IMG/VR virus record: IMGVR_UViG_3300023175_000005
Coordinates: 1-64,000 of that record
Length of the DNA: 64,000 bases
Strand: one strand, 5' to 3'
Part shown: positions 1 to 64,000 of the stretch, piece by piece
Layout: each line of letters begins with the position of its first letter
How positions within the stretch are numbered: the first letter of the stretch is position 1
The notes under the pieces: model-generated
What the model was told of the DNA's origin: nothing
Seen by the model: only the letters and a program-made list of their open reading frames with translations
Databases searched by the model: none
Made by a program: the position numbers and the translations under genes

Positions 1-11
1 AACGGCTTCGA

Positions 12-362
12 TTTCAATGGCTTACACGGTGATCCTCAGGTGGCCCCTGAGGGGCCTCACTGTGGTGTCACTTGTGAATCATCACATGAGGTTCACCTGC
101 TAACCGTTTGAATTTATTGAGAAAATCCTCTGCGGGGTCAGAAGGTTACTACCTTACTACTAGACTCTCTACTACTATAAGAGCGTCACCTAACCGTTTG
201 AAAACCGTGGAAAAAATCTCCCCTAGTACTACTACGCTACTATACACTTAACTACTATACTACTATAAGTTCAAGTTCATCCACTACTACACTATACACA
301 CAACTCATGTCTTTATAAGTCTTTGTTTCTAATGGATTCTTTTGGCCACTAAGTCATTGTTT
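12..362. promoter_or_regulatory. Cluster of five IHF-consensus-like sites
   Basis: TTTCAATGGCTTA 12-24; TAACCGTTTGAA 101-112 and 191-202; TAAGTCTTTGTTT 316-328; TAAGTCATTGTTT 350-362. Each is about one mismatch from WATCAANNNNTTR or its complement. Confidence 0.5.
146..300. repeat. CTACTA/CTACTATA low-complexity repeat tract
   Basis: Multiple CTACTACTATA / CTACACTATAC copies in a gene-free region. Confidence 0.7.
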
Positions 363-468
363 TTGTTGGATTCTTTTTTTCATTTTTATATAAAATAAAG
401 CTTGCGTATATGTGTAGTTGTGTTATATTAGTAGTATGTTAACAAAAATGCATATAGGAGGGCAACAT

Positions 469-783
469 ATGCTAAATGGACAAGTTTGTTTAACGGAAGC
501 AGTGCGTGTAGTACTAGTAGAAGAAGACGCACAATGGAAGGCGGAGTTTGAAAAATACGGCTACAACACAGACATGTGGGCAACATATGGGGAATTTGAC
601 GAGGAGTGGCGAGAAGACGTTTTTACAATAGACGTATTTGAAGACGAAACATATGGCTTTATATGCGGCAATGCTAGTGACAGGCGTGTATACGGATTTA
701 CAGTAGACGTGTACAAAGCAGAGGAAGCAGACGGCACGTATAGTTTTTGGATAACAAACGAAGACTACGCTACAATAGGATAA
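469..783 (+). CDS. Early acidic hypothetical protein (104 aa, no Pro)
   Basis: Own promoter; GGAGGGC RBS before ATG 469. Confidence 0.8.
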   Translation: MLNGQVCLTEAVRVVLVEEDAQWKAEFEKYGYNTDMWATYGEFDEEWREDVFTIDVFEDETYGFICGNASDRRVYGFTVDVYKAEEADGTYSFWITNEDYATIG

Positions 784-876
784 AAAAAAGTTTGCGCACA
801 GTGCATTTTTTGCTTGCATTGTGCGCAACTTGTGCTATAGTGTAACTACATTAACAACTGCACATAGTGAGGGCTT

Positions 877-1098
877 ATGCAAAAAAAACTTACACGCACA
901 CAAGTAAACGCAATTACACAAACGTTCCGCAATGCAACTACACTGCAACAACAACTGCACTACTTGCAAAACATGCAGTATAAAAATGGAAGCAGAGTGT
1001 ATGACGTAACGCATTGGGAGGAAGCTATTGAAAGTATTATAGAAGAATTGTGTGAGTGCATGGATGAAAGCGTGTTGCAACACTATAAAGTTTTTTAA
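877..1098 (+). CDS. Early hypothetical protein
   Basis: Promoter 814, RBS GAGGGC 869. Confidence 0.8.
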   Translation: MQKKLTRTQVNAITQTFRNATTLQQQLHYLQNMQYKNGSRVYDVTHWEEAIESIIEELCECMDESVLQHYKVF

Positions 1099-1182
1099 GC
1101 AAACGCAAAAAAAATGGTTGCACTGTAGCACAAGTTGTGCTATAGTGTAACTATAAACTAAACTAGCATAGAGAGGGCAATT

Positions 1183-1380
1183 ATGCAAAATGTTTTCGTT
1201 TTACAATTACAGGGCACAGGCGACAGTGAAACTGCTTGGGAAAATTTTGGCGTGTTTGCTACACAACAGGATTTAGAAAAACGCTTGCGAGAAATTAACA
1301 ACGACTATTTGGATACAGACTTACAGTTTTTTAGACTGTTTGACAATGCACGTATGGAAGTTTGGGAATTAAAAAAATAA
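1183..1380 (+). CDS. Early hypothetical protein
   Basis: Promoter 1118, RBS GAGGGC 1173. Confidence 0.8.
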   Translation: MQNVFVLQLQGTGDSETAWENFGVFATQQDLEKRLREINNDYLDTDLQFFRLFDNARMEVWELKK

Positions 1381-1451
1381 AAAAACACTTGACAAGCACT
1401 GTAGTACATGCTATAGTGCTTGTATAAACTAAACTAGCATAGGAGGGTTAT

Positions 1452-1799
1452 ATGCTAAAACTTACAAACAAATATGTTGAAATTGAACGTGACGAAGACT
1501 TGCAGGAGACTTGCACTATTACTGAGTATGCTGTGGAAGGCACAGTAAAACTTGCTATGGATAGCATTTGGAATTACACAGGCAGTGACACTGTGCGTGT
1601 GGATGGTATACAGATAAGAGAAACACTGTATGAAGAAGATGGTGATACTAGCATTATGGTGAACGTGGAGCATGATGCTGCATGGAACATATACACAGAC
1701 ACGGGCTTTGAACGTGCAATTAGTGAGGCGCTTGGTATGGATATTACATTTACAGAGCAAGGCATGCAAGACGACAACTATGCAAGCATGGAGGTGTAA
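1452..1799 (+). CDS. Early acidic hypothetical protein
   Basis: Promoter 1389, RBS GGAGGGT. Confidence 0.85.
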   Translation: MLKLTNKYVEIERDEDLQETCTITEYAVEGTVKLAMDSIWNYTGSDTVRVDGIQIRETLYEEDGDTSIMVNVEHDAAWNIYTDTGFERAISEALGMDITFTEQGMQDDNYASMEV

Positions 1800-1811
1800 T
1801 AACACACAGTA

Positions 1812-1878
1812 GAGGAAGTACTGCACTGTACAGTGTAGTACTTTCGTATACCTCGTCAGGCCCCGCTGTTGGGGTCCG
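1812..1878. repeat. Two inverted repeats (AAGTACTGCACTG-TA-CAGTGTAGTACTT; GGCCCC...GGGGTCC)
   Basis: Visible hairpins after the 1452-1799 gene. Confidence 0.6.
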
Positions 1879-1972
1879 GTTACCGGAAGTATTTTTTTTA
1901 AATTAGGGGTTGACAGGTGTGTGAGACTGTGTTATAGTATGTGTATAAGTTAACAAAACGCCGGAGGGCAAG

Positions 1973-2200
1973 ATGGCTACTGACTTACGTACAACAAACG
2001 AAGACTTTACAATGACACGCTTTTGGGCCGGCTTGGAGCAGAAGGTCCAGGTTACACAGCCGCGTGGTAACACTAACTTAGGCAAGTTGCAGCAAACGGA
2101 CGAGTTCTTTACCAGTTTGCAGTTAACACGAGACGAGGCACGTGCATTAGCATTAGACTTGTTTAAGTTTGCTGAAGGACAGGAAACAGAACAATTTTAA
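1973..2200 (+). CDS. Early hypothetical protein
   Basis: Promoter 1910, RBS GGAGGGC. Confidence 0.8.
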   Translation: MATDLRTTNEDFTMTRFWAGLEQKVQVTQPRGNTNLGKLQQTDEFFTSLQLTRDEARALALDLFKFAEGQETEQF

Positions 2201-2269
2201 CATTAGGGGTTGACAGCCCCTAATTATTATAGTATAGTGTATATACAGTAACGAACAACGAGGGATACA

Positions 2270-2611
2270 ATGTTTGTAATTTACGAAAACTCATCAACAC
2301 TTATCATGGGCAAGCCAGATCGCCACGGCATTGTTCGTCCAGATTATCGTCAGTCTTATAAGACTATGGCAGCGGCTAAGGCAGCCGTCACACGCATGGC
2401 CAAACTGTGGAGAGCCAACTCACTGTCAGTGTACGAGTCACGAGACAATGATCCTGTGTTCAGGTATGCGATAGCCGAGAAGTCACTGTTCCATAACTTA
2501 ATCGAAAAGCGGCGTGTTCGAAAGAACCTGATGAACGATTCAGAGTTCGTCGAACCGGTGAACACACCTGCACACATGTCACCTGCTTGCGAAACCTATT
2601 GGAGTATGTAA
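2270..2611 (+). CDS. Early hypothetical protein (C-terminal SPACETYWSM)
   Basis: Promoter 2210, RBS GAGGGA. Confidence 0.85.
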   Translation: MFVIYENSSTLIMGKPDRHGIVRPDYRQSYKTMAAAKAAVTRMAKLWRANSLSVYESRDNDPVFRYAIAEKSLFHNLIEKRRVRKNLMNDSEFVEPVNTPAHMSPACETYWSM

Positions 2612-2612
2612 G

Positions 2613-2792
2613 ATGAAAGATGTAGCATTGAACTTGGAAAAGCTAGACAACACTCTAGACACGGTAGAAGAACTCGTTCGGGGTCTTTCACTTCGGCCGC
2701 AAGATGAAAAGAGATTGACCGATCTAATCTACGACTTTTGGATGGATGTAGAAGAGTCGGTGGAACTGGCTCCTACAGATTTTCCAAATTAG
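2613..2792 (+). CDS. Small acidic protein, 59 aa (MKDVALNLEK...), below the ORF-track cutoff
   Basis: GGAG RBS; ATG immediately after the upstream stop; translated by hand. Confidence 0.7.
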   Translation: MKDVALNLEKLDNTLDTVEELVRGLSLRPQDEKRLTDLIYDFWMDVEESVELAPTDFPN

Positions 2793-2861
2793 GGGTTGAC
2801 ACAGTGCAGCCCCTATGCTATAGTGTATGTATAGTTAGAAACGTACAAACGGAGGGCTCCA

Positions 2862-3074
2862 ATGTACAACATGTTTACTGAAGAAGGCAACACAAAAGTT
2901 GCAGCACTTGTAGCACAAGCACGCCAATTTGCAGATGTAGACGGTCCTTACAATGCCACAGAACAGGCATGGAATTGGCTGCTAAACGAGTTGGATGCAC
3001 TAGCACGTAATCCTGCTTTTGAAGAAGCAACAGATACAGCAGTGCGTGAAGCCTGCTACGACCGTTTCATATAG
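2862..3074 (+). CDS. Early hypothetical protein
   Basis: Promoter 2796, RBS GGAGGGC. Confidence 0.8.
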   Translation: MYNMFTEEGNTKVAALVAQARQFADVDGPYNATEQAWNWLLNELDALARNPAFEEATDTAVREACYDRFI

Positions 3075-3083
3075 GAGGGCAAG

Positions 3084-3383
3084 ATGGACATTTCCGATCT
3101 TCTTCAAATCATCGCAGTGGTAGCAGCACTAGATGGAGTTCAATCTGACTCTAACCACAACGGAGGTTGGCACGGCGATCATGATAACCCGCAACACGAA
3201 AACGTTGTGATCAATCCTTGGCACGGCAACTCGAGCGGTTACCACGACGGCCAGCTTTATGCACCTGCCAGCCAGTGTGCTAGTGTACGTGAACAGGTAA
3301 CCGACCTAGGCGACCGCTGGAAGATCACCACCATCGAGACCTGCCACGACACCGTTCGAGCAACAAGGTATCAGTGGAAGTAA
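3084..3383 (+). CDS. Hypothetical protein, hydrophobic N-terminus, His/Gly/Asn-rich
   Basis: RBS GGAGGGC 3074-3080. Confidence 0.75.
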   Translation: MDISDLLQIIAVVAALDGVQSDSNHNGGWHGDHDNPQHENVVINPWHGNSSGYHDGQLYAPASQCASVREQVTDLGDRWKITTIETCHDTVRATRYQWK

Positions 3384-3398
3384 TCAAGACCCCCCTGC

Positions 3399-3455
3399 TA
3401 AGTCATTGAAAACAAAGAGAAAATTATTTTGCAAAAAAATGCTAAGTGCTTGTTT
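3399..3455. promoter_or_regulatory. Pair of IHF-like sites
   Basis: TAAGTCATTGAAA 3399-3411 and TAAGTGCTTGTTT 3443-3455; same motif as 316/350. Confidence 0.5.
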
Positions 3456-3544
3456 TTAAACAAAACAAAAAGCTTTACAAGTGCGTATACTTGTGCTATT
3501 GTGTATGTATAAGTTAACTAATATGTATACAGAGGAGCATTAGT

Positions 3545-3790
3545 ATGCAAAACAAAGTATTTTTAAACGCACAAAACGCTGCAATTGTTGTAACAGTAAA
3601 CAACAAAGTTGTTGCTACAGACGTACAAACTGCAGACGCACTTGTGCAAGTGTTTTTAACACATAACATTAATGTGCTAAAAGACAATATTATGTGTAGC
3701 AGCAGCATAGACTTTGCAAGTGAAGAGGGCTTTGCTAGTGACGCAAGTGCGCATAATATAATAGACGCTGCATTTGACACATTAGCATAG
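3545..3790 (+). CDS. Early hypothetical protein
   Basis: Promoter 3474, RBS GAGGAG. Confidence 0.8.
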   Translation: MQNKVFLNAQNAAIVVTVNNKVVATDVQTADALVQVFLTHNINVLKDNIMCSSSIDFASEEGFASDASAHNIIDAAFDTLA

Positions 3791-3810
3791 CACTGCTATA
3801 CTAAAGTATT

Positions 3811-3844
3811 GCAAGCACTATACATAATAGTGCTTGCTTTTTTT
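3811..3844 (+). terminator. Intrinsic terminator overlapping the next -35
   Basis: GCAAGCACTAT-ACATA-ATAGTGCTTGC followed by a T-run. Confidence 0.7.
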
Positions 3845-3899
3845 GTTTTTTGTGTTATATTAATTGTATAACTTTAACAAGCATATAGGAGGGCTTTAT

Positions 3900-4067
3900 A
3901 TGCAAAAACAATATACACTAGAAGACTTTACTAATTTGGAGTACTACAACAAAATGCGCTGTGCAGACGGAGACGTTGTACAGTACATTGCAAAACGTAA
4001 ACGTGCTAAAACACACTGCCTAATTACTGTAAAAAATAACGTAGTACTAAAAGTGCAAAAATATTAA
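3900..4067 (+). CDS. Early basic hypothetical protein (55 aa)
   Basis: Promoter 3834, RBS GGAGGGC, ATG 3900. Confidence 0.75.
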   Translation: MQKQYTLEDFTNLEYYNKMRCADGDVVQYIAKRKRAKTHCLITVKNNVVLKVQKY

Positions 4068-4139
4068 AAAAACACTTGACAAGTGCTATAGTGTGTGCTA
4101 TAGTGCTTGTATAACGTAACAGCATATGGAGGGCTTTAT

Positions 4140-4409
4140 ATGCAAAATACTACTACTAAAACAGCACGTCAAATTGTGCGCAACATCTTAAAGCAAAACA
4201 ATGTTATGTATTCTCCGCACAGTTACACAAACAAATGTGCAAATCCTGCACTGCGTAACATTTGCTTCCTCACTAAAAACTTAACTCCTACAGTAGTGCA
4301 GCAAATTGCTTCTGCGCTTAATGTTAGCAAAGTACATGCTACCAAGCCTATGTTTTACAATGTGCATCCGGATGCACGTTATTTGCGTATAGTACATTGC
4401 GCAAAATAA
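4140..4409 (+). CDS. Early basic hypothetical protein (no Glu/Gly/Trp)
   Basis: Promoter 4076, RBS GGAGGGC, ATG 4140. Confidence 0.75.
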   Translation: MQNTTTKTARQIVRNILKQNNVMYSPHSYTNKCANPALRNICFLTKNLTPTVVQQIASALNVSKVHATKPMFYNVHPDARYLRIVHCAK

Positions 4410-4495
4410 TTTAAAAAAATGCAAATTAGGGGTTGACAAACGGCTCCTAGTTTGCTATACTATATGTATAGTTAGACGCAACGGAGGGCAATCCA

Positions 4496-4693
4496 ATGGC
4501 AGCAATCAAAATTTTTAACTCAGCATACCGTGACTCAGAAGAGCGTTGGTTGGAAATGGACGAAGTGAATGTAGTCACTATGAAGATGGACTACGACAAT
4601 GTTCCTTACATTTTGTTTGAGCACCGTGACTTTCCACTAGGCGCACTGAGCGCAACATTCACAGACGGCAACTGGTACTGTGATTTAAATTAG
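4496..4693 (+). CDS. Early hypothetical protein
   Basis: Promoter 4433, RBS GGAGGGC. Confidence 0.8.
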   Translation: MAAIKIFNSAYRDSEERWLEMDEVNVVTMKMDYDNVPYILFEHRDFPLGALSATFTDGNWYCDLN

Positions 4694-4759
4694 GGGTTGA
4701 CAGCATCTACAGAGATGCTATTATATAAACATAACGAAACAAAGCCATAGGAGGGTAAC

Positions 4760-5236
4760 ATGGCAACTCGTGCAAGAATTGGAATCGAAAACGCAGACGG
4801 TTCAATCACAACTTCATATCATCACTGGGACGGCTACCCAGCAGGCTTGGGTTTCAACCTAGTCAACAACTGGGCAGACGAAGACTTGCTTGGTGAGGCT
4901 ATCGCACTTGGTGACGCATCACATTGGGCAGACACTATTGGTTCAAAGACAGACTTTGACTGCCGTGACGATAACTATTACAAACAGAATGTCTACTACG
5001 GACGTGACCGTGGCGAGACAGGCGTAGATCCAATCATCTATGATACCTATGCTGTGTTTGAGAAATGCTTCCTACGCAACACACCTTGTGGTGAAGAGTA
5101 TGCTTATGTCTTGCGCTTGGACGGCACTTGGACACAGATTTCAGTATACCACAAAGAGGTCAAGCACGATGCGGAGGATTCAATCCGCACTGCCAAGGCT
5201 CAAATGCAACGATTGATTGATCAGGAGGCAGCATAA
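4760..5236 (+). CDS. Conserved phage early protein (MATRARIG...YHHWDGYP family)
   Basis: Recognisable Y-x-H-W-D-G-Y-P motif; promoter and RBS. Confidence 0.85.
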   Translation: MATRARIGIENADGSITTSYHHWDGYPAGLGFNLVNNWADEDLLGEAIALGDASHWADTIGSKTDFDCRDDNYYKQNVYYGRDRGETGVDPIIYDTYAVFEKCFLRNTPCGEEYAYVLRLDGTWTQISVYHKEVKHDAEDSIRTAKAQMQRLIDQEAA

Positions 5237-5742
5237 TGCCCAATTGGTGCAACAATTCATTCTCAATCACTGGTAACACTGAAAGCATCAAAGACCTTTG
5301 GGAGGCAGCACAGACTGCCGGCCCAGACGGTGGCTTTGGTTTGCTCAATGCAATCGCTCCTATCGGTGACTGGGAGTATGGTAAGGCTGTAGACACTTGG
5401 GGAACCAAGTGGGATGTCACTGACGAAGGTCTAGAGTTCATCGACAATGGTGACGGCACTGCTAGTATCTCAGGTTGGTTTGACTCAGCATGGTCTCCAC
5501 CTATTGGTGCTTACGAACAGTTGGCAGCGGACTTCGACTCGTGTATAATCGAGTGCTCCTACTACGAACCCGGTATGGACTTTGGTGGCTTTTGGTCTAG
5601 TGAGAACGGCGACGAAGAGTTTGACAATCTACAAGAGCGCTTAGAGCAGCCTACAGAAGAATGGGACGAGCGTTTCACAGCGTTCGAAGTAGAATACGAT
5701 CTACTGTCAGAAGAATGGCGTTTTGAAGAGGAGGAAGCGTGA
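5236..5742 (+). CDS. DUF1281/YubB-like ferredoxin-fold protein
   Basis: MPNWCNN, WGTKWD, FDSAWSPP, YYEPGMDFGG motifs. Confidence 0.8.
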   Translation: MPNWCNNSFSITGNTESIKDLWEAAQTAGPDGGFGLLNAIAPIGDWEYGKAVDTWGTKWDVTDEGLEFIDNGDGTASISGWFDSAWSPPIGAYEQLAADFDSCIIECSYYEPGMDFGGFWSSENGDEEFDNLQERLEQPTEEWDERFTAFEVEYDLLSEEWRFEEEEA

Positions 5743-5981
5743 AGATGTATATTGAAGGTTTAACAGAGGAGCAATGTGAAATGCTCGACAAGCTTTGGTC
5801 AATGGATACGGTAGAAGAAGTCAACGAGTTTCGCAACACTCTTCCTCGTTTCCGCCAACAGCAGATCGATACACTGATGGAATTGGTTATCCATGAGATG
5901 AAAGAAAAAGAACTGTCTCTAATGGAACGCTATCCCGAAGCAGAAGAAATGCTAGAAAGATTGAAAAAAGATTTCCTTTAG
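5739..5981 (+). CDS. Hypothetical protein
   Basis: GTG start coupled to the upstream stop; GGAGG RBS. Confidence 0.75.
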   Translation: MKMYIEGLTEEQCEMLDKLWSMDTVEEVNEFRNTLPRFRQQQIDTLMELVIHEMKEKELSLMERYPEAEEMLERLKKDFL

Positions 5982-6043
5982 GGGTTGACACTGCTGCTGT
6001 AGATGCTATAGTGTATGTATAAGTTGAAACGAGGGCAGTTACA

Positions 6044-6193
6044 ATGACAAAAGAAAACACAGGCGAAGCATTTGGTTACTTCCTAATTGTATTATTTGCA
6101 CTAGGATGGATGGATGTGCTTTGGGTATTTGGAATTGAAAACAGCAAGGACTACACATGGTGGAACTTGATACAGTATTTGGGGAATCTCTAG
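6044..6193 (+). CDS. Small membrane protein, 49 aa
   Basis: Promoter 5985, RBS GAGGGC 6031; hydrophobic ORF translated by hand. Confidence 0.7.
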   Translation: MTKENTGEAFGYFLIVLFALGWMDVLWVFGIENSKDYTWWNLIQYLGNL

Positions 6194-6195
6194 GT

Positions 6196-6348
6196 ATGAA
6201 CGATCTAATCGAAATTGTAGAAGACTTGGAATCAATCGAACTGCACGGTGTAGATAGCACTGCGTTCGAAGCAATCATTGAGAAATGGGAACAGCGTAAG
6301 ACAGAAGCCGAAGAGTTTTTGGAACGTCAATTCGAGATGGAGGTATAA
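6196..6348 (+). CDS. Small acidic protein (MNDLIEIVED...)
   Basis: ATG directly after the upstream stop. Confidence 0.65.
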   Translation: MNDLIEIVEDLESIELHGVDSTAFEAIIEKWEQRKTEAEEFLERQFEMEV

Positions 6349-6350
6349 AC

Positions 6351-6510
6351 GGAACAAGGCAATATTGAGTGGTGGTCAAACCCCTGGTTCTAAAGTTCCA
6401 AAAATGACGTAAAGAGATATATTGCCTGTGGTAGCCTGCGCCACGTTAGAAAATAAGATTGGGCTTAGAGGGTCTGTAGCCTGGCGCAGACGATAAACTT
6501 CGCCCAGGTA
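6351..6510 (+). ncRNA. Candidate structured RNA upstream of the tRNAs
   Basis: Stems AGGCAATAT/ATATTGCCT, GTGG/CCAC, TGGGC/GCCCA, GTCTG/CAGAC; no sense ORF. Confidence 0.4.
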
Positions 6511-6513
6511 CTA

Positions 6514-6600
6514 GCCTCCATGGTGGAATAGGTAGACACAAGAGACTTAAAATCTCTCGCTGATTACAGCGTCCCAGTTCGAGTCTGGGTGGAGGCACCA
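6514..6600 (+). tRNA. tRNA-Leu (TAA)
   Basis: Acceptor GCCTCCA/TGGAGGC, anticodon arm AGAGA-CTTAAAA-TCTCT, long variable arm, GTTCGAGTC T-loop, encoded CCA. Confidence 0.97.
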
Positions 6601-6613
6601 ATCTTTTTTTGAC

Positions 6614-6690
6614 GGTTGCGTAGCTCAACTGGATAGAGCAACAGACTTCTAATCTGTAGGTTGAGGGTTCGAGTCCTTCCGCAATCGCCA
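6614..6690 (+). tRNA. tRNA-Arg (TCT)
   Basis: Acceptor GGTTGCG/CGCAATC, anticodon arm ACAGA-CTTCTAA-TCTGT, GTTCGAGTC T-loop, encoded CCA. Confidence 0.97.
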
Positions 6691-6774
6691 AAAAAAGATT
6701 AAAAAAGTGGTTGACAATATATCTACTGATGCTATTGTATATGTATAGGGCAACTAAACAACGAGGGCTTAGAA

Positions 6775-7089
6775 ATGTTCGTAGTTAAGACACAGATTTT
6801 AGAAAACTATGGTGCACACAGCGAAGACGGCCGTTTTGCCTCAGGCAATGCGTACTGGAAGATGAAAGGCGGCAACGAGTATATCGTTCGTGACCTTGAT
6901 CGTCCGCAGGATGCTATGGCGTTCGTGGCTGCCAAGTTCATCGAGAACAACATCGCATTCAAGGAGTTTCCAATTGAGGTAATCACTTGGGAAGAATGGC
7001 AAGCGGAACTTAACGATCTCGACGAAGACTATCGCGAGTTCCTAGTAGAGCAGGCTATTGCTTGCTCACCCGTAGCGGAGGCAGCGTAA
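6775..7089 (+). CDS. Conserved phage early protein (TQILENYGAH...YWKMKGG)
   Basis: Promoter 6711, RBS GAGGGC. Confidence 0.85.
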   Translation: MFVVKTQILENYGAHSEDGRFASGNAYWKMKGGNEYIVRDLDRPQDAMAFVAAKFIENNIAFKEFPIEVITWEEWQAELNDLDEDYREFLVEQAIACSPVAEAA

Positions 7090-7241
7090 TGGAGCAGAGC
7101 GTAATCACAGTCACCATCGTGCTAGCCACACTGCTAGCCGTTGGACTGTTCATTAACGTAGTTCAGTTCGTATCCCGTCCGTGGGTACTGGTATTACTGT
7201 TCGGAGTGCTTGGCTGGTTTTTATTCGCCAGTACACTTTAG
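7089..7241 (+). CDS. Small two-helix membrane protein, 50 aa
   Basis: TAATG coupling, GGAGG RBS, hydrophobic; translated by hand. Confidence 0.7.
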   Translation: MEQSVITVTIVLATLLAVGLFINVVQFVSRPWVLVLLFGVLGWFLFASTL

Positions 7242-7302
7242 AGGTTGACAAATGCATTTTAGAACGTATACTGATAACAATTGTAAAACACATGAGGGCA
7301 AC

Positions 7303-8298
7303 ATGAATATAGAAATTATCGATGGCGAATACAATATCAAAGGGAAACCAACACCTATGAACGGTTTGATGTTTCCTCTAGTCGAAGAGTTTAAAATTGG
7401 GACGGGGGGCGGCTATGTCACGGTTGACGCTAGACCAGTCGCTGGCTTGCCGGATCGTAACATTAAGATCCGAGTTGCCAATGCAGACGCCTACAAGAAA
7501 GCAGGTGAGTCTACAGTCGCCCCCCAGGCAGAGACCGATGAACAGACCATTGAACGGTTGCGTGAACGGTTCCTAATGCTAGAGGACATGACCAAAGCAG
7601 TCAAGAAAGGCGATGTACGTGCAATGATCGTATCAGGACCTCCAGGTGTCGGTAAGAGTCACGGTATCGAACAAGTACTAGATCGATACAAGACCATGGA
7701 GGCACTTGGCGGTGAGAAGAAGTACGAAGTAGTCAAAGGCGCAATGAGTCCGATCGGCTTGTACTGTAAACTCTACAAGAATTCAGCCAAAGGCAACGTT
7801 ATTGTGTTCGACGACTGCGACTCAGTATTCAACGACGAACTATCGCTGAACATCCTAAAGGCTGCTCTGGATTCAAAGAAGACCAGAACAATCCATTGGA
7901 ACACTGATTCGTTCAAATTGCGCAACGAAGGTGTGCCAGATCAGTTCAAGTTCGAAGCCAGTGCGATCTTTGTTACTAACCTTAAGTTCGACAAAGCCAA
8001 GGGCAAGATCCGTGAGCACTTGCAGGCACTAGAGAGTCGCTGCCACTACATGGATTTGACTATCGATACCGATAGAGAAAAGATGCTCAGAATTCAGCAG
8101 ATCGTCGGTGACGGCATGCTAAATGATTATAAGTTTGCGAAAGAGGTAGTCGCAGATATTGTCGACTTCGTAGACATTAATAAAAATAGACTGAGAGAAC
8201 TGTCACTACGTACAGTGCTCAAAGTCGCAGACCTAGCCAAAGCTTTCCCTACTCGTTGGGAAGCAATGGCAGAGAATACTGTGATGAGACGTGGTTAG
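7303..8298 (+). CDS. AAA+ P-loop ATPase
   Basis: Walker A GPPGVGKS, Walker B VIVFDDCD, ALESRC; RBS GAGGGC gives ATG 7303. Confidence 0.9.
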   Translation: MNIEIIDGEYNIKGKPTPMNGLMFPLVEEFKIGTGGGYVTVDARPVAGLPDRNIKIRVANADAYKKAGESTVAPQAETDEQTIERLRERFLMLEDMTKAVKKGDVRAMIVSGPPGVGKSHGIEQVLDRYKTMEALGGEKKYEVVKGAMSPIGLYCKLYKNSAKGNVIVFDDCDSVFNDELSLNILKAALDSKKTRTIHWNTDSFKLRNEGVPDQFKFEASAIFVTNLKFDKAKGKIREHLQALESRCHYMDLTIDTDREKMLRIQQIVGDGMLNDYKFAKEVVADIVDFVDINKNRLRELSLRTVLKVADLAKAFPTRWEAMAENTVMRRG

Positions 8299-8390
8299 CC
8301 CTCAGCCTTTCCTCTCACAGTTGGTGTAGCAGCGTTGCCCTCACGCTCTGCACATTAGCGCTCGCAGGACCGCCCTCATCCTGCGGGCGC
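8279..8390 (+). ncRNA. Triple-hairpin RNA with GCCCUC loops (candidate anti-RBS sRNA)
   Basis: Hairpins 8279-8320, 8324-8353 and 8358-8390; GCCCTC in the loops at 8298, 8337 and 8372. Confidence 0.65.
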
Positions 8391-8464
8391 ATTCATTTTA
8401 AATTTTCGGTTGACACAAGTTTGATTGATGCTATTATAAATGTATAGCAAGAGAGGGCAATCAA

Positions 8465-8833
8465 ATGCTTATTACAAAAGACACCGACGCACAAGCAGCA
8501 CAGCCAAGTTGGATTGTGCTAGAAGACATTGCACGCCGTGCAGCACATGCCTACAACACACACCAAGAGTTGTTTGACAGTGCAGAGCACCAAGAACGTG
8601 TAGCACAAGCAAAAGAAATTTGTCGTGCGTACTTTGCAGGCTGGAGTGCAATATACGAAACAGCACGCCAACAAACAAGCCGCCGTGCAGCACACACTGA
8701 ACTCAAGTTCAATCGAGTTGTACTGCGCAAAACACGCAACAGAGATCGTTGGCTAGAAAGCCTACGTGCAATTGGCATTGACGAAGTTGTCTACAAGCCG
8801 GCAACAGAAAGTTACAGCCTACACATTAGGTAA
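8465..8833 (+). CDS. Early hypothetical protein
   Basis: Promoter 8410, RBS GAGGGC. Confidence 0.85.
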   Translation: MLITKDTDAQAAQPSWIVLEDIARRAAHAYNTHQELFDSAEHQERVAQAKEICRAYFAGWSAIYETARQQTSRRAAHTELKFNRVVLRKTRNRDRWLESLRAIGIDEVVYKPATESYSLHIR

Positions 8834-8844
8834 GGAGTTACTGT

Positions 8845-9051
8845 ATGACTTGGGAAGTTAGAGCACAAAGAAGCACAAGAGAAGCCTGCGTCAACAGTGA
8901 AGAGTTGGGCTGGAGCAGTGTTTTTGTTGATACACAAGCGGAAGCGGAAGCATGGTTCGAGTGCAGAACTAGAGGCAGAAGATTGGAAAGAAGTGTTCAT
9001 GTCTTGTTCGATCCCACAGGTGCTGTTCAAAGAGTTGCATTTTGTGGTTGA
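8845..9051 (+). CDS. Hypothetical protein
   Basis: AAGGAG RBS. Confidence 0.7.
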   Translation: MTWEVRAQRSTREACVNSEELGWSSVFVDTQAEAEAWFECRTRGRRLERSVHVLFDPTGAVQRVAFCG

Positions 9052-9112
9052 CACGGGTTGCCCTGTGTGCTATATTATAAACATAGGGCAACAGCAAAAG
9101 AGGGTTTTGCAA

Positions 9113-9271
9113 ATGGACTACAGAGACTTCGCAATTGAACTAGTAGAAGATATGGGCTACGATGCCAAAGACATGTTGATTGCTGCGCTTAAATATATGT
9201 CGCAAGACGATGTAGAAGACATGCTATACATCAACGAATATCCACTTGCACCGTGTGAGGAGGCAGCGTAA
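9113..9271 (+). CDS. Small acidic phage protein (ALKYMSQDDVEDML)
   Basis: Promoter 9048 and RBS GAGGGT give ATG 9113. Confidence 0.8.
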   Translation: MDYRDFAIELVEDMGYDAKDMLIAALKYMSQDDVEDMLYINEYPLAPCEEAA

Positions 9272-9465
9272 TGGGCTATCGCATTCTAAACATTGATCCG
9301 GAATTCCGTGCTAAGTTTGAAGAACGCAAAGGACTGGAAGGTCCGTTCTTCTACGATGGCAACGATGTGTTGTATTATGATCCTCGTGAAGGTGCTTACC
9401 TAGATCCCCGCACAGATCAATATCTAACCTACACAGAATATCAGGAGCGCACATGTACTACGTAA
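9271..9465 (+). CDS. Small phage protein (GLEGPF...LYYDPREGAY)
   Basis: TAATG coupling, GGAGG RBS. Confidence 0.8.
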   Translation: MGYRILNIDPEFRAKFEERKGLEGPFFYDGNDVLYYDPREGAYLDPRTDQYLTYTEYQERTCTT

Positions 9466-9572
9466 TGGAACCCGACGGCACTGTTTTTGCTATATGTTCA
9501 CGACTCAAAGACGCAGAAGCAATGTGTCATCGAGTAGGAAAAGAATCAAAAAAATACATCAAAAAAGGTTGA
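9453..9572 (+). CDS. Small hypothetical protein, 39 aa
   Basis: AGGAG RBS; translated by hand. Confidence 0.55.
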   Translation: MYYVMEPDGTVFAICSRLKDAEAMCHRVGKESKKYIKKG

Positions 9573-9628
9573 CAACACATCTAGTGATGTTAATATAAAT
9601 GTATAGGGCAACAACACAAGAGGGTGTT

Positions 9629-9901
9629 ATGAAAAATCTAAAACAATACGTTGAACAGCAGAACTCATGGAATGCAATCTTTGGTCAGTCACCACTGCCA
9701 ATGCCACTGAGTCAAGCAGGTGTTAACTCAATTGCAAACTCAATTGACGCAGGCTTGTCACCAGAGAACTTGCACTGCGATGGAGAGATTTCAGCAACAG
9801 AAGCACGTAAGAAATACAATCGCTATCACCAAGTGCTGAAAGAACTGCGTGAATACGCACGTAAGAACTCAATGACCTTACCAGAGATGTGGTGCGCATA
9901 A
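9629..9901 (+). CDS. Conserved phage early protein (LSPENLHCDGE)
   Basis: Promoter 9569, RBS GAGGGT. Confidence 0.85.
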   Translation: MKNLKQYVEQQNSWNAIFGQSPLPMPLSQAGVNSIANSIDAGLSPENLHCDGEISATEARKKYNRYHQVLKELREYARKNSMTLPEMWCA

Positions 9902-10122
9902 TGGAAAACTATGAAGCAATCTATCGCTTGGAAGCAATCCAAGAACAGTTAAACGAACTAGGCAACGAAGCAGCCGAGATCTTCCGCGAGCACTTCCCTA
10001 GGCAATATCAAACAGGAGATGCATACGGTGCATTTTCATTCGGCTCTAGCTGGAACTCATATAACACTACACTGGAGACACTGATTGAAAGTGCTCGCAA
10101 TCAAGAGGAGGAGTTGGCATGA
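9901..10122 (+). CDS. Hypothetical protein
   Basis: TAATG coupling. Confidence 0.75.
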   Translation: MENYEAIYRLEAIQEQLNELGNEAAEIFREHFPRQYQTGDAYGAFSFGSSWNSYNTTLETLIESARNQEEELA

Positions 10123-10264
10123 AGCTGCATCTAATCAATCTTGCAAGTTCAGCAATGAGTGCAGCCGTAATCCTGGGCACGATCTTTTTGGCAGTAATTG
10201 GTTGACACTATCTCTAGAGATGTTAATATAAGATATAGAAACAATAGCAAGAGGGTAACACGCT

Positions 10265-10609
10265 ATGAACTACACTGTAACAGAACTTAAAGCAATCCTA
10301 ACAGAAGCACAAGAAGCAGCATACACTGCGGCTGACGCTTTTGAAAAGAAATACTTTCCGGACAACGGCTGGGGAGCATGTGGCTTTGCTTGGGTAGACA
10401 TTTGGGGCATTAAAGGCAACACCAAACTAGGTCGTGCTATGAAGGCAGCAGGCATAGAGAAAGACTACAAAGGTGCACACTCTATTTGGAACCCCAGCAA
10501 GTATCCTACACAGAACATAGACACGCTAGAAGCAGGTGCACGAGCAGCCGCTGATGTGTTTAAGCGTTACGGCTTTGACCGAGCATACGCAGGATCTAGA
10601 CTAGACTAA
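10265..10609 (+). CDS. Conserved phage early protein (GACGFAWV...SRLD)
   Basis: Promoter 10202, RBS GAGGGT. Confidence 0.85.
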   Translation: MNYTVTELKAILTEAQEAAYTAADAFEKKYFPDNGWGACGFAWVDIWGIKGNTKLGRAMKAAGIEKDYKGAHSIWNPSKYPTQNIDTLEAGARAAADVFKRYGFDRAYAGSRLD

Positions 10610-10649
10610 GGTCATACATAATTCGCACAAGACGGCGTATGATCCAAGG

Positions 10650-10681
10650 AGGCAATCAGAAATGGTTGCCTTTTTTCTTTT
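10650..10681 (+). terminator. Intrinsic terminator ending the early region
   Basis: AGGCAATCA-GAAA-TGGTTGCCT plus T-run. Confidence 0.85.
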
Positions 10682-10870
10682 CGAAAAAAATAAAAAAAAA
10701 TTTTCTCGAGGGGTGGGGAGAATATATATAAAAAATTTGACAACTACAGCACGTAGCGTAGCGCAAAAAATCATGGTGATGTAGAATCACCACCCAGAAT
10801 CTGTAAGTACTTTCCTTAAATTTTTCGCGCAGCAGATTTTTTACTCTACAGGACCCTTTTGGGCAATAAA

Positions 10871-11059
10871 CTATTCACTAGTTTGTTGCTCTGGCAAATT
10901 CCATTTATCCGGTCCTGTATACCATGAATCTATCCAATCAGGAGGATTCTGCATTATATCGCATATGTTGCATCCACTGCTTATTACGTACAGTATCGTC
11001 AACATCAGTATGGCTAGTGCTACCACTGCTATAGCATGTTTCGCATGTTCGTCCAACAT
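10871..11059 (-). CDS. Small membrane protein
   Basis: One TM-like segment; TATATA-N4-ATG upstream. Confidence 0.6.
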   Translation of the reverse strand: MLDEHAKHAIAVVALAILMLTILYVISSGCNICDIMQNPPDWIDSWYTGPDKWNLPEQQTSE

Positions 11060-11112
11060 ACTGTATATATAACCTCGACAAATAACGAGTCACGAAGTAT
11101 GAGTGCTACGAG

Positions 11113-11152
11113 TTATCGAGTGTAGCGAGATATTATCAAGTGTAACAAGATA
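11113..11152. repeat. 20-bp tandem repeat
   Basis: TTATCGAGTGTAGCGAGATA / TTATCAAGTGTAACAAGATA. Confidence 0.7.
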
Positions 11153-11283
11153 TATCAACGCTAAATAAAATCACTGCGTACAGTGCTTACTCGCAGTTTG
11201 AACACTCTAGTTAGTTTTGGAATAGTCATAGACCCAATTCGAAAAAAACAAACTAGCCGACACACTGTACGCATAATTACTAT

Positions 11284-11526
11284 ATGTTTCCAAGAAGACT
11301 ATATCCAGAAACGCATCGTACTGCGTATCAAATTCAAATATCATACGCTACAGCACCAATGGCTTGGGAATCACAAACACAGTATTGGGTACTACACTTG
11401 TACACTCAACACGGTGTAGATTCCTATCAGACTTCGGAGCGTACTATAGCATTTACGTGCGAGCGTGATAGAGCTTTTGCGAGTATGGTTATACAGGATA
11501 AGAACCGTTATTTAGTTACCCTTTGA
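11284..11526 (+). CDS. Hypothetical protein
   Basis: 80-aa ORF with a CATAAT box just upstream of the ATG. Confidence 0.5.
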   Translation: MFPRRLYPETHRTAYQIQISYATAPMAWESQTQYWVLHLYTQHGVDSYQTSERTIAFTCERDRAFASMVIQDKNRYLVTL

Positions 11527-11638
11527 TTTCGACACCGTTTAGCAGGTCGTTTGGTATCGTTTTACACGGTATCTAGGAAATTGTTTTGTTATAGTCATCA
11601 AGTACTGTGATACTCTAACTGAAATTTTTGCGTAGCAA

Positions 11639-11709
11639 ACGCTTCGCGCTGTTAGAAAAATCTGCGTACCGTTTCACGGCTTTTGGGAATCGCGCACCGC
11701 TTCGCGGCT
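11639..11709 (-). repeat. Three GAA-triloop mini-hairpins
   Basis: - strand CCGC-GAA-GCGG, CCGT-GAA-ACGG, CGC-GAA-GCG. Confidence 0.7.
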
Positions 11710-11989
11710 ATACGGGCTTGATGTGACTGTGTTGTAGTGCGAATATAGTGTGTTCTGGTTCAGTTGAGTCACAGTCTACATATATGTCACAACGGCAGTA
11801 TACATCACCGGGCAGTGTTTGTGAGTTGGATCTTTGTAATACCCACTCCCATGCATTTTCTTCTATGGTTTTGTAAACTGCTTCGCCAACTGCTCTGCGT
11901 ACCCATAACTGTTCTAGATTGGTGTTACGGTGCGACCATTTGTACTCACACTGAGCGAGATAGTAACGAACGATTGTGCCATTGTTCAA
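11708..11989 (-). CDS. Hypothetical protein
   Basis: AGGAG RBS, TTG start. Confidence 0.65.
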   Translation of the reverse strand: MNNGTIVRYYLAQCEYKWSHRNTNLEQLWVRRAVGEAVYKTIEENAWEWVLQRSNSQTLPGDVYCRCDIYVDCDSTEPEHTIFALQHSHIKPV

Positions 11990-12026
11990 AAGTATATACT
12001 CCTAACTTATATAGTTAGCAAACCGT

Positions 12027-12446
12027 CTAGAGGGGATATTCGAAATTCTGGCAACTTTCTCCTTTGCGTAGAAATGTTGCACCGTTTGAAATATGGAAGC
12101 GTTCTGCCATTTCAGTTAACGGTGATAGTGTAACCATTCGAGAATATAGATCTTGTGCATTGTCTCTTAGTTGGTTAATTATAGTCCTACCTGCACCTTT
12201 GTTATAACTCCAAACAGTATATGCAACACATACCGTACCTTCAGGATCAGATAATTCAAACATTTCTTGTTCTGTAATAGGAACATCTTTACACAGTGCA
12301 AAACACACAACAGCATCTACACGATCGTTGTTTTCAAGCACCACTATGCTTCGACCACCGCCCACACGTTTTTCAAATGGGATATGAGGACGTACTGGAT
12401 CCTCTGTAATTAAATCACGTTCATTAAATGTGATGTTTCTTATCAT
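12027..12446 (-). CDS. GNAT-like phage protein
   Basis: YTVWSYNKGAGR and TLSPLTEMAERFHISNGA resemble GNAT acetyl-CoA motifs. Confidence 0.6.
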   Translation of the reverse strand: MIRNITFNERDLITEDPVRPHIPFEKRVGGGRSIVVLENNDRVDAVVCFALCKDVPITEQEMFELSDPEGTVCVAYTVWSYNKGAGRTIINQLRDNAQDLYSRMVTLSPLTEMAERFHISNGATFLRKGESCQNFEYPL

Positions 12447-13870
12447 TCCTCTGTACCTAAATTATTAATAAATGCTCTAAGCCGAGTTGAATCTGTTTCG
12501 GCTCGAATCTTTCCTACAGTATCACCTTCACTTGGATCTTGTGATACTTCGTCTGGTGCAGTTGGCGAATTGCCACGCTTGAGTTGATCATAGATAGTTG
12601 CTTTGCGTTTGTCAAATTCTTTATAGTCTTCGTCGTCGCCTAAGTCGCGAATACGTAAACTGTCTATGTCAAATTCTAGATCAATTTTTTGTCCAACACC
12701 GCTTGAACTTCTAGTTTTCATTAACTGTATCTGATAGCGCCCACGCTCACGCATTGCTCTACTTGTAAAGATACCTATGAGGTTGTCCGCCGTGTTAATT
12801 TTCGATATACCGCCACTAATATGACTATGGTCAAATTCTATCTCCTCTACTGAACTTCTATTCAACTGAGATGCTGTAACAAAGATACAATTAAGTTCCA
12901 TTGCCAAGTTGCGTAGTTCTTCTGATACATACTTGTCTTTAACAAACAAGTTTTCTGCTGAAATCTTTTGTCCAATTGGATGCATTAGATCCAAATAGTC
13001 TACAAGCACAACATCTACTTTTTTGCCTGTTTTGATTTCATATTCTTTTATATATGCACGTAAGTCATTTGCATTCTTGCCTGTAGGCATATACTTAACT
13101 TGGAATGCACCTGACTTTTTACCAATCATTTTAACTTTCATTTCAACATCATCAATGCTCTTGAAAATGTCTCTGCTTGGAATGTCAGTTGTCATTGAAT
13201 CAAGTCGCATACTAACCAATGCTTCTGAAAGTTCAAATGTAAGATACAATACATTCATTCCTGCTTCACACCAGTTTACACCCATGTTAGCCAAGAACAA
13301 ACTCTTACCTGAACCAGAGCCGCCTGCAAAGATATTCAGTTCGCCTCTGTTGAATCCGCCAAACAGTTTCTTGTCTAGACTTGGCCAACCTGTGCTTACC
13401 TGTCCGTTTTTATCTTTGATGCCTTCTAATCTGCTTCTAGGGTCTGCAAAATAATCTGTACCTAAATCTTTTTGTAGTCCAATCTGTACAGCCTTCTTAA
13501 CTAGGTCTTCAACTGGTCCATACTCACCTTTTTCAAGCAAGTCTGCACTCTTTAAAATTGCTGTCTCTAGTGCTTTGTGTCTTGAAAATGTTTCAAATTC
13601 TGCCAATAACCAATCATAGTGATTTTCTTGTAGTTGCCCTGGATCTTTTAAATTTTGATCTGTTGCTGCGTTGATCATATCAAATGTAGGCAGAGCATTG
13701 TGTTCTTCTACATAGTCTTTGATAAACTTTGCTGGTTCTTGTAAACGTCTGTCAAATGTCTGTGGATCAAATACACCTTGACAGCGCACAAAACTTTCTG
13801 CGTCTGTCATAAACATTTCTAGATATACCTTTTGTATATCATAACCATAATCTGTGTTCTGTCTTGTCAT
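12443..13870 (-). CDS. Replicative DnaB-like helicase (T4 gp41-like)
   Basis: GGSGSGKS, VDYLDL, TASQLNR, MKTR motifs. Confidence 0.95.
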   Translation of the reverse strand: MTRQNTDYGYDIQKVYLEMFMTDAESFVRCQGVFDPQTFDRRLQEPAKFIKDYVEEHNALPTFDMINAATDQNLKDPGQLQENHYDWLLAEFETFSRHKALETAILKSADLLEKGEYGPVEDLVKKAVQIGLQKDLGTDYFADPRSRLEGIKDKNGQVSTGWPSLDKKLFGGFNRGELNIFAGGSGSGKSLFLANMGVNWCEAGMNVLYLTFELSEALVSMRLDSMTTDIPSRDIFKSIDDVEMKVKMIGKKSGAFQVKYMPTGKNANDLRAYIKEYEIKTGKKVDVVLVDYLDLMHPIGQKISAENLFVKDKYVSEELRNLAMELNCIFVTASQLNRSSVEEIEFDHSHISGGISKINTADNLIGIFTSRAMRERGRYQIQLMKTRSSSGVGQKIDLEFDIDSLRIRDLGDDEDYKEFDKRKATIYDQLKRGNSPTAPDEVSQDPSEGDTVGKIRAETDSTRLRAFINNLGTEE

Positions 13871-13876
13871 ACGTTA

Positions 13877-13905
13877 ATTATACTCGCAAAATTAAAAATT
13901 GTCAA
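13877..13905 (-). promoter_or_regulatory. sigma70 promoter 6 nt from the helicase ATG
   Basis: TTGACA-N17-TATAAT-N6-ATG. Confidence 0.8.
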
Positions 13906-14201
13906 GCCCAACCCATTACTAATTTTGTATCTTCAGGTACCATGTCTAGACTAAACGGTGGGTCAAACACCAGTGTAGTGTTAGCAGTTTCTATACCATC
14001 AACACCGAGGATTGCTTCTCTAATATCTTCACATATTTGATCAGCAAAAGGACACATCATACTTGTTAGTGTATGTCTAACTTCACAGTGTGAATCTACA
14101 ACATCAAGTTCATAAATTAGTCCTAGATCTACTACGTTGATACTTATTTCTGGATCATGCACTTGCCTTAGTGCTTCAATTACTTGCTCTTTTAATTCCA
14201 T
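13902..14201 (-). CDS. DUF59 / SufT-PaaD-like Fe-S assembly protein
   Basis: VHDPEISINVVDLGLIY, TLTSMMCP, FDPPFS. Confidence 0.9.
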   Translation of the reverse strand: MELKEQVIEALRQVHDPEISINVVDLGLIYELDVVDSHCEVRHTLTSMMCPFADQICEDIREAILGVDGIETANTTLVFDPPFSLDMVPEDTKLVMGWA

Positions 14202-14877
14202 ATTCTTTCCTTAAAAACGGTAATATGATTCTTTTTGTATAGAATCGTTGCTGCTTAGGTGATGGATGATCGTCTCCTGGTACAGTAAACGGTGTGCCTT
14301 GAGATAATGAGAACTCATAGATACTAGGTAAAAATTTACTATGATCTAACATGTCATAAAGATGTTTACATGCAGGATGATCTACAAATTCAAATACTGC
14401 GTCTTTGTAGTTAGTAAAAAAGTATTTTATATTGTTTGCTTGCAAATACCATTGCACTCTCAACATGTGTTCCAGAGTTTCTATTTGGTGTTGTATTTCG
14501 TTGGCCTGTCTAAAATAATCTCTGCACATTTTGTTTTGCCAAAATGCATTAAGCAGTGTCCATGCACCAGTATCGTCCGGATTAAACTTATAGGGATTTG
14601 TAACCCATCCGTCTGCTGGATCACGCCAGTCTTCCATGTTATTGCCATACTTTTCTTTTCTATCAATTCCACTCCACATAACACCAACTAATATATCTCC
14701 ATAGTTGTGATTGTGTAATTTAAAAAGCAAGTCTCTTGATATAATGCCATTTCCTGCGCTAGGCAATCCACAGTGTGTAAGAGGCACATCTAGTGCTATA
14801 GATAACCACTGTGGCCATGTTCGTGGATCCTCACTTGTAGCATCACTAAAACTACAACCGCTACTAATCAATCGCAT
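14176..14877 (-). CDS. SGNH/GDSL hydrolase-like protein
   Basis: GCSFS, SAGN, DDHPS motifs. Confidence 0.7.
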   Translation of the reverse strand: MRLISSGCSFSDATSEDPRTWPQWLSIALDVPLTHCGLPSAGNGIISRDLLFKLHNHNYGDILVGVMWSGIDRKEKYGNNMEDWRDPADGWVTNPYKFNPDDTGAWTLLNAFWQNKMCRDYFRQANEIQHQIETLEHMLRVQWYLQANNIKYFFTNYKDAVFEFVDHPACKHLYDMLDHSKFLPSIYEFSLSQGTPFTVPGDDHPSPKQQRFYTKRIILPFLRKEYGIKRASN

Positions 14878-16328
14878 GTGAAAACTTTTACTCCGTAGTG
14901 CTGTTCAAATTCTTGTGCATCTTCAATTGTATTAACAATAGGTTTGCCTTTGATGTTTAGGCTTGTGTTTAAAAGTATAGGACAGCCTGTTTCTTCATAC
15001 CAACGTTCTAGCAGTTTTCTAAAGCCCACGCTTTGATCTGCAGAAACTGTCTGAACCCTACTGGTGCCGTCCCCGTGGATGATTGCAGGTAGTCCAGTAT
15101 CCTTGCAAGTTGCAGTGTATTGCATAAAGGGTCCGACATGTCCGTCGAAATAGGTAGGCGCATGTTCCTCCAGTACTGCTGGTGCAAATGGTCTAAACTT
15201 CTGTCTTCGTTTGATTTCGTTAACTCTGTCTTTGATGTCTGTACCTCTTGGATCTGCGAGTAGACTTCTGTGTCCAAAGGCTCTAGGGCCAAACTCGGCC
15301 CTGCCATTAGCCACACCAACAATACCAGTAGTAAGTAATTCTTGTAGTGCTTTTTCAACAGGATATTCTCCTTCAATATTATACCCTGTGTACACATGCT
15401 TCAGGGGCATAAATTCTTTTTTGTGTGCAAGTACACACCCAACGCTAGACCCTGCATCACCTGGATTAGGCATTATCCATACGTTGTTAAAAAAGTCATG
15501 GGTAATGTGATTGGCTGAGCAATTTAATGCACACCCTCCCATTAATACAAGATTTTTGCTATCAACTAGGTTGCTGGCTACATCTAATACGCCTTTAAAT
15601 ATCTGCTCATATGCTTTCTGGGTAGCAGCAGCAATGTCAAACATGTCTTGTTCACTAGTAAGATCAGGACGCCACCATAGGCATCCTCTGTGTAAATTTT
15701 GTTTAAAACTTACAGGGTCACCTTTTAAATCAATAAAGTCTTCAACAATATCCTTTAACAATCGATTAGGGTCGCCATAAGCAGCCATACCCATAAGAAT
15801 ATATTCATCTTCTTGAGGCTTTAATCCTAGTCTTTGTGTGAGTGCCGAGTACCATAATCCAACGGAGTTAGGGTACGATCTAGAATAGACCTTTGTGAGT
15901 TTTGTTTCATTTGCTTCCCAGATTGTGAGTGTGTCAAATTCTCCAATACTGTCGATACTAACAACACAGGCTTCTGTAAAAGGACTAGTATAATAACCGG
16001 CAGCAGCATGGGAAAGATGATGATCAGTATACCTAATAGGAACAGATATCCCATAAGATCTAAGATAACGTTTAATATTGTTTTCCCTAAATTTGATCCC
16101 TTGCCCTGCTCGAAACTGTCTAAGAGTTTTGACAAGGGGTCTTTCATACCAAATAACTTCATCTGGTTCTCCCCAACGTTTTGCATACTCTATTAATTTA
16201 TCATTTAAATGCGCATCGTTTTTTACACCACTAAAGCGTTCGCTGTGGCTTGCAAACTCTAATCCGTCATCTGTAAATACTGCTAATGCAGCATCATGGC
16301 TGTTAGCACTTATACCCCATGTAATCAT
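14868..16328 (-). CDS. O-carbamoyltransferase (NodU/CmcH/TobZ family)
   Basis: HDAALA, HHLSHAA, EYILMGMAAYG, GGCALNC, EFGPRAFGHRS, LLNTSLN. Confidence 0.95.
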   Translation of the reverse strand: MITWGISANSHDAALAVFTDDGLEFASHSERFSGVKNDAHLNDKLIEYAKRWGEPDEVIWYERPLVKTLRQFRAGQGIKFRENNIKRYLRSYGISVPIRYTDHHLSHAAAGYYTSPFTEACVVSIDSIGEFDTLTIWEANETKLTKVYSRSYPNSVGLWYSALTQRLGLKPQEDEYILMGMAAYGDPNRLLKDIVEDFIDLKGDPVSFKQNLHRGCLWWRPDLTSEQDMFDIAAATQKAYEQIFKGVLDVASNLVDSKNLVLMGGCALNCSANHITHDFFNNVWIMPNPGDAGSSVGCVLAHKKEFMPLKHVYTGYNIEGEYPVEKALQELLTTGIVGVANGRAEFGPRAFGHRSLLADPRGTDIKDRVNEIKRRQKFRPFAPAVLEEHAPTYFDGHVGPFMQYTATCKDTGLPAIIHGDGTSRVQTVSADQSVGFRKLLERWYEETGCPILLNTSLNIKGKPIVNTIEDAQEFEQHYGVKVFTCD

Positions 16329-16630
16329 ACTTCTATATCTATAATTTGTCCTTGGACTTCTAATTCGCTGACTGTGCTTAGATCTCTGTTGTATCTAAGA
16401 GCAGCCTGTTGTCTAAGATCGGCAATTTCTTGCAATCGATCTTCTATTGCTTTTTGCCAAGCTAGTTTTACTTCTGTTCTGCTTGCTGCTTCAACTACAC
16501 GCCTACGATCTTTTTCTATAGGAGGTGTAATGTTTTCACTGTTTGCGTAAACATGTTGATGCCCGTATAGTTGTGCTTGTATTTGTTGTTGCACATCAAA
16601 GGGCATCCCATTGGTTGGTAATGCTTTCAT
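16325..16630 (-). CDS. Hypothetical protein
   Basis: AGGAG RBS gives ATG 16630. Confidence 0.7.
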   Translation of the reverse strand: MKALPTNGMPFDVQQQIQAQLYGHQHVYANSENITPPIEKDRRRVVEAASRTEVKLAWQKAIEDRLQEIADLRQQAALRYNRDLSTVSELEVQGQIIDIEV

Positions 16631-16631
16631 A

Positions 16632-16733
16632 TCAACTCCTGTCAATTGCCATCTGCATTAGTTTTTCTGGTAAACTGCATACCCAAATATATGGTACCCA
16701 AAATAGTATGTTATAGATTATTAGTTCTATCAT
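16632..16733 (-). CDS. Small hydrophobic peptide, 33 aa
   Basis: Translated by hand (MIELIIYNILFWVPY...); fills the gap in the operon. Confidence 0.45.
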   Translation of the reverse strand: MIELIIYNILFWVPYIWVCSLPEKLMQMAIDRS

Positions 16734-16884
16734 TGTGTACTTTCTCCCAATACTGTTCTGTGTCTAACTGTGGCATAGTCTTTTGTTTCTCTTCATATGC
16801 TATTCTGCGTTTACGTGCTTGGCGTATACCCCACCAAAAATATAGACGCCAAAACAATTTTGTACCCATTAACCATTTTTTCAT
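16711..16884 (-). CDS. Small protein, 57 aa (MKKWLMGTKLFW...)
   Basis: ATGA overlap with the upstream ORF; translated by hand. Confidence 0.55.
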   Translation of the reverse strand: MKKWLMGTKLFWRLYFWWGIRQARKRRIAYEEKQKTMPQLDTEQYWEKVHNDRTNNL

Positions 16885-17003
16885 TTGTAGATGAACGGAT
16901 CTCGTTTCTTCATCTCTGCAAGTTTCTTTTTGAACTCGCGTTCTTCTTTATACCATGTAATAGGCCAAATAATAAATGACCAAATCTTTTTTAAGTAAAC
17001 CAT
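16881..17003 (-). CDS. Small protein, 40 aa ending KKRDPFIYK
   Basis: Translated by hand; DPFIY-ending peptides commonly accompany carbamoyltransferase loci. Confidence 0.6.
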   Translation of the reverse strand: MVYLKKIWSFIIWPITWYKEEREFKKKLAEMKKRDPFIYK

Positions 17004-17986
17004 TTCTTTGCTTTCAATCTTATTTTTAAAGGACTGCTTTCGGCAGCAGAAGTAATACTGTATAGCGTATATAACCTACCGTACTTATCGACTGCATCTC
17101 CTATATCATTTATGTCCTGACTCCAGTCTGGCATACTCACAGACCATCCTAATTCTATTGCACGTTCGACAAGTTTGCTGCCTGCTTTATCTCTATCTGG
17201 AACAACATATATATCTTTTTGAAGTCTATTGAGAAGTAGTGCTTGTGCGTCATTTATATCACTTCCTCCTATAGCACAACCTTCTACGTGTAGTGCATCG
17301 ATCTGTCCTTCACATAATATACAGAATACTTTGTTAGGACCTTGTTCATCTAAATTAAACACATAACCAGGTTGCATGGTAGTTAGGTACTTACTTTTGC
17401 TTTCCCCTATTGCACGGGCTGTATATCCAACTACACGACCTTCGTAGTAGAAAGGTATAATAAGCCTATCACGGTAACCTAAACTAGGCGACCAATAATA
17501 TTCAATATCATCTACACGCAGATTACGTTCTAGCATATATTGAAATACACGCACCATGCGCTGATCTAACTGTCCTGCTTCGACCCACTGGTGCTCTGAT
17601 AGTTTAACGGCATCATCTGGCAACGAGACAGTTTTGAATGAAGGCATTTCGGCAATACGTGTTTTTGCTTCTACGCCTTCATTCTCTCGCATCACTTCAA
17701 GTGCTACCTTGTTGATTATATCGTCAGGTGTACCCATCCATTGTAGTAACTTACGCATCTTGTGTGAAAATGGTCGTCCTGGTTGCCATGAAGCTTTGTA
17801 ACCACAGTTAAAGCAATGATAACTTATACCGCCATCTGTGTTACTTATAAGGCCGCCTCGGCCTCTAGTATCTGCACTATGACCGTTATGATGACAACAA
17901 GACGCATTAAAGGATAGCCACCCGCTAGGCGTTGTTTTACGCTTTTGCGGCAAGAATGTCAGAACTGTATCAGCGACTATACTCAT
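16991..17986 (-). CDS. DNA primase (T4 gp61-like)
   Basis: Zn-binding YHCFNCG, TOPRIM CEGQIDA and PDRD. Confidence 0.92.
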   Translation of the reverse strand: MSIVADTVLTFLPQKRKTTPSGWLSFNASCCHHNGHSADTRGRGGLISNTDGGISYHCFNCGYKASWQPGRPFSHKMRKLLQWMGTPDDIINKVALEVMRENEGVEAKTRIAEMPSFKTVSLPDDAVKLSEHQWVEAGQLDQRMVRVFQYMLERNLRVDDIEYYWSPSLGYRDRLIIPFYYEGRVVGYTARAIGESKSKYLTTMQPGYVFNLDEQGPNKVFCILCEGQIDALHVEGCAIGGSDINDAQALLLNRLQKDIYVVPDRDKAGSKLVERAIELGWSVSMPDWSQDINDIGDAVDKYGRLYTLYSITSAAESSPLKIRLKAKKWFT

Positions 17987-18017
17987 ACAATTATAATAGC
18001 ATCAAGCTAGGTTAAAG

Positions 18018-18383
18018 TCAATGATTTAATTTAATACTGCCAATAGAACCATCTGTCCAACTGTTGACAGTTGCTCTTACCCATACATAATTACCTGTAA
18101 AGTTTTTGATAAAACTACCATCGCTTTCTGTTGTGTCAGTAGCAGTGCTTTCGTGTTCTGTTGTATCTAATGTAAACCAGTCGGCTGTGCTTGGATCTAC
18201 AGCAAGTGTTGCTTGCATAACGATTTTGCCAATAAAACCTGTAACAGTATATTGCACACTATGGAAGCCATCACTACGTCCATAGTATCCGTCACCTCTG
18301 TATTTGTCTCCAGTGACAGTTTCAGTTGTGCTATCGCCCGGATGCACTTGATTTGATAATATTGTTTCACTATTACTTGGCAT
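18018..18383 (-). CDS. Putative virion structural protein
   Basis: Late TAAATA box; Thr/Gly-rich beta-type; paralogous to the C-terminus of the next gene. Confidence 0.65.
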   Translation of the reverse strand: MPSNSETILSNQVHPGDSTTETVTGDKYRGDGYYGRSDGFHSVQYTVTGFIGKIVMQATLAVDPSTADWFTLDTTEHESTATDTTESDGSFIKNFTGNYVWVRATVNSWTDGSIGSIKLNH

Positions 18384-18395
18384 AATGTATTTACC

Positions 18396-19190
18396 TTAAT
18401 TACGTACTAAAATTTTAGATATACTTGTTGTAGGATTGCTAGTTGTCTTAAATCTAAGATAACTAAACACACCATTAAAGTTTGTTGGTACAGGTTCTGT
18501 TTCGCTACCTGTAAGTGTTATTGTAGATACAGTTGTCCAATTATTTGTACCTGTAATTTGATTATCGAGTGTTGCTTGTACTTCTACATCACCAGCATAT
18601 CCGTTGTTATATATTGCTACAGTATGTAATGCTTCGTTGCCATTTAAACCAGGGTGTGCTGTAATCTTATCTGCATCGTCATTACCTGCAAACCATTCGT
18701 CTGTAACTTCTTGCCAGTTAGTTACAGTAATACTATCTTTAGGACCAGGCATAGCATTGCCATCTAAATAAATTGTTCCAGCAGCACCAAAGTCTCTATC
18801 ATTATAAGTTACTGTTCTAGTTTGATTAGACTCTAGAATCCAAACAGTGTATGACAAGTACTGTTGATTTACATTTAGTGTATCTGCATCAGTAAATGTA
18901 AAAGTAAAGGTTCCTTTTGTACTTGCTGTTGTGCCGTCGTCTGTAACTGTTGCTGCACGTTCTATAATTTTTGTATTTTCTCTATCAAAAACTGAAACAT
19001 ATACTGACTTTCCAAATACGTTTACTGGTTTTTGATCTGCATTAAGCATACGGAATTGAACTGTATTGTCAACTCCTCTATAAATTTTTACTGTTCGTTG
19101 ATACACTGGTCTATACTCCACGTTAAACCCGGCATCGTTTGAGATGACTAAAATTTGATCATTTACTAAATATCTAGGTATAAGTTGCAT
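18396..19190 (-). CDS. Putative virion structural protein
   Basis: TAAATA box plus AGGA RBS; beta-rich. Confidence 0.65.
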   Translation of the reverse strand: MQLIPRYLVNDQILVISNDAGFNVEYRPVYQRTVKIYRGVDNTVQFRMLNADQKPVNVFGKSVYVSVFDRENTKIIERAATVTDDGTTASTKGTFTFTFTDADTLNVNQQYLSYTVWILESNQTRTVTYNDRDFGAAGTIYLDGNAMPGPKDSITVTNWQEVTDEWFAGNDDADKITAHPGLNGNEALHTVAIYNNGYAGDVEVQATLDNQITGTNNWTTVSTITLTGSETEPVPTNFNGVFSYLRFKTTSNPTTSISKILVRN

Positions 19191-19227
19191 TACCAGGTCC
19201 TTTACTAAGTATATTTATCGAGAGCAC

Positions 19228-19596
19228 ATGTTATTAAAAGAGATAGAAAAACAATTTCCATATATTAGCGTTGTAGCATACGGCGGAAAAGAGTATGTTG
19301 GTATAATCACGAATCAAGATCAAACTGTTACTACAATGTTTGTATATACTGATTTAAAAACAGATAACGATAAAAAACTGTTACTTGATTTAGGAGAAAT
19401 TTGGTGGTGGGAGTCAAATAGAATGTTACCAATTACAACATTCTTAAGAGAAGAAATTTCACCGTTAAAATATTCAATGATGACAATGAATACAAAAGAT
19501 GTAAAAGTTAGTGTCGGACCTTGTGTTAATGTAAACAATTTGACAATTAAAAGAGTCAAAAGAAAAAGTGTTCAATTAATTAAAAAAGTTACTTAA
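19228..19596 (+). CDS. Conserved hypothetical protein (LGEIWWWESNR)
   Basis: 122-aa ORF fills the gap between flanking genes. Confidence 0.75.
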   Translation: MLLKEIEKQFPYISVVAYGGKEYVGIITNQDQTVTTMFVYTDLKTDNDKKLLLDLGEIWWWESNRMLPITTFLREEISPLKYSMMTMNTKDVKVSVGPCVNVNNLTIKRVKRKSVQLIKKVT

Positions 19597-20150
19597 CTTA
19601 GTTGTTCACAAAATAAGTTCATGTGTACAACAACACTTACAGCATATGCAATAGCATGTGCCTTCTTAAAGTAGTAACTACCGTCAGTGGGTGCGATCCA
19701 CACATTTTCTAATATCGTTGGCCAAGTTTCGTTGACAAGATGGCGTTTGGCAGGCCGTATTATCGCTAGTACTGCTGCTAACTGCTCTATGCTCTGCGGC
19801 TTTGTTGTACGGAGTATATCGCCGTGTCCGGAGATATGAAAGATATTGTCTGTAAAATCGTCGTGCTGTAAAAGTTCCCATTGTGGTTCTCTTTCCATTA
19901 GTGTGTGTAAGTGTGTTTCATCTTTTACATCATTATAGATACTAACATTTAAAAAGTCTAGTTTAAAGTAGCCTCTATCTTCTGCTGTTTTGTAATCAAT
20001 AGTAGACAGATTATTCACAGGATTGTGTGGACACTCTGTAACGTATACACCTGTGTTGTGTTTTTTACCTGTATCTAATTTTGCCACACGGTGTTTAATT
20101 TGAGATAATAATACGTCTCGGTTTGCAAAGTCTATATCAATATCAGGCAT
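19593..20150 (-). CDS. Miniature DNA polymerase III alpha (DnaE) catalytic-core protein, 185 aa
   Basis: PDIDIDF, HNTGVY, FKLDFL, IIRPA, FKKAHAIAY; GGAG RBS gives ATG 20150. Confidence 0.85.
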   Translation of the reverse strand: MPDIDIDFANRDVLLSQIKHRVAKLDTGKKHNTGVYVTECPHNPVNNLSTIDYKTAEDRGYFKLDFLNVSIYNDVKDETHLHTLMEREPQWELLQHDDFTDNIFHISGHGDILRTTKPQSIEQLAAVLAIIRPAKRHLVNETWPTILENVWIAPTDGSYYFKKAHAIAYAVSVVVHMNLFCEQLS

Positions 20151-20361
20151 CTTCACGCTCCATTGCATATCTCCACATTTCACTTTCAGGAACACGATTC
20201 CAATGCTTTTCGTCCTCTTTAGGAGTAGCACCGATATACTGTTCACCTGTCTCTCTGTCAATCAATAACCACTTTGCTGGGGCTCTTGTTTTTACAACTA
20301 GTTCAACAGGTTCATCAAGTTCGTAAACTTGTACACCATCTTGTAATTTTCTAAAATTCAT
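20143..20361 (-). CDS. Hypothetical protein
   Basis: Coupled ORF. Confidence 0.75.
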   Translation of the reverse strand: MNFRKLQDGVQVYELDEPVELVVKTRAPAKWLLIDRETGEQYIGATPKEDEKHWNRVPESEMWRYAMEREDA

Positions 20362-21056
20362 AAACTACTTTCTTTAGCAACATCTTTTGCTAATTGTACA
20401 TCTTGTGGTTTACGCTTAAAACGCATTGCCCAGTGTTCTGGGTTTATAACATGATAGACCATTTCAAGTTGTTCGTCATTTAATTTACTTAGCATTTCCT
20501 TGCCACTATTACAATTCAATATTAGCCAAGGACTTATTTTACCGTCTTTTATTTGCCATACTGCTCTGTTTAAACTTACATGTTGAAAGTAATGATTCCA
20601 TGGTGCAGGTTCATTTTCGGCTGCCCATTCCATCATAGTTTTTACACTACGTTCTAGTGCTGTAATTGCATCTTCTTTGAGAATAAATTCTAATGCATAT
20701 TTTTCATACATTTCTTCTCTACACCAATGATCAAGTTTTACATTACTAGTAACAACATAATCAATATACTTGTCAGGGTATAAAGGTCGAACATTATTAA
20801 CAAAACTTCCAAACTTAACAAAAGCATTATAGAAACTGCTTTTGACAAAACCTTCATATGTTTTTTCTTTTCTATGCCCAGCACTTAGTTTGTAAAATCT
20901 TTGAAATGCATAAAATCCTAATTGCACACGTTTTTCATCTTTTTGCAACCATCTACGTTTAGGCTCGCACATATGAGCAAGTAAAGTTTTTTCTCTAGTA
21001 TAGCCTGTGTTACAGTACTCACAAACATATGGCTTAGGGTTTGTATTCGACGCCAT
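20358..21056 (-). CDS. Zn-finger hypothetical protein
   Basis: CEYC...HMC at the N-terminus. Confidence 0.7.
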   Translation of the reverse strand: MASNTNPKPYVCEYCNTGYTREKTLLAHMCEPKRRWLQKDEKRVQLGFYAFQRFYKLSAGHRKEKTYEGFVKSSFYNAFVKFGSFVNNVRPLYPDKYIDYVVTSNVKLDHWCREEMYEKYALEFILKEDAITALERSVKTMMEWAAENEPAPWNHYFQHVSLNRAVWQIKDGKISPWLILNCNSGKEMLSKLNDEQLEMVYHVINPEHWAMRFKRKPQDVQLAKDVAKESSL

Positions 21057-21501
21057 GTTCTTTAGCCAATTCTTTGAGTTCTTTTTTTGTAGATATTCTA
21101 GCAAGTAATTCTACCTCGTCCATCTTCATTTCAGGATATATTTGCGATAGCATTTTTACTGCCTTGCTACTATCATCCTTTTTCTTTTTCAATCCAATCC
21201 AAGGATGAAATTCTTTTTTTCCTGTTTTACCTGCGACACATAAAAGCTGCCATTGCAGTTTAATATGGTTAGTACCGCCTAGCACATTCCAATTTTTGTT
21301 ATAGTATTCATTAACTTTGAAAACTGCTAATGCTTGCTTTTCATAACTGCCTTTGACACTGCTTATATAACGATTAAGATTCCACAAGTCAAGTTTAATA
21401 TCTTTCTTACCATCGTCGCCGGCAGCATCATAAAGTTCTTTAATTCCCATATCAATAGCAGGAATTAACTCCTTAAATAAATCTAGTTCTTTGTTTGCCA
21501 A
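21034..21501 (-). CDS. Probable clamp loader small subunit (gp62-like)
   Basis: NRYIS...VNEY...LQWQLL...HPWI pattern, size, replication context. Confidence 0.55.
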   Translation of the reverse strand: MANKELDLFKELIPAIDMGIKELYDAAGDDGKKDIKLDLWNLNRYISSVKGSYEKQALAVFKVNEYYNKNWNVLGGTNHIKLQWQLLCVAGKTGKKEFHPWIGLKKKKDDSSKAVKMLSQIYPEMKMDEVELLARISTKKELKELAKEHGVEYKP

Positions 21502-22157
21502 AGTTCAACATCCTCAGGTGAGTTTATCTCTACACCATTAAATTGTACACTAGAACAATGGATTTGCCAACCATTTTTTAACCAACGTAATTGTTCAAGA
21601 CCCTCTAGTTCTTCTTCTATAGGAACATCTAATGTTGGATATTGTTCTAATGCTTCTCTTGTATATCCATATATTCCTATATGCCAATCGCCATATCCAG
21701 TTGTTCCTCTGCCAAACCATAATGCACGATCACCAGTTCTAATAAGTTTGACACTATTAGGATCGTTTTTCATTTCATCTGGCATTTCTGTATAAGCAGT
21801 TACTACATTATAATTTTCTAATTGTTGTTTTACAGATAATATTATATCCTCTGTAATATCGGGCATATCACCTTGTACATTTATAAAATGTGTGTAGTCT
21901 TTTAATTTTTCTTGTCTTAAAGATATACCGCATCTTTCAGTTCCATTCATTGCATCATCAGTGTAAATTACGTTAGCATAGGGAATTTGGTGTGCAACTT
22001 TTCTACTATCTGTTATAACATATGTATCAATACCTGTTGCAGTACACTTGTTGTAAACTCTATTTACTAGCGGCACACCATTTAACATTGCAAGTGGTTT
22101 GTTTGGAAATCGTGTGCTGCCTATTCTAGCGGGTATAAGAATAGCGTACGATGTCAT
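21483..22157 (-). CDS. kdsB: 3-deoxy-manno-octulosonate cytidylyltransferase
   Basis: IPARIGSTRFPNKPL, NGTER, NVQGD, HIGIYGY, LEQLRWL. Confidence 0.95.
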   Translation of the reverse strand: MTSYAILIPARIGSTRFPNKPLAMLNGVPLVNRVYNKCTATGIDTYVITDSRKVAHQIPYANVIYTDDAMNGTERCGISLRQEKLKDYTHFINVQGDMPDITEDIILSVKQQLENYNVVTAYTEMPDEMKNDPNSVKLIRTGDRALWFGRGTTGYGDWHIGIYGYTREALEQYPTLDVPIEEELEGLEQLRWLKNGWQIHCSSVQFNGVEINSPEDVELWQTKN

Positions 22158-22890
22158 ATACCACCTCCTCAAAATCATCTAGTCGAAGCATATTCGGACC
22201 GTCGCTTGGTGCGTTATCAGGCAGTTTGTGAACTTCGAGGAAGAAATTTGATATCCCGAGAGCAGCCCCGCTACGACTGAAGCCAGGCACAAGATCACGA
22301 TTGCCGCCACTGCTAGTACCCTGTCCTCCGGGTTTTTGGGCAGCGTGAGTACAATCCAACACGATAGGAACAGGAAGATTGTTGAGCATCCAATCAAGGC
22401 CGCTGTAATCAACAACAAGGGTGTTATATCCAAAACTTGTTCCTCTTTCTGTGATCCAAACTTCTTTTGCTTCCGCACACTTACTTAGTATTCCTTTGAC
22501 ATCCCAAGGCGCTAAAAACTGTCCTTTTTTAATATTTACAATGCAATCTGTTGCACATGCTGCTTGAATTAAATCTGTTTGACGACATAAGAATGCAGGA
22601 ATTTGTAAGACATCTACAATGTGTGTCAAGTATTGTATTTGATCTCTTTCATGTATATCTGTTACAATTTTTAGATTAGGAATTTCTTCTTTCATATCAA
22701 GAAAATCTCTAACTGTATCATGTAAGCCTCTGCCTCGCTTACCATCTACACTTGTGCGATTTGCTTTATCAAAACTGGCTTTGAAATAATAATCAATACC
22801 TAGTTTATTGCATACACGTTTACATTCTTTTGCAATTTCTAAACTTTGTTCTAGTGTTTCGTGCTGACACGGACCTGCAATTATTCTCAT
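22126..22890 (-). CDS. kdsA: KDO-8-phosphate synthase
   Basis: IAGPC, KASFDKANRTS, QIPAFLCRQTDL, KKGQF, ERGTSFGY, SDGP. Confidence 0.97.
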   Translation of the reverse strand: MRIIAGPCQHETLEQSLEIAKECKRVCNKLGIDYYFKASFDKANRTSVDGKRGRGLHDTVRDFLDMKEEIPNLKIVTDIHERDQIQYLTHIVDVLQIPAFLCRQTDLIQAACATDCIVNIKKGQFLAPWDVKGILSKCAEAKEVWITERGTSFGYNTLVVDYSGLDWMLNNLPVPIVLDCTHAAQKPGGQGTSSGGNRDLVPGFSRSGAALGISNFFLEVHKLPDNAPSDGPNMLRLDDFEEVVYDIVRYSYTR

Positions 22891-23159
22891 TTTGCATCCT
22901 TTATAATATAATACATTGTAACTGTTTTATCAAGTTGCTTCATCAAACTTTTATTTTGCATTGCTAATTCACATAATTCTTTCCAACTACCATAATCCAA
23001 CAACTCGCCTTGTGCTCGTGCAATTGCTCCAGGATCGCCACCAACAATCCATTTTGGATATTTGTTATATGGTGCATCTCGATACCTTGCCCATACAACT
23101 CCGTTAGTACGTTCGTATATTAGTGCAGCACCGGGAACAAGCTTATGTTGCTGAGCCAA
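22887..23159 (-). CDS. Hypothetical protein
   Basis: Coupled ORF. Confidence 0.7.
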   Translation of the reverse strand: MAQQHKLVPGAALIYERTNGVVWARYRDAPYNKYPKWIVGGDPGAIARAQGELLDYGSWKELCELAMQNKSLMKQLDKTVTMYYIIKDAK

Positions 23160-23487
23160 CAGTCTTCCTTACTATATCATTATGATTAAACTCTGCCCAG
23201 TATAGTTCAAATGCTACACCGTCTTCAAGTCCTTCAAACTGATGAATTACACCTGGCTTGACTTGCGTAAAGTCTCCTGGCCCAAGGATAGTTTCATCTA
23301 TTAGATCATAATCTTTTTGCCATACACGAACAAGCATTTTGCCTGACTCTACAAAGAAGCCATTCCATTTAAATCTATGTTCGTGCTCGCTACATTTGTA
23401 GCCACCTTTAAACTCAATACGGTGAAACTCTAACACACCGTTAGCGTGGATAAGTTCAGTTTGTCCCCAAATCTTTCCTGCTTTCAT
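23143..23487 (-). CDS. Cupin-domain protein (sugar isomerase-like)
   Basis: CSEHEH...VKPGVIHQF; AGGAG RBS gives ATG 23487. Confidence 0.8.
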   Translation of the reverse strand: MKAGKIWGQTELIHANGVLEFHRIEFKGGYKCSEHEHRFKWNGFFVESGKMLVRVWQKDYDLIDETILGPGDFTQVKPGVIHQFEGLEDGVAFELYWAEFNHNDIVRKTVGSAT

Positions 23488-23497
23488 TTTAGTCTCC

Positions 23498-24004
23498 TTA
23501 TAATAATTTTCCGTGATCAATAATTTCACTTTGTCTACTGATATCTTTAACAAAGAATGCACACAGGCTGTTTTCTTTTTCCTCGATAGGTACAGCAAGC
23601 AACTGACCTGATTTCATTTTAGGAAAAAACCATTTTACATCATTATAAAAGTTTACAGTTTCTATATGTAAAAATTGAGGCAAAGTGCCTGTAATAGGAT
23701 TGAAAACAAACGCTTCAAATCCTCTATCATTTAAACTTGTTAACGGTAACACTTCTAAGTCGCTACCTGCTTGATTACATCCTACAGCAATGCACCAATC
23801 TAAAGGCATTGTGACTTCGCTTTCGCCTATTTGTAAAACTATAGCAGGTGAATTAAAAGATTCTAAAAAAATCATAGGATTAAAAAAGAAGTCCGGATCT
23901 GCTGGATTGCTATTATCTAGCACTGCAAATCTAATAGCATCGTCTACAGTATTAGGCACATTATTCATATCAAAGGTTGTATTGTCTAGTGTAAGTATTC
24001 TCAT
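23498..24004 (-). CDS. Conserved hypothetical protein
   Basis: 168-aa ORF next to UvsW. Confidence 0.75.
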   Translation of the reverse strand: MRILTLDNTTFDMNNVPNTVDDAIRFAVLDNSNPADPDFFFNPMIFLESFNSPAIVLQIGESEVTMPLDWCIAVGCNQAGSDLEVLPLTSLNDRGFEAFVFNPITGTLPQFLHIETVNFYNDVKWFFPKMKSGQLLAVPIEEKENSLCAFFVKDISRQSEIIDHGKLL

Positions 24005-24005
24005 T

Positions 24006-25469
24006 TTATTTCCAATCTACTTTTTCTATAGTGAAAGGATATTGTGCTTCCTTATAGAATTTTTTGCGCTGTGTTAAATGTCTCTTTGCAAATTTGCACG
24101 TTGAAGTGATATCCCAAATTTGTACAAAGTCTTTGTCCTTTGCCTTTCTTACGCCTCTGCCTATAGATTGAATAACTCTTACGAATGATTTGCCTGGTTC
24201 TATGAGAACAAGATTAAAAATACGAGGAATATTAATGCCGACGGCAGCAACGCCATACGTAGCAATGACCACGTGATTTGTTCCTTCGTTAATTTCGTCA
24301 TATGCGTCCTTTCTATCTTTTAATTTTACATCGCCTTTAACAAAAACTGATCCTGGAATAAGTTCTTGTAACATTTCGCCTGCACTAATTCTATCTACTA
24401 GAATAAGTGTATTGCCTGATTCTTTTACACTGTTTAATATTTTGCCTATATATTCTACTCTTTCTTTATTTGTAACTAGATATTTTAATTCTTCTTGATA
24501 GTTACTATGTGCAACAGTATCCATTAGTTGCACAATATTAACATGACACTGCGCAAGTACGCCCTTGTCTTGTAATTCTTTTGCTGATATTTCACCGATA
24601 ACTGGACCTAAACTTGCATGTATACTTTCAAATTCAAACTTTTCTTTAGGTATAGTTCCTGTTAGTCCCCAACGTATTGGTGCATTTTTTAAGTTACGTG
24701 TTAATAAATTTTTCAATACTTCCGCTTTTGCTTGATGAACCTCATCAACAATAACGGTGCTCACACCATCTAAGAACTCTGCAAGCGATAGTACTGCGGA
24801 ACCGTCCTTGTGCTTCTTGTCAAGTATATTCAAACTTTGCCAAGTGCAGATGGTGTGAGTCTTACCCAACTCTTTTCTATCTCCAAAATAAACCCCTACA
24901 TCAAGTCCGCAATTAATGTAATCTTCTTCTGTTTGTGTTACAAGAGATTTGTTTGGTACAATAACAAGACTGCGTCCATACTTTTCACTCATATGTGATA
25001 GTGTAGCAGTTGTAATAGTTTTGCCAGCGCCTGTTGCAATCTGTTGTAGGCTTTGTGGATTGTTTGCAAAGTTGTTGATTGCTTCTACTTGATAGTCACG
25101 CAGAATAATTTCTTCACCTTCAGCAGGATGTCCTTTGGGCCAACGCACACCTTGGTCAGCCCAGTAGCGTTCCGTTACTTGATCAAAACTTAAATCAATA
25201 GGATGTCGTCTGTCTTCAATGTCAACTATTTGAACATTGTTTTTTGCAAGCACTTCGGTAACAGTATCTAAATGATTAACATAGCCAGTACCGCCGATAC
25301 CAAAGAAAGCAACTTTGCCGTCCCACCTGCCAAGTTTATACTGTGGCATATATCGTGCGTATGGCACTTCAAACTTGAGAGCGTTGGAAAGTTTACGGCG
25401 TACATCTACGTCTAAACCTTCTAGTTTGATGTTTACTTCATCTTCAATAATTAATTTGCAACTAGCCAT
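24006..25469 (-). CDS. uvsW: SF2 helicase UvsW-like
   Basis: LRDYQ, ATGAGKT, DEVH, GLTGT, QSIGRGVR. Confidence 0.92.
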   Translation of the reverse strand: MASCKLIIEDEVNIKLEGLDVDVRRKLSNALKFEVPYARYMPQYKLGRWDGKVAFFGIGGTGYVNHLDTVTEVLAKNNVQIVDIEDRRHPIDLSFDQVTERYWADQGVRWPKGHPAEGEEIILRDYQVEAINNFANNPQSLQQIATGAGKTITTATLSHMSEKYGRSLVIVPNKSLVTQTEEDYINCGLDVGVYFGDRKELGKTHTICTWQSLNILDKKHKDGSAVLSLAEFLDGVSTVIVDEVHQAKAEVLKNLLTRNLKNAPIRWGLTGTIPKEKFEFESIHASLGPVIGEISAKELQDKGVLAQCHVNIVQLMDTVAHSNYQEELKYLVTNKERVEYIGKILNSVKESGNTLILVDRISAGEMLQELIPGSVFVKGDVKLKDRKDAYDEINEGTNHVVIATYGVAAVGINIPRIFNLVLIEPGKSFVRVIQSIGRGVRKAKDKDFVQIWDITSTCKFAKRHLTQRKKFYKEAQYPFTIEKVDWK

Positions 25470-26680
25470 TAATAGTTTCTTCCTGCAAAATATGAAACAC
25501 GCTCATCGTGAAGTATAATTAAATCGCTTATACTAGTGCAATATGTTTGTACTAATGTGTGAGGTCTATGAGACGTTATGCAATACACGCTAGAAGGTTT
25601 CCAATCTGTTTTTAACAATAGTTTAGGTAATTTGTTTTTAGCAATATACACAACTTTTGTGTTTTTGTCAAGCCAGTTGTTTAAGGTGTTTTCTGAGATG
25701 TAATTATTAAGATCTGATTGTGCTGAATTTTTTTCTACACGGAACAAAATAGTTTGATCTGAATCAGCAAAAACATATTTTAGACTCTTATGTACTTTGG
25801 TTACTTGATTGTAAGCCTCATGTTCATCGATTAAAACTAAAAGTGGAAATCTTTCTAATTGTATTAAAGATTCTACAATAGAATCAAAGTTATGTTGGCT
25901 AGGCTGTATTAATACACTTGTACTATTTCTATACGCAATTTTTTCTATTAAATGCCCATCAGAACTTTTTTCTGGCAAGTGATATTGATGTATAAATCTG
26001 TTATCATATGCTTTTAATTCTGTAAAAATTTTATCATCTAAATTTGCACTTTTTGGTGCATTTAAAATTTTACCATCTTTGTAATAGGGCAAATATTTAT
26101 GAATACCTTCTTCTTTTATATGTACAATTTCTTCGTATGCATCTAAAATTTCTTGTTGTATTGAAAAGTTTTTTGATTTAAATACAGACACTAATTCAAA
26201 GATATTGTTTTCTGTAAGTCGTACAAAGTGTACTTGTGTAGATTTTATATGGTGTTTTTGTTGATAGGGAATGTTACAACTATCTAGTGCAACTATTAAT
26301 TTTTTAGAAAAAGGAAATCTAATTTTCATCCACTTCCATTTTTCTTTGCTAGACTCATATACTTGATCTACGTAAACATCTTTAGTATCAACAAGTTTAA
26401 TACTTTGTTCTCTGTTAATTGTCCGCAAAGGATACTTCAAACTTTCTACTACTGTTTGAAAGTTTGTTATACCACTCTCAATAAATTGATCTTGCATGTC
26501 AAACATTTTTTGTTTCATAAGATTAAACTGTCTATCAGTAAGTGCAGTGCCTTGAAAGGTTTGTCTAGCAATACTATAAATAATCTTAGAATCAGACGGA
26601 TTTATACTGTATTTAAAATCTGTTTGTTTTAATCCTGTGACAAGATGCAATAAATCTTCAATGTTTTCAACTGTATCCAT
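25469..26680 (-). CDS. Hypothetical protein
   Basis: 403-aa ORF with a sigma70 promoter close to the ATG. Confidence 0.75.
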   Translation of the reverse strand: MDTVENIEDLLHLVTGLKQTDFKYSINPSDSKIIYSIARQTFQGTALTDRQFNLMKQKMFDMQDQFIESGITNFQTVVESLKYPLRTINREQSIKLVDTKDVYVDQVYESSKEKWKWMKIRFPFSKKLIVALDSCNIPYQQKHHIKSTQVHFVRLTENNIFELVSVFKSKNFSIQQEILDAYEEIVHIKEEGIHKYLPYYKDGKILNAPKSANLDDKIFTELKAYDNRFIHQYHLPEKSSDGHLIEKIAYRNSTSVLIQPSQHNFDSIVESLIQLERFPLLVLIDEHEAYNQVTKVHKSLKYVFADSDQTILFRVEKNSAQSDLNNYISENTLNNWLDKNTKVVYIAKNKLPKLLLKTDWKPSSVYCITSHRPHTLVQTYCTSISDLIILHDERVSYFAGRNY

Positions 26681-26696
26681 GTTATTAATATAACAT

Positions 26697-27548
26697 CTAT
26701 AGTTTGTTTGTCAAGTTTTTAAAAGGTAATCCGTTTGCAATTTCAGTAATTGTGTATTCTGTCCAAGCATAATCGTTACGCCATTGTATTCTATCAGGCA
26801 TTAAAGGATTTTCTATATCATGTAAAAAGTCTATATCATTGGCTACAGGATAAGCAAGACTAGAAGGACTAACAAAAGCAGGAACACCTTGAAGTATAGA
26901 ATGACAGCCAGGATTACTACTATGGCTAATAGTAGCCCATATGTTATCAAAGCCCATATCAAAATCATCATAAGTCCCGGCAATGTGTCTTGGCTCCTGT
27001 CTTACTACATATCGCAAACCACGTTCTATATGTTCAAGTCTACATCTTGGATGAGGACGGAATATAATAGGACGATTGGTATGTTTGCGTACTTCGTCAT
27101 ATGTATTTAAGAACCAATTGCTCATACGTGGCATGTCTTGCCATTGTAGACTTTTATCATGCTGTCCGCATATCAATATGTATTCGCCGTCTTTGCGCCA
27201 AGGCTTTAACGCCATTCCAAATGCACTAGCACGATGATTAGAGTTATCTGGTTCACCAAAATAAGCGTCTCTGTTTATACCGTCTAATCCTACTTTCCAA
27301 GTTGTGCCTCTTTGTATACCACCAACTTCTAAAACAACAACGGGTCTATTTTTTCTTTTTGCTGCTTCCCAGATTTTTTGGTTAGGAGCCATCCTGCCAT
27401 TGAATAAGACACTCCATATGACATCGATACCATCAGTGCTATTATCAACACACTTATGACCATTAGCAATAGCGCCAACACGAAAGGCATCAAAAATAGG
27501 CTTAGAATTAAGTGCGCCATAATTTGTCCATAAATTAAATAGGGCCAT
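26697..27548 (-). CDS. KpsC/KpsS-like (capsule polysaccharide biosynthesis family) GT-B protein
   Basis: LEVG, ILICGQHDKS, IFRPHP, SHSSNPGCHSILQGVP. Confidence 0.7.
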   Translation of the reverse strand: MALFNLWTNYGALNSKPIFDAFRVGAIANGHKCVDNSTDGIDVIWSVLFNGRMAPNQKIWEAAKRKNRPVVVLEVGGIQRGTTWKVGLDGINRDAYFGEPDNSNHRASAFGMALKPWRKDGEYILICGQHDKSLQWQDMPRMSNWFLNTYDEVRKHTNRPIIFRPHPRCRLEHIERGLRYVVRQEPRHIAGTYDDFDMGFDNIWATISHSSNPGCHSILQGVPAFVSPSSLAYPVANDIDFLHDIENPLMPDRIQWRNDYAWTEYTITEIANGLPFKNLTNKL

Positions 27549-28446
27549 CCGGTCCTAGTTTCCTTGCTATTGTGCCGTAATCTATTTCGTCTTTTAATCC
27601 TGCCTTGTAATGTTTCATATAAGGGTCTAGAACGCTTCTAGGCATACATGTTTTGTGTACATGTTCAGGATTTAAATCTAGCATTTGTGCTCCTGCGGCT
27701 TGCATTACCTCTACAGTTTTACCATAAACTTCTCCGTCATAAAATCTACGGATATCTTTATGATCGTCATTGTAGTAGATGTTTTTATATGTTTCCTTAA
27801 AATCGTTAAATTGTTTATGATTTTTATTTAGAATAAAAAATCCTGTTTCACAACTAAACCATCTTTTGCCTTCTACATTATGCACTACGCCTAAGTGAGT
27901 GCTTAGATATCTGTCGTCTGAAAGTAAATCTAACAATTGAGGGTGTATAGGTGCATTGATAATTAAGTCTGCATCTAACCAAATTAGTCTATCACAATCA
28001 ATGTTTTCCATTGCATCAATAATAGTAAAACCTTTTTTTGCAAATGTTGCAACTTTTTTATTTACAGGCCACCAGCGTTCTTGAAACTTATTATATTCTT
28101 CTCCTAAGTCAAAGCCTCTTAATCTAATTCTAGATTTAACTTTAGGACGAAAAGCTTCATTATACAATTCAAAACGTATTCCTTTATTAAGATTATGGAT
28201 TACACTTTTTAAAAAGTATCTTCCGTATTTGTTGAAATACTTATGATCCATACTACTGATTGCAGTAAAACGTTTAGCACCTCCACGTTTATTTTGTACA
28301 ACTTCATTTACAATATGTTTAATCCATCTTTTCTTTTCAAATGTATTAATAGATACATGTCCTTCTCTACATACATAAACTATTTCTTCATATTTTACAA
28401 CCACACCTTTATCGTAAGTTGTATTTGGTTGCCAAATGTGTGCCAT
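27535..28446 (-). CDS. GT-A glycosyltransferase with N-terminal CBM5/12-like module
   Basis: WQPNTTYDKGVVVKY...YVC; LIWLDAD; CETGFF. Confidence 0.75.
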   Translation of the reverse strand: MAHIWQPNTTYDKGVVVKYEEIVYVCREGHVSINTFEKKRWIKHIVNEVVQNKRGGAKRFTAISSMDHKYFNKYGRYFLKSVIHNLNKGIRFELYNEAFRPKVKSRIRLRGFDLGEEYNKFQERWWPVNKKVATFAKKGFTIIDAMENIDCDRLIWLDADLIINAPIHPQLLDLLSDDRYLSTHLGVVHNVEGKRWFSCETGFFILNKNHKQFNDFKETYKNIYYNDDHKDIRRFYDGEVYGKTVEVMQAAGAQMLDLNPEHVHKTCMPRSVLDPYMKHYKAGLKDEIDYGTIARKLGPDGPI

Positions 28447-29285
28447 TATATTGCTCCCCAATATGCTTCTTGTCGTTTTTCTATCAAGTCTTTAGATAAA
28501 CTTTTTCCAGTATTCTTTCTTGCGCCTTTCATATGGTCTATCCAGCGTCCTAATTCTGTATTAATTAAAGGATGGCCGCCGCCACCTGTGTGTGCAGTTT
28601 TCATCATAAATCCTTCGGTATAATCATAAACATTAGGATGATCTATTTTGATTCTGTTTAGTATTATTCCAAACACATAACTGTCATGCCATTCTTCCAT
28701 TTGAAATATACCTGTTTCTGCATTTTCGTAAACATGCTCAAATTGACGTAAAAATTCTGTACAAACTTGGTTGTTTAGATTCATACCATAAAACCCACAC
28801 TCTGGCCATGTTGCTGCTTTTTTACCTCTGCCTACATATGTCATCCATTTATCATCTGGCAACAGTTCTTTAAATTGTTCGTATGACCACGGACTATGCA
28901 CGTATGTATCTGCATCCATCCATACACACCAGTCATCACAACGTTCGGCTGCGTCAAATACTGCATATACTTTGTTAGCAAATCTAACTGCGTCCCATTT
29001 AAATTCTTTATGATGGTCTCTTGGACGCTTTTGAGGCCATGGACATTTGCCATTTGCCTTGGGAACATTCTTCCAAGTTTCTTTAAACTTGTTTAGTTTT
29101 GGTAACACTTGTTTTGCATCTAAAACTATAATTTGATCAGTATCTTTGACAATAGGATTACAGTCTTCTGCATATACATACATTTTAATTTTTTTGTCTA
29201 CATTATCTTCAAAAGAAGTTATAAAGCGTTGACCATATTTTTCTAAACCTTCTTTATGAAATGTTGTTAGCACATTTATATTCAT
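28446..29285 (-). CDS. GT-A glycosyltransferase
   Basis: FANKVYA, VWMDAD, ECGFY, WHDSYVF, DHMKG. Confidence 0.75.
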   Translation of the reverse strand: MNINVLTTFHKEGLEKYGQRFITSFEDNVDKKIKMYVYAEDCNPIVKDTDQIIVLDAKQVLPKLNKFKETWKNVPKANGKCPWPQKRPRDHHKEFKWDAVRFANKVYAVFDAAERCDDWCVWMDADTYVHSPWSYEQFKELLPDDKWMTYVGRGKKAATWPECGFYGMNLNNQVCTEFLRQFEHVYENAETGIFQMEEWHDSYVFGIILNRIKIDHPNVYDYTEGFMMKTAHTGGGGHPLINTELGRWIDHMKGARKNTGKSLSKDLIEKRQEAYWGAI

Positions 29286-30196
29286 TTTAAATAATCCTTC
29301 ATTACTGACCACGCTTTACCCGATTGTAAATCATCAAAGTTATAATGACTCATTGCAATCTTTTCAATCCATTGTTCTCTCACAGGCATCAAAGGATATT
29401 CTATTTTACTAAGATCAAAATTTGCAACTTTATATGCTTGACTTTTGTTAGGTGACGGGTCTGTTACAAACACAGGAATTCCATCAATTGCTGCTGCTAC
29501 ACCAGGAGAACTATTATATGTTACCACTGCCCAACATTTATGAAAGTCTGCAAGTATACTTGCTTGTTTACTTATTTTTACACCAGGTATGTTTATTTTT
29601 TGCCATCTAGTGTTTTTCTTATCTCCAGGATGTCCTCGTACAATAATTTGTCTATCAGTATGTTGTCTTAATTGATGTATAGTTGCCATTAGCCATTTAT
29701 TAGCATCTTGTCCGCCCATACTCCAACCGCCGTTACGTTGCATACAAATAAGAATATGTTTACCAGTTTTACGCCAAGGTTTCAACCCAATATTTAGATC
29801 TCTTTGTATTTGCTGCCATCTTTCAGGATCTGGATTATCAGTAAAATATTGTCCTGTGTTAGGAAATACATCATTTAAACTAAATCTCAAATACGATTTA
29901 GTATTGCCGGGATCTCTATAAAGAAACAAATTACTATCAATTGCTAGTGTGTGTTTGCCTATTGCTTTTTGGTTATCTATTATAAGCCGTCTAAATTGTA
30001 GATGTGGTGAACGCTGGCTTCCAGGATGCACCCAGCCTTGTATGACAGCAAGATCGGAAGGCTGCCAGTGTTTAGTGTGAATTTGTTCGCTCCAAGGCTT
30101 AGGCACACCTTCGTGGAAATTATCAAGAACTTTAACCTTTTCTTGGTTTTTATTTCTTGGCGGTATGCCTGCATAATAAACTCTAACTTTTTTCAT
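29282..30196 (-). CDS. KpsC/KpsS-like GT-B protein
   Basis: ILICMQR, IVRGHP, VTYNSSPGVAAAIDGIPV. Confidence 0.7.
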   Translation of the reverse strand: MKKVRVYYAGIPPRNKNQEKVKVLDNFHEGVPKPWSEQIHTKHWQPSDLAVIQGWVHPGSQRSPHLQFRRLIIDNQKAIGKHTLAIDSNLFLYRDPGNTKSYLRFSLNDVFPNTGQYFTDNPDPERWQQIQRDLNIGLKPWRKTGKHILICMQRNGGWSMGGQDANKWLMATIHQLRQHTDRQIIVRGHPGDKKNTRWQKINIPGVKISKQASILADFHKCWAVVTYNSSPGVAAAIDGIPVFVTDPSPNKSQAYKVANFDLSKIEYPLMPVREQWIEKIAMSHYNFDDLQSGKAWSVMKDYLK

Positions 30197-30953
30197 CTAC
30201 CAACATCCTGTATGCTTTGCCACTCTTAAGTTCATCTGTATGGAATTGTCCGTAAGCTAAGTGACATGCCCATTTATATATCTTTTCTTCCTCTTGTATT
30301 GTAGGGTTTTCTAATAAACTTATATCTTGATCACATACAACGTCTGCTGCTGTTGGTGCTAGTGTAAAGGCAGGTACCCCATATAACACACTTTCTACTG
30401 CTGCTATACTTTGATATGTAACTAATGCATGGCAATTGTTTAAATCATCATATATTGTTTTTATGATGCGTTCCGGTCTAGATGCTTTGTCTCTAATTAC
30501 TATAGGTCGATCTGTGTATTGTTTGATTTTTTCTACTGTTTCTCTAACCCAGTTGTCTCTATCTATGCCGTAAAACTTACAAGGTTTTTCACTTGGTGTT
30601 ACTAACAATATATGTTTGCCTTTTTTAGGTTTATGTATTTCTTGCCCTAGTCTTCGCCATCTATCATCAGGTCTATCTATAATATGCTTGTGCTGTAAGT
30701 CGTTTTTTACAATTCTATGCCAAACTTTCCAACCTAATGGATTGCCTGGAGATTTATAATTTCCTATATACCCACTATCCATGTAATAAAACTGTCTACC
30801 TGTTTCCCAACATTCTTTTATTAATTTTCTTTTTGCCATAGATCTAAATATAATATCTCCCTTTGTTCCGGGTGATGTAACAATATCTAATCCAGATCCC
30901 TTTGCAAATAAATTAATAAATTGATCAGTTTTATTTTTAGAGAGACATATCAT
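30183..30953 (-). CDS. KpsC/KpsS-like GT-B protein
   Basis: YMDSGY, IVIRDK, VTYQSIAAVESVLYGVP. Confidence 0.65.
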   Translation of the reverse strand: MICLSKNKTDQFINLFAKGSGLDIVTSPGTKGDIIFRSMAKRKLIKECWETGRQFYYMDSGYIGNYKSPGNPLGWKVWHRIVKNDLQHKHIIDRPDDRWRRLGQEIHKPKKGKHILLVTPSEKPCKFYGIDRDNWVRETVEKIKQYTDRPIVIRDKASRPERIIKTIYDDLNNCHALVTYQSIAAVESVLYGVPAFTLAPTAADVVCDQDISLLENPTIQEEEKIYKWACHLAYGQFHTDELKSGKAYRMLVDEKS

Positions 30954-31620
30954 CCATCATCTCGTATAATTCGTTTTTCCATAGATCGGCAAATTCACAA
31001 TTACGATAATTTTCAAACCATGGACCGCCTTCGGTATAATGAATTAATTTTGGAACATCAATGTCATCGTAAACACCAACAAGATAATTCCAAGTATGAT
31101 CTAATTCTCCAATTTCTTCATCATTTAACCAACTAAATCTGTGTAAGTATGCTCCGTTAATTTCTGGATCATTTACTAAGTCTTGTGTAAGTGTAGCATT
31201 ACTAGGATGTGAACAGTTGAACAACATAACACTTGACCAATTTTTACGTGGATAGATAGTTTGTTTTTGCCCGTCCATCTTTGTACCTTCTTTAGGTGTG
31301 TAATCATGCTTTACACACATTACAGCATATTTGTCATCTGCTTGATCGAATAGTTCTTTAATGTCTGTTGTAAGGATCATGTCGCAATCCATAAACAGTG
31401 CCCAGCCTTTAAAATCTGTAAGTTCAGGGATTAGAAATCTTGTAAATGTAAATTCTGTACTAGCAAGTTTATCTGCCTTTCTTTTATACCAGCCCGAATC
31501 TCTTAATTCTTGCTGTTTTAGCGGGCGTACATCCGCTCCTGGCTGTTTGCTTAGTATACTATGCTTGCAAACTTGATATGCAATATCTTCTCTAGTATCA
31601 TAACCTACAAATATCTTCAT
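30937..31620 (-). CDS. GT8-like glycosyltransferase
   Basis: STEFTFTRF, FMDCD, RKNWSS, WNYLVG, HYTEGGPW. Confidence 0.85.
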   Translation of the reverse strand: MKIFVGYDTREDIAYQVCKHSILSKQPGADVRPLKQQELRDSGWYKRKADKLASTEFTFTRFLIPELTDFKGWALFMDCDMILTTDIKELFDQADDKYAVMCVKHDYTPKEGTKMDGQKQTIYPRKNWSSVMLFNCSHPSNATLTQDLVNDPEINGAYLHRFSWLNDEEIGELDHTWNYLVGVYDDIDVPKLIHYTEGGPWFENYRNCEFADLWKNELYEMMDDMSL

Positions 31621-32390
31621 TAATCTCTTCTTTCAATATCATCTTCAGTTAGTTCGTCTCCCATCCATACTTCGATAACTTTTGCAGTAATATCGCCTAC
31701 ATTTGTGGCTTTGTGCCAAGTGTTTACAGGGATATCAATACTGTCTCCTGAGTAGTATGTTTTGTTTTCTCTATCCCCATTTGGATATTCTAAACTCATC
31801 ATTATTGTACCTTGTACAATATGCCAATGCTCTGAGCGTACTAAGTGTCTTTGATCGCTAAGGCTTTTACCAACGTCAAACGCAAGTTCTTTTACTTGCC
31901 AGCCGCCGTTTTTATCTAAAATCTTATAAGTGCCCCATGCACGTTGAGTGATTGGTTTATCCCAATTACTAAGAATCCAACTACTTGAATTTTTCTTATT
32001 TGTGCCTCCTACGCCCCAAACAAATTCTACATCTTTTCGATCGCCATATGTTTTCCATTCTGGAGTATTTGTAGCACTGTCTCTATCGCCGCCGTTTGCA
32101 AATATAATTTTAGAATTTTCAGTTGTTGCCATAGTTTTAAAAATTGCACCACATGCACTGTTATCGCTGTCATCAAATGCAACAATTCTATCAACAAAAG
32201 AAAGTTCGTCTATAATTGCTGCACGTTCTTCAAACGGCATAAAAGGTCTTCCTTTTTTACGTGTTAACCATTCGTCACTATTAATTCCAACAAATAACTT
32301 ATCACCTAGTTCTTTTGCTGCTTTCATATAATCAATATGACCTGAATGTAGTGGATCAAAACCACCTGTTACTAATACAATTTTTTCCAT
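31620..32390 (-). CDS. HXGH cytidylyltransferase fused to an MPI type-II cupin
   Basis: TGGFDPLHSGH, FANGGDR, KNSSS; RAWG, LSDQRH..RSEHW. Confidence 0.88.
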   Translation of the reverse strand: MEKIVLVTGGFDPLHSGHIDYMKAAKELGDKLFVGINSDEWLTRKKGRPFMPFEERAAIIDELSFVDRIVAFDDSDNSACGAIFKTMATTENSKIIFANGGDRDSATNTPEWKTYGDRKDVEFVWGVGGTNKKNSSSWILSNWDKPITQRAWGTYKILDKNGGWQVKELAFDVGKSLSDQRHLVRSEHWHIVQGTIMMSLEYPNGDRENKTYYSGDSIDIPVNTWHKATNVGDITAKVIEVWMGDELTEDDIERRD

Positions 32391-32425
32391 ACTGTATTTA
32401 TATACGTATATAACTTAAAAAAAGT

Positions 32426-32995
32426 TTATTGGTTGTATCCTAGTATATCAAAGTCTTTGTAAAAATATTCTTTGACGATTTCTTTACTAGATTTATCATA
32501 ATCATTTTGCCATATACTTTTTTTATTACTTTTATTACTTAAAGGCAAATCTGCTTCTATATTCAAGTATCTTTTTACTGGAATTATATCTTCGTGAATG
32601 TTTTCTAAATAACATAAGAATTTTACTTTATGATTAAAAAATTCTGTTTGGGTTTTTCCCATATCACCTTGCATCCAATTAGTATTTTGGATAAACCAAT
32701 TGAATCCTTTTCTTTCATAATCTAGCCAGTACGACCATCTATTAGGTTTATGGCTCCATTTTTTTGCTATACCTACATGATAATAAAACCAACTATGAAT
32801 TCTTGCATATGGATTCCTTACAACAACAAAATGATCTTTTACAGTATATTTTTTTTCTATATCTAAAAGAGTATCATGCTTATCTCCTACATCATCGAAG
32901 GAAATATTATTTTGAATCCATCCTCTTACACTGGTGCCTCCTGCTTTAGGTATGTGTAAAAAATAAATATCTTTTTTCGGTATATATAATGCCAT
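32426..32995 (-). CDS. Sulfotransferase family 2
   Basis: FLHIPKAGGTS (PAPS loop), VRNPYARIHS. Confidence 0.85.
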   Translation of the reverse strand: MALYIPKKDIYFLHIPKAGGTSVRGWIQNNISFDDVGDKHDTLLDIEKKYTVKDHFVVVRNPYARIHSWFYYHVGIAKKWSHKPNRWSYWLDYERKGFNWFIQNTNWMQGDMGKTQTEFFNHKVKFLCYLENIHEDIIPVKRYLNIEADLPLSNKSNKKSIWQNDYDKSSKEIVKEYFYKDFDILGYNQ

Positions 32996-33006
32996 ACTAT
33001 ATTTCT

Positions 33007-33555
33007 TTAAACAAAACGTATTCGATATTTTCTACTTTTTTGTTGTGCAACAATTTCGTCTAAAATCTGTATGTTCTCTTGAGATTCTATATTACGTATG
33101 TCCATAATAATAAAACTGTTTTCATTTGTATGTTTGTTAACAATTTCCATGTATGTATTTGCAGGATAATGAAATCCACAACTTAAAAAACTATAAACAA
33201 GATCAAATGTTACATTTTCATCTATTTGAATATTGTTTGCATCTACAAAATTATATTGCATATTTTGACTATCGTAATAACGTTTTAAGTCTGTAATTTT
33301 ATTATAAAAAGACATGTTTTCAACAGACCCGTATCTAACTTGTCTAGTGCCATTGCTTTCAGAAAATTCACCATCTAGTAAATATAATTCACTTCCGTAT
33401 TTTTCTTGAAATAATTTTGATTCAGTAGCAAAGCCACATCCTATATCAAGGATACATTTAGGTTTAAATTTAATATAGGAATCAACTATATTAAAATTTA
33501 CAGTCTTTCCGTGAATGTAATCATCACGTGTCCAAAATTCTTGCCAAGTAATCAT
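33007..33555 (-). CDS. Class I SAM methyltransferase
   Basis: ILDIGCG, FDLVYS. Confidence 0.8.
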   Translation of the reverse strand: MITWQEFWTRDDYIHGKTVNFNIVDSYIKFKPKCILDIGCGFATESKLFQEKYGSELYLLDGEFSESNGTRQVRYGSVENMSFYNKITDLKRYYDSQNMQYNFVDANNIQIDENVTFDLVYSFLSCGFHYPANTYMEIVNKHTNENSFIIMDIRNIESQENIQILDEIVAQQKSRKYRIRFV

Positions 33556-33558
33556 ATT

Positions 33559-34317
33559 CTATTTACGCCTATTTTTACGTAAAAAATCATTTATTTGCTG
33601 ATGTGTCATGTCAAATTTTTCTTTAAATCTTTGAAAATATTCTTTTTTATTTGCTTTGAAATATTCTTTTTGTGTATGCTCGCCTCTACCTTCTCTAAAT
33701 GTGCTATTTCTATACCAATCTATACTTAATAATGGCGTAGTAAATTCATCCCAACCTGCATTTAAATTATACATACGCATATCTTCAGTTGCACCTTGAC
33801 CGTGATGATATGTAACATCATACCAGCCGTGTTTTTTTCTTTTTAATTCACTAATATATTTTGTATTCCATATAGTAAATATAGGCTGTGCAAACATAGG
33901 ATTTTTAATAAAATTATCAACGCCTATTTGTTCAGGTATAGCAACATCTATCCAACCATCAACATTTTCTATTTTAGAATATATTGCACTCCATTTTTCT
34001 TTCTTTAGAGATTTTGTAGTCTTTACAATAGTTTTTTTATAGTTTTGTTTTAATAATGTTGCACTAGTGGTAATAGTAACAAAGAAAGATTTTCTTTGAT
34101 TTATTTCCCTATCAAAAATTACTCTATAAGCGCCGCTTACTTTCCTATTTGTTGGTAATGGAATTCTAGTTTTAGGATGCATGGGTTCTTTGTCAGAACC
34201 GTTATCTAGTATATAGATATCTTCTTCTAACATTGATCTACAAAGCATACGATATATTTTATCTGTATGCTCTGGCATATTATAGTTTATGATATAGGTA
34301 TTAAAAGAGTCCGACAT
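33559..34317 (-). CDS. GT2-like protein
   Basis: IINYN, ILDNGSD. Confidence 0.6.
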   Translation of the reverse strand: MSDSFNTYIINYNMPEHTDKIYRMLCRSMLEEDIYILDNGSDKEPMHPKTRIPLPTNRKVSGAYRVIFDREINQRKSFFVTITTSATLLKQNYKKTIVKTTKSLKKEKWSAIYSKIENVDGWIDVAIPEQIGVDNFIKNPMFAQPIFTIWNTKYISELKRKKHGWYDVTYHHGQGATEDMRMYNLNAGWDEFTTPLLSIDWYRNSTFREGRGEHTQKEYFKANKKEYFQRFKEKFDMTHQQINDFLRKNRRK

Positions 34318-35605
34318 TGTTTAGTACATCAAAAGGATCTGAGCCAAAGGTTGCTTCAAATTTTACAAGCATTTCTTTTTTAAGTGCTGCTTTTACTTCT
34401 TCAAAAACAAACTGCCATTTTTCTGCTGGTATGCACACAACACCGTCAGGATCACCAAAAATAATATCATTGTTGCGTACTCTTACACCGTTAACAGTTA
34501 CTGGCATATTCATTTCTTCAAGTGTACCTTCGTATCTAATATCGTCAGGCATTCTTGTATGTGCAAACAATGGTAAACCGATTTGTGTAACCCTATCTAC
34601 ATCACGTGTGGGGCCATCTACAACAACACCCACTGCACCGCTTCTATATGCAAAGTGTGCGTTTAAATCGCCAAAGTATGCTTTGTCTTTTACATCTGTG
34701 GAAACTATAATTACATCACCTGGTGCAACAAATTCATAACTTCCTAAGGCGTCAAATATACCTTCCCAATGTGGTAATGCAGGGTCTTTTTGATCTTGTG
34801 GTAATTCTTTTAATTTAAGCGTTTTTGCATATCCTAAAAATGTACCGTTGTTCATAGATTTTATTTCACTACTTAAAAAATGATCAATACCGTTTTCTTT
34901 GCAAATATCACTTAACAAACAACTACTAATACTTTTGCTTAACATTTTAAGTTGTTGTACTTTTTTTGCTCGTTGTCCTGCACAAATATCTCTTGCAAAT
35001 ACAAGATCTTCTTGATTGTTGATATCTACAAGTTGTAAAGGTGTGACAGGCCATAGCATTACATTATCTGTATAACGTTTTTCAACAGGATTTCCGTTTG
35101 TTTTTACAGCATAAAAACTCATTGCTTCGATAATATGATTTGGTAAGTCTACACTGTTAGGAATACTATTACCATATGCAGGTTGATGATCGTCCCATAA
35201 GTATAATTTTTGCTCAGATACAGCAACTAAACTTGTAGTAGGACTTTCCTTTAAATCTCTTAATGCAGGATCAATTACAGATTTATCTATAAACGGTGCT
35301 GTACATAATACTTGCACTACTATATCTGCATCTGTAACTCTTGATTCGTTAGCAAACATTGCATGTCCATCAGTTTTGTTGTTTGCTAGGTTAGGATCTC
35401 TATAGTGATGTTTAATCGGTAAGTCTCTTGCTAATCTGTGTAATTCTTCACTTTCACTATCTAGCCAAACCTCGTCTATTTCTTCACATTCTAATAACTG
35501 TCTTAATTTACGCTTAAACAAATACTCTCCGTCTAATACTTGTAAATTTTTATTTTCAATTCTTTCACTAGTTCCTTTTGCAGGTACAAATGCTACTGTT
35601 TTCAT
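34301..35605 (-). CDS. CMP-nonulosonate synthetase (NeuA-like) fused to RraA/HMG-aldolase
   Basis: PAKGTSERIENKN, TAPF, DIN; C-half AYFGDL, VVDGPTRD, GDPDGVV. Confidence 0.85.
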   Translation of the reverse strand: MKTVAFVPAKGTSERIENKNLQVLDGEYLFKRKLRQLLECEEIDEVWLDSESEELHRLARDLPIKHHYRDPNLANNKTDGHAMFANESRVTDADIVVQVLCTAPFIDKSVIDPALRDLKESPTTSLVAVSEQKLYLWDDHQPAYGNSIPNSVDLPNHIIEAMSFYAVKTNGNPVEKRYTDNVMLWPVTPLQLVDINNQEDLVFARDICAGQRAKKVQQLKMLSKSISSCLLSDICKENGIDHFLSSEIKSMNNGTFLGYAKTLKLKELPQDQKDPALPHWEGIFDALGSYEFVAPGDVIIVSTDVKDKAYFGDLNAHFAYRSGAVGVVVDGPTRDVDRVTQIGLPLFAHTRMPDDIRYEGTLEEMNMPVTVNGVRVRNNDIIFGDPDGVVCIPAEKWQFVFEEVKAALKKEMLVKFEATFGSDPFDVLNNVGLF

Positions 35606-36366
35606 AATTTCTCCTCTATGGTAACTTCTTTGCCTTTTTTATAGTTGCTCTTATTAGCTTTAGTCACCCAGTGTCTTAAATATTCTTTTAATTCTGTGTG
35701 CATAAAAGGTACAATACTATCAACTGCTGTTGCAAGATGTTTCAATTTAGAGCCTTTCTTTTCAGCAGTATGTATGGCATCCCACCATACACCTGTATCC
35801 AATCTCCTACTGACTTTTAATATCTGTAGGGAATTATGACACAATTTATAAAAGTCAATAACATGTTGTGTATTTTTATCTTTCATGTTAAGCATAAAAA
35901 ATCCAGTTTCTGCTTCTTTTCCTTTTACTTTGCCGCCTGCTGGAATATCAACAGAAAGTGTGTCTTCTGGTAATAAGTTTTCTATAAACTCTAAAGGTAT
36001 TTTTTTATTAGTAATTACATCACTATCTAACCATATAAAAACATCTTGTTCACATTCTTGTAATGCTGCTGTAATTACATGGCCTTTAATCCAACTAAAT
36101 TTGTATCTAGAAAATAAATCTTTTCCCTTAGGATCATGCGGTACATGTGGATATATTAATTCTAAAAATTTATCTAAGTCATTACGAACCTTTTCAAAAT
36201 CTTTTACAATCAATCTAGGATTATCAATGTCAGGTACAAACCCTTCAGCCCATAATTCTATTGAAATATTTTTAGGCCAGTATTCTAAAAAACTAGTAAT
36301 ACAATCTTTTCCAATTTGATTGTAGTACGGTTCGTGTTGTGATGTAACTACTCTAAAAGTTCGCAT
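35602..36366 (-). CDS. GT-A glycosyltransferase
   Basis: IWLDSD, AETGFF; paralogue of the 27535 and 28446 genes. Confidence 0.75.
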   Translation of the reverse strand: MRTFRVVTSQHEPYYNQIGKDCITSFLEYWPKNISIELWAEGFVPDIDNPRLIVKDFEKVRNDLDKFLELIYPHVPHDPKGKDLFSRYKFSWIKGHVITAALQECEQDVFIWLDSDVITNKKIPLEFIENLLPEDTLSVDIPAGGKVKGKEAETGFFMLNMKDKNTQHVIDFYKLCHNSLQILKVSRRLDTGVWWDAIHTAEKKGSKLKHLATAVDSIVPFMHTELKEYLRHWVTKANKSNYKKGKEVTIEEKL

Positions 36367-36439
36367 GAGAATCCTTATTCAATTAAGTACGTATATTTAG
36401 TAAATAAATAACTGCGTATTTAAAAGTTCGGAGCATAAC

Positions 36440-37414
36440 ATGAAAAAACGTGCATTAGTAACAGGCATCACAGGACAAGACGGTGCTTATCTAGCAAAAT
36501 TATTATTAGAAAAAGACTATGAAGTATATGGTTTTGCAAGTAGACGAGTCAACCAAAATTATTCAAACACCGATTACTTAGGAATCACTGGAAAAATTAA
36601 CTTTGTACACGGTGATGTAACAGATATTAGCAGTGTTAATCATGCTATTAAAGTTTCTAGACCACACGAACTGTATAATCTTGCTGCAATGAGTTTTGTA
36701 GGACTAAGTTGGCAAGAACCAATTCATACAGCAAATGTTGATGCTATGGGTCCATTGTATATTATGGAGTCTTTAAGACAACATTCACCAGATACAAAAT
36801 TTTATCAAGCAAGCACAAGCGAAATGTATGGAAATAGTTATGAAGAAAATCATACACAAAACGAACTTACACCTATGCGTCCTAGATCACCTTACGGTTT
36901 TAGTAAAGTATTTGCACACAATGCTGTTGTAAACTATAGAGATAGTTATAGTTTATATGCAACTAGTGGCATTTTGTTTAATCATGAATCGCCTATTAGA
37001 GGTAAAGAATTTGTTACACGTAAAATTACAGACGGTGTTGCTCGTATCAAAGCAGGACTACAAGATACAATTGAGTTAGGAAATTTAGATCCTAGAAGAG
37101 ACTGGGGATTTGCAGGTGATTATGTTGAAGCAATGTGGTTGATGATGCAACAAGATACACCAGAAGATTATGTAATTTCAACAGGCAAAACTTGGAGTAT
37201 TAAAGAACTCTGCAATGCTGCATTTAGTGCTGCTGGAATAGATAATTGGGAAGATAAAATCGTAACAAATCCTGCATTTGTAAGACCTGCAGAACTTTAT
37301 TATCTAAAAGGCGATAGTACAAAAGCAAAAGAAAAACTAGGATGGGAGCCTAGTGTAAGTTTTGAAGAATTAATTACAATGATGGTACAAGCCGATTTGG
37401 AAAGATACAGTTAA
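36440..37414 (+). CDS. gmd: GDP-mannose 4,6-dehydratase
   Basis: GITGQDGAYL, YQASTSE, SPYGFSK, LFNHESP, RDWG. Confidence 0.97.
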   Translation: MKKRALVTGITGQDGAYLAKLLLEKDYEVYGFASRRVNQNYSNTDYLGITGKINFVHGDVTDISSVNHAIKVSRPHELYNLAAMSFVGLSWQEPIHTANVDAMGPLYIMESLRQHSPDTKFYQASTSEMYGNSYEENHTQNELTPMRPRSPYGFSKVFAHNAVVNYRDSYSLYATSGILFNHESPIRGKEFVTRKITDGVARIKAGLQDTIELGNLDPRRDWGFAGDYVEAMWLMMQQDTPEDYVISTGKTWSIKELCNAAFSAAGIDNWEDKIVTNPAFVRPAELYYLKGDSTKAKEKLGWEPSVSFEELITMMVQADLERYS

Positions 37415-37971
37415 CCTTTCCAATAAATTTTATCTTGTGCGACAGAAAAAATTAATTTATATCCCCAATCAGTCATAAAATTATGATACGTATTATCATT
37501 ATTTCGTACACCTGCATTATCTTCTATACAAATATAATCTATTGTATAATCATCTTCAATCGCACCTAGTATTTCTAGTTCACTACCTTCTGTATCAATT
37601 TGCAAGTAGTTGATATGTTTAGGAATAGGCAAACTACTAAATTTATAACTTTTTGCTTTTATTGTCTTAATTGCTTTTTCAGGATGAGCATGTGTTTCTT
37701 TTATACCTGTGTGTCCTCTTAGTCCTACATCGATAATATCAACATACCCATCTTCTTTCCACACAGCACCTTGAATAACTGGTGTTGTTCTATTTTTCTT
37801 AATTGCTCTTACATTTGAAGGAACGGGTTCAATTAGTAAACCTTGCCATCCTTTAAATTCTAAAACCTTTGTAGTGTTTTGAGTTTTGCCGTTCATTACG
37901 CCAATTTCAATAAAATATCCATCTTTGATATCTTTACCAATTTCTTTATAAAACCATTCAGTTGCCTTCAA
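37411..37971 (-). CDS. FkbM-family methyltransferase
   Basis: FIEIG, GLLIEP, IDTEGSE. Confidence 0.85.
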   Translation of the reverse strand: MKATEWFYKEIGKDIKDGYFIEIGVMNGKTQNTTKVLEFKGWQGLLIEPVPSNVRAIKKNRTTPVIQGAVWKEDGYVDIIDVGLRGHTGIKETHAHPEKAIKTIKAKSYKFSSLPIPKHINYLQIDTEGSELEILGAIEDDYTIDYICIEDNAGVRNNDNTYHNFMTDWGYKLIFSVAQDKIYWKG

Positions 37972-38423
37972 AGTGTTGCATCCTCCATACCTGCTACACG
38001 TAACTTTACAACATTAGTGATTTGCCATTGTTTTTGATCAAGTGCTTTTAAAACACCTAACCACTTGTTACGCATTAATGCAAATTCATTAATAATTTTT
38101 TCGTAGTCAACAACATCAGATTCGCCGTCGACGTATTTTTCAACATCGCGACTTGATAGAGCACGTTGATAATTTTCAAGATATTTTTTGAAAAATGAGC
38201 TACGCAATCTACGTAGCTCAATATTCAAGTAGTTGAGTATTGCTTCAATTTCTTGAAGTTGATTAAATCTATGCTCAACAATACCAGGCATAGCCGCTGC
38301 TGACTTTTCAACATTTCCTACAAGTTTACATTCTCGACGTGCATCTTGTAGTTCTTTTTCAAAGTACAAGATTGCGTCTGGAATTTTAGAAATATCTCTT
38401 GATACCTCTGAGTACCATCCCAT
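37968..38423 (-). CDS. uvsY: Recombination mediator UvsY-like
   Basis: Helical; DVEKYVDGE, KQWQITN; beside UvsX. Confidence 0.75.
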   Translation of the reverse strand: MGWYSEVSRDISKIPDAILYFEKELQDARRECKLVGNVEKSAAAMPGIVEHRFNQLQEIEAILNYLNIELRRLRSSFFKKYLENYQRALSSRDVEKYVDGESDVVDYEKIINEFALMRNKWLGVLKALDQKQWQITNVVKLRVAGMEDATL

Positions 38424-38425
38424 AT

Positions 38426-38650
38426 CTATTCCTCATATTCATCGTAATGATCTTCTTCGTCCATTTCAAGGAAATAATAGATAGCGTTGTCTAATATTTT
38501 ATCATGCCCTAGAATTTCTTCTAATTGCACATCATCAAACCCGTAGTCCACTAGAAGATCAACATATCGCTCTGCGGCTGCTTCTACTTCTTTTTTGTCT
38601 AAGTGTATCTTAAAAACATCCCAAATGTCGCATGCCTGCTCTTCATTCAT
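38426..38650 (-). CDS. Acidic hypothetical protein
   Basis: Coupled ORF. Confidence 0.75.
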   Translation of the reverse strand: MNEEQACDIWDVFKIHLDKKEVEAAAERYVDLLVDYGFDDVQLEEILGHDKILDNAIYYFLEMDEEDHYDEYEE

Positions 38651-39725
38651 TTTCGACTAACTCCTCGTGGTCATCTACTTCTTCTGTAGTGCCGGTATTT
38701 ACCACATTACGTTCTTTTTCGAGGTAATCCGTCATGACCTTGTCGAGTAATTCGCCTTTCCAGTTTTTACGATATTCTAACAATTCTTCGCCTGCTATTG
38801 TTGTATATTTTAATCTATTGCCTTGTTTTTCGATCATGCCTTTTGCTTCAAATAACTCAACAAGTCCGCTGTAAGGATTCATACCTGTTTCATATGGAAT
38901 CTTTACTTGTACACCTTCGAAAGGTTTAGCGTAACGTGTTTTCATTACCTTACAACCAGCACGAATACCACGTACATCACTTACTTTGTTACCATCTTCA
39001 TCTTCTTTTAGTTTTAGTTTTTTCATTGCTACAACAATTGAAGATGCATAGATAAATCCTTGACCACCTGAGATTTTGTCATCTGGATCAAACATATCTT
39101 GCGATGCATAAGTATGATTAGTACAAACAAGTCCTACATTATGTGAACCAATCATATTAACTGTGTTACGAACAAGTGCAGTAAGTTGCTTAGGTTTGCG
39201 ACCCATATCACCTTTCATATCACCTTTGTTAAACTGATCAATATCAGTAGGAGTAAGTAACATGCCTAATGAGTCAACAACAAACAATACTTTAGGACGA
39301 TCTTCTTCAGACATATCTTTATAGTCTGCCATAAACGTACTAATAGTTTTAGCAACGTCATCGATCATTGACATGTTTAGTTTTAGAAGTTTTTCTTCTG
39401 AAGTATCTACATCAAGTGCTTGTAACCACGACTCGTCAAGTGCATTCTCTGAGTCAATAAGAACTACAAAGATACCCTGGTCTTGTGCTGCCTTGACAAT
39501 GTTACCCGAACAGATATAAGATTTGCCTGCGCCAGACTCACCGGCGAAAACAGTAACTTTTCCCAATGGGACTCCCTTATGGAAGTCCCCTGAGATCAAA
39601 TAGTTGAGTGCAAAGTTTCCTGTGCTGATCCAATCAGTTGGATCATTAAAACCTGCACTCATTCCGCTAATCGACTTTGTTAAATCTTTACGGAATTTAC
39701 TTGGATCAAATGCCTTAATTGCCAT
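38643..39725 (-). CDS. uvsX: RecA-like recombinase UvsX
   Basis: ISTG, GESGAGKS, DSENA, VVDSLG, NHTY, SGG. Confidence 0.95.
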   Translation of the reverse strand: MAIKAFDPSKFRKDLTKSISGMSAGFNDPTDWISTGNFALNYLISGDFHKGVPLGKVTVFAGESGAGKSYICSGNIVKAAQDQGIFVVLIDSENALDESWLQALDVDTSEEKLLKLNMSMIDDVAKTISTFMADYKDMSEEDRPKVLFVVDSLGMLLTPTDIDQFNKGDMKGDMGRKPKQLTALVRNTVNMIGSHNVGLVCTNHTYASQDMFDPDDKISGGQGFIYASSIVVAMKKLKLKEDEDGNKVSDVRGIRAGCKVMKTRYAKPFEGVQVKIPYETGMNPYSGLVELFEAKGMIEKQGNRLKYTTIAGEELLEYRKNWKGELLDKVMTDYLEKERNVVNTGTTEEVDDHEELVENE

Positions 39726-39916
39726 TAGTCACTCAAGTCCATTGATGTAAGTGAACGTACACCTTCGATCATTTCATCGGCAGTATTGTACATTACTTTG
39801 GCTGTAGAATAATCATCTTCATGATTTCTACCTGATACTTCAATGAAATATCCGTTATCTAGAATATTCACACTGAAATAATTGTCAATAGATTTTAATT
39901 TGTCAGATACTTGCAT
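39725..39916 (-). CDS. Hypothetical protein
   Basis: AGGAG RBS, coupled ORF. Confidence 0.7.
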   Translation of the reverse strand: MQVSDKLKSIDNYFSVNILDNGYFIEVSGRNHEDDYSTAKVMYNTADEMIEGVRSLTSMDLSD

Positions 39917-39930
39917 CCTTATCTCCTATT

Positions 39931-40956
39931 TTATTGGTTTTGTCTTGCACGGATCATTGCAAGAATGTCCTGTGCGCTTCCGCTTTCTTCTGCAGGTGCT
40001 GCTTCTGCTGCTGGAGCAGGTTCTGGCGTTGCTGCCGGAGCAGGATCTTGCCAACCTGTGTCAGTTACAGTTTCAGCAACTGGTGCTGCTGGTGCTGCTG
40101 GTGCCGGAGCACTTTGACTTACCGCAGTTGCTTGTGGACTTGCTTTTACGTTAGGATCACCTGTACGTGCTTGCATACCCGCTGGACGGAAGTATTGTGA
40201 CCAACGTTCTGCATCGTATGCTTCACCGTCTACACTTGCTTCAAACATTTCAGTCAAAACCTTAACTTCAACTTCGCCTGGTTTTTTAGGCAGGAAGTCA
40301 TTAAGATTAAACAATCCATGTTCATTGACTGCATTCATTTCACTATCACTTAGTGGACGTTCGCGACGTGCCCAAGTTGACGTGCCATAATCAGCATAAC
40401 CACCTTTTGAAGTTTTGTTAAGACGGAAATCTACACCAGCAGTATAGTCCGTTGGTAGTTCTTCCATATCAGGATCCATAAGAGCCTGTTTAATAATTTG
40501 GAAAATTTGTGGACCAATAATAAACCTACGAATTGGATTATTAGGAGTAGTATCTTCACTCAAAGGATTATCTGATACAAATCCTTGGAAGATATAAGAA
40601 CGTTTCTTCCAATACTTACGACCCATATCTTCTAGACTTGGATCCTTAAACCAACCACGCACTTCTGCTAGAATTGGACATGATTCTCCATACATTTCCA
40701 TACATGGAACTTGTACCTGTACTGGACGTGAATCTGTTTCGCCTTTTACGCCAGCAAACGGAAGTTTAATCATCAAACGTTCTTTCCAAAAGAAAGTATT
40801 TGAATCATCGCCGTCTGGCAAGAAACGCATAGTTACACTATCGCCTTCCTTGATATTCCAAAATGGGTAAATTGCGTTATCGCCACCTGATGTCGTGCCA
40901 CTTGAGCGATTTTCTTGTTCTTTTAACTTTGCACGAATTTCTGCTAATGATGCCAT
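39931..40956 (-). CDS. Single-stranded DNA-binding protein (gp32-like)
   Basis: RFLP, CPI, YWKKRSY, Ala/Pro-rich acidic tail. Confidence 0.9.
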   Translation of the reverse strand: MASLAEIRAKLKEQENRSSGTTSGGDNAIYPFWNIKEGDSVTMRFLPDGDDSNTFFWKERLMIKLPFAGVKGETDSRPVQVQVPCMEMYGESCPILAEVRGWFKDPSLEDMGRKYWKKRSYIFQGFVSDNPLSEDTTPNNPIRRFIIGPQIFQIIKQALMDPDMEELPTDYTAGVDFRLNKTSKGGYADYGTSTWARRERPLSDSEMNAVNEHGLFNLNDFLPKKPGEVEVKVLTEMFEASVDGEAYDAERWSQYFRPAGMQARTGDPNVKASPQATAVSQSAPAPAAPAAPVAETVTDTGWQDPAPAATPEPAPAAEAAPAEESGSAQDILAMIRARQNQ

Positions 40957-41017
40957 AGTAATGCCTCCTTATATATGCCTATGTTCTATGTGCCTTTATG
41001 TGTAGCACATTATCTTT

Positions 41018-41046
41018 ATACTACACAAAGTTATTTATCTTGTCAA
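41018..41046 (-). promoter_or_regulatory. sigma70 promoter with an embedded TAAATA late box for gp32
   Basis: TTGACA-agaTAAATAactttgtg-TAGTAT on the - strand. Confidence 0.75.
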
Positions 41047-41065
41047 CTGTTTTTTTTATTTTTTT

Positions 41066-41200
41066 TGGACTCGGACTACGCCGGGGCCCACTTGTCTACC
41101 TAGGCAGACGGTTGGATGCCCCAAGGCGCTGTCACTGTTTCTACAAAGGGTCTTGCTAACCTTCGGTTAGGATCGTTAACAAGAGTATCTTTGCTCGAAA
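41066..41200 (-). ncRNA. Candidate GC-rich structured RNA
   Basis: Nested stems; G:U pairs favour the - strand; no ORF. Confidence 0.5.
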
Positions 41201-41203
41201 ATC

Positions 41204-42760
41204 TTATACTCCTGCTAACGCTTTAATTGCGTCTGTTTCAGGATGCATACTATTGTTTAATTCTTCAGCCTTACGTTGCGCAACCATAGCCTCTACTTTT
41301 TTAATCATTTTAGCGGCAGGTTTGACATATTCGTCGCCGTAATCTTTTTGCACCGCAGTTAATACTGCTGTCTCGCCTTTTGGAAATTTGCCTGTTTCTC
41401 TGTCAAAATAACTTAGAATAAATTCTCCAATTGGTGTTTTTGGTTTTTGTTGCATAGGCTCTTGATCGGGCGGAGCAATAGTCATTGTTGGCATATCATC
41501 TGATTCTGGAACGGCACTTGCCATTTCTTTACAATCTGAACATCTACCATGCCCGTCATAAACATCCATAATCGGAGCGCCGCAACAATTGCTTACCATT
41601 CCTTCTTCGTTTTCATCGCCTGGTGAATATGCTTCTTTTTCATCATCATCATTGCCTTCAGCAAATTGTCCCATTAGGGCATTAATTGCTGCTTCTAACA
41701 TATCATTGATTGATTCTTGTTTTGCTTTTTCCTTACGTTCTTCAGCCTCTACACTAGCACTTTCTTCGCCTAGTAAATCATCTGGACCTAATTCTTCTGG
41801 CTTCATTGATTCGCCTACTAAGTTATAGATATAAGGAAATACATCTTTTAGTTCTTCGTTGAACTGTTTGATTGTAAGTTGATCAATCCAGCTATCTGCA
41901 ATATCTTCCGGAACTTCTTTTGCTTCTGTTTCTACAAAATTTTCTTTAGCCTGTAAATAGTGTGATTCTTTTTGTAAATTTTGTATTGTTTTTCTAACTT
42001 CGTTTACTCTTTCACTTACTACATCCATGTAGCCTGCTAAACTTTCAGCCATTACACTTGAACGATTCATATACTTTTTAAATGAATTAAGTTTACTTAA
42101 TTCTTCTGACAAACCGGAGATATATTTGCCAAACGAATCATACGCATTACCACCTTCACTAACATGTCTTGCCATTGCTCTTGCACCGCTTAGATGTATA
42201 AAAGGATATTTAAATCTTTCTCCATCTGCACTTTCAATGTAGATTGCGCCAATCTTTTTTGTACGATTTTCACCTTCTTCAATTGGTGCTGTATGTTTAA
42301 TAGCAAGTCTTGCATTACCTATTTTTTGATAACTTGTTTTGTTAGTTCCATACATTCTTGATTCTGACATGGGATTCTCCGATTTGCGATTTGTGGCTAA
42401 AAAGTCATAATCTCTTTTGTTTAGATTTGATTTATTAATGTCTCTTACTGAAAACTTCATGAGCCTTTTTTTAGCAAAAGTACGTAATTCTTTAAGAAAA
42501 TTATACCATTCTGTTTGTACATTTTGCTCTTCGTTTGATACAATATCTCTGCCTACAATTACTACCAGTCCTTCGTCAGTATCTAAATTGATACTTACTT
42601 TGCCTAAATCACGTCCTTCATTATAATAACCAAAATCAAAAAAACGTGCTTCTGTAGGTTCGTTGGTTATTTCACCGTTTTCGTTGCCAATTGTTACGCT
42701 AGGAAAACGACCTCTAATTTTATTAAATAGGTCAGATGCTATATTGTCAAAGTTCTGCAT
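41204..42760 (-). CDS. Putative virion/internal head protein
   Basis: TAAATA-N5-ATG; Glu-rich; adjacent to terminase. Confidence 0.65.
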   Translation of the reverse strand: MQNFDNIASDLFNKIRGRFPSVTIGNENGEITNEPTEARFFDFGYYNEGRDLGKVSINLDTDEGLVVIVGRDIVSNEEQNVQTEWYNFLKELRTFAKKRLMKFSVRDINKSNLNKRDYDFLATNRKSENPMSESRMYGTNKTSYQKIGNARLAIKHTAPIEEGENRTKKIGAIYIESADGERFKYPFIHLSGARAMARHVSEGGNAYDSFGKYISGLSEELSKLNSFKKYMNRSSVMAESLAGYMDVVSERVNEVRKTIQNLQKESHYLQAKENFVETEAKEVPEDIADSWIDQLTIKQFNEELKDVFPYIYNLVGESMKPEELGPDDLLGEESASVEAEERKEKAKQESINDMLEAAINALMGQFAEGNDDDEKEAYSPGDENEEGMVSNCCGAPIMDVYDGHGRCSDCKEMASAVPESDDMPTMTIAPPDQEPMQQKPKTPIGEFILSYFDRETGKFPKGETAVLTAVQKDYGDEYVKPAAKMIKKVEAMVAQRKAEELNNSMHPETDAIKALAGV

Positions 42761-42771
42761 AGTATTATTTA

Positions 42772-44358
42772 TCAATAGTTGCTGCTAATAAAGATAGGCA
42801 TTGGGGGTTCGTAATCTTCTTCTCCAGCCCCGTCCATTTGTGAAAAAGAATTATAAATGTTTACATCCCAATCTTTCATTACATTTATCATACGTAATGC
42901 AAGAAGCATACTGCTGACTAAGTCATCTGTTTGACCCGGCTTTGCTTGATAACTGCTTCCTGTTGCAACATAGTTTTTTAGTTCTGATATAAATGGTTTA
43001 CTACGAACAATAAGTTTATTATTTTCTATCATAGTTTTCATTCTAGCACATGCAGTAACTTTTGCACTGTGCGTTGTATTAAATCCTTTACGGAATTTAC
43101 GAACATGTCCTTTTCTAATAGGTTCACTAATAAACAACCCAGGTATCTGCTCTTCACCTAGATCAGCAATAACAAGTAGTGCTGCTTCACCTAATCCGTT
43201 ATTTTCAACACTCCAATATATACCGTTATCAGTTTTTCTTTCTGTTTCTAAGTACGTGCAAATATCTCGAAGCACTCTAATTTGTCCAGGAATACCTGTT
43301 GTATTATGTTGCCATTCTCCTACTTGTTCGTATGTAGGTAATTCTACGATCTGTATTGCTGCATTATCACCTCCTGTGCCCATTGAAGGATCTAATGCAA
43401 TAGCATAATTATACTTGGCATTAGGTTTTTTATACCAACGAGTTTGCCCCATATTAATTGTAGGCGAAACGCCTTCCATGGTTGCAAGATGTAAACTTGC
43501 TATAAGTGTTTCGTCAAATACTAAGAATTCACAACCATATTCTCTACGGAAGCGCTCTTCTCCAATACGTCCAATTTCGTCTTCTTTCCATTTTTCATCA
43601 CGGTCAGGATGCTCGTCCCAGTTTGCAAGAAAACTATGAAATCCGTTTCTTCCTGTTTCGCTTTCGTTTCCGAACTCGTCAAATTTATCTTCTGCTAGTT
43701 TCCAAATATTAGCAAACGTATCTTCGTCTGAGTTTGGCGTGCTTGTTATAATAGCACGACCACCTGTTGCTAGTGTAGGTGATATTGAAGTCCAAAATTC
43801 ATCTGCAATGTTAGGTTGCACAAATGCAAACTCGTCACAATATAGTAACGAAATAGACATACCGCGTCCAGTAGTGCCTGTTGTTGTTTGGCTTACTATA
43901 CGTGATCCATTTTCAAATTCTATTGAGCCCTTATTATAGGATACAACACCTGCTCTAATATGATCAGGACATAATTCATATACATAACGAATACGCTGCA
44001 TAATTTCTTGTGCACCTGTATATTTGTGTGCAGCAATTAGAATAGTTTGATCAGGATTAAACATTGCATACCAAGCAAGATAGATAGCAGCACAAGTAGT
44101 TTTTCCTGTTTGTCTAGGCATCATGTTTATATTAAATCTATAACTGTGATAGGAATGCATTAAGCGCAATTGATACTCATAGGGTTCAAATAACAATTTG
44201 CCTTTTACAGGATGTTGAATGTAAGCAAATTGTCTTGCAAAGTACAGATATCCTTCATCAGGATCCATGCAATTCATGAGATCCTGTATTTGGTTTTCGT
44301 TAAATGTTTCTTGCTTATTAGCCTTTTTGACTAATACTCCGTCAAGTGATTTACTCAT
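42772..44358 (-). CDS. Terminase large subunit (gp17-like)
   Basis: PRQTGKT, YCDEFAF, ITSTPN, REYGCEF, LDPS, DDLVSS. Confidence 0.96.
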   Translation of the reverse strand: MSKSLDGVLVKKANKQETFNENQIQDLMNCMDPDEGYLYFARQFAYIQHPVKGKLLFEPYEYQLRLMHSYHSYRFNINMMPRQTGKTTCAAIYLAWYAMFNPDQTILIAAHKYTGAQEIMQRIRYVYELCPDHIRAGVVSYNKGSIEFENGSRIVSQTTTGTTGRGMSISLLYCDEFAFVQPNIADEFWTSISPTLATGGRAIITSTPNSDEDTFANIWKLAEDKFDEFGNESETGRNGFHSFLANWDEHPDRDEKWKEDEIGRIGEERFRREYGCEFLVFDETLIASLHLATMEGVSPTINMGQTRWYKKPNAKYNYAIALDPSMGTGGDNAAIQIVELPTYEQVGEWQHNTTGIPGQIRVLRDICTYLETERKTDNGIYWSVENNGLGEAALLVIADLGEEQIPGLFISEPIRKGHVRKFRKGFNTTHSAKVTACARMKTMIENNKLIVRSKPFISELKNYVATGSSYQAKPGQTDDLVSSMLLALRMINVMKDWDVNIYNSFSQMDGAGEEDYEPPMPIFISSNY

Positions 44359-44373
44359 ACAATATTTAGTCAC

Positions 44374-44398
44374 AAAAATAGCGCCCTAAGGCGCTATT
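44374..44398 (-). terminator. Intrinsic terminator
   Basis: AATAGCGCC-TTAG-GGCGCTATT-TTT. Confidence 0.75.
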
Positions 44399-44412
44399 GA
44401 TGTCTGGGGGGT

Positions 44413-45522
44413 TTAAAGACCTGCTAGTTTTGTTAGCAAGTTCAATGCTTGTTGTTCGTTTTTCTGTGGTTTATCTTTAGAAATAGCTTTCGCTACTTTT
44501 TCACGACGATTCTTTAGATAGTCATCGGTTTTGTCTTTTTTACCATCATTGTTAACATCATCGTCTTCTTTACCTACTGGATCAAGTTTGTTTTTCTTTT
44601 CATTTAATGCTGCTAATAGTCTGGCTTTCATTTCTGTTGCCATTGGATTATCTCCTCCTGCTGCCGGCTTATACATTTTTTTGGCTCTGTTTAAGCCATG
44701 TGATAGTGACTTTGTCATATACTTTGTATCCATATATGATTCTTCACCTTCCGAACCTGCTGGAGTGTTTTCCCATTCTTCAACTGATTCTTCATCTTTG
44801 TCTTTTTTCATTAATGCTGCTGCACCTGCTGCACCGGCACCTGCTGCTGCCGCTGCTGGAGCATACTTACCAATTTTTGCACCAATTTCTGCACCTTTTG
44901 TGGCACCCATTGATGCACCTGCTGCGCCGCCCATTGGACCTGCTTTTGTAGCACCATATGCTGCGCCTGCTGCTTGGCCTACTGATTTTCCAACATTGCT
45001 ACCGATTTCAGCACCTTTGTCCATTACGCCTTTTGCAAAGTCTGAAATTGCACCTGCTGCAAGATCTTGATCATCTGGATCTCCATCTCTTCCTGGAATG
45101 CTTGGATCGTCATAATCAACATCAGTAATCTCGTCACCTGCTGCTGCGCCGCCCAATGCTCCTAATGCTGCACCAGGTACGCCGCCTAATGCGCCGCCTG
45201 CTAGTCCACCAACTGCTGCACCACCTAATTTGCCCAACAATCCTGCTTTTAGATCCATGTCTCCTGGCACATCGTCGATACCCGGAATGGTCGGATCATC
45301 ATCCATTGCTGCTGGCATACGCATTGATCCACCTTTAATGCCTGCTAGTGCTTGCATTACTTGTGCCATCGAATCTGTATCGCCTGAAATATTAATAGTA
45401 AGCGGGCCTTCTGCTTCAGCCATGTCTGGTGGACATTCTACAACAAATGACTCGTTTAAGTTTTCTTTCTTTTCAACACTGTCAAAACCTTGTAAAATGT
45501 TCAGCATATTTTGATCAGCCAT
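44413..45522 (-). CDS. Gly-zipper, low-complexity virion-associated protein
   Basis: GxxxG repeats; duplicated DDPxIPG unit; [24 protein letters not shown] motif. Confidence 0.65.
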
Positions 45523-45523
45523 A

Positions 45524-46069
45524 TTAACCTCCTATAACACTTTCTGTGTTTTGTGGCTCTTCTTTAACTGGTTCTGCTTTGTGTGCATTACCTTCTTGTT
45601 TTTCTTTACGAGCAGTTTCTAATTCTTTTAAAAGATCCATTATTCTTTTTTCGCCTACTTGATCTTGTGCAGATTCGCCTTCTAATTCTTCTGTAGTTAG
45701 CATAGGCTCATATGTTTTTTCTTCTACTTGTTCTTGATATGCTTCTTGTGCTTCTCCTGGACTGCGTACAATTACGTATCCTGGCTGACATGCACAGCAT
45801 TGTTCAATATATTCCTGTAATATTAAAGTAGTAGTTGGGTAGCCTAATTCACACTCCCAATAAGTTACTTCCATATTTTCTAGTTGTGGGAAATCTAATG
45901 GACGTTCTTGAATAGGTGTTTTTTTACCTGAACTGCAATTTGCTACTTCAAATTTTCCTAAACACGCTTTCATTTGAGATTCAAAATCGTCAGCCAAATC
46001 ACCTGCTACTCCTATTTTAAAAGGATAGGTTTTCTTGGCTTCTGTTAAATATTCTTTAAATTGTTTCAT
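45524..46069 (-). CDS. Putative internal head protein
   Basis: N-terminus [10 protein letters not shown] resembles the T4 capsid-targeting sequence. Confidence 0.6.
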
Positions 46070-46092
46070 AGTAATGGATCCTGTTACTAGTA

Positions 46093-46590
46093 TTATTTAT
46101 CCTTATCCATGCCTTTTAACTTTTCTAGTAGGCTATTTCTGTCAGTTACAACATAGCCGTCACCTTCTGTAAATCCATGGTCGATAGTATCGCTATCTAG
46201 TTTTTGTTTCTTAAGTTGCAATTCTATCATTTTTAATTTTTTATCAATTTTAGCAGTCTTTGCATCTAGGTTTGTTTTAAGCATTGTGCCTGCAACTTCA
46301 AATACTCTACCAGAATAACGTGACTCAACATTCATACCTAAATCCATTAGATCTTCATATGCTTGCATTGCTTTATCAGCAACCTCATTAAGTTCAGTAT
46401 CTGCCATTTCCCCTAGTCCTTTTACAGCGGGTAATGCACTTGCTATCTTATCAAATTCTTCTATGTCTCGAAAAGTTTGCTCTTGTTGTACAAGTGCTTG
46501 CTTATCTTCTTTTCTTTGTTGACGTTCTTGCTCTTTGATTATTTCTTTTGAATCTGGCAAGTTTAAAAGATCTTCTAGTTTTTTACTCAT
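46093..46590 (-). CDS. Probable terminase small subunit (gp16-like)
   Basis: Helical; RVFEVAGTML; C-terminal VTDRNSLL; late box. Confidence 0.7.
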   Translation of the reverse strand: MSKKLEDLLNLPDSKEIIKEQERQQRKEDKQALVQQEQTFRDIEEFDKIASALPAVKGLGEMADTELNEVADKAMQAYEDLMDLGMNVESRYSGRVFEVAGTMLKTNLDAKTAKIDKKLKMIELQLKKQKLDSDTIDHGFTEGDGYVVTDRNSLLEKLKGMDKDK

Positions 46591-46597
46591 ATAATAT

Positions 46598-47032
46598 TTA
46601 GCGCCCGCCTGTGTGGAACATATCTTTTTCAGTTATGATTCTAAAAGCAATACCTTTAGATTTACACCAGTTTCTAGCCGCTTCCCATTTTACTTGATTC
46701 AATGCCCAATGCAATTGATTTCTTCTGTTACGTCCTGTCTTTTCTTTTAATGTATGCATTTCAGGCTTTATTTCTATTACTTCAGTTTTTTGTTTACCAT
46801 TTTGATCTACATAGTGTATAAAAAAGTCAGGTACATAAATTGTTTGTTTGCCAGTAAAAGGATTTCTATAAGGAATCTTAATCGCTTCACTGGCCCACTT
46901 GTATATACTTGGATTCTCGTCACAAAACTTCATAAAGTGAAATTCCCAACTGCTACGATATGTAGGCATACTACCGCCTATATATTTGTCAGGGTTTTTT
47001 GGTCTGAATTTACCCTGAGCATACTTGGTCAT
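46598..47032 (-). CDS. Head completion nuclease (gp4-like, TnsA fold)
   Basis: PKNPDKYIG, YRSSWE, WASE, YVPDF, EIKP, ITEKD. Confidence 0.92.
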   Translation of the reverse strand: MTKYAQGKFRPKNPDKYIGGSMPTYRSSWEFHFMKFCDENPSIYKWASEAIKIPYRNPFTGKQTIYVPDFFIHYVDQNGKQKTEVIEIKPEMHTLKEKTGRNRRNQLHWALNQVKWEAARNWCKSKGIAFRIITEKDMFHTGGR

Positions 47033-48591
47033 TATCTTCTACCTATTTGTCCTACAATAGATAGGTTGAACGGTGTAAATAGATATCTATTTGGGCCATT
47101 TAAGATCCCAGATGTGTCTTGGTAATTATCTGTAGTACCATCAGTATAAAGTTTTCCAGTCTGTGCGTTATTATGAATATATGTTCTAATTTGTTCAGGT
47201 GTTGCTCCTGGATTTGCCTGTAGTATAGTAGCAATTACACCACAAACTTGTGGTGAAGCCATACTTGTACCGCTTATATTCATTTGTCTAAAAGAACTGT
47301 TTAGATGATAAGCACCTGTTGTAAATTCATTTGTATTACTACTAGCACTCATAATGTCTGAACCTGGTGCATAGATATCAACTCCTGGACCTTTTTCGGA
47401 AGAGGATCTTAATCTTTCTAATGTATCGTTGTGCATATCTGCTTCAATGTTTCCAGTCATTAATGCTCGTGTACTGTATGGTGAACTTCCTCTATGATAG
47501 TATGTTGTACCGCTACTAAGCACAGCAAAATTATCATAATCTAAACCACCACTTACATCTACTTTATGTGCTCTATTTCCTGCTGCAATACAAACATGAA
47601 CTCCTGCATCAATTAATTCTTCTACATCTGTGTCAACGCTTGCAATACGTACATTTGTTTGGTATGTGCTAAGTCCTACCAAATTCGGCACTAGCCCAAA
47701 ATCGTACCATTGATCAGTTGTTGCTATTGCTGTGCCTGTTTCTGATACACCTCTATAGTTTATTTCACTTACGCTTGTATAACTTCTACCATAACCCCAA
47801 CTCATATTTACAACAGTTGGTCTTTTCTTTCCAGTAGTAGGACTTACTGGCTTTGCATTATGCCATTCTTTAATAACATCAAAGCAATCAGTGACACTGA
47901 TACCAGTGCCACTGTCGCCTGAACCTTCCAAGCCACTAACCTTTACACTATAAATTTCTGCTGCTTTTGCCCAGCCGTATGTTTTACCTGCTGCAATACC
48001 TCCACAGTGTGTGCCATGCCCATTGTAATCTCTATAATGATTTGCGTTTTGTGTACCGCCGCCGCTAAATCCATCATACCAATCAATTGCTTGTGTTCTA
48101 TACCCGCCAAATTCATCTGTAAATTCAGGATGATCCATTTGCAATCCACTGTCTTGAATAACAACATCTACACCTGATCCATCTAAACTATATCTAAACG
48201 GTTCGGTAGAATTAGGTGTTGCGTTCAATGTGTTAGGATAAGGATTATTTGCAAAATGACAACGATACAATCCCCAGTTTGTGTAATCACCTGTGTCGCT
48301 ACTTGTCTTTTGCCAGTTAGCATCTTGTGTTGCAAAATGTCCAATTTCTAAAGTATCATCCTGATCAGGTGGCACTGCTACATCCATTACTCTAGAATCA
48401 TTTTTAAGTGCTTCTGCTTCTGCTTCAGACAAAGCATAGTGAGTATTACGGTTACTTGCTAATCTTGCATTTGCAACATCAACACTTCTATTAGGAACAG
48501 TTGATGAGCCTGTACTTTGTGTCATTTCTGCTGCAAAACTAGCAGGATCTACACCTTTGTTTAGTGTTACAATATATTCTTTTTCACTCAT
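47032..48591 (-). CDS. Subtilisin-like S8 serine protease with I9-like prodomain
   Basis: VIQDSG, HGTHCGG, AAGN, GTSMASP. Confidence 0.93.
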   Translation of the reverse strand: MSEKEYIVTLNKGVDPASFAAEMTQSTGSSTVPNRSVDVANARLASNRNTHYALSEAEAEALKNDSRVMDVAVPPDQDDTLEIGHFATQDANWQKTSSDTGDYTNWGLYRCHFANNPYPNTLNATPNSTEPFRYSLDGSGVDVVIQDSGLQMDHPEFTDEFGGYRTQAIDWYDGFSGGGTQNANHYRDYNGHGTHCGGIAAGKTYGWAKAAEIYSVKVSGLEGSGDSGTGISVTDCFDVIKEWHNAKPVSPTTGKKRPTVVNMSWGYGRSYTSVSEINYRGVSETGTAIATTDQWYDFGLVPNLVGLSTYQTNVRIASVDTDVEELIDAGVHVCIAAGNRAHKVDVSGGLDYDNFAVLSSGTTYYHRGSSPYSTRALMTGNIEADMHNDTLERLRSSSEKGPGVDIYAPGSDIMSASSNTNEFTTGAYHLNSSFRQMNISGTSMASPQVCGVIATILQANPGATPEQIRTYIHNNAQTGKLYTDGTTDNYQDTSGILNGPNRYLFTPFNLSIVGQIGRR

Positions 48592-48600
48592 GATATGTCC

Positions 48601-50322
48601 TTAAACTATGTTTATTGTGTTACCCATTACAGAATGGATTTGACATTGATAGTAAAGTGTGCTAGGAGCACTCATTGGAACTGTAAAACTAACAGTTCCT
48701 ACTGCTGCACCGTTGTTAGTAACACCTGTGTTATATTGTGCACCGCCGTTGCTTACTCTAATATCAAATGGATGTCCTGTTGCATCTACTGCAAAATCAT
48801 ATCTTTCACCACGTCTTAGATATAATACAGGATTATCTTCTGCTATCGGAAACCAATTATTTCCAGTGTCACTAACTGTAAATGCTGTATTAAGGCCGTT
48901 GTCTTGTACATCAAAAATATGTTTAATTACAGCACCATCCATAGTAATGTCATTTGTTACAGTTGGAGATGATGCACTAACATATCCTCCTGTGCTGTGA
49001 TCTCCCCAACTAACCGCAGTGTCCCACTGACCTACTTTTGCATCAGTAATTGTGTTTGTACCCATGTCAATATCGTTTAGGTTGGCATCTAGTGTGCCAC
49101 CTAATTGTGGACTTGTATCTTGTACAATATCAGTTAAGCCGCCGCCTGATGCACCTAGTGCTACCCATGAAAGTCCATCATACACTTCTACTGCTTGTGT
49201 AGACGTATTATAAATTAAATCACCATCTGTTGGTAATAATGCATTTCTTTCTGTGGTAGTAACATTATTTAAATTCAACGGAGAAGTTACTTGTGTTCTA
49301 TTTGTAGCTTCTAAAATAAGATCATTACCTGCTCTAAGATAGAATGGTCCAGTACCTTGAATTTCTAAATCTGCACAGTTTACAACATCATCGACATATA
49401 TTCCGCTTTGGAAGTTTACACTAGGAACAACAACAATTTGACTAGAGTCGTCTGTATCAATTGTGTTTGCAGAAAATTCAAAATTTGCAATGTCAGGAAC
49501 TACAGGCTGGTCTGTTAGATCATTGTACGATCCACTGAAAAGTAAATTACTGTCGTCTGTTAAATCATTAACGTCAGTAGGAATATCAGGAACATTTACA
49601 AAGTTTGTATAATCAATGTAATAACTTCCCGGTTGTCCGTTTAATGTAGTAGCATCTAAGCCGCCGCCTCCTGATGTTGCATCATCTGCTGCTGCCCATT
49701 CAAACCCATTCCATTTTAAAACTTGTCCTGAAACTGCTGATGTACTTGCATCACCTGCAACATCACTTAAATCTTGTATACTTGTAGGAACAGTAGGTCT
49801 TCCGGTTAAACTAGAATAAGCACCGTCAAATAACAGTACGTCTGCATCAGTAAGTTGATTTATGTCTGTAGGAATAGTAGGAGCACCAGTAAGACTGCTA
49901 TACAGTCCGTCAAATAACAAATCACCTTGGTCGGTAAGTTGGTTGATATCCGAAGGAACAACAGGAGCGCCTGTCAAATCGTTATATTGTCCGCTGAACA
50001 ATAAACTAGATGCATCTGCCAATTGGTTAATGTCTGTAGGAATTGCAGGGGCGCCTGTTACATTTAACCAATCTAAATAGTATGATCCGTCTTGTCCGTC
50101 TAGCGTATCTGCATCAGATGTTCCGCCTACTGCCGGTGCCCATTCGTCTCCGTTCCATTGTAAAACTTCACCTACATTCGGTGTTACACTTGCTACATCT
50201 GATAAACTTGCTAGTGTACCGCTTTCTAATGCAACAATACGAGTATCAAGATCGGTAAAGTTACCGTCTAATTCGTCAAATGTAAGTGTTGATCCTTTGA
50301 CTGTTCTTAACGTAATTGCCAT
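48601..50322 (-). CDS. Fibre-like virion protein with ~28-aa repeats and a C-terminal cupredoxin-like domain
   Basis: LLFxGxYxxLTGxPxxPTDINQL repeats; GHPF...LYYQCQIHSVMG. Confidence 0.75.
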   Translation of the reverse strand: MAITLRTVKGSTLTFDELDGNFTDLDTRIVALESGTLASLSDVASVTPNVGEVLQWNGDEWAPAVGGTSDADTLDGQDGSYYLDWLNVTGAPAIPTDINQLADASSLLFSGQYNDLTGAPVVPSDINQLTDQGDLLFDGLYSSLTGAPTIPTDINQLTDADVLLFDGAYSSLTGRPTVPTSIQDLSDVAGDASTSAVSGQVLKWNGFEWAAADDATSGGGGLDATTLNGQPGSYYIDYTNFVNVPDIPTDVNDLTDDSNLLFSGSYNDLTDQPVVPDIANFEFSANTIDTDDSSQIVVVPSVNFQSGIYVDDVVNCADLEIQGTGPFYLRAGNDLILEATNRTQVTSPLNLNNVTTTERNALLPTDGDLIYNTSTQAVEVYDGLSWVALGASGGGLTDIVQDTSPQLGGTLDANLNDIDMGTNTITDAKVGQWDTAVSWGDHSTGGYVSASSPTVTNDITMDGAVIKHIFDVQDNGLNTAFTVSDTGNNWFPIAEDNPVLYLRRGERYDFAVDATGHPFDIRVSNGGAQYNTGVTNNGAAVGTVSFTVPMSAPSTLYYQCQIHSVMGNTINIV

Positions 50323-50332
50323 TGTATTTCTC

Positions 50333-50788
50333 CTACGCTACATATCCAGGGGCAACATATCCCGGAGTTATGTATCCACTTGTTTCTTCTGTTGGTTCTG
50401 GTAACAATGGAAAATCAAAGCCGTCGACGTTTCGTGCTTCAAAATTATTTGTTACGTCTACATCTGCTTTGAATCCTAATTTTGTTATAGAACTTCTACT
50501 GTTATTTAATATGACTGCTACTAAATTTGTTAATTGTACTTTATCATAGCCTTTTAAAGTATCTAATAAATCAAAAACAGGTATTCCATCTGCTTTTGCT
50601 TGTGAAAGTATGACTGATGCTATGCTTATAGAAGCAACTTCTTCAAATCCTCTTTTGACAAAAAATCCTACTACTGCATCGATATCTGCCGCATTATAAT
50701 GAAGTGATCTATCAAAGAATGAATTAAAAGTTCTTCTTGTGTCTAAATTACTATCATTTACTACTGTTATGTTTTCATAAGTAGACAT
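50333..50788 (-). CDS. Hypothetical virion-cluster protein
   Basis: ORF in the tail operon; C-terminal GY(I/V)xP repeats. Confidence 0.7.
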   Translation of the reverse strand: MSTYENITVVNDSNLDTRRTFNSFFDRSLHYNAADIDAVVGFFVKRGFEEVASISIASVILSQAKADGIPVFDLLDTLKGYDKVQLTNLVAVILNNSRSSITKLGFKADVDVTNNFEARNVDGFDFPLLPEPTEETSGYITPGYVAPGYVA

Positions 50789-51999
50789 TATGCAGATTCC
50801 TGTCTAGGAACAACATAAGTTTTTCCGTTTACATTTACTAATTTTTCATTTTTGTTATCGTAACTGCCCTTAAAGGGTCTTGAGTTAGCAGGTAAATTAT
50901 CTGTTAAATCGGTTCTTTGTTGTGCAGATCTTTGTTCTGCTCCTGCTGCTTTTATATCTGCCCAATTAATACCACCTTGACCTTGCTGATTTATTCCTCT
51001 AGATGTAAGTCCTTGATTTACAATAGGTTGTAAACCTAATCTATCTAGATTTAATTTATCTCCTAAAAATTTAGAAGCAGATGTTTTTATAAAATTTTGT
51101 GCAAATGCTTCTATAGAATTAGTTCTTCCTTTTTGCGGAGACACACTTCCAAACGGTGTAGTTGTAACTCTACTGGTGCCAAAACTACTGCCTCCTTCTT
51201 GTATAGGACTTGGTCTAGTATCATAGTGTCTTTGATCTCCAAAAGATGTAGGTGCTACACCTTCTAATAGTTCTCCTCTTTCGTAATGAACTGTTTCGTA
51301 TGCTACTGTCATTGAATTAGTTGAAAATTCACTTCCTTCTGATTGCACATTATCGTGTTGGAAATCTTCTACTAATGGATTAATTAGTGTAAAGCATGTA
51401 TAGTGTGTTTTTTTATTCAAAGGATGCAATTGGAAAATTTGAATAGAATCAAAAAATTGATACATTTTATTTGGTTTATCTAAACCATATCTGTAATTAA
51501 AGTTTTGAAAATATGTATTATTAGATCCAAATGCACTTCTTCTATATCTTTCGTCTGGAGCAATATCTGGTGCTGCTGAAGCACTTTGTTTTTGATGATC
51601 GCCGTCTGCATAATAATATCTAAAATATGCTTCCCACAACAATGTTGTTAGCCCTGCATTATCATCATGAAATTCAATTCTTACTGGCTGATAATCTATT
51701 CTTGTTTGTAAAAGTTTTTTTCTATTATACTGATTTAAAACTTCTACTTGTGGTCTATATTTTGGCAGTTCTGCACTTTTTGCTAAAATATGAATGTCTT
51801 CTTGTGTAAAATTATCAATGAGCGTGTCTGGTCTAACATCTGGGTTTATATTCAAAACTACATGATAGAGAAACTTGTGCTTAGGAGCAAGACGCATATT
51901 GTTAGAGCGGAATACTCTAGATGCATGATCATAATCGCCTAAATTACCTTTAGGACCATTATAGCTTTTAATATTATCAAAAAATCCTGTGAACGCCAT
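50788..51999 (-). CDS. Tail tube-related / baseplate tube initiator (gp19/gp54-like)
   Basis: AELPKY, NQYNRK, IEFHDD; next to the tube gene. Confidence 0.7.
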   Translation of the reverse strand: MAFTGFFDNIKSYNGPKGNLGDYDHASRVFRSNNMRLAPKHKFLYHVVLNINPDVRPDTLIDNFTQEDIHILAKSAELPKYRPQVEVLNQYNRKKLLQTRIDYQPVRIEFHDDNAGLTTLLWEAYFRYYYADGDHQKQSASAAPDIAPDERYRRSAFGSNNTYFQNFNYRYGLDKPNKMYQFFDSIQIFQLHPLNKKTHYTCFTLINPLVEDFQHDNVQSEGSEFSTNSMTVAYETVHYERGELLEGVAPTSFGDQRHYDTRPSPIQEGGSSFGTSRVTTTPFGSVSPQKGRTNSIEAFAQNFIKTSASKFLGDKLNLDRLGLQPIVNQGLTSRGINQQGQGGINWADIKAAGAEQRSAQQRTDLTDNLPANSRPFKGSYDNKNEKLVNVNGKTYVVPRQESA

Positions 52000-52035
52000 A
52001 CTGTATTTATCGTTTATGTAAAGTGTGTGGATAAT

Positions 52036-52061
52036 AAAAAAGGGAACCGAAGTTCCCTTTT
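52036..52061 (-). terminator. Intrinsic terminator with UUCG loop
   Basis: AAGGGAAC-TTCG-GTTCCCTT-TTTT. Confidence 0.85.
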
Positions 52062-52084
52062 CTAAAGCAATCTCTTATTTGCTA

Positions 52085-52702
52085 TTAACCAGTTGTACCA
52101 GTTCCAATTGTTCTAGGAACTGCTGCTCCTACTCCTTCACCATTTGGTGTTTGTACAGCATTATCATACTGTATTGTAACTGATGTTTGTACTGGTTCAC
52201 TGTTTGCATATGCTAAGGAATTATAGTTGACTTCTGTTAAGTAGCAACCATAAATTTCCCAAGTTTCTAACACACCTGCTTCTGCTGCTCCATTACCGCC
52301 ATCTAAAATTTCAATGTTAGTTTGGAACTTATAATCAATACCAGATGCAGCACTTGCTTGATTAATAAAGTCAAATTGTTTCTGAAGTTGTTCGCCAACT
52401 AGTTTTTGCACACTGTTGTTTACATCTTCACGTAATGTAATTGTAATTGGGTTCCATGTGTGTTTACCTGCCAAATGTACAGTTGAATTGTATACCGGAA
52501 TTGGCATGTTTTCGAACGTCAAGTTCGGTCTTGCAGCATCGATAACTTGTTTGGTTAATTCAGTAGTTGATGCAGTAACGCCAAAGTTAATAAAGTTTAC
52601 TCTAAAACGGTATTGTAGTTTTGGCATTAACAAGCCTTCAGATGTTGCACTCTGGTCGCTTGCTAATGGAACACTTAATTTTGTTAATGATGAGATTGCC
52701 AT
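52085..52702 (-). CDS. Tail tube protein (gp19-like)
   Basis: PKLQYRFRV, LAGKHTWNPITITLRED, WEIYGC, IQYDN; follows the sheath gene. Confidence 0.88.
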   Translation of the reverse strand: MAISSLTKLSVPLASDQSATSEGLLMPKLQYRFRVNFINFGVTASTTELTKQVIDAARPNLTFENMPIPVYNSTVHLAGKHTWNPITITLREDVNNSVQKLVGEQLQKQFDFINQASAASGIDYKFQTNIEILDGGNGAAEAGVLETWEIYGCYLTEVNYNSLAYANSEPVQTSVTIQYDNAVQTPNGEGVGAAVPRTIGTGTTG

Positions 52703-52735
52703 TTAATATTTCTCCTATTCACAAGTATTTATCAG

Positions 52736-52763
52736 TTTAGGGTCAACTTTCGCTGACCCTAAA
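52736..52763 (-). terminator. Hairpin between the sheath and tube genes
   Basis: TTTAGGGTCA / TGACCCTAAA inverted repeat. Confidence 0.5.
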
Positions 52764-52771
52764 TTCAGTGA

Positions 52772-55700
52772 TTATAAACTTGCAATTTCTCCTGTGTTTT
52801 TAAGACGTAGTGGAATGTAAATAAACTCAACACTCTTAACTGGTTCGATAGCAACGTCCACATATAGTTCGTTTTTATCAATTCTTGTTGGAGTATTGTT
52901 TGTTTCATCACATACAACTAGATAGTCAAAAATTGCTCTCAATGATGTAAGTTCAATTAGTAGACTTTCAACTTGTCCTTTAATGCTATCTCTTGTAATC
53001 TTATCATTTGGTTCAAAGACGAAAGGTTTAGCAAGTGTTTTAAGTTGACTACGTAAGTAAACTACAAGTCTAGCAACATTTACTCTATCTAGTGAACTTG
53101 CATTTGCTGCACGAGTTTTCTGTCCAAAGATAACAAGTCCTGCTCCGTTAATAAACGAAATTGGGTTAATATTCTTAGAATATAGTGTATCTCTTTGTCC
53201 TTCGTTTAGTGCAACACTAGTAAATTCTCCTTCACTATCAATGTAACCTGATGCTGTTGCATTAGTTACACTACCACGTCTTGTACCTGCTGGAGCAAAC
53301 CAGGGGAATGCAACTTGGTCGTTAAGTGCAATAGTTCTTAGTGCCATGTGCGATGCTGGAACAACAATATTGTTACCTGCATTGTCACTTGTAAATCCTG
53401 CTGGATAGTACATGCCTAAGTATTCATCACTTGTAACTGCACCGTCATCATTATCTTCTACTGCGCCTGCAATGTTGTTTGCCCAGTTTGTTAATGATGT
53501 GCTATCAGGTGTTAGTCTCATCGGAGTATCACCTACAACAAACGCTGTTAATCCACGATCGTTGTTTAGTGTTACCATTTCACCAATTAGTTCCGGATAA
53601 CCTGGAGTTGAAATCAAGTTAAAGATTCTTGATTCATCATCGCGGATATCTTGGTTGCTGTTCATTTCTGCTTGTAACGCTTGTACAACAATTTTACGCT
53701 GTGCTTTGCGTCCAAATGATCCTGAACCATCTTCGTTGTTTGCTGATTTTGTTACCCAACGGTTAGCATAGTAGCCTGCCATTGATTCGTCGCCATTACG
53801 ACCATTTTCAGCATTGATATCAATATGATCACGCTTGAATTCTTTTACGTTGAATCCACTTCTACGTGTATTCCATAGCAACATACCTTTTGGATATAGT
53901 GCTGGATCTGGAGCATCTGGATCTAAATAGTTGCTTACTAGTAGATCTGCAATATCACCTGCTTCGTCACTGTTTGCGCCTGCTGTGTTATAACGTGCAT
54001 CTGCAAATAGTACACCATTTTCAGTTGTTTGATCTGTGCTGTCTAGTAATGCCCAAACACCTGCTGCTGTCCATCTGTAAACTTGTGGATAGTTTTCTAA
54101 GTCTGCTGTTGAAATCCAAAGATCGCCAACAACTAGCGCACTTCCGTCTGACTGTTCTGTTGGAGCACTTGCTGCAACAATCGGTCCTGCTGGATCGTTT
54201 GTGCTACTTGCACCGACTAATCCGCCACCTGTGTGATCAAAATTATGATAACCAACCCATGATGTACCATTATGAATCATCATATCTACTTCATCTACTA
54301 CGCTGCTATACCATAGCGCACCATCTGCTGGTGTACTTGTAGGTGCACCTTCTGAAGCAGTGTATGATAATGTTTTCCACCATGTAACAATATATTGCTT
54401 AGGTGATGTGCTTGAGTCAGTACCCGGTGTGTAATAGAAGTTTGTAGTAGTTGTAGGATCTGTTGAATCAAACACTGTATATGCATTATCAACAATACCA
54501 TCTGTATCAACAATACGAATTTCGCCACCTAGTGCATGTGAAATTACAACTCTGTTTTGTGAATCTACGTTTGCACTTACATTTGTAAATCCTGCTGAGT
54601 TAATATCACCTGCTAGTGTATCTGCATCAGCAGTTGCACCTGTTGCTGTAAACGAAATTGTTTTTGCACTATCCATTGAGTTTTGTCCTGATAAACTTTC
54701 TGACATTGTAAATGAATATGTGCCTGCTGGGAACGTAGATGCTGTAATTTTTGTTGATGTAATTGTAACCGCACCGCTTCCACTCTTACGATAAATCTTA
54801 AAGTTTGCTAAGTTGTCGTAAGCTTCTTCGCTTGTGTTACTTTGTACATAGATAGAACCTTCTGCAATACCAGCACCGCCACCTGATGTATCCATTTCAT
54901 AAATTGCTGTGTGGTTATTTGCATAGATTGGAGCATTTACAGTTGTCCAAGCATCTGTTGCTGAACTGTACTGTTTTACACTCCAGTTTGCACCCAAATT
55001 AGGTGTTGTTGTTTTAACCCAAATAGAACCTGTTGGTCTTGGTTCTGTGTCATTTGTTTTATACTCTGGAACACTTGTATGTGCAGCAATAGTTAGTTCT
55101 GGTGAGTAATATTCGCCAGCTGTTATGCCTAAAGCACTTAACAATGCTGCATCACCAAAAACATCGATCAAGTCGCCTTGGCCGCCAGTTGTACCACCAG
55201 CATTATATAGTGAAAGTCTTCCGTTGTTATTTTTTGCAGTTACGCCTGCACTTGCAAGTCCTGCATCTACGTTAATTTGTCCAACTAAAGATGTAACAGT
55301 TGTACCTGTAAGTGTAATTGTATGCTCTGTTGAAGTACTGTTTGCTTCTTCAACACGAATAATTAATTCTTGACCAATTGTAAGTGTTGGATTTGCTGCT
55401 GTACCAGTTACTGCTGGCCAACTTTTTCTCCATGCAGCGCCACCTACTTCTACCCAAGTACCGTCTGCATTTTTATACCATAGTTTGTTAGTAGTTGTAA
55501 CTGCTACTAATGCATAGTCGCCTACAGCACCTACTGATGTTTTTGGTGTGTAGTCTGCACCTGCATAATCAACAACTTTTGTTGTATCTGTAATTACAGT
55601 AGGAACTCTGTTAGTAAAAGTTTGTCCACCTGTTGTTGTCGCTGCTGCGCCATTCCATTCAAATATACCGTAGAATGAATCATTTGTATCAAACCACCAT

Positions 55701-56101
55701 GCACCATTAGCAGGCTTGCCTGCTGTTTCTGTTGCACTTGCTGTGATTGCATCCATGTCTACTGGTGCTCTAACAACATACGCTCTATTTGCTACGCCTA
55801 AGAAACTGTATGCTGCTTGTAAACCATATTCGTTTTGCTCGCCCCCATGAATCGAAGCACCATTGTTATCTGTGTAGAACAATGGATCGCCGAATGTTTC
55901 TGATAGTTCACGCTGTGAACTCATCAAATATACTTTGCCAGCATTTGCTGCTGTTGTACCTGGGGCAATACCTGTGCCTGCAGGATTTGATTTATCTTGT
56001 TTTGTTGCCACAAAAATTAGTGGTGTTGTACCTGGTTCAGCAGGAGTGTAAAAACTCTCGTCTATAACGCTGACCTGTACGCCTGGTGATGTTAAAGCCA
56101 T
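52772..56101 (-). CDS. Tail sheath protein (gp18-like) with large insertions
   Basis: LTSPGVQVSVIDES, PWFAPAGTRRG, RVNVARL, FEPND, CDETNN. Confidence 0.96.
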   Translation of the reverse strand: MALTSPGVQVSVIDESFYTPAEPGTTPLIFVATKQDKSNPAGTGIAPGTTAANAGKVYLMSSQRELSETFGDPLFYTDNNGASIHGGEQNEYGLQAAYSFLGVANRAYVVRAPVDMDAITASATETAGKPANGAWWFDTNDSFYGIFEWNGAAATTTGGQTFTNRVPTVITDTTKVVDYAGADYTPKTSVGAVGDYALVAVTTTNKLWYKNADGTWVEVGGAAWRKSWPAVTGTAANPTLTIGQELIIRVEEANSTSTEHTITLTGTTVTSLVGQINVDAGLASAGVTAKNNNGRLSLYNAGGTTGGQGDLIDVFGDAALLSALGITAGEYYSPELTIAAHTSVPEYKTNDTEPRPTGSIWVKTTTPNLGANWSVKQYSSATDAWTTVNAPIYANNHTAIYEMDTSGGGAGIAEGSIYVQSNTSEEAYDNLANFKIYRKSGSGAVTITSTKITASTFPAGTYSFTMSESLSGQNSMDSAKTISFTATGATADADTLAGDINSAGFTNVSANVDSQNRVVISHALGGEIRIVDTDGIVDNAYTVFDSTDPTTTTNFYYTPGTDSSTSPKQYIVTWWKTLSYTASEGAPTSTPADGALWYSSVVDEVDMMIHNGTSWVGYHNFDHTGGGLVGASSTNDPAGPIVAASAPTEQSDGSALVVGDLWISTADLENYPQVYRWTAAGVWALLDSTDQTTENGVLFADARYNTAGANSDEAGDIADLLVSNYLDPDAPDPALYPKGMLLWNTRRSGFNVKEFKRDHIDINAENGRNGDESMAGYYANRWVTKSANNEDGSGSFGRKAQRKIVVQALQAEMNSNQDIRDDESRIFNLISTPGYPELIGEMVTLNNDRGLTAFVVGDTPMRLTPDSTSLTNWANNIAGAVEDNDDGAVTSDEYLGMYYPAGFTSDNAGNNIVVPASHMALRTIALNDQVAFPWFAPAGTRRGSVTNATASGYIDSEGEFTSVALNEGQRDTLYSKNINPISFINGAGLVIFGQKTRAANASSLDRVNVARLVVYLRSQLKTLAKPFVFEPNDKITRDSIKGQVESLLIELTSLRAIFDYLVVCDETNNTPTRIDKNELYVDVAIEPVKSVEFIYIPLRLKNTGEIASL

Positions 56102-56250
56102 TTTTTTAATCTCCTTTGGGATTTCACTATTGCTATATTATATTTACCAGTATGCATAGAAATATACCTAAAATACATGGTAAAACACGCATTTTATACT
56201 TGACAAATATAATATTTTTTGTTATTATCAAGGATAACTTAGGAGGCATC

Positions 56251-56526
56251 ATGAGCATAGATTATAAATTTGACGAAAACCAATATATTGAAGAATTTGC
56301 AAAATATATCGATTCAACATATGGTCAACATTATGCAAAGGACAAATTCCAAGCCACTGAGTTTATTGTTGATGGCGGACACGGAACAGGCTTTTGTATT
56401 GGTAATGTTTTAAAGTATGCACAAAGATATGGCAAAAAAGGTACACGCGAAGATGCACGTAAAGATTTAATGAAAGTTTTACATTATGCATTAATGCAAA
56501 TGTATGTTCACGATAACAATCTATAG
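56251..56526 (+). CDS. DUF3310-like small protein
   Basis: TYGQHY, GFCIGNVLKYAQRYGKK, DLMKVLHY; promoter TTGACA 56200; AGGAGG RBS. Confidence 0.8.
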   Translation: MSIDYKFDENQYIEEFAKYIDSTYGQHYAKDKFQATEFIVDGGHGTGFCIGNVLKYAQRYGKKGTREDARKDLMKVLHYALMQMYVHDNNL

Positions 56527-57003
56527 TTGTTTAAGCCAAACATTGTTTGTACCAACATCGTAATCTACTATCAGTTCGTTTACTGCTTGATAAACACCTG
56601 CATAATCAATATCATGACCAGTTAACCAGCCACCTTTTTTAACCTTAGGTGTATATGCTCTTATGTCTCTGCACACCCAAGGATAACTGTGATCTGCATC
56701 TATAAAAACTAAATCTTGAGAATTATCAGGAATATTTTTTGCACAATAATCGCTTAATCCTGCAAACGGTTTTAGCCTATCTCCGTACTTTTCTTGGATT
56801 TGTTTATTATAAAACCCTCTAATACTTTTATCTATTGCGTAAATCACAAGATCGGGATTATTATCTAATAAATGAAATGTTGTTCTGCCATCTCTTACAC
56901 CTACTTCGGTCATTGTTTTAATATTGTGTTTTTTTATCCACCAATTTAAAAAATGTTTTCTATTAGGTTTTCCTGTGTATTCAATTGTCTGATCTAAATT
57001 CAT
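56521..57003 (-). CDS. Methyltransf_24-like SAM methyltransferase
   Basis: EVGVRDG, DLVFIDADHSY, GGWLTGHD. Confidence 0.85.
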   Translation of the reverse strand: MNLDQTIEYTGKPNRKHFLNWWIKKHNIKTMTEVGVRDGRTTFHLLDNNPDLVIYAIDKSIRGFYNKQIQEKYGDRLKPFAGLSDYCAKNIPDNSQDLVFIDADHSYPWVCRDIRAYTPKVKKGGWLTGHDIDYAGVYQAVNELIVDYDVGTNNVWLKQL

Positions 57004-57692
57004 TTCATACCTATCCGCATAAATCTTGTATATTTTGTTAAAGATAATTCTCCTTCATAAAAAACGTGCATAGGTGTTTGTTCAGCAAATGTTTGTAAAT
57101 TAGAAACACAATTTATATGCTGTTCGTGTTCGTAATAGTTATTATTTTGTAATGCAACTATTGTGCCTGATGGAATGTCGTCATACCATTGCGTAAAATC
57201 TTCTATATGTTCACAACTTGTATTGATAATTGTATTAGGCATTTCAGTTAGTTCTAAACTTGTACCGTTTGCCCTAAAAGTTTCATGTGTAGTAGGATAT
57301 GTCATTTTTCTAATATCTAATGTGCTTGCTTTAAATTGCCAGCCATCCATTACATATGGTCGATTAATATTATCAGCAACATCTGCACAACTTGGATCTA
57401 TATCAAAGCTTCTAATCTTTTCAAACTTATCAGGAATGTATTCAAACATCATACCTGCAAGGGTGCCAAACCAGCCTGCACATATAAAAACTGTACCCAT
57501 ATCATTGGGTAAGTTTTCTACCATCCATTTTTTACTTTTCAATTGTCCTAAACTATACGCATCTACCATTGCATATTCAACTTCAGGAAATTTATGTAAA
57601 GTCCTTTTAAGTTGAGACACAGTTACGTTTTCAGGGTATAAAAATTCTAAACCGTTTAGGAATTGAATTACACTGCTGCTAAATTGTTGCAT
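57000..57692 (-). CDS. Class I methyltransferase-like protein
   Basis: GQLKSK, CAGWFG, SFDID, INTSCEH. Confidence 0.75.
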   Translation of the reverse strand: MQQFSSSVIQFLNGLEFLYPENVTVSQLKRTLHKFPEVEYAMVDAYSLGQLKSKKWMVENLPNDMGTVFICAGWFGTLAGMMFEYIPDKFEKIRSFDIDPSCADVADNINRPYVMDGWQFKASTLDIRKMTYPTTHETFRANGTSLELTEMPNTIINTSCEHIEDFTQWYDDIPSGTIVALQNNNYYEHEQHINCVSNLQTFAEQTPMHVFYEGELSLTKYTRFMRIGMK

Positions 57693-57717
57693 AGTGTATT
57701 TATATTAAATGCGTAGT

Positions 57718-58479
57718 TTATCCTATAACAAAACTATAACCTGTGCCGCCTGCAACATTTAATGCTGCTTCTGCGTCAAGTTTTTCCATTTCTGCTTGCG
57801 CTTCTGCTTTTAAACTTGCACCGTTTAAACTAGTACCACCTTGTGGTCCTGCAATTGTTGCAAACTTTTCACGTGCTTCGCCTAACATATACTTACATGC
57901 TGCTAATGTATAATCTTTGATCCATTGCTTTGAAAGATAGTCTTCTAGCAATTGCGAGTCAGGACGGAAATTGTAGCAATACAACAAAATTTCTTCATCT
58001 GCTCTTGGACGTTGTAGTATTGTTAACTTTTTTGTAGGACTATTCCATGTAAATTCTATAAAGGAACCAAACATTCTACCTACCAATTCTTGATAACTTG
58101 CAAACATGTAGTAAGTTGCGAGGCCGCCTACAGCAGAACTTGCTAACAAATATGTATTAGTATATGCAAGATTAAATGGCTCGTATAGTGTTCCGCCATC
58201 ACCTCCAGCAGATCTACTACCTACACTTCTTCTAAAACACTGTCTTACTTCTTGTATTTCATTTGGAAGAATATAATCATTTTGATCTTCAACTAAAGTT
58301 AATGTGACATAACTTTCTTCTACACTATGATCAACACGCTGTCTATACCTACTAAGTGCCTTTGTTAAAGCAGTTTCATAGTGTATTGGATCAAGTTCAA
58401 CATCGACCATACCGCCACCTAAAAAGGCTTTTACATAGTCGAAAATTTCTTGTTTTTGTTCAATGTAGTTTGCTGCCAT
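57718..58479 (-). CDS. Neck protein (gp13-like)
   Basis: LGGGMVDVEL, WIKDYTLA, GGTSLNG; GGAG RBS gives ATG 58479. Confidence 0.85.
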   Translation of the reverse strand: MAANYIEQKQEIFDYVKAFLGGGMVDVELDPIHYETALTKALSRYRQRVDHSVEESYVTLTLVEDQNDYILPNEIQEVRQCFRRSVGSRSAGGDGGTLYEPFNLAYTNTYLLASSAVGGLATYYMFASYQELVGRMFGSFIEFTWNSPTKKLTILQRPRADEEILLYCYNFRPDSQLLEDYLSKQWIKDYTLAACKYMLGEAREKFATIAGPQGGTSLNGASLKAEAQAEMEKLDAEAALNVAGGTGYSFVIG

Positions 58480-58523
58480 AAAAGTTCTCCGTATTGTATT
58501 TATTCGTTGCGATAAATATATGT

Positions 58524-59678
58524 ATGCCACGCTTAAGCTTATATAGACCAAATAAAACAAATGATTATACATTTTTAGATGATGTAATTAGAGAACAATT
58601 TTACATCGGTGGCACCGACGTGAATGTACACAAATATCTAGGACCAAGAAATCCTACAGAAGAAGAAGCAACAGCAGAACAGCCACGTTATGATGCAGTT
58701 AAAGAGACTAACATTCAAGATATGCTGTTCTTGGAAAACAGAGATAGAAAATACGATCAAGATATCTACACAATACGTGGCATTTATAATGTAATAGATA
58801 ACGATTTTAATCTAAGTCAGTTTGGATTGTTTTTAAGCAATGATACATTGTTTATGACTATACACATAAATGAAAGTGTAAAAACACTTGGTAGAAAAAT
58901 TATGGCAGGTGATGTATTTGAACTGCCTCACTTAAAAGACGAATATGCTGCAAATGACTATAGTGTTGCACTAAAACGTTTTTATGTAGTTGATGAAATT
59001 ACTCGTGCAGCAGAAGGTTTTTCACAGACTTGGTATCCTCATTTATATAGAGTTAAACTAAAACAAATATTTGATTCACAAGAGTTTAAAGATATACTGG
59101 ATTTACCTGCAGGTGATGATGCTGATAATACTTTACGTGATGTACTAAGCACATTTGAAACTGAAATGAATATTAATAATGCTATTGTACAACAAGCAGA
59201 AGCAAATGCAAAAGCCGCAGGATATGAAACAAGTCACTTTTTTACAGTAGCAGTAGATGATGACGGCGTACCTACATTGAGGACAGCAGATTCAACAGAA
59301 ATAGATGCAAGTGGCAGTGAACTTTCAGATTCTATCTTAGATACTCCTATACGTGATGGTTATGACGGCTATCTAATAGGAGACGGACTTGCACCAAATG
59401 GTTCGCCTTTTGGTAGTGGGTTATCATTTCCTGACGCAAGTGCATCAGGAGATTACTTTTTGAGAACAGACTTTTTTCCAAATAGACTATTTAGATATGA
59501 TGGGAGAAGATGGGTGAAAGTTGAAGATAACGTAAGACAAACACTAACTAACACATCAACAAGAGCGCATCAGAAAGGTACGTTCATTAATAACACAAAC
59601 ACAAGCACTATTGGCGGTGAAGTTGTTGAAGAAAGACAATCACTATCAAAAGCATTAAAGATAAAGACGGATAACTGA
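58524..59678 (+). CDS. Neck/head-closure protein (gp14-like)
   Basis: FLENRDRKY, LSQFGLF, GDVFELPH; TAAATA-N5-ATG. Confidence 0.75.
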   Translation: MPRLSLYRPNKTNDYTFLDDVIREQFYIGGTDVNVHKYLGPRNPTEEEATAEQPRYDAVKETNIQDMLFLENRDRKYDQDIYTIRGIYNVIDNDFNLSQFGLFLSNDTLFMTIHINESVKTLGRKIMAGDVFELPHLKDEYAANDYSVALKRFYVVDEITRAAEGFSQTWYPHLYRVKLKQIFDSQEFKDILDLPAGDDADNTLRDVLSTFETEMNINNAIVQQAEANAKAAGYETSHFFTVAVDDDGVPTLRTADSTEIDASGSELSDSILDTPIRDGYDGYLIGDGLAPNGSPFGSGLSFPDASASGDYFLRTDFFPNRLFRYDGRRWVKVEDNVRQTLTNTSTRAHQKGTFINNTNTSTIGGEVVEERQSLSKALKIKTDN

Positions 59679-61162
59679 TGCAGTTTTTTTATGACGGACA
59701 AATACGTAGATATCTAACACAGATTATACGCTTATTAAGTAATTTTAGTTACCAAGACGGTGATGGTCAATTACGTCAAATACCTGTAACATATGGTGAT
59801 TTGACAAGACAAGTTGCGAGCATTATACGTGACAATAGTGAAAATAAGGTTCCTAGTGCGCCACGAATGGCAGTTTATATTACAGGAATCGAATTAGATA
59901 GACAAAGATTAAGCGATGCAAGTTATGTTAACAAAGTTAATATTAGAGAACGTGCATATGATTCCGATGGACAAGAATACCTAAACGAACAAGGCAAAAA
60001 CTATACAGTTGAAAGACTACATCCTGCTCCATACACATTAAGTGTAAATGCTGATATATGGGCAACAAATACAGAAATGAAGTTGCAAATTATGGAGCAA
60101 ATTTTAACATTATTCAATCCTAGTTTAGAAATTCAAACAACAGACAATTTTGTTGATTGGACAAGTTTAAGCGTAGTAAACTTAGAATTAGTAAACTTTA
60201 GTAACAGGAATGTACCTGTAGGTGTTGATAGTGAGATAGATATTGCAACTTTAGGTTTTTCTACTCCTATCTATCTAAGTGCTCCTGCAAAAGTTAAACG
60301 TTTAGGCGTTATTACAAATATCATTGCAAACATATTTAATGAAGAAAGTGGTGATATTGATTTGGGTAATAGTGAAGCAGAACTTGGTGCATATGAAGAT
60401 TCATTACATCCTATAGAACAAACTACACAATCAACAGATGCTTCAGGCGAAGTTGATATTGAAACACAAAGATCGGTAGATCCACTATTGAATGAAAGAG
60501 TTACACAAAGTACAACATTTAAAGATTATGGATTGTATGTTGAAGGTACACAAGCACGTATTGTTTATAATCGTGAAGTAGGAACAACTAACTGGAGAGT
60601 ATTATTAGAAGCATATCCAGGAACATATACAGCAGGGTTAAGCCAAATTAGAATGCGAACTGAAGGATCTGATAATTTTATTATTGGTACATTTGCTCTA
60701 AATCCGCTCGATGAAAGAATTATTAGTATTACATGGGATTCAGATACATTGCCTAGCAATGATGTAATAACAGGGCCTGCTAGAAATCCTGCAAGTTATA
60801 CAAGTATTGATTATGTTATAGAGCCTTCAAAATGGAATCCAAGTTCATATAAAACACCAGGACTTAGAGTGTTAGTAGTAAGCAATATTAATCCAAGTAA
60901 TCAAGTTGGTGAAGCAGGATACGACGGACCCGATGCATGGAAAAATACAGACACAAGTGATCCTGTTGCAGAAGCAAACGATATTATTGAATGGACTGGC
61001 ACAGAATGGCAAGTTATATTTGACGCTAGTGCAACAACTGATATAACACATATTAAAAATCTTAATACAGGTGTCCAATACAAATGGACAGGATCTGATT
61101 GGATTAAGAGTTGGGAAGGTGAGTATTCAGGAGGTAACTGGATGCTATTCTTAGACGGCTAA
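59678..61162 (+). CDS. Tail completion/sheath stabiliser (gp15-like) with C-terminal extension
   Basis: FFYDGQIRRY, PVTYG, PAPY, QIMEQILTLFNP. Confidence 0.82.
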   Translation: MQFFYDGQIRRYLTQIIRLLSNFSYQDGDGQLRQIPVTYGDLTRQVASIIRDNSENKVPSAPRMAVYITGIELDRQRLSDASYVNKVNIRERAYDSDGQEYLNEQGKNYTVERLHPAPYTLSVNADIWATNTEMKLQIMEQILTLFNPSLEIQTTDNFVDWTSLSVVNLELVNFSNRNVPVGVDSEIDIATLGFSTPIYLSAPAKVKRLGVITNIIANIFNEESGDIDLGNSEAELGAYEDSLHPIEQTTQSTDASGEVDIETQRSVDPLLNERVTQSTTFKDYGLYVEGTQARIVYNREVGTTNWRVLLEAYPGTYTAGLSQIRMRTEGSDNFIIGTFALNPLDERIISITWDSDTLPSNDVITGPARNPASYTSIDYVIEPSKWNPSSYKTPGLRVLVVSNINPSNQVGEAGYDGPDAWKNTDTSDPVAEANDIIEWTGTEWQVIFDASATTDITHIKNLNTGVQYKWTGSDWIKSWEGEYSGGNWMLFLDG

Positions 61163-61170
61163 TTATTTTT

Positions 61171-61602
61171 ATGAAAAAGATAATATGTAGTGGTGCATTA
61201 TTTTATACCCTCTCCACTAAAAGATTTTTAACTTTACATAGAACAGCAAAGAAAAATGCAGTATGGGGTCTTGTAGGCGGCACTAATGAAGAAAACGAAA
61301 CCGCATGGGAAGGTTTGAAGAGAGAAATAGAAGAAGAAATAGGATTTATTCCAAAAATAAAGAAAACTATTCCTCTAGAAACTTTTGTAAGCAATGACGA
61401 ACATTTTCATTTCCATACTTATCTTTGTGTAGTTGAAGATGAATTTTTGCCTATTTTAAATAATGAACATGATGGATATGCATGGGTACAATTTGGAAAA
61501 TGGCCTAAGCCTTTACACCAAGGCTTGGCCAATACTCTACGTAGTAAAACTAACCAAAACAAATTACAAACTGTGTTTGAATTAATTAACCTTATCTCTT
61601 GA
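61171..61602 (+). CDS. NUDIX hydrolase
   Basis: GGTNEENETAWEGLKREIEEEIG Nudix box. Confidence 0.9.
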   Translation: MKKIICSGALFYTLSTKRFLTLHRTAKKNAVWGLVGGTNEENETAWEGLKREIEEEIGFIPKIKKTIPLETFVSNDEHFHFHTYLCVVEDEFLPILNNEHDGYAWVQFGKWPKPLHQGLANTLRSKTNQNKLQTVFELINLIS

Positions 61603-64000
61603 AACATTTTTTGGCAGTAAGAAAATACCATTATGGTATTGCTTACCCTCAACTTCATGTATAAACGAATGAGATGTACTTCTATCATACTCATTATCAT
61701 GTGTAAAGTAAACATCAAAGTCAAAATTACTTGTATCGACGTTTGACGAAATAGCCCAAAACATTTCTGTTTTAGATTCGTCTAGTGCTTTTAAATAATC
61801 TTCGTATGTATCAACAATAAATCTGTCGTATTCTACTGGTCCGCTTGCAACCGTATTCCATTCTTTTCTAGTAACAAGATGTCTGTGTTCAATTTCTTTT
61901 TTGCTTACAGGTTTGTTTTTGCTCATCAAGAACACACCGTTATAATATTCTTTATCTCCTACTTTGTGTACAAAGACATGATTTTCGTTTCTTTCGTATT
62001 CAAATTCATCATCTCTGTCATCAAAGAACAGATCAAACTTAAAGTTAGGATTAATTTCAACATTTCTGCTTTTAATCCAAAACATTTCTGTTGTAGACTT
62101 ACTAAGTGCCTCTAAGTATTCATCATAATTATCTACTTCAAAAATATTGTAAAGAACAGGTCCAGTTACTATTTGTTCATACTCTTTTCTTTCAACAATA
62201 TGTTTGTAATCAATTTCTTTTTTAGTTACAGGCTTATGCTTTGAAAACAAATATAGTCCGTCATAAGTTAGTTTATCGTTGACTTTGTGTAAAAACGCAT
62301 GATTCATTTTTCTATCAAACGTATTGTCATGTTTAAAATATAAATCAAAAATTGATTCATCGATAATTGTTAAATTTTGTAACTTACCCCAAAACATCTC
62401 TGTTTTAGATTTTTGCATTGCATCTAAATAATCATCATAAGATCCGATATCAAATACGTCATATCTAGTTTTTGTACTTGCAATTTCATTCCATTCTTTG
62501 CGTTTTACTGGATGTCTAAATTCTATTTCTTTTTTAGAAATCTTTGAGTGTTTACTACATAAAAATACACCACTATAAAGTTTTTCACCGTCAACATCGT
62601 GTAAAAACGCATGATTAATTTTTCTATCAAAAGCATTGTCGTGTGTGAAATACTTGTCAAATTTGAAGTTTTTCTTTATCTTTACATTTCTACTTAATGC
62701 CCAAAACATTTCTGTCTTGCTTTGTTCTAATGCATTTAGATATTCACCGTAAGTGTCAATATAAAATTTTTCATATTCTACTTGTGTTGAGCCAATGACT
62801 TTCCATTCTTTTCTTTCAATAATGTGTCTGTGTTCGATTTCTTTTTTGTTAAGAGGTTTTTTCGTTGAACAAAGGAATAAGCCGTTGTATAATTGCCTTC
62901 CATCAGCATCATGTATAAAGGCATGGTTTGTCTGTCTATCATACTCGTTTTCAAAGTCAAAATATATCTCCGGTATATTGCTACTAATGTTTCTACTATC
63001 CATCCAAAACATTTCTGTTTTAGAATTATTCAATGCATATTCGTATTCTTCATATGAATCAATATAGAATCTATCATAAATTACTGGACCAGTTGCTACA
63101 ATATCATGCTCAATACGTTCTACAGGAAATCTGTAAGTAACTTCCTTTTCTGAAAGTATTTTGTTTTTAGAACACAAAAATAATCCGTTGTACTTGTTAT
63201 TGCTATGCAAAAATGCATGTGTTTTGTTTTTAAGATCTTTTTCATGATGTGGAATATAAAAGTCAAGATCGATGTTAACTTTTATATTTTTACTGCTCAT
63301 CCAAAACATTTCTGTTGTAGATGATTCAAGTGCAGTTTTATATTCATTATAATTATCAATTTCAAAAAAGTCATACTGCTTTGGTGTACTTGCAATCATA
63401 CGTACTTCTTTTTTGTTAACTAAAAATCTATAGTCAATCTCTCTATCTGAGGGATTATAAAATTTGTTACACAAAAATATGCCATCAAATTGATTTCTTT
63501 TTCCATTTCCGAACACATGATTATATTTGTAACTCCATTCGTCTGGTTCAAAAGAAAAGTCAAAGTTTTCTGATACATTAACATCATTTGGTATTAACCA
63601 AAACATATCAGTTGAGGTTAGTTCTTGTGCTTGACTATAAGTGTCAACAATTTGTATATTATATTTTTCTTTTAATTTTTTGTATTCGCTATCTTTACGG
63701 CTACCTAAGAAAAATATATCAAATTTTTCTTTGCCATAATATGGATCATATACGCCACAAATATTGCTGTGTGTATATTTCTTTTTTGCATCAAACTTTG
63801 TTGGAACTAGTTGTACTTTATTCCAACTTTTAGGATGTCTACTTTTTTTTCTTACGTAAGGAAATAAGTGAATACCGTTACTTTGTTCAGCACTTGGTCT
63901 AAAATGCCAAGGAAATGTATCTAATACTTTAATTGACTTATCAACAAGCCAAACATAATCAGCAACTTCTGCATAATCTTTTACTTGTTCATAATCTTCT
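61582..64000 (-). CDS. Large tandem-repeat protein (~105-aa SKTEMFW repeats), 5'-truncated by the window edge
   Basis: Frame stays open from 63606 to 64000 (translated by hand); repeats visible. Confidence 0.85.
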   Translation of the reverse strand, partial: EDYEQVKDYAEVADYVWLVDKSIKVLDTFPWHFRPSAEQSNGIHLFPYVRKKSRHPKSWNKVQLVPTKFDAKKKYTHSNICGVYDPYYGKEKFDIFFLGSRKDSEYKKLKEKYNIQIVDTYSQAQELTSTDMFWLIPNDVNVSENFDFSFEPDEWSYKYNHVFGNGKRNQFDGIFLCNKFYNPSDREIDYRFLVNKKEVRMIASTPKQYDFFEIDNYNEYKTALESSTTEMFWMSSKNIKVNIDLDFYIPHHEKDLKNKTHAFLHSNNKYNGLFLCSKNKILSEKEVTYRFPVERIEHDIVATGPVIYDRFYIDSYEEYEYALNNSKTEMFWMDSRNISSNIPEIYFDFENEYDRQTNHAFIHDADGRQLYNGLFLCSTKKPLNKKEIEHRHIIERKEWKVIGSTQVEYEKFYIDTYGEYLNALEQSKTEMFWALSRNVKIKKNFKFDKYFTHDNAFDRKINHAFLHDVDGEKLYSGVFLCSKHSKISKKEIEFRHPVKRKEWNEIASTKTRYDVFDIGSYDDYLDAMQKSKTEMFWGKLQNLTIIDESIFDLYFKHDNTFDRKMNHAFLHKVNDKLTYDGLYLFSKHKPVTKKEIDYKHIVERKEYEQIVTGPVLYNIFEVDNYDEYLEALSKSTTEMFWIKSRNVEINPNFKFDLFFDDRDDEFEYERNENHVFVHKVGDKEYYNGVFLMSKNKPVSKKEIEHRHLVTRKEWNTVASGPVEYDRFIVDTYEDYLKALDESKTEMFWAISSNVDTSNFDFDVYFTHDNEYDRSTSHSFIHEVEGKQYHNGIFLLPKNVSRDKVN

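Follow-up and report, generated by a model that had tools for sequence, protein, structure and literature searches.

A conserved cluster of hairpins with GCCCUC loops downstream of an ATPase gene in an uncultured marine jumbo phage, probably an RNA controlling translation of early genes headed by the complementary GAGGGC motif

The window analysed here, a stretch of 64 kb, is the first part of a 256.6-kb IMG/VR contig, and belongs to a jumbo myovirus, since it encodes helicases, large terminase and tail sheath proteins. Bases 1 to about 10,600 form a + strand block which holds small ORFs without Pfam matches, two tRNA genes at 6514-6690 and about 16 near-consensus sigma-70-type promoters, as is typical of an early region read by the host polymerase. 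The G+C of this block is 0.40-0.455, against 0.29-0.41 for the rest of the window. An AAA-type ATPase gene (phrog_1250, function unknown), which shows only weak AAA Pfam matches, all below the curated cut-offs, lies in this block behind its own promoter (TTGACA, 16 nt, TATACT), and three hairpins follow at its 3' end. The features of the locus were as follows.

458..463 (+), GAGGGC leader site before ATG 469
869..874 (+), GAGGGC leader site before ATG 877
1173..1178 (+), GAGGGC leader site before ATG 1183
1443..1448 (+), GAGGGT leader site before ATG 1452
1964..1969 (+), GAGGGC leader site before ATG 1973
2852..2857 (+), GAGGGC leader site before ATG 2862
3075..3080 (+), GAGGGC leader site before ATG 3084
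3889..3894 (+), GAGGGC leader site before ATG 3900
4129..4134 (+), GAGGGC leader site before ATG 4140
4484..4489 (+), GAGGGC leader site before ATG 4496
4751..4756 (+), GAGGGT leader site before ATG 4760
6031..6036 (+), GAGGGC leader site before ATG 6044
6747..6753 (+), second, upstream AGGGCAA site in the leader of gene 6775
6763..6768 (+), GAGGGC leader site before ATG 6775
7245..7272 (+), sigma-70-type promoter of the ATPase transcription unit
7293..7302 (+), ATPase leader site TGAGGGCAAC, complementary to loop 2 and its flanks
7303..8298 (+), AAA-type ATPase gene, stop codon TAG at 8296-8298; its last codons form the 5' arm of hairpin 1
8279..8320 (+), hairpin 1; loop 8297-8303 shows A-GCCCUC, with the stop codon at the loop edge
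8324..8353 (+), hairpin 2; loop 8336-8342 shows U-GCCCUC; its 3' arm ACGCUCUGC (8343-8351) is conserved in sequence across relatives
8358..8390 (+), hairpin 3, with a 12-bp GC-rich stem; loop 8370-8378 shows CC-GCCCUC-A; probable terminator stem
8391..8406 (+), T-rich tail after hairpin 3, probable 3' end of the transcript
8410..8437 (+), promoter of the next early gene
8453..8458 (+), GAGGGC leader site before ATG 8465
9085..9091 (+), upstream AGGGCAA site in a leader whose ribosome-site copy is GAGGGT
9100..9105 (+), GAGGGT leader site before ATG 9113
9605..9611 (+), upstream AGGGCAA site in a leader whose ribosome-site copy is GAGGGT
9620..9625 (+), GAGGGT leader site before ATG 9629
10251..10256 (+), GAGGGT leader site before ATG 10265

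The initial annotation had described three consecutive hairpins at the ATPase stop codon whose loops all carry the reverse complement of a motif preceding 13 early start codons, and this observation was confirmed in every detail. Folding of 8279-8400 with RNAfold gave exactly the three hairpins listed above, and each base of the loop motifs was unpaired with a probability of 0.68-1.0. The region 8270-8410 folded at -55.2 kcal/mol (z = -5.5 against 200 dinucleotide shuffles, none of which folded as well). On the + strand GCCCTC occurred only three times in the 64 kb, each time in one of these loops, while GAGGGC occurred 14 times, all within 458-8458, and 13 of these precede an ATG by 2-7 nt; the remaining one, at 3725, is internal. 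Both orientations together gave 17 sites against 7.9 expected, and 1 of 100 shuffles reached 17. Five more early starts use GAGGGT, which brings the complementary leaders in the window to 18. Internal genes of operons and the genes of the rest of the window use other sites, namely GGAGGC junctions, AGGA and AGGAG. Neither motif was found in the late region, where 2.9-6.1 were expected, but this avoidance is only marginal.

A search of IMG/VR with the ATPase gave 77 related loci with 65-79% identical ATPases, and nearly all of them carry GCCCTC hairpins directly after the stop codon. Among these loci 66 have distinct ATPase 3' regions, which hold 174 GCCCUC motifs, 135 of them in loops of the minimum-energy fold. 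Of the distinct regions, 63 carry one to five motifs (one in 3 loci, two in 24, three in 26, four in 8 and five in 2), and the array ends a median 129 nt after the stop. The last motif hairpin is followed by a T run in 42 of these 63 relatives, and the next promoter lies within 250 nt in 60 of 63. In the window, hairpin 3 has a GC-rich stem, but its tail is ATTCATTTTAAATTTT and its loop is 9 nt, so it was not listed by a simple terminator scan; relatives often have a clean T run. No promoter-like site was found on the + strand between 7272 and 8410, so that the element, like a 3'-UTR-derived sRNA, has no promoter of its own and probably shares the terminator of the parent mRNA. In many relatives the stop codon lies in or at the edge of the loop of hairpin 1, as it does here. 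In one relative (L018) a GIY-YIG-like gene has been inserted after the stop, and a duplicated remnant of the ATPase end still forms hairpin 1 in front of the array. Three MAG contigs from NCBI also carry the locus, but they are assigned to unrelated phyla and thus say nothing about the host.

The loop hexamer is invariant over 168 distinct copies, and a contiguous stem of at least 5 bp encloses it in 69% of them, against 22-23% at control positions. To test whether the stems covary, 40 distinct hairpins were chosen by loop sequence only (the string GUGCCCUCG), and their flanks aligned without gaps. In this set 79% of cells were paired against 53.6% in shuffles, and the covariation score was 0.62 against 0.20; none of 500 shuffles reached it, and slid registers gave 0.10-0.19. 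Three pairs next to the loop each use three to five standard pair types. The second pair is U.G in 38 of 40 hairpins, which would be C.A on the complementary strand, so the structure belongs to + strand RNA. A whole-element alignment with MAFFT and RNAalifold recovered only the outer stems, because the modules vary in number and length.

No known RNA family or closely related sequenced phage accounted for the element. An Rfam search of the window returned only tRNAs at the gathering score and nothing relevant at E up to 10 in 8200-8470, and it returned nothing for the element in 8 ingroup relatives or anywhere in 4 sister-clade loci. No DNA match was found in the GenBank phage collection, and the ATPase homologues there are at most 45% identical and lack the element. 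PA5oct and two Vibrio phages also lack it. A 15-mer scan of IMG/VR found the clustered motif only next to the ATPase, and the other hits were single chance matches inside unrelated genes.

In the relatives 598 distinct AGGGC..ATG leaders were found. Their consensus is an A-rich leader followed by (G/A)AGGGC-A-A, then 3-7 nt and the ATG, and 75% of them lie 15-30 nt after a sigma-70-type -10 box, against 20-27% for AGGAG or AAGGA sites. An unbiased count across relatives gave GCCCTC as the most enriched hexamer after the ATPase stop (176-fold) and GAGGGC as the most enriched upstream of start codons (31-fold), and these two are exact reverse complements. Furthermore, the base after AGGGC in leaders (A.71, T.20, G.08, C.02) mirrors the base before GCCCUC in loops (U.58, A.28, C.14, G 0), whereas no complementarity exists on the other side. 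The common seed is therefore about UGCCCU(C) with (G)AGGGCA, a short one of 6-7 nt, rather than a longer genome-tuned duplex. Duplexes calculated with the whole 122-nt RNA were long and meaningless, and loop-only duplexes were used instead; their median energy was -14.7 kcal/mol for early starts and -6.75 kcal/mol for other starts.

The link between the two motifs was then examined across clades. A sister clade (38 loci, ATPase 47-57% identical) has no such hairpins, and AGGGC lies before 0.1% of starts there, against 26% in the ingroup. However, this joint presence and absence is a single evolutionary event, and the seed never changes within the ingroup. Leaders whose ribosome-site copy is the degenerate AGGG[T/A/G] carry an extra upstream AGGGC, usually UAGGGCAA, in 31% of cases against 6.8% (odds ratio 6.2, P = 5e-7). 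The window has three such upstream sites, at 6747, 9085 and 9605, of which the last two lie in GAGGGT-led leaders. This shows that AGGGC is selected as an element in its own right and not only as a Shine-Dalgarno sequence.

Other comparisons did not strengthen the link. The flanks of the seed show no genome-specific co-evolution (own-genome match 7.14 nt against 7.12 nt across genomes), and the number of loops does not track the share of AGGGC leaders (rho 0.12). Two lineages, L004 and L266, keep the hairpin array although most promoters sampled there belong to a second class with a palindromic spacer and a GAGGAGCA leader; AGGGC- or AGGG-type leaders persist there on the ordinary promoters. 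Several conserved features are not explained by pairing with leaders: the G-C and U.G closing pairs of one hairpin class, the ACGCUCUGC 3' flank of the middle hairpin, and the strict linkage to the ATPase stop codon. For the flank, no conserved complementary site was found, and a 9-nt match at 7094 is unique to this window.

These facts suggest that the 3' end of the ATPase mRNA is most likely a conserved, modular, multivalent anti-Shine-Dalgarno RNA, acting either as the 3' UTR or as a fragment of about 110-130 nt cut from it. In this view it consists of 2-5 adjacent hairpins, three in the window, the last of which may double as the transcription terminator, and each displays (U)GCCCU(C) in its loop for pairing with (G)AGGGC(A), the Shine-Dalgarno region of the short, A-rich leaders made from the many sigma-70-type early promoters of this phage clade. 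Pairing would cover the ribosome-binding site, and the RNA, made from an early promoter and probably long-lived because it is highly structured, would shut down translation of the promoter-proximal early genes as it accumulates. Genes with AGGA/AGGAG-type sites and internal genes with GGAGGC junctions would be spared. Since one promoter feeds the RNA while about 16 feed its targets, the stoichiometry of this model needs a stable RNA. Several points fit a base-pairing seed, namely that a linear motif is displayed in loops of many sizes and contexts, that it is exactly complementary to a position-specific leader motif, and that the two are inherited together. Our analysis establishes the structure, its strand and its conservation, the complementarity, the position of both motifs and their joint presence or absence across clades, whereas it is inferred from sequence alone that the two RNAs meet, that translation of the targets is controlled through the seed, that the outcome is repression (inferred from the position of the pairing), and that a separate, stable small RNA is released. 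We put the probability of this reading at about 0.5.

The interpretation given in the initial annotation, in which a 3'-UTR-derived multivalent sRNA silences the early regulon through a phage-specific ribosome-site address, spares AGGAG-led and leaderless middle and late mRNAs and feeds back on the ATPase gene, was thus supported in part. Sequence comparison supports the conserved, strand-specific structured RNA, the complementarity of its loops to a promoter-proximal leader motif, the joint occurrence of both across clades and the use of AGGA/AGGAG-type sites by other genes of the window, while the discrete sRNA, the silencing and its timing remain inferences. The feedback on the ATPase gene was not supported. 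It had been based on a 10/10 match between 8334-8343 and the ATPase leader at 7293-7302, which are indeed exact reverse complements, but across 55 relatives the ATPase's own leader matches its own loops no better than other leaders do (mean 5.9 against 7.0 nt), and 10 of the 55 ATPase leaders lack AGGGC.

Among the alternatives, the one that survives best, although it is unlikely, is that the loops are binding sites for a protein, either a phage or host RNA-binding protein or the ATPase itself, which would control stability, processing or termination of this transcript; the match to the leader motif would then be incidental, or the protein would read both. This model is kept alive by the conserved features which leader pairing does not explain, such as the hexaloop UGCCCU closed by G-C and then U.G in 38-40 of 40 hairpins, the ACGCUCUGC flank, and the fact that the element never separates from the ATPase gene. 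Moreover, in the cuckoo system the upstream protein CcaF1 binds the RNA (PMC8034643). However, the hexamer is shown in loops of 6 to about 19 nt, with different closing pairs and at different places in the loop, which fits a linear seed better than one structured protein site. The model also does not explain why the exact complement is the top motif before early start codons, why both appear and vanish together, or why degenerate leaders gain a second AGGGC, and no RNA-binding domain was found in the 20 early ORFs examined.

It is somewhat less likely still that the same pairing takes place with a positive outcome, the RNA protecting early leaders from nucleases or helping their translation. 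The pairing evidence applies equally to this reading, and the RNA would be made early, together with its presumed targets. However, the pairing sits on the Shine-Dalgarno region itself, 3-7 nt from the ATG, which blocks initiation in known cases (PMC4615179), and the short A-rich leaders hold no structure that needs opening.

A mere terminator and 3' exonuclease barrier, with a loop sequence shared through repeated duplication of one hairpin, is improbable. The T runs and following promoters in relatives agree with it, and the hairpin units look like paralogues, but the stems have diverged and covary while the loop hexamer is invariant, other terminators in the early region lack the motif, and a barrier needs no loop sequence. 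A purely cis-acting element, in which the 3' UTR controls the ATPase alone by pairing with its own leader, was rejected because the 10/10 match seen in this window is not conserved, and because several loops per RNA and hundreds of matching leaders point to action in trans. A DNA-level role as a cruciform, origin or recombination site, suggested only by the clustering of inverted repeats between two transcription units, is very improbable in view of the conserved U.G pair and of a strictly strand-specific motif inside a transcript bounded by a promoter and a T run.

Phage temporal programmes are explained almost entirely by proteins, such as RNA polymerase modifiers, sigma factors, nucleases and translational repressors, and known phage sRNAs mostly act on host genes or on single targets. 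Literature searches for the motif or for a phage anti-SD sRNA found nothing relevant, and on these searches no regulator of this kind has been described in a phage early regulon. Here a whole class of early genes in a very abundant uncultured marine phage clade carries a conserved address, together with a conserved RNA apparently built to read it; the ATPase family has at least 8000 members at E below 1e-30. A further-reaching reading, which we regard as tentative, is that these phages mark their promoter-proximal early mRNAs with a private extension of the Shine-Dalgarno sequence (AGGGC), and that the early phase of infection is closed, or otherwise coordinated, by an RNA rather than by proteins, as an RNA-based temporal switch acting on a whole gene class. 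If confirmed, it would show that the bacterial multi-hairpin anti-SD design has been taken up, or reinvented, by viruses, would give a simple sequence rule for calling early genes in these metagenomic genomes, and would offer a compact, orthogonal pair of leader tag and RNA for translational control.

The closest known architecture is that of the cuckoo/CcsR RNAs (alpha-r14, RSs0680) of alphaproteobacteria, an established class of sRNA which is made from a 3' UTR in Rhodobacter (PMC4615179, PMC8034643). These RNAs have 2-4 adjacent hairpins of similar size, each loop carrying one identical C-rich anti-SD-like motif, with highly variable stems that show compensatory changes and a varying number of modules. 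The phage element shares the adjacent hairpins and the compensatory stem changes around a conserved loop motif, and, as expected of a trans-acting anti-SD sRNA, it has a seed that is predicted to be accessible and is complementary to the ribosome-binding sites of several mRNAs. However, it is not a member of that family, because its loop motif is GCCCUC and not CCUCCUCCC, it is encoded by a phage and not by a chromosome, its upstream gene encodes an AAA-type ATPase and not a DUF1127 protein (as in the CIN1 subgroup), and it has no Rfam match. In addition, its presumed targets carry a private extension of the ribosome site confined to one temporal gene class.

In S. aureus RNAIII and RsaE-type sRNAs, C-rich UCCC motifs exposed in several hairpin loops pair with ribosome-binding sites. 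Several loops can bind one target (PMC4615179), and the two AGGGC sites of some leaders here could allow similar two-point contacts, but those sRNAs have a different motif and are host-encoded, independent genes. Some resemblance also exists to tRNA-linked regulatory or stable RNAs (E. coli 3'ETS-leuZ; T4 stable RNAs C and D), since in about half of the relatives that have a tRNA cluster a further GCCCUC-loop hairpin directly follows the last tRNA gene, although the window itself has no such hairpin after its tRNAs. The 3' UTR of S. aureus icaR mRNA likewise carries a C-rich motif complementary to a Shine-Dalgarno region, but icaR acts on its own mRNA, whereas the own-leader match is not conserved here. 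In function, the element would parallel the T4 RegB endoribonuclease and RegA repressor, by which a phage singles out early mRNAs through their ribosome-binding region to end early expression, RegB cutting GGAG in early Shine-Dalgarno sequences (PMC1702504, PMC3014915); those agents are proteins, whereas the agent proposed here is an RNA and the recognition is by base pairing.

In addition to the array after the ATPase gene, a second home of the same loop word was found. In about half of the relatives that have a tRNA cluster, the last tRNA gene is followed at once by a long hairpin with a GCCCUC loop, often with a T run after it, as in the following places and others (numbers with the prefix L denote the related loci):
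L006, 7785-7860, hairpin with a GCCCUC loop after the last tRNA gene
L009, 1924-1990, the same
L007, 8318-8400, the same
L013, 9847-9920, the same
L047, 4282-4360, the same
However, there is no such hairpin after the tRNAs of the window (6690-6710). A small hairpin (ACACGGG-UUG-CCCUGUGU) at 9051-9068 of the window, which lies inside the spacer of the promoter at 9048-9076, also contains UUGCCCU, but in the stem rather than in a loop. The early block (1-10600) has a G+C content of 0.40-0.455, against 0.29-0.41 elsewhere, and the 53-kb remainder (10700-64000) contains neither GAGGGC nor GCCCTC on either strand (expected 2.9-6.1).

Within the array itself, the 3' arm of the middle hairpin, ACGCUCUGC (8343-8351 in the window and the same place in relatives), is conserved in sequence even where its 5' partner changes. 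Since no complementary target was found in any locus, this arm may be a protein or nuclease site. In the lineage comprising L044, L198 and L199, the array after the ATPase is reduced to two hairpins, one of them with GCCCCUC, and most early leaders are longer, start with a small hairpin (GUGAGCGAACAGCUC..) and use AGGAGA. In the sister clade (in L229, L247, L252, L253 and L245), a different conserved, structured-looking sequence (..GCAGUGUGCGUAAGGGCAAUGUCAAUAAGUCCCUU..) lies between the ATPase and the next gene, in the first 80 nt after the ATPase stop, and it has no Rfam match.

Other types of start site and promoter were also observed. Three overlapping stop-start junctions in the window share the string GGAGGCAGC(A/G)TAATG, and the upstream ORFs therefore all end in -E-A-A:
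5222-5238, stop-start junction
7075-7091, stop-start junction
9257-9273, stop-start junction
This is a second conserved type of ribosome-binding site, which is used for internal genes. In two of the related lineages, L004 (1721-12625) and L266 (65-4242), a second class of early promoters has a palindromic spacer (TTGACA-CTAGCGC..GCGCTAG-TGT), which looks like an operator, and these promoters are always followed by a GAGGAGCA leader. These facts suggest that there are two separately regulated early classes in these lineages.

In L018, a 201-aa ORF with a GIY-YIG-like N-terminus (2189-2794, - strand) is inserted between the ATPase stop and the hairpin array, and a duplicated remnant of the ATPase 3' end lies at 2810-2860. 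The arrangement looks like a homing endonuclease insertion. In L067, a glutamine riboswitch aptamer (RF01739, 38.1 bits, gathering score 35) occurs at 9946-9996.

What the first reader, a model, noticed from the sequence alone, without database searches (positions are those of the whole stretch)
18383..58524. Late genes look systematically leaderless: TAAATA-N4/5-ATG
Seen: TAAATA ends 4-5 nt before the ATG, with no room for an SD, at starts 18383, 32390, 42760, 44358, 46590, 51999, 57692 (-) and 58524 (+); variants occur at 32995 and 11059. The sheath, tube and gp13 genes instead have TAAATA plus a leader (AGGAG or GGAG). Established: the T4 late promoter is TATAAATA with initiation a few nt downstream. 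Inference: transcripts start at or next to AUG, giving two expression tiers and immunity to anti-SD silencing.
Basis: partly seen in the sequence, partly recalled or inferred. Interest (0 to 1): 0.6.

Follow-up and report, generated by a model that had tools for sequence, protein, structure and literature searches.

The report
Late promoters fused to start codons
In this uncultured salt-marsh jumbo phage and its relatives, a fixed subset of late genes (the large terminase, a minor tail-tube protein, several enzymes) has a T4-type late promoter box 4-5 bases before the ATG and no ribosome-binding site. Their mRNAs therefore most likely start at the AUG (leaderless), but no transcript 5' end has been mapped.

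Summary
All eight listed sites are TAAATA-N4/5-ATG, and there is a ninth at 33555. Across the 256.6-kb phage record, 16 of 19 such sites open ORFs of at least 60 aa, against 10 of 69 at other spacings (Fisher p = 2e-8).

TAAATA behaves as a T4-type late promoter:
- It is twofold depleted overall but ninefold enriched upstream of genes.
- It has no -35 element.
- A gp55-like sigma gene lies at about 101 kb.

Its distance to the start codon is bimodal: 4-5 nt with no SD, or about 15-45 nt with AGGAG in between.

In 57 non-identical IMG/VR relatives the class is gene-specific:
- **Leaderless-type:** TerL 57/57, g51999 36/36, g32390 17/17, g42760 50/57 (the other 7 at N7).
- **Leadered:** tube 0/36 and sheath 0/18.

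The base before the ATG is a pyrimidine in 193/194 sites. Leadered promoters, and T4's own, carry a purine at +6 after the box; the A of the ATG sits there at N5 and one base earlier at N4.

T4, PA5oct, GAP32, Phosso and a Vibrio phage show no enrichment.

No TSS data exist, and the metatranscriptome contigs were uninformative. "Systematically" is an overstatement, since about half of the TAAATA-driven genes keep leaders. Verdict: probable leaderless late mRNAs, a new variant of a known kind.

The parts
44356..44368 (-). TAAATA (44368-44363) + TTGT + ATG (44358-44356) of the large terminase gene (42772-44358). ATG-adjacent late promoter, no SD.
   Evidence: The motif lies at N4/5 in 57/57 relatives with 0 SD. 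Codon periodicity begins right after the ATG.
44374..44398 (-). Intrinsic terminator (9-bp stem, 4-nt loop, T-run) ending about 5 nt before the TerL promoter box.
   Evidence: Sequence. The consensus fold over 39 distinct relatives shows compensatory changes in 4 of 9 pairs.
42758..42771 (-). TAAATA + ATACT + ATG of a 518-aa virion structural protein gene (41204-42760). The motif directly follows the TerL stop codon TGA.
   Evidence: The motif is at N4/5 in 50/57 relatives and at N7 in the other 7, with 0 SD. M1 and residues 7-19 are conserved.
51997..52009 (-). TAAATA + CAGT + ATG of a 403-aa tube-fold (Hcp/gp19-like) paralogue gene (50788-51999). A T-run or terminator lies upstream.
   Evidence: The motif is at N4/5 in 36/36 relatives. 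The fold matches T4 neck-tail and baseplate tube proteins, Foldseek E 1e-6.
32388..32400 (-). TATAAATA + CAGT + ATG of a 256-aa nucleotidyltransferase-like gene (31620-32390).
   Evidence: The motif is at N4/5 in 17/17 relatives. The GGFDPLHSGH motif sits at residues 9-18, so the protein must begin at this ATG.
33553..33565 (-). TAAATA + GAAT + ATG of a 182-aa gene (33007-33555). The upstream stop codon TAG overlaps the motif.
18381..18393 (-). TAAATA + CATT + ATG of a 121-aa gene (18018-18383).
46588..46600 (-). TAAATA + TTAT + ATG of a 165-aa gene (46093-46590). The TAA of the motif is the stop codon of the head-closure gene upstream.
   Evidence: Only this phage and its 96% relative have this form. 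In 45/46 other orthologues TAAATA sits further upstream, mostly 23-29 nt.
57690..57702 (-). TATAAATA + CACT + ATG of a 230-aa gene of unknown function (57000-57692).
58513..58526 (+). GATAAATA + TATGT + ATG of a 384-aa virion structural protein gene (58524-59678).
   Evidence: Five relatives share the N5 form.
58476..58502 (-). Leadered late promoter, back to back with the previous part: TAAATA (58502-58497) + a 17-nt leader with GGAG + ATG at 58478.
52700..52731 (-). Leadered late promoter of the tail tube gene: GATAAATA + a 23-nt leader with AGGAG + ATG at 52702.
   Evidence: All 36 relatives have TAAATA + leader + AGGAG, and none is ATG-adjacent. After the box, +5 is Y in 23/27 and +6 is R in 23/27.
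56099..56146 (-). Leadered late promoter of the tail sheath gene: TAAATA + a 39-nt leader with AGGAG + ATG at 56101.
   Evidence: In relatives 16/18 have an upstream motif and 18/18 have an SD.
46067..46099 (-). Leadered late promoter: GATAAATA + a 24-nt leader with AGGA + ATG at 46069.
   Evidence: All 48 relatives are leadered.

Best explanation
TAAATA (extended consensus GATAAATA) is the -10-only late promoter of this phage, read by host RNA polymerase carrying the phage's gp55-like sigma factor. As in T4, transcription starts at a purine 5-6 nt after the box.

In one class of late genes the leader has been removed, so that this purine is the A of the ATG. The mRNA then begins with AUG, has no Shine-Dalgarno sequence, and must be translated by the 5'-AUG (leaderless) pathway. 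In the window these genes are the large terminase, the 518-aa virion protein after it, a tube-fold paralogue, a nucleotidyltransferase and others. Outside it they include a baseplate wedge subunit and a radical-SAM protein.

A second class (sheath, tube and others) keeps a 15-45 nt leader with AGGAG.

Which class a gene belongs to is conserved across a diverse uncultured clade, which points to selection, most simply for setting protein yield.

- **Shown:** motif, spacing, statistics, conservation, absence of SD and of alternative starts, presence of the sigma gene.
- **Inferred:** the position of the transcript 5' end, the translation mode and the purpose.
For: 1. Spacing-specific link to real gene starts: 16/19 sites against 10/69 in the genome, and 195/210 against 50/317 in 57 relatives.
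2. TAAATA behaves like a promoter. It is depleted twofold genome-wide (217 observed, 393-456 expected). It occurs in 36/266 upstream windows against 3.9 expected. It has no -35 element. It sits upstream of SD-bearing leaders at variable distance.
3. A gp55-like sigma gene lies at G000 100858-101706(-), matching phrog_12791 at 1.9e-78 and phrog_234 at 2.5e-21, next to a gp47-like gene.
4. Geometry. T4's TATAAATA spans -13 to -6. Leadered promoters here have R at +6 in 22/26 sites, and a conserved Y5-R6 step in three of four orthologue families. T4's own sites have R at +6 in 12/14. At N5 sites the A of the ATG is +6; at N4 it is +5.
5. The base before the ATG is Y in 16/16 sites here and 193/194 in relatives, against 43% at SD-led starts. 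This is the usual Y(-1)R(+1) initiation rule.
6. Gene-specific conservation despite only 40-80% protein identity: TerL 57/57, g51999 36/36, g32390 17/17, g42760 50/57 (+7 at N7); tube 0/36, sheath 0/18.
7. A covarying terminator ends about 5 nt before the TerL box, so a transcript that starts after it can carry at most about 15 nt before the AUG.
8. The ATG is the start codon. There are no usable upstream or SD-led downstream starts. M1 is invariant and the N-termini are conserved. Codon periodicity starts at codon 2. Catalytic motifs sit at residues 9-18 and 22-29.
9. Only ATG follows the motif: 16 ORF-opening ATG against 0-1 for GTG, TTG or CTG.
10. A -10 box a few bp before an ORF is the accepted signature of leaderless genes in Deinococcus-Thermus and in Thermus phages.
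Against: - No 5' end has been mapped. The only RNA data are assembled metatranscriptome contigs, which cannot show starts. Some of them run across the sites: X3 41924-42787 and X4 44066-44801.
- N4 is the commoner spacing in this genome (12 of 16 sites). With strict T4 geometry it puts +1 on the T of the ATG, so a one-base shift in start-site choice must be assumed.
- Five of the nine window sites have the upstream gene's stop codon within about 25 nt, so re-initiation on polycistronic RNA could also serve them.
- gp33 and gp45 homologues were not found, though the record is only 72% complete and the T4 queries are very distant.
- The host is unknown, so its capacity for leaderless translation is unknown.
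Confidence: 0.65

Rival explanations
1. The ATG-adjacent TAAATA works at the RNA level on longer, polycistronic or read-through transcripts. It would act either as an AU-rich, SD-independent ribosome-loading element or simply as the spacer for termination-reinitiation coupling. Under this reading the likeness to the promoter box is secondary.
For: - The upstream stop codon lies within about 0-25 nt at 18383, 33555, 42760, 46590 and 57692.
- Metatranscriptome contigs bridge 42760 (X3) and 44358 (X4).
- AU-rich tracts are known S1-dependent enhancers (own knowledge).
Against: - The element is the exact promoter hexamer. One-mismatch AU-rich variants are not enriched at N4/5.
- TerL and g51999 are preceded by a terminator and a 55-85 nt gap, so coupling cannot apply there.
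- A strict pyrimidine at -1 (193/194) has no known role in translation but is the rule for transcription initiation.
- The same box sits 15-45 nt upstream of SD-led genes, where it cannot be a ribosome site.
Confidence: 0.15
2. The boxes are late promoters, but initiation is not at the A. Transcripts would start 1-3 nt upstream, giving very short leaders. Or they would start at the G of the ATG or beyond, so that promoter-driven RNA does not encode the first gene, which would then be made only from read-through RNA.
For: - With T4 geometry N4 puts +1 on the T and the next purine is the G.
- Seven g42760 orthologues have N7, which predicts a 2-3 nt leader.
- Start-site choice by RNAP is flexible by about one base (own knowledge).
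Against: - Both N4 and N5 are used for the same gene in different relatives while the ATG stays adjacent.
- A Y directly before the A is nearly invariant.
- One leadered family (g46069) has its Y-R step at +4/+5, so +5 starts are plausible.
- Skipping the first gene would leave TerL, which sits behind a terminator, without an efficient mRNA.
Confidence: 0.15
3. The pattern is chance, or a by-product of an AT-rich genome and mis-called starts.
For: The genome is 35.5% GC and AT-rich hexamers are common. My gene calls are home-made.
Against: - The spacing statistics do not depend on gene calls: p = 2e-8 in the genome and 5e-76 in relatives.
- TAAATA is under-represented overall.
- The arrangement is conserved gene by gene in 57 relatives.
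- There is no enrichment in five cultured relatives of similar composition.
Confidence: 0.02

Closest known systems
Bacteriophage T4 late transcription (gp55 sigma, gp33, gp45 clamp; TATAAATA at -13 to -6)
   Same: - The promoter is a -10-only A/T box with the TAAATA core and no -35 element.
- A gp55-like sigma gene is present, beside a gp47-like gene as in T4.
- The box lies upstream of sheath, tube, baseplate and terminase genes.
- A purine sits 6 nt after the box.
   Different: - T4 shows no enrichment of TAAATA-N4/5-ATG (10 sites against 12 in the control).
- To my knowledge, which I did not test here, T4 late mRNAs have SD-bearing leaders.
- The consensus here is GATAAATA rather than TATAAATA.
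- gp33 and gp45 were not detected.
Thermus phages phiYS40 and Lalka27a (mostly leaderless transcripts)
   Same: These are phage genes whose mapped transcripts begin with the A or G of the initiator codon. The late promoters have a phage-specific -10 element.
   Different: - Their Thermus host itself uses leaderless mRNAs widely.
- There most genes are leaderless, whereas here a conserved subset coexists with a majority of SD-led genes.
- The promoter type and the phage lineage differ.
- There the 5' ends were measured; here they were not.
-10 motif adjacent to ORFs in Deinococcus-Thermus (TANNNT a few bp before the start codon)
   Same: The diagnostic architecture is the same: a -10 element at a fixed short distance from the ORF, no RBS, and a strict spacing requirement.
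   Different: That case concerns host sigma-A promoters of cellular genes, not a phage late sigma.
Lambda cI mRNA from PRM (classic leaderless phage mRNA; own knowledge)
   Same: The transcript starts at the A of the AUG and is translated without an SD.
   Different: It is a single regulatory gene of a temperate phage transcribed by sigma-70. It is not a class of late structural and enzyme genes.
Closest cultured relatives: Pseudomonas phage PA5oct (TerL 53% identity), Sinorhizobium phage Phosso, Rak2-like GAP32, Vibrio phage 2.275.O
   Same: These are jumbo myoviruses with T4-type terminase, sheath and gp15. ATAAATA boxes lie upstream of their late genes.
   Different: - Most of their late genes carry leaders with SD: TerL in GAP32 and 2.275.O, the tube gene in PA5oct, and the gene after TerL in Phosso and GAP32.
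- Exceptions: the gene after TerL in 2.275.O has the box at N14 without an SD, and Phosso's TerL has no obvious SD.
- None shows enrichment of the ATG-adjacent pattern: 20 against 30, 4 against 2, 9 against 18 and 6 against 5.
- The PA5oct paper reports only sigma-70-like promoters and does not mention leaderless genes.

Membership tests
T4-type (gp55-dependent) late promoter system | A phage-encoded gp55-family sigma factor. | tested here: met
   A 282-aa ORF at G000 100858-101706(-) matches T4 gp55 at E 8e-7, phrog_12791 'sigma factor for late transcription' at 1.9e-78 and phrog_234 at 2.5e-21.
T4-type (gp55-dependent) late promoter system | An 8-bp TATAAATA-like box at the -10 position, with no -35 element. 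| tested here: met
   The TAAATA core is invariant and the extended consensus is GATAAATA. The best TTGACA match upstream averages 2.9/6 against a background of 3.1. The first position differs from T4 (G, not T).
T4-type (gp55-dependent) late promoter system | The box sits in front of virion and late genes and is counter-selected elsewhere. | tested here: met
   It lies upstream of sheath, tube, TerL, baseplate wedge and virion proteins. Genome-wide there are 217 copies against 393-456 expected.
T4-type (gp55-dependent) late promoter system | The gp33 co-activator and the gp45 sliding clamp. | tested here: inconclusive
   There was no hit with T4 gp33, T4 gp45 or PF09116. The record is estimated to be 72% complete and the queries are very distant.
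T4-type (gp55-dependent) late promoter system | Transcription depends on the sigma factor and occurs late in infection. | not testable with these tools
   There is no cultured host and no time-resolved RNA data.
Leaderless mRNA genes | The primary transcript 5' end lies at the A of the AUG, or within about 5 nt of it. | not testable with these tools
   Only assembled metatranscriptome contigs were available. They cannot show starts.
Leaderless mRNA genes | A -10 element at a fixed short distance from the start codon. | tested here: met
   The spacing is 4-5 nt (7 nt in seven orthologues) and never 8-12.
Leaderless mRNA genes | No Shine-Dalgarno sequence. | tested here: met
   There is no room for one. 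TerL, g42760 and g32390 orthologues show 0 SD-like matches. The 11 flagged at g51999 are an AGGA overlapping the box 11-12 nt upstream.
Leaderless mRNA genes | The start codon is AUG and the protein really begins there. | tested here: met
   Only ATG follows the motif productively. There are no alternative starts. M1 and the N-termini are conserved, and codon periodicity starts at codon 2. N-terminal proteomics was not available.

The most novel reading that the evidence does not exclude
The phage deliberately splits its late proteome into two translation classes, SD-dependent and 5'-AUG-dependent. It would use the split as a control layer: for example, a phage-induced change in the host's initiation machinery late in infection would shift output between abundant shell proteins and low-copy enzymes or minor virion parts. 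Alternatively, the split would keep terminase and modification enzymes translatable when SD-dependent initiation is attacked by host defence. The leadered-to-leaderless switch seen at g46590 would then be adaptive tuning still under way.
Probability: 0.12. Interest if true: 0.8.

Novelty: new variant of a known kind. Interest (0 to 1): 0.55.

Why it matters
T4-type late transcription is a textbook system, and its mRNAs are thought of as SD-led. If the inference holds, a large and environmentally common clade of jumbo phages has fused that promoter to the start codon of a conserved set of genes. More than 599 IMG/VR contigs match its terminase, and the phage is present in salt-marsh metatranscriptomes.

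That would be a natural, gene-by-gene comparison of leaderless and SD-led expression under one sigma factor. It would apparently be in a host whose phage genes otherwise use SD, rather than in the Thermus/Deinococcus setting where leaderless genes are the norm.

There are two practical consequences. Gene callers that demand an RBS will mis-place these starts: the longest-ORF rule picks GTG at 44373, TTG at 42775 and TTG at 58494 instead of the ATGs. The motif also gives a simple rule for correct start annotation and promoter prediction in this clade.

It also yields a compact, testable part, GATAAATA-N4/5-ATG plus one sigma gene, for studying start-site choice and leaderless translation.

Tried and rejected
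- **RNA evidence.** The one run search found 21 RNA-labelled salt-marsh or aquatic metatranscriptome runs holding the stretch. All are kept as contigs. Laying four of them showed the region in RNA libraries at low depth, but contig ends are not transcript ends. The ends were inconsistent: 42758 in X4, 42737 in X1, and a contig running through to 42787 in X3. I draw no TSS conclusion from this.
- **IMG/VR contig ends as surrogate 5' ends.** None of 86 mappable ends lay just downstream of a TAAATA box. Uninformative.
- **gp33, gp45, PF09116.** Nothing found. This is not evidence of absence.
- **Phage-encoded IF3 (PF00707) or ribosomal S21 (PF01165)** as possible helpers of a translation switch: none found.
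- **One-mismatch motif variants.** There is no enrichment at N4/5, so I did not enlarge the class. 11059 is rejected as unsupported and 32995 is kept as possible.
- **Identity of g42760.** No Pfam family, no PDB sequence relative and no Foldseek match at E <= 0.001. It is not a portal by any test, and orthologue lengths vary from 468 to 912 aa.
- **DNA search of the phage collection** with 15 kb of the window: no match.
- **The simple terminator scan** did not list the TerL-upstream hairpin. The alignment fold did recover it.
- **The phiYS40 primary paper** is not held. I cite it through.

Full report
**What the window is.** The window is the first 64 kb of a 256,558-bp IMG/VR virus record. 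The record is 35.5% GC, linear, and estimated 72% complete. The window carries T4-type genes: large terminase, a 1109-aa sheath, tube, gp15-like sheath stabiliser, head-closure protein, UvsX, ssDNA-binding protein, helicases and primase. The closest cultured phages by terminase are Pseudomonas jumbo phage PA5oct (53% identity), Sinorhizobium phage Phosso, and the Rak2-like group. No DNA-level match exists in the phage collection.

- Every listed start has TAAATA ending 4 nt before an ATG (5 nt at 42760 and 58524), with no room for an SD. A ninth window site, 33555, was missed.
- In the whole record TAAATA-N4-ATG occurs 13 times, and 12 open an ORF of at least 60 aa. N5 occurs 6 times, and 4 do.
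- The fourteen other spacings from 0 to 15 give 69 sites, of which 10 open an ORF. Fisher p = 2.3e-8.
- The reversed-pattern control gives 7 sites against 19.
- Only ATG is used: 16 productive ATG sites against 0-1 for GTG, TTG or CTG.
- One-mismatch versions of the hexamer are not enriched at these spacings. The 11059 'variant' is therefore unsupported. 32995 (GAAATA) is plausible only because 3 of 7 orthologues have the exact box.

**TAAATA is a promoter-like element, not just AT-rich sequence.**
- It is half as frequent as Markov models predict: 217 against 393-456 in the record, and 62 against 100 +/- 10 in the window.
- It nevertheless occurs in 36 of 266 forty-nucleotide windows upstream of gene starts, against 3.9 expected.
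- Its distance to the start codon is bimodal. It is either 4-5 nt, or about 15-45 nt with AGGAG/GGAG between box and ATG.
- There is no -35 element: the best TTGACA match averages 2.9/6 against a background of 3.1.
- A separate class of TTGACA-N17-TATAAT early promoters exists.
- The record encodes a gp55-family late sigma factor at 100858-101706(-). It matches T4 gp55 at E 8e-7, phrog_12791 at 1.9e-78 and phrog_234 at 2.5e-21. It lies next to a gp47/SbcD-like gene, as in T4.
- gp33 and gp45 were not found with T4 queries, which is inconclusive in a 72%-complete record.

**Geometry.**
- In T4 the TATAAATA box spans -13 to -6, so +1 is the sixth base after it.
- Of the 14 exact T4 boxes listed on the forward strand, 12 have a purine at that sixth base. 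These include P23, where it is G preceded by T.
- In this phage's 26 leadered sites the sixth base is a purine in 22.
- In orthologue families of leadered genes a pyrimidine-purine step is conserved at +5/+6. For tube it is 23/27 and 23/27. For g46590 relatives it is 33/33 and 31/33. For sheath it is 3/3. In one family, g46069, the step is at +4/+5.
- In the ATG-adjacent class the A of the ATG is that base: +6 at N5 and +5 at N4.
- The base before the A is a pyrimidine in 16/16 sites here and 193/194 sites in relatives. At SD-led starts it is a pyrimidine 43% of the time, giving p about 2e-6 for the 16.
- So the start codon sits on or next to the predicted initiating nucleotide and obeys the Y(-1)R(+1) rule of transcription initiation.

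**Comparative evidence.**
- A terminase-based scan of IMG/VR found at least 599 related contigs. The best 80 have TerL 80-100% identical but other proteins only 40-60% identical.
- In 57 non-identical loci, TAA[AG]TA-N4-ATG occurs 79 times (76 opening ORFs) and N5 131 times (119 opening). At all other spacings 50 of 317 open ORFs. Fisher p = 5e-76, with the caveat that the sequences are related.
- The class is gene-specific. TerL is ATG-adjacent in 57/57, the tube-fold paralogue g51999 in 36/36, and the nucleotidyltransferase g32390 in 17/17. The virion protein g42760 is ATG-adjacent in 50/57, and the remaining 7 are at N7.
- By contrast tube is 0/36, sheath 0/18 and g46069 0/48. All of these keep the box plus a leader with an SD. 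No gene has the box 8-12 nt from its start.
- g46590 is ATG-adjacent only in this phage and its 96% relative. In the other 45 orthologues TAAATA sits further upstream, mostly 23-29 nt, with a conserved leader. That is a recent switch of class.
- In most relatives TerL's box is preceded by a hairpin and T-run ending about 5 nt before it. Four of the nine stem pairs show compensatory changes. A transcript that begins after that terminator can carry at most about 15 nt before the AUG.

**The ATGs are the real starts.**
- There are no in-frame upstream ATGs and no nearby SD-led downstream starts.
- M1 is invariant, and residues 7-19 of g42760 are conserved.
- Third-codon-position variability starts at codon 2 in TerL, g42760 and g32390.
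- g32390 has its GGFDPLHSGH nucleotidyltransferase motif at residues 9-18. The radical-SAM protein at 225394 has its cysteine motif at residues 22-29.

**Specificity to the clade.**
- T4 (10 sites against 12 in the control), PA5oct (20 against 30), GAP32 (9 against 18), Phosso (4 against 2) and Vibrio phage 2.275.O (6 against 5) show no excess.
- Two 236-kb clade members do: 20 against 8, and 25 against 6.
- In the cultured relatives most orthologous late genes sit behind ATAAATA plus an SD-bearing leader, or behind an SD alone. Examples are TerL in GAP32 and 2.275.O, and the gene after TerL in Phosso and GAP32. In 2.275.O the gene after TerL has the box at N14 without an SD.

**Which genes are in the class.**
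- The ATG-adjacent class holds TerL, a possible small terminase (a weak match, E 4e-4), a nucleotidyltransferase, a methyltransferase-like protein and a radical-SAM protein. It also holds a baseplate wedge subunit and several virion proteins of unknown role.
- It also holds a tube-fold paralogue. Its best structural matches are T4 neck-tail and baseplate tube proteins. Core pLDDT is 70-94, but the whole model averages 57, so only the core is reliable.
- The leadered class includes sheath and tube.
- This fits a low-yield against high-yield split, but it is an inference. No stoichiometry or expression data exist.

**What is missing.**
- No transcript 5' end has been mapped.
- Salt-marsh metatranscriptomes contain the region, but only as contigs at low depth. 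Some contigs bridge the sites, DNA carry-over cannot be excluded, and contig ends are not RNA ends.
- IMG/VR contig ends do not coincide with predicted starts either.
- I found no IF3 or S21 gene that might suggest a phage-driven change in translation.

**Comparison with what is known.**
- A -10 box a few bp before an ORF is the recognised signature of leaderless genes in Deinococcus-Thermus.
- Thermus phages phiYS40 and Lalka27a have mapped leaderless transcripts.
- Full-text searches for 'leaderless' together with late promoters, T4-like phages or jumbo phages returned nothing comparable. phiKZ early transcripts and AR9 transcripts are explicitly not leaderless. The PA5oct omics paper does not mention the arrangement.

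**Verdict.**
- I rate this a new variant of a known kind: a gp55-type late promoter fused to the start codon of a conserved subset of late genes.
- I put 0.65 on transcripts truly starting at the A of the AUG.
- I put about 0.15 on an RNA-level or coupling role.
- I put about 0.15 on a start offset by a few bases.

Noticed in passing
window 58476-58526: Two late promoter boxes sit back to back, 10 bp apart, and fire in opposite directions. One (minus strand) is leadered: TAAATA-N17 with GGAG, ATG at 58478. The other (plus strand) is ATG-adjacent: N5, ATG at 58524. The longest-ORF starts for these two genes (58572 and TTG 58494) are therefore probably wrong.
   Followed up: partly
window 46588-46600 and orthologues in L007-L084: g46590 is ATG-adjacent only in this phage and its 96% relative. 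Most other orthologues carry a strongly conserved leader, TAAATA-ATAGTAGCATATAATGGA-N6-7-ATG, which contains a TATAAT-like hexamer and an in-frame ATG. Its role is unknown.
   Followed up: partly
window 6514-6690: There are two adjacent tRNA genes, Leu(taa) and Arg(tct), in the plus-strand block at 1-12 kb. That block has higher GC (41-45%) and small ORFs, and is probably an early region.
   Followed up: no
window 14868-16328, 31620-37414: A cluster of sugar- or nucleotide-modifying genes lies here: Nol-like carbamoyltransferase, nucleotidyltransferase, sulfotransferase-like, methyltransferase-like and nucleotide-sugar epimerase. Several sit behind late promoter boxes. The cluster may serve DNA or virion glycan modification.
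   Followed up: no
window 47032-48591: A subtilase (Peptidase_S8, 4e-32) is encoded inside the tail/neck module.
   Followed up: no
window 41204-42760 and orthologues: The virion protein after TerL has a conserved N-terminal region of about 330 aa and a conserved C-terminal region of about 75 aa. Between them is a highly variable insert, so orthologues range from 468 to 912 aa. No fold match was found.
   Followed up: partly
window 56200-56228 (+), 41018-41046 (-); G000 209001, 197601, 101706: These are near-consensus TTGACA-N17-TATAAT-type promoters in front of non-structural genes such as the ssDNA-binding protein and the gp55-like sigma. They form a second, host-sigma-type promoter class. 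Some contain TAAATA by chance in the spacer.
   Followed up: no
window 41001-47000: The stretch is present at 95-100% identity in many independent salt-marsh metatranscriptome runs from 2017-2019. The phage is therefore common, and probably active, in that habitat. The host is unknown.
   Followed up: partly
L090 2245 (Vibrio phage 2.275.O): The orthologue of g42760 in this cultured Vibrio phage has GATAAATA 14 nt before its ATG and no SD. This may be an intermediate, short-leader state.
   Followed up: no

What the first reader, a model, noticed from the sequence alone, without database searches (positions are those of the whole stretch)
19593..20150. 185-aa minimal DnaE retaining all three catalytic aspartates
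Seen: PDIDIDF, FKLDFL, HxxGVY, IRP and FxKxHAxAY appear in DnaE order with the intervening regions deleted; there is no PHP, OB or clamp-binding domain, and neighbours show no recognisable DnaE motifs. Established: DnaE is about 1100 aa and its palm is a Pol-beta-like nucleotidyltransferase. Inference: a repurposed stand-alone nucleotidyltransferase or one subunit of a split enzyme, rather than a pseudogene.
Basis: partly seen in the sequence, partly recalled or inferred. Interest (0 to 1): 0.6.

Follow-up and report, generated by a model that had tools for sequence, protein, structure and literature searches.

The report
Half of a split mini-polymerase
This 185-residue phage protein is a real, conserved gene, but it is only the metal-binding half of a two-piece miniature version of the bacterial replicative DNA polymerase; that kind was described by computation in 2021, and the other half is encoded about 230 kb away in the same phage genome.

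Summary
Window 19593-20150 (-) is a 185-aa ORF that starts at MPDIDIDF and carries the DnaE motifs in DnaE order, with no PHP, thumb, clamp-binding or OB part.

It is not a stand-alone enzyme and not a pseudogene. It is the C-terminal subunit of the "minimal, split DNA polymerase III alpha" that Iyer et al. (Viruses 2021, PMC7824862) described in group 2.2 jumbo phages (RaK2, 121Q, PA5oct, Atu_ph07).

- **Partner:** a 176-aa protein carrying the GRGS motif lies outside the window at G000:C1:250683-251213 (-). It ends at ...EFLR, exactly where this ORF picks up in DnaE.
- **Selection:** both halves are under purifying selection (dN/dS 0.14 and 0.11).
- **Conservation:** D3, D5, D7, K63 and D65 are invariant across 53 diverse relatives.
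- **Co-occurrence:** both halves were found in every isolate genome checked.
- **Predicted binding:** score 0.93, best control 0.01.

New here:
- A small natural lineage in which the two halves are one 375-376-aa protein. Its model superposes on Pol III alpha (Z 20.7).
- A map showing the thumb replaced by about 22 residues.

Catalysis is untested. Verdict: a new member of a known, biochemically uncharacterised kind.

The parts
19593..20150 (-). CDS of the C-terminal (metal-binding and template-binding) subunit of the split minimal Pol III alpha; 185 aa plus stop
   Evidence: Translation. PHROG 11778, E 2e-59. About 50% identity to the PA5oct and Paride homologues. dN/dS 0.14. Predicted to bind the N subunit.
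20127..20147 (-). Codons for P2-F8 (PDIDIDF): the palm strand with the metal-binding aspartates D3, D5 and D7
   Evidence: Invariant in 6 distant isolates (A1) and in 53 diverse representatives (A5). Aligns to MPDIDIDF of M. tuberculosis DnaE1, 413-420. Predicted to pair with N-subunit residues 139-150, which hold GRGS.
20043..20060 (-). Codons for H31-Y36 (HNTGVY), a palm motif equivalent to HAAGVVI of DnaE
   Evidence: hhalign puts residue 31 on DnaE 507. Residues 9-30 therefore stand where DnaE has about 100 residues of thumb. H31 and G34 are invariant or nearly so.
19950..19967 (-). Codons for F62-L67 (FKLDFL): the palm strand with K63 and the third catalytic aspartate D65
   Evidence: K63 and D65 are invariant. 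The stretch aligns to LLKMDFLGL of DnaE.
19596..19955 (-). Codons for residues 66-185: a shortened proximal fingers region with IRP (131-133) and FKKAHAIAY (161-169)
   Evidence: In the AlphaFold2 model this part has pLDDT about 90. VIA-align puts residues 65-185 on E. coli Pol III alpha 559-780 (Z 8.5, rmsd 3.3, 119 aligned); all rows with Z of 5 or more are C-family polymerases. R132 and P133 are invariant in both alignments; K135, K162, K163, H165 and Y169 are invariant among the six isolates, and K135, K163 and H165 nearly so among 53 representatives.
19228..19596 (+). Context only: a convergent 122-aa ORF (PHROG 11637) whose 3' end overlaps the CDS by 4 bases. It is conserved next to the C subunit in all relatives, and its function is unknown.
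   Evidence: Present tail-to-tail in nearly all of the 80 related loci (absent only where the locus ends just past the gene), in RaK2, 121Q, Atu_ph07, Slicko01 and PA5oct, and beside the unsplit form. No family or Atlas lead. Not shown to be part of the enzyme.
20358..21056 (-). Context only: a conserved upstream 232-aa protein with a weak N-terminal C2H2 zinc-finger match (PHROG 11058)
   Evidence: PHROG E 4e-63; Pfam zf-C2H2 is below cut-off. Syntenic in all 80 loci, separated from the C subunit by a variable slot of 0-2.4 kb. Not shown to be part of the enzyme.
16991..17986 (-). Context only: DNA primase (gp61 type). Together with the DnaB-type helicase (12443-13870) and a UvsW-type helicase (24006-25469) it places the gene inside the replication module.
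   Evidence: PHROG 47, 19 and 16. Same order as in RaK2, 121Q, Atu_ph07 and Paride.

Best explanation
The ORF encodes the C-terminal subunit of a two-subunit, minimal C-family (Pol III alpha-like) polymerase. This enzyme is typical of RaK2/PA5oct/Atu_ph07-type ('group 2.2') large phages.

**What each subunit supplies**
- The C subunit (this ORF) supplies the metal-binding aspartates (D3/D5/D7 and D65), K63, and a shortened fingers region.
- The N subunit supplies the first half of the Pol-beta-type palm, including the GRGS loop that holds the triphosphate of the incoming nucleotide. It is a separate 176-aa protein encoded at G000:C1:250683-251213 (-), about 230 kb away in the record and outside the window.

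**How they join**
- The two chains assemble non-covalently into one active site, with no intein.
- The last strand region of the N subunit pairs with the PDIDIDF strand of the C subunit.

**What is shown and what is inferred**
- Shown here: homology, the exact complementarity of the two genes, their co-occurrence, purifying selection, a natural fusion, and a confident predicted complex.
- Inferred: the heterodimer is a template-dependent DNA polymerase that works beside the phage's family B polymerase. It has no thumb, clamp-binding motif or exonuclease. That suggests short, distributive synthesis, such as extending primers made by the neighbouring primase, gap filling or repair.
For: 1. **A second DnaE piece in the same genome.** PF07733 positions 14-94, E 8e-13, above Pfam's cut-off, in a 176-aa ORF that ends ...GVGRGSS...EFLR. 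hhalign puts it on DnaE 208-389, ending at ERFLN (93%, E 3e-7). The window ORF starts at the MPDIDIDF that follows in DnaE at 396.
2. **Prior description.** Iyer et al. 2021 describe this arrangement in group 2.2 jumbo phages.
3. **Both genes in the isolates.** Both are in PA5oct, Paride, RaK2, 121Q, Atu_ph07, Phosso, XaC1, CBB and many others, 11-224 kb apart. Five of five genomes tested with the N profile were positive, including the 141-kb phage Slicko01. In IMG/VR there are at least 563 C relatives and 512 N relatives.
4. **A conserved split point.** All five distant N subunits read stop within 3 residues of the EFL(K/R/E) motif or its counterpart.
5. **Selection.** dN/dS median is 0.14 for C (413 pairs) and 0.11 for N (1137 pairs). 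D3, D5, D7, K63, D65, R132 and P133 are invariant in 53 representatives of 50%-identity clusters.
6. **Folding alone versus together.** Alone, the C subunit's residues 1-69 have pLDDT under 50.
7. **Predicted complex.** With the N subunit the score is 0.93 in three runs against a best control of 0.01. That mark was reached by 58 of 80 solved complexes and 2 of 110 mismatched pairs. Partner pLDDT is 94 and the runs agree in at least 99% of contacts. Contacts include N 139-150 with C 2-9.
8. **A natural fusion.** Unsplit 375-376-aa proteins (P0220, P0273, P0274) carry the N half at 22-181 (99.3%, E 1e-20) and the C half at 190-370. They come from four independent assemblies.
9. **Fold of the fusion.** Its AlphaFold2 model (pLDDT 83) matches only C-family polymerases strongly. 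Foldseek gives E 9e-8. VIA-align gives Z 20.7, rmsd 3.1, 286 aligned, on M. tuberculosis DnaE1 303-800. The next family scores Z 3.7.
10. **Genome type.** The genome has a family B polymerase in an 898-aa ORF. The gene sits in the replication module between a UvsW-type helicase and primase/DnaB.
Against: - No biochemical or genetic test exists, here or in the literature searched.
- The predicted interface copies an intramolecular contact of solved Pol III alpha structures. The high score may therefore reflect memory of that fold rather than proof that these chains bind.
- The thumb is absent, as is the finger segment between the IRP and FKKxH motifs. By my recollection of the Taq and E. coli structures (not tested here), that segment carries arginines that hold the triphosphate in DnaE. 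Processive or even templated synthesis is therefore not assured.
- The record is only 72% complete by CheckV, so the absence of other DnaE parts is not proven for this genome.
- Metatranscriptome contigs cover the gene but cannot show transcription.
Confidence: 0.85

Rival explanations
1. The N+C heterodimer forms, but it is not a templated DNA polymerase. It would be a nucleotidyltransferase of another kind: terminal transferase-like tailing, primer-independent synthesis, synthesis of a nucleotide signal, or a step tied to the modified DNA of these phages.
For: - The thumb and much of the fingers, which hold primer-template DNA in Pol III alpha, are missing.
- There is no clamp-binding or exonuclease part.
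- The phage already has a full family B replicase.
- PA5oct-type phages appear to carry a modified G (PMC12191111). That is a coincidence of lineage only, not a link.
Against: - The retained part is specifically palm plus proximal fingers of C-family polymerases: Z 20.7, against 3.7 or less for CCA-adding enzymes, MenT, Rel and Pol beta.
- Finger motifs IRP and FxKxHxxxY stay invariant or nearly so.
- The gene sits among primase and helicase genes.
Confidence: 0.1
2. One reading: the 185-aa protein works on its own as a repurposed stand-alone nucleotidyltransferase.
For: It keeps all the acidic residues and is strongly conserved. No partner is encoded next to it.
Against: - It lacks the G-S nucleotide-binding loop and the first half of the palm, which are in the N subunit.
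- Alone, its palm strands are modelled at pLDDT under 50.
- The N subunit is present in every related isolate genome checked, and in one lineage it is fused to the C half.
Confidence: 0.03
3. The two pieces are decay products of a once intact dnaE, or they are joined after translation by a split intein, as in cyanobacterial DnaE.
For: DnaE is split and trans-spliced in cyanobacteria (my own knowledge: Wu, Hu and Liu 1998). The two phage genes are far apart.
Against: - Decay: dN/dS is 0.11-0.14, lengths are uniform (176-177 aa and 183-222 aa), there are at least 8000 clusters of relatives, and the split point is strictly conserved.
- Intein: the N subunit aligns to DnaE up to its last residue and the C subunit from its first. 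That leaves no room for intein halves, and no Hint or intein family is hit.
Confidence: 0.02

Closest known systems
Split minimal DNA polymerase III alpha of group 2.2 jumbo phages (Iyer, Anantharaman, Krishnan, Burroughs, Aravind, Viruses 2021, PMC7824862); the C half is PHROG 11778
   Same: - Same family: 50% identity to the PA5oct/Paride protein and 33-47% to Atu_ph07, 121Q, RaK2 and Slicko01.
- Same split into an N-terminal NTP-binding protein and a C-terminal Mg/template-binding protein encoded far apart.
- Same genome type, with a family B polymerase, gp41/gp61 and a UvsW-type helicase.
- Same local gene order.
   Different: - This copy comes from an uncultivated salt-marsh phage record, and its clade starts exactly at MPDIDIDF without the 4-13-residue leader of the isolates.
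- Not in the 2021 text as far as I could search it: an unsplit 375-aa lineage, and occurrence in a 141-kb non-jumbo phage.
Bacterial C-family replicative polymerases (DnaE / Pol III alpha, DnaE1, PolC)
   Same: - Pol-beta-type palm with the GRGS loop, the PDxDxDF strand, HxxGV and the KxD strand.
- Proximal fingers with RP and FxKSHxxxY.
- The unsplit relative superposes on E. coli 275-773, M. tuberculosis 303-800, Taq 289-830 and PolC 820-1288 (Z 14-21).
   Different: - About 361 residues in two chains, against about 1100-1400 in one.
- No PHP domain, no distal fingers, no clamp-binding motif, no OB fold and no tau-binding part.
- The thumb (about 100 residues) is replaced by about 22 residues.
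- It accompanies a family B polymerase rather than being the sole replicase.
Intein-split DnaE of cyanobacteria (dnaE-n / dnaE-c, protein trans-splicing; my own knowledge)
   Same: A C-family polymerase encoded by two genes far apart on the chromosome.
   Different: - There the halves carry split-intein parts and are ligated into a full-length DnaE, and the break lies in the fingers.
- Here there is no intein sequence, the break lies inside the palm between the GS loop and the DxD strand, and the product is a minimal enzyme.
Other split phage replicases: split family B polymerase of chimalliviruses (PMC13648687, title and abstract seen) and gp43A/gp43B of some T4-like phages (my own knowledge)
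   Same: A phage DNA polymerase made of separately encoded pieces that must assemble.
   Different: Those are a different, unrelated polymerase family (B), and they are the main replicase. Here the split enzyme is an extra C-family polymerase.

Membership tests
Split minimal Pol III alpha of group 2.2 jumbo phages (Iyer et al. 2021) | A C-terminal protein of about 185-220 aa with the DxDxD strand, the KxD strand and proximal fingers | tested here: met
   P0001 is 185 aa. PHROG 11778, E 2e-59, covers profile positions 8-194 of 197. D3, D5, D7, K63, D65, R132 and P133 are invariant.
Split minimal Pol III alpha of group 2.2 jumbo phages (Iyer et al. 2021) | A separate N-terminal protein with the NTP-binding GRGS motif, encoded at a distant locus of the same genome | tested here: met
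   A 176-aa ORF at G000:C1:250683-251213 (-). PF07733 E 8e-13, 49.1 bits against a cut-off of 23.9. It is about 230 kb from the C gene in the record.
Split minimal Pol III alpha of group 2.2 jumbo phages (Iyer et al. 2021) | A host genome of the T4-like group 2.2 type: family B polymerase, gp41/gp61-type helicase and primase, UvsW-type helicase | tested here: met
   PolB in an 898-aa ORF. Primase, DnaB-like and UvsW-like helicases around the gene. Gene order matches RaK2, 121Q, Atu_ph07 and Paride.
Split minimal Pol III alpha of group 2.2 jumbo phages (Iyer et al. 2021) | No other Pol III alpha domain in the genome | tested here: met
   There is no PF02811 match, and PF07733 and PF17657 hit only the two pieces, in the 256.6-kb record. 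The record is 72% complete, so this is not final.
Split minimal Pol III alpha of group 2.2 jumbo phages (Iyer et al. 2021) | The two proteins reconstitute one enzyme | tested here: inconclusive
   In silico only. Complex score 0.93 against a best control of 0.01; that mark was reached by 58 of 80 solved complexes and 2 of 110 mismatched pairs. A natural fusion exists. Binding and catalysis need the bench.
Canonical C-family replicative polymerase (DnaE/PolC) | A Pol-beta-type palm with the GS loop and three acidic residues in one chain | tested here: not met
   The GS loop is in the N subunit and the acidic residues are in the C subunit. The palm is complete only in the pair, or in the rare unsplit form.
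Canonical C-family replicative polymerase (DnaE/PolC) | An N-terminal PHP domain | tested here: not met
   No PF02811 match in either piece or anywhere in the record; the control genomes were 14 of 14 positive.
Canonical C-family replicative polymerase (DnaE/PolC) | A thumb domain and full fingers | tested here: not met
   Residues 9-30 stand for DnaE 404-506. About 290 model residues cover a span of about 500 residues of Pol III alpha, ending near E. coli 773-780.
Canonical C-family replicative polymerase (DnaE/PolC) | A clamp-binding motif, OB fold and tau-binding C-terminus | tested here: not met
   The protein ends within the fingers. There are no further Pfam hits, and the structural alignment stops at E. 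coli 780.
Intein-split DnaE (trans-splicing) | Split-intein halves at the junction of the two gene products | tested here: not met
   The N subunit aligns to DnaE to its last residue and the C subunit from its first. No Hint or intein family is hit.
Stand-alone Pol-beta-fold nucleotidyltransferases (CCA-adding enzymes, MenT, CD-NTases, Rel) | The G[GS] loop and the DxD strand in one small protein; closest fold among these families | tested here: not met
   The C subunit lacks the GS loop. Even the unsplit model scores Z 3.7 or less against these families, compared with 12-21 for C-family polymerases.

The most novel reading that the evidence does not exclude
The pair is a working, template-dependent DNA polymerase and the smallest C-family polymerase known: about 361 residues, with no thumb, clamp contact or proofreading. 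It serves the T4-like replisome beside PolB, for example by taking over primers from the primase encoded two genes away, as DnaE does for PolC in Bacillus (my own knowledge), or by filling gaps.

The rare 375-aa single-chain lineage found here would then be a natural, ready-made minimal catalytic core. It would show by experiment what a C-family active site needs at the least. It would also bear on the claim of Iyer et al. that this form resembles the ancestor of Pol III alpha.
Probability: 0.4. Interest if true: 0.6.

Novelty: new member of a known kind. Interest (0 to 1): 0.38.

Why it matters
The kind is known only from sequence analysis; nobody has shown that it polymerises anything.

If it does, it defines the minimal catalytic core of the polymerase family that replicates all bacteria. 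It would also add a second, unrelated polymerase to the T4-type replisome of a very widespread group of large phages. That group has at least 8000 protein clusters at 90% identity in public data.

For this window the practical result is an annotation. The ORF is the C-terminal subunit of a split Pol III alpha-like enzyme, and its partner lies outside the window. The unsplit lineage offers an easier construct for the first biochemical test.

Tried and rejected
- **Foldseek on the lone C subunit.** It gave no significant match (E above 1), although Pol III alpha chains topped the list. The VIA second look and the unsplit model were needed.
- **A joint alignment of fused, C and N rows (A4).** MAFFT put the N pieces on the C half. 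I discarded it and used A5 instead, so the N half of the unsplit model rests on 3 sequences only.
- **Adjacent-gene idea.** The 200-aa gene just upstream of the C piece in L185 is not an N piece (hhalign 0.2%). The closest split relatives of the fused lineage are therefore not 'adjacent halves'.
- **MT836213.** Its match to the N subunit is an ordinary full-length 1157-aa DnaE, not a fused mini form. I used it only as a reference for numbering.
- **Co-replacement test.**
  - A sister genome (G002) is about 93-99% identical in the flanking proteins, but only 73% in the C subunit and 75-81% in the N subunit.
  - Nucleotide profiles show that such divergent patches are common nearby, so this is only a hint of co-replacement.
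- **Neighbours as extra subunits.** No family, Atlas or fold lead was found for the convergent 122-aa ORF or the zinc-finger protein. Synteny alone is weak because the whole module is syntenic.
- **Expression.** The PA5oct omics paper does not mention the genes in its text. Neither PA5oct gene is marked as a virion protein. Contigs from four salt-marsh metatranscriptomes cover the gene, but contigs in RNA libraries do not show transcription.
- **Rooting.** The unsplit clade is nested among split forms in a midpoint-rooted tree. No usable outgroup was tried, so the direction (re-fusion or ancestral state) is not settled.
- **Procedural.** No other genetic code was used. Read laying was given 5501 letters.
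Full report
**1. What is in the sequence**

Window 19593-20150 on the minus strand is an ORF of 185 codons plus stop.
- PDIDIDF at residues 2-8
- HNTGVY at 31-36
- FKLDFL at 62-67
- IRP at 131-133
- FKKAHAIAY at 161-169

The ORF table also offers a longer frame from a TTG at 20261. In 80 related loci, however, the gene starts at the same M, with ATG in 64 of them. In most of them at most five codons are open upstream of it. The start overlaps the stop of a 72-aa upstream ORF.

**2. Homology to DnaE**

The resemblance is real but remote.
- Pfam gives only a sub-threshold hit to the Pol III finger domain (15.9 bits, cut-off 22).
- PHROGs places the protein in family 11778, a 197-position family labelled 'DNA polymerase' (E 2e-59). 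It also matches the full-length Pol III family 405 more weakly (E 1.3e-5).
- Against PDB sequences, the single protein and a family profile give collinear pieces on M. tuberculosis DnaE1: 413-423, 567-664 and 772-787. The profile E-value is 0.0039.
- Against a full-length 1157-aa DnaE found in a phage-collection scaffold, hhalign aligns residues 31-135 with DnaE 507-633 (E 1.7e-5). MPDIDIDF corresponds to DnaE 396-403.
- It follows that 22 residues stand where DnaE has about 100 residues of thumb.

**3. The source genome**

The window is the first 64 kb of a 256,558-bp IMG/VR virus record. It is classed as linear and CheckV puts it at 72% complete. Public runs that hold it are salt-marsh metagenomes.

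The nearest cultured relatives of the protein are large phages:
- PA5oct and Paride of Pseudomonas: 50% identity
- Atu_ph07 and Phosso of rhizobia: 47-49%
- the RaK2/121Q group of enterobacteria: 36-39%

The gene sits in a replication module. On the minus strand the order is:
- a UvsW-type helicase (24006-25469);
- several small genes;
- a zinc-finger-like 232-aa protein;
- the ORF itself;
- a convergent 122-aa ORF;
- a virion-type protein;
- primase (16991-17986);
- a DnaB-type helicase (12443-13870).

The same order holds in 80 related metagenomic loci and in RaK2, 121Q, Atu_ph07, Paride and the 141-kb phage Slicko01. The genome also encodes a family B polymerase in an 898-aa ORF.

**4. The partner gene**

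A search of the whole record with the Pfam model of the Pol III alpha palm found one more piece, far outside the window. It is a 176-aa ORF at G000:C1:250683-251213 (-). It matches PF07733 positions 14-94 at E 8e-13, above the curated cut-off.
- It contains GVGRGSS and ends ...LDWREFLR.
- In DnaE the same stretch reads GPGRGS...ERFLN, followed six residues later by MPDIDVDF.
- hhalign puts the 176-aa protein on DnaE 208-389 (93%, E 3e-7).

The two genes are therefore exact complements. One ends, and the other begins, in the loop between the nucleotide-binding GS motif and the metal-binding strand of the Pol-beta-type palm. Neither protein has room for intein parts, and no Hint or intein family is hit.

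**5. Prior description**

Iyer et al. [quoted passage not shown] They suggest it may cooperate with the family B enzyme in synthesis of one strand or in repair.

I found no later paper in the held library that tests it. A 2026 review of jumbo phages does not mention it. The finding is thus the C-terminal half of a kind known by computation only.

**6.

*Conservation.*
- In six members down to 33% identity, D3, D5, D7, K63, D65, R132, P133, K135, K162, K163, H165 and Y169 are invariant.
- In 53 representatives of 50%-identity clusters, D3, D5, D7, K63, D65, R132 and P133 are invariant.

*Length.*
- Complete relatives are 183-222 aa.
- N subunits of the window's clade are 176-177 aa.
- N subunits of distant isolates are 169-180 aa. 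All five stop within three residues of the EFL(K/R/E) motif or its counterpart.

*Selection.*
- Nei-Gojobori dN/dS has a median of 0.14 for the C subunit (413 pairs with dS 0.05-1.5).
- It has a median of 0.11 for the N subunit (1137 pairs).

*Abundance.*
- The exhaustive profile search gave 476 representatives, 112 of them at E of 1e-30 or better.
- IMG/VR holds at least 563 C and 512 N relatives.

These are not decay products.

**7. Evidence that the halves work together**

- **Co-occurrence.**
  - Both genes appear in the printed lists for more than 40 phage records.
  - A profile of the N subunit found an ORF of 169-182 aa in five of five genomes that have the C subunit.
  - A 100%-complete 357-kb IMG/VR record has both.
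  - The genes are 11 kb (Slicko01) to about 224 kb (Phosso) apart.
- **Folding.** AlphaFold2 folds the C subunit alone with confidence only from residue 70 on. The palm strands (1-69) stay under pLDDT 50.
- **Predicted complex.**
  - With the N subunit, the score is 0.93 in all three runs, against 0.01 for the best of three controls. That mark was reached by 58 of 80 solved complexes and 2 of 110 mismatched pairs.
  - Partner pLDDT is 94 and the runs agree in at least 99% of contacts.
  - N 139-150 (the GRGS region) lies against C 2-9 (PDIDIDFA), and N 70-79 lies against C 37-45 and 59-62.
  - The tool's caution applies. This interface copies an intramolecular contact of solved Pol III alpha structures, so the pass shows likeness rather than binding.
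- **A natural fusion.**
  - The exhaustive search returned one 375-aa protein (P0220). Its residues 190-370 match the C profile, and its residues 22-181 match the N profile (99.3%, E 1e-20).
  - A word search added two more, of 376 aa and 78-81% identity.
  - The gene was assembled independently in four samples, in contigs of 25-27% GC.
  - It is followed by the same convergent small ORF and by a relative of the virion-type protein, so it sits at the C-subunit locus.

**8. The fold of the whole minimal enzyme**

The unsplit protein folds with mean pLDDT 83 and pTM 0.75. The palm strands are now above 90.
- Foldseek's first 19 PDB matches are all C-family polymerases (E 9e-8 to 8e-3). Other Pol-beta-fold enzymes follow at E above 0.25.
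- VIA-align puts model residues 77-375 on:
  - M. tuberculosis DnaE1 303-800 (Z 20.7, rmsd 3.1 A, 286 aligned);
  - Taq Pol III alpha 289-830 (Z 20.6);
  - PolC 820-1288 (Z 19.5);
  - E. coli Pol III alpha 275-773 (Z 14-15).
- The next family, CCA-adding enzymes, reaches Z 3.7.

The enzyme is thus palm plus proximal fingers. About 290 residues cover a 500-residue span of Pol III alpha. It has no PHP, thumb, distal fingers, clamp-binding motif or OB fold.

**9. Mechanism**

*Shown:* the two proteins together hold every element of the C-family active site, namely the GS loop, the acidic residues, the lysine and the finger motifs. Neither holds them alone.

*Inferred:* they assemble non-covalently and catalyse template-directed DNA synthesis. 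Without a thumb, a clamp contact or proofreading, such an enzyme should be distributive.

Its constant place next to primase and helicase genes suggests a replisome role. It might extend primers before hand-over to the family B polymerase, or fill gaps. This remains a guess. The main rival is that the pair performs another kind of nucleotidyl transfer. The specific retention of polymerase finger motifs and the replication context speak against that, but only an assay can decide.

**10. Direction of the fusion**

In a tree of 101 C halves (quick IQ-TREE search, midpoint root), the three unsplit proteins form one clade (SH-aLRT 100). That clade is nested in a clade of 12-14 rows (support 93-94) whose other members are ordinary split C subunits of 197-222 aa. 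Together with the strictly conserved split point, this favours a secondary re-fusion. The root was not fixed with an outgroup, so an ancestral unsplit state is not excluded.

**11. Verdict**

- The kind is already in the literature (2021, computational). This copy is a new member from an uncultivated salt-marsh phage.
  - the location of the partner gene;
  - the exact junction;
  - the map of the thumb deletion;
  - selection and conservation figures;
  - a predicted complex with controls;
  - presence in a 141-kb phage;
  - the unsplit lineage.
- Interest is moderate. The enzyme remains untested, and it would define the minimal core of the bacterial replicase family.

Noticed in passing
L181:1066-2193, L182:519-1649, L183:1827-2957, L184:1292-2422 (proteins P0220, P0274, P0273): A natural unsplit form of the minimal Pol III alpha: 375-376 aa, with the N half at 22-181 and the C half at 190-370. 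It was found in four independent metagenome assemblies of 25-27% GC and sits at the C-subunit locus. It is nested among split forms in a midpoint-rooted tree. The text of the 2021 paper does not mention it, as far as I could search it.
   Followed up: yes
window 19650-20050, and L001:1610-1900 (G000:C1 about 250795-251085), compared with L012 and L088: A sister genome (G002) is about 93-99% identical in the flanking proteins but only 73% in the C subunit and 75-81% in the N subunit. Both halves carry a divergent mosaic patch. Similar patches occur elsewhere nearby (for example window 22500-23200, 21800-22100 and 17200-17500), so concerted replacement of the two halves is only a hint.
   Followed up: partly
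window 20143-20361 (-), and the same slot in L004-L083: The space between the zinc-finger-like gene and the C subunit is a variable slot of 0 to about 2.4 kb among relatives. The window's 72-aa ORF there recurs in only about 7 of 80 loci. One metatranscriptome contig joins 20150 directly to 20624.
   Followed up: partly
window 19228-19596 (+): A 122-aa ORF on the opposite strand overlaps the 3' end of the C-subunit gene by 4 bases. This tail-to-tail pair is kept from this phage to RaK2, 121Q, Atu_ph07, PA5oct and Slicko01, and beside the unsplit form. No family, fold or function lead was found.
   Followed up: partly
window 21483-22178 (-), 22126-22890 (-), 23143-23598 (-), 14868-16328 (-): Sugar-metabolism genes are interspersed in the replication module: a cytidylyltransferase (CTP_transf_3, E 1e-19), a DAHP/KDO8P-synthase-family enzyme (E 6e-53), a cupin and a carbamoyltransferase (E 1e-50). 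They look like auxiliary genes for a sugar acid or cell-surface sugar pathway.
   Followed up: no
window 6514-6600 (+) and 6614-6690 (+): Two tRNA genes, tRNA-Leu (TAA) and tRNA-Arg (TCT), both reading A-ending codons. This fits the low GC (29-45%) of the phage.
   Followed up: no
L087 and L180 (Alishewanella phage vB_AspM_Slicko01, OQ508956.1): Both halves of the split enzyme occur, 11 kb apart, in a 141-kb phage. The system is therefore not confined to genomes over 200 kb.
   Followed up: partly
P0256 (233 aa): One database protein joins the first 115 residues of a C subunit to an unrelated C-terminal part. It is probably a frameshift or an assembly chimera. Many shorter representatives (63-170 aa) look like genes cut by contig ends rather than decay.
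   Followed up: no
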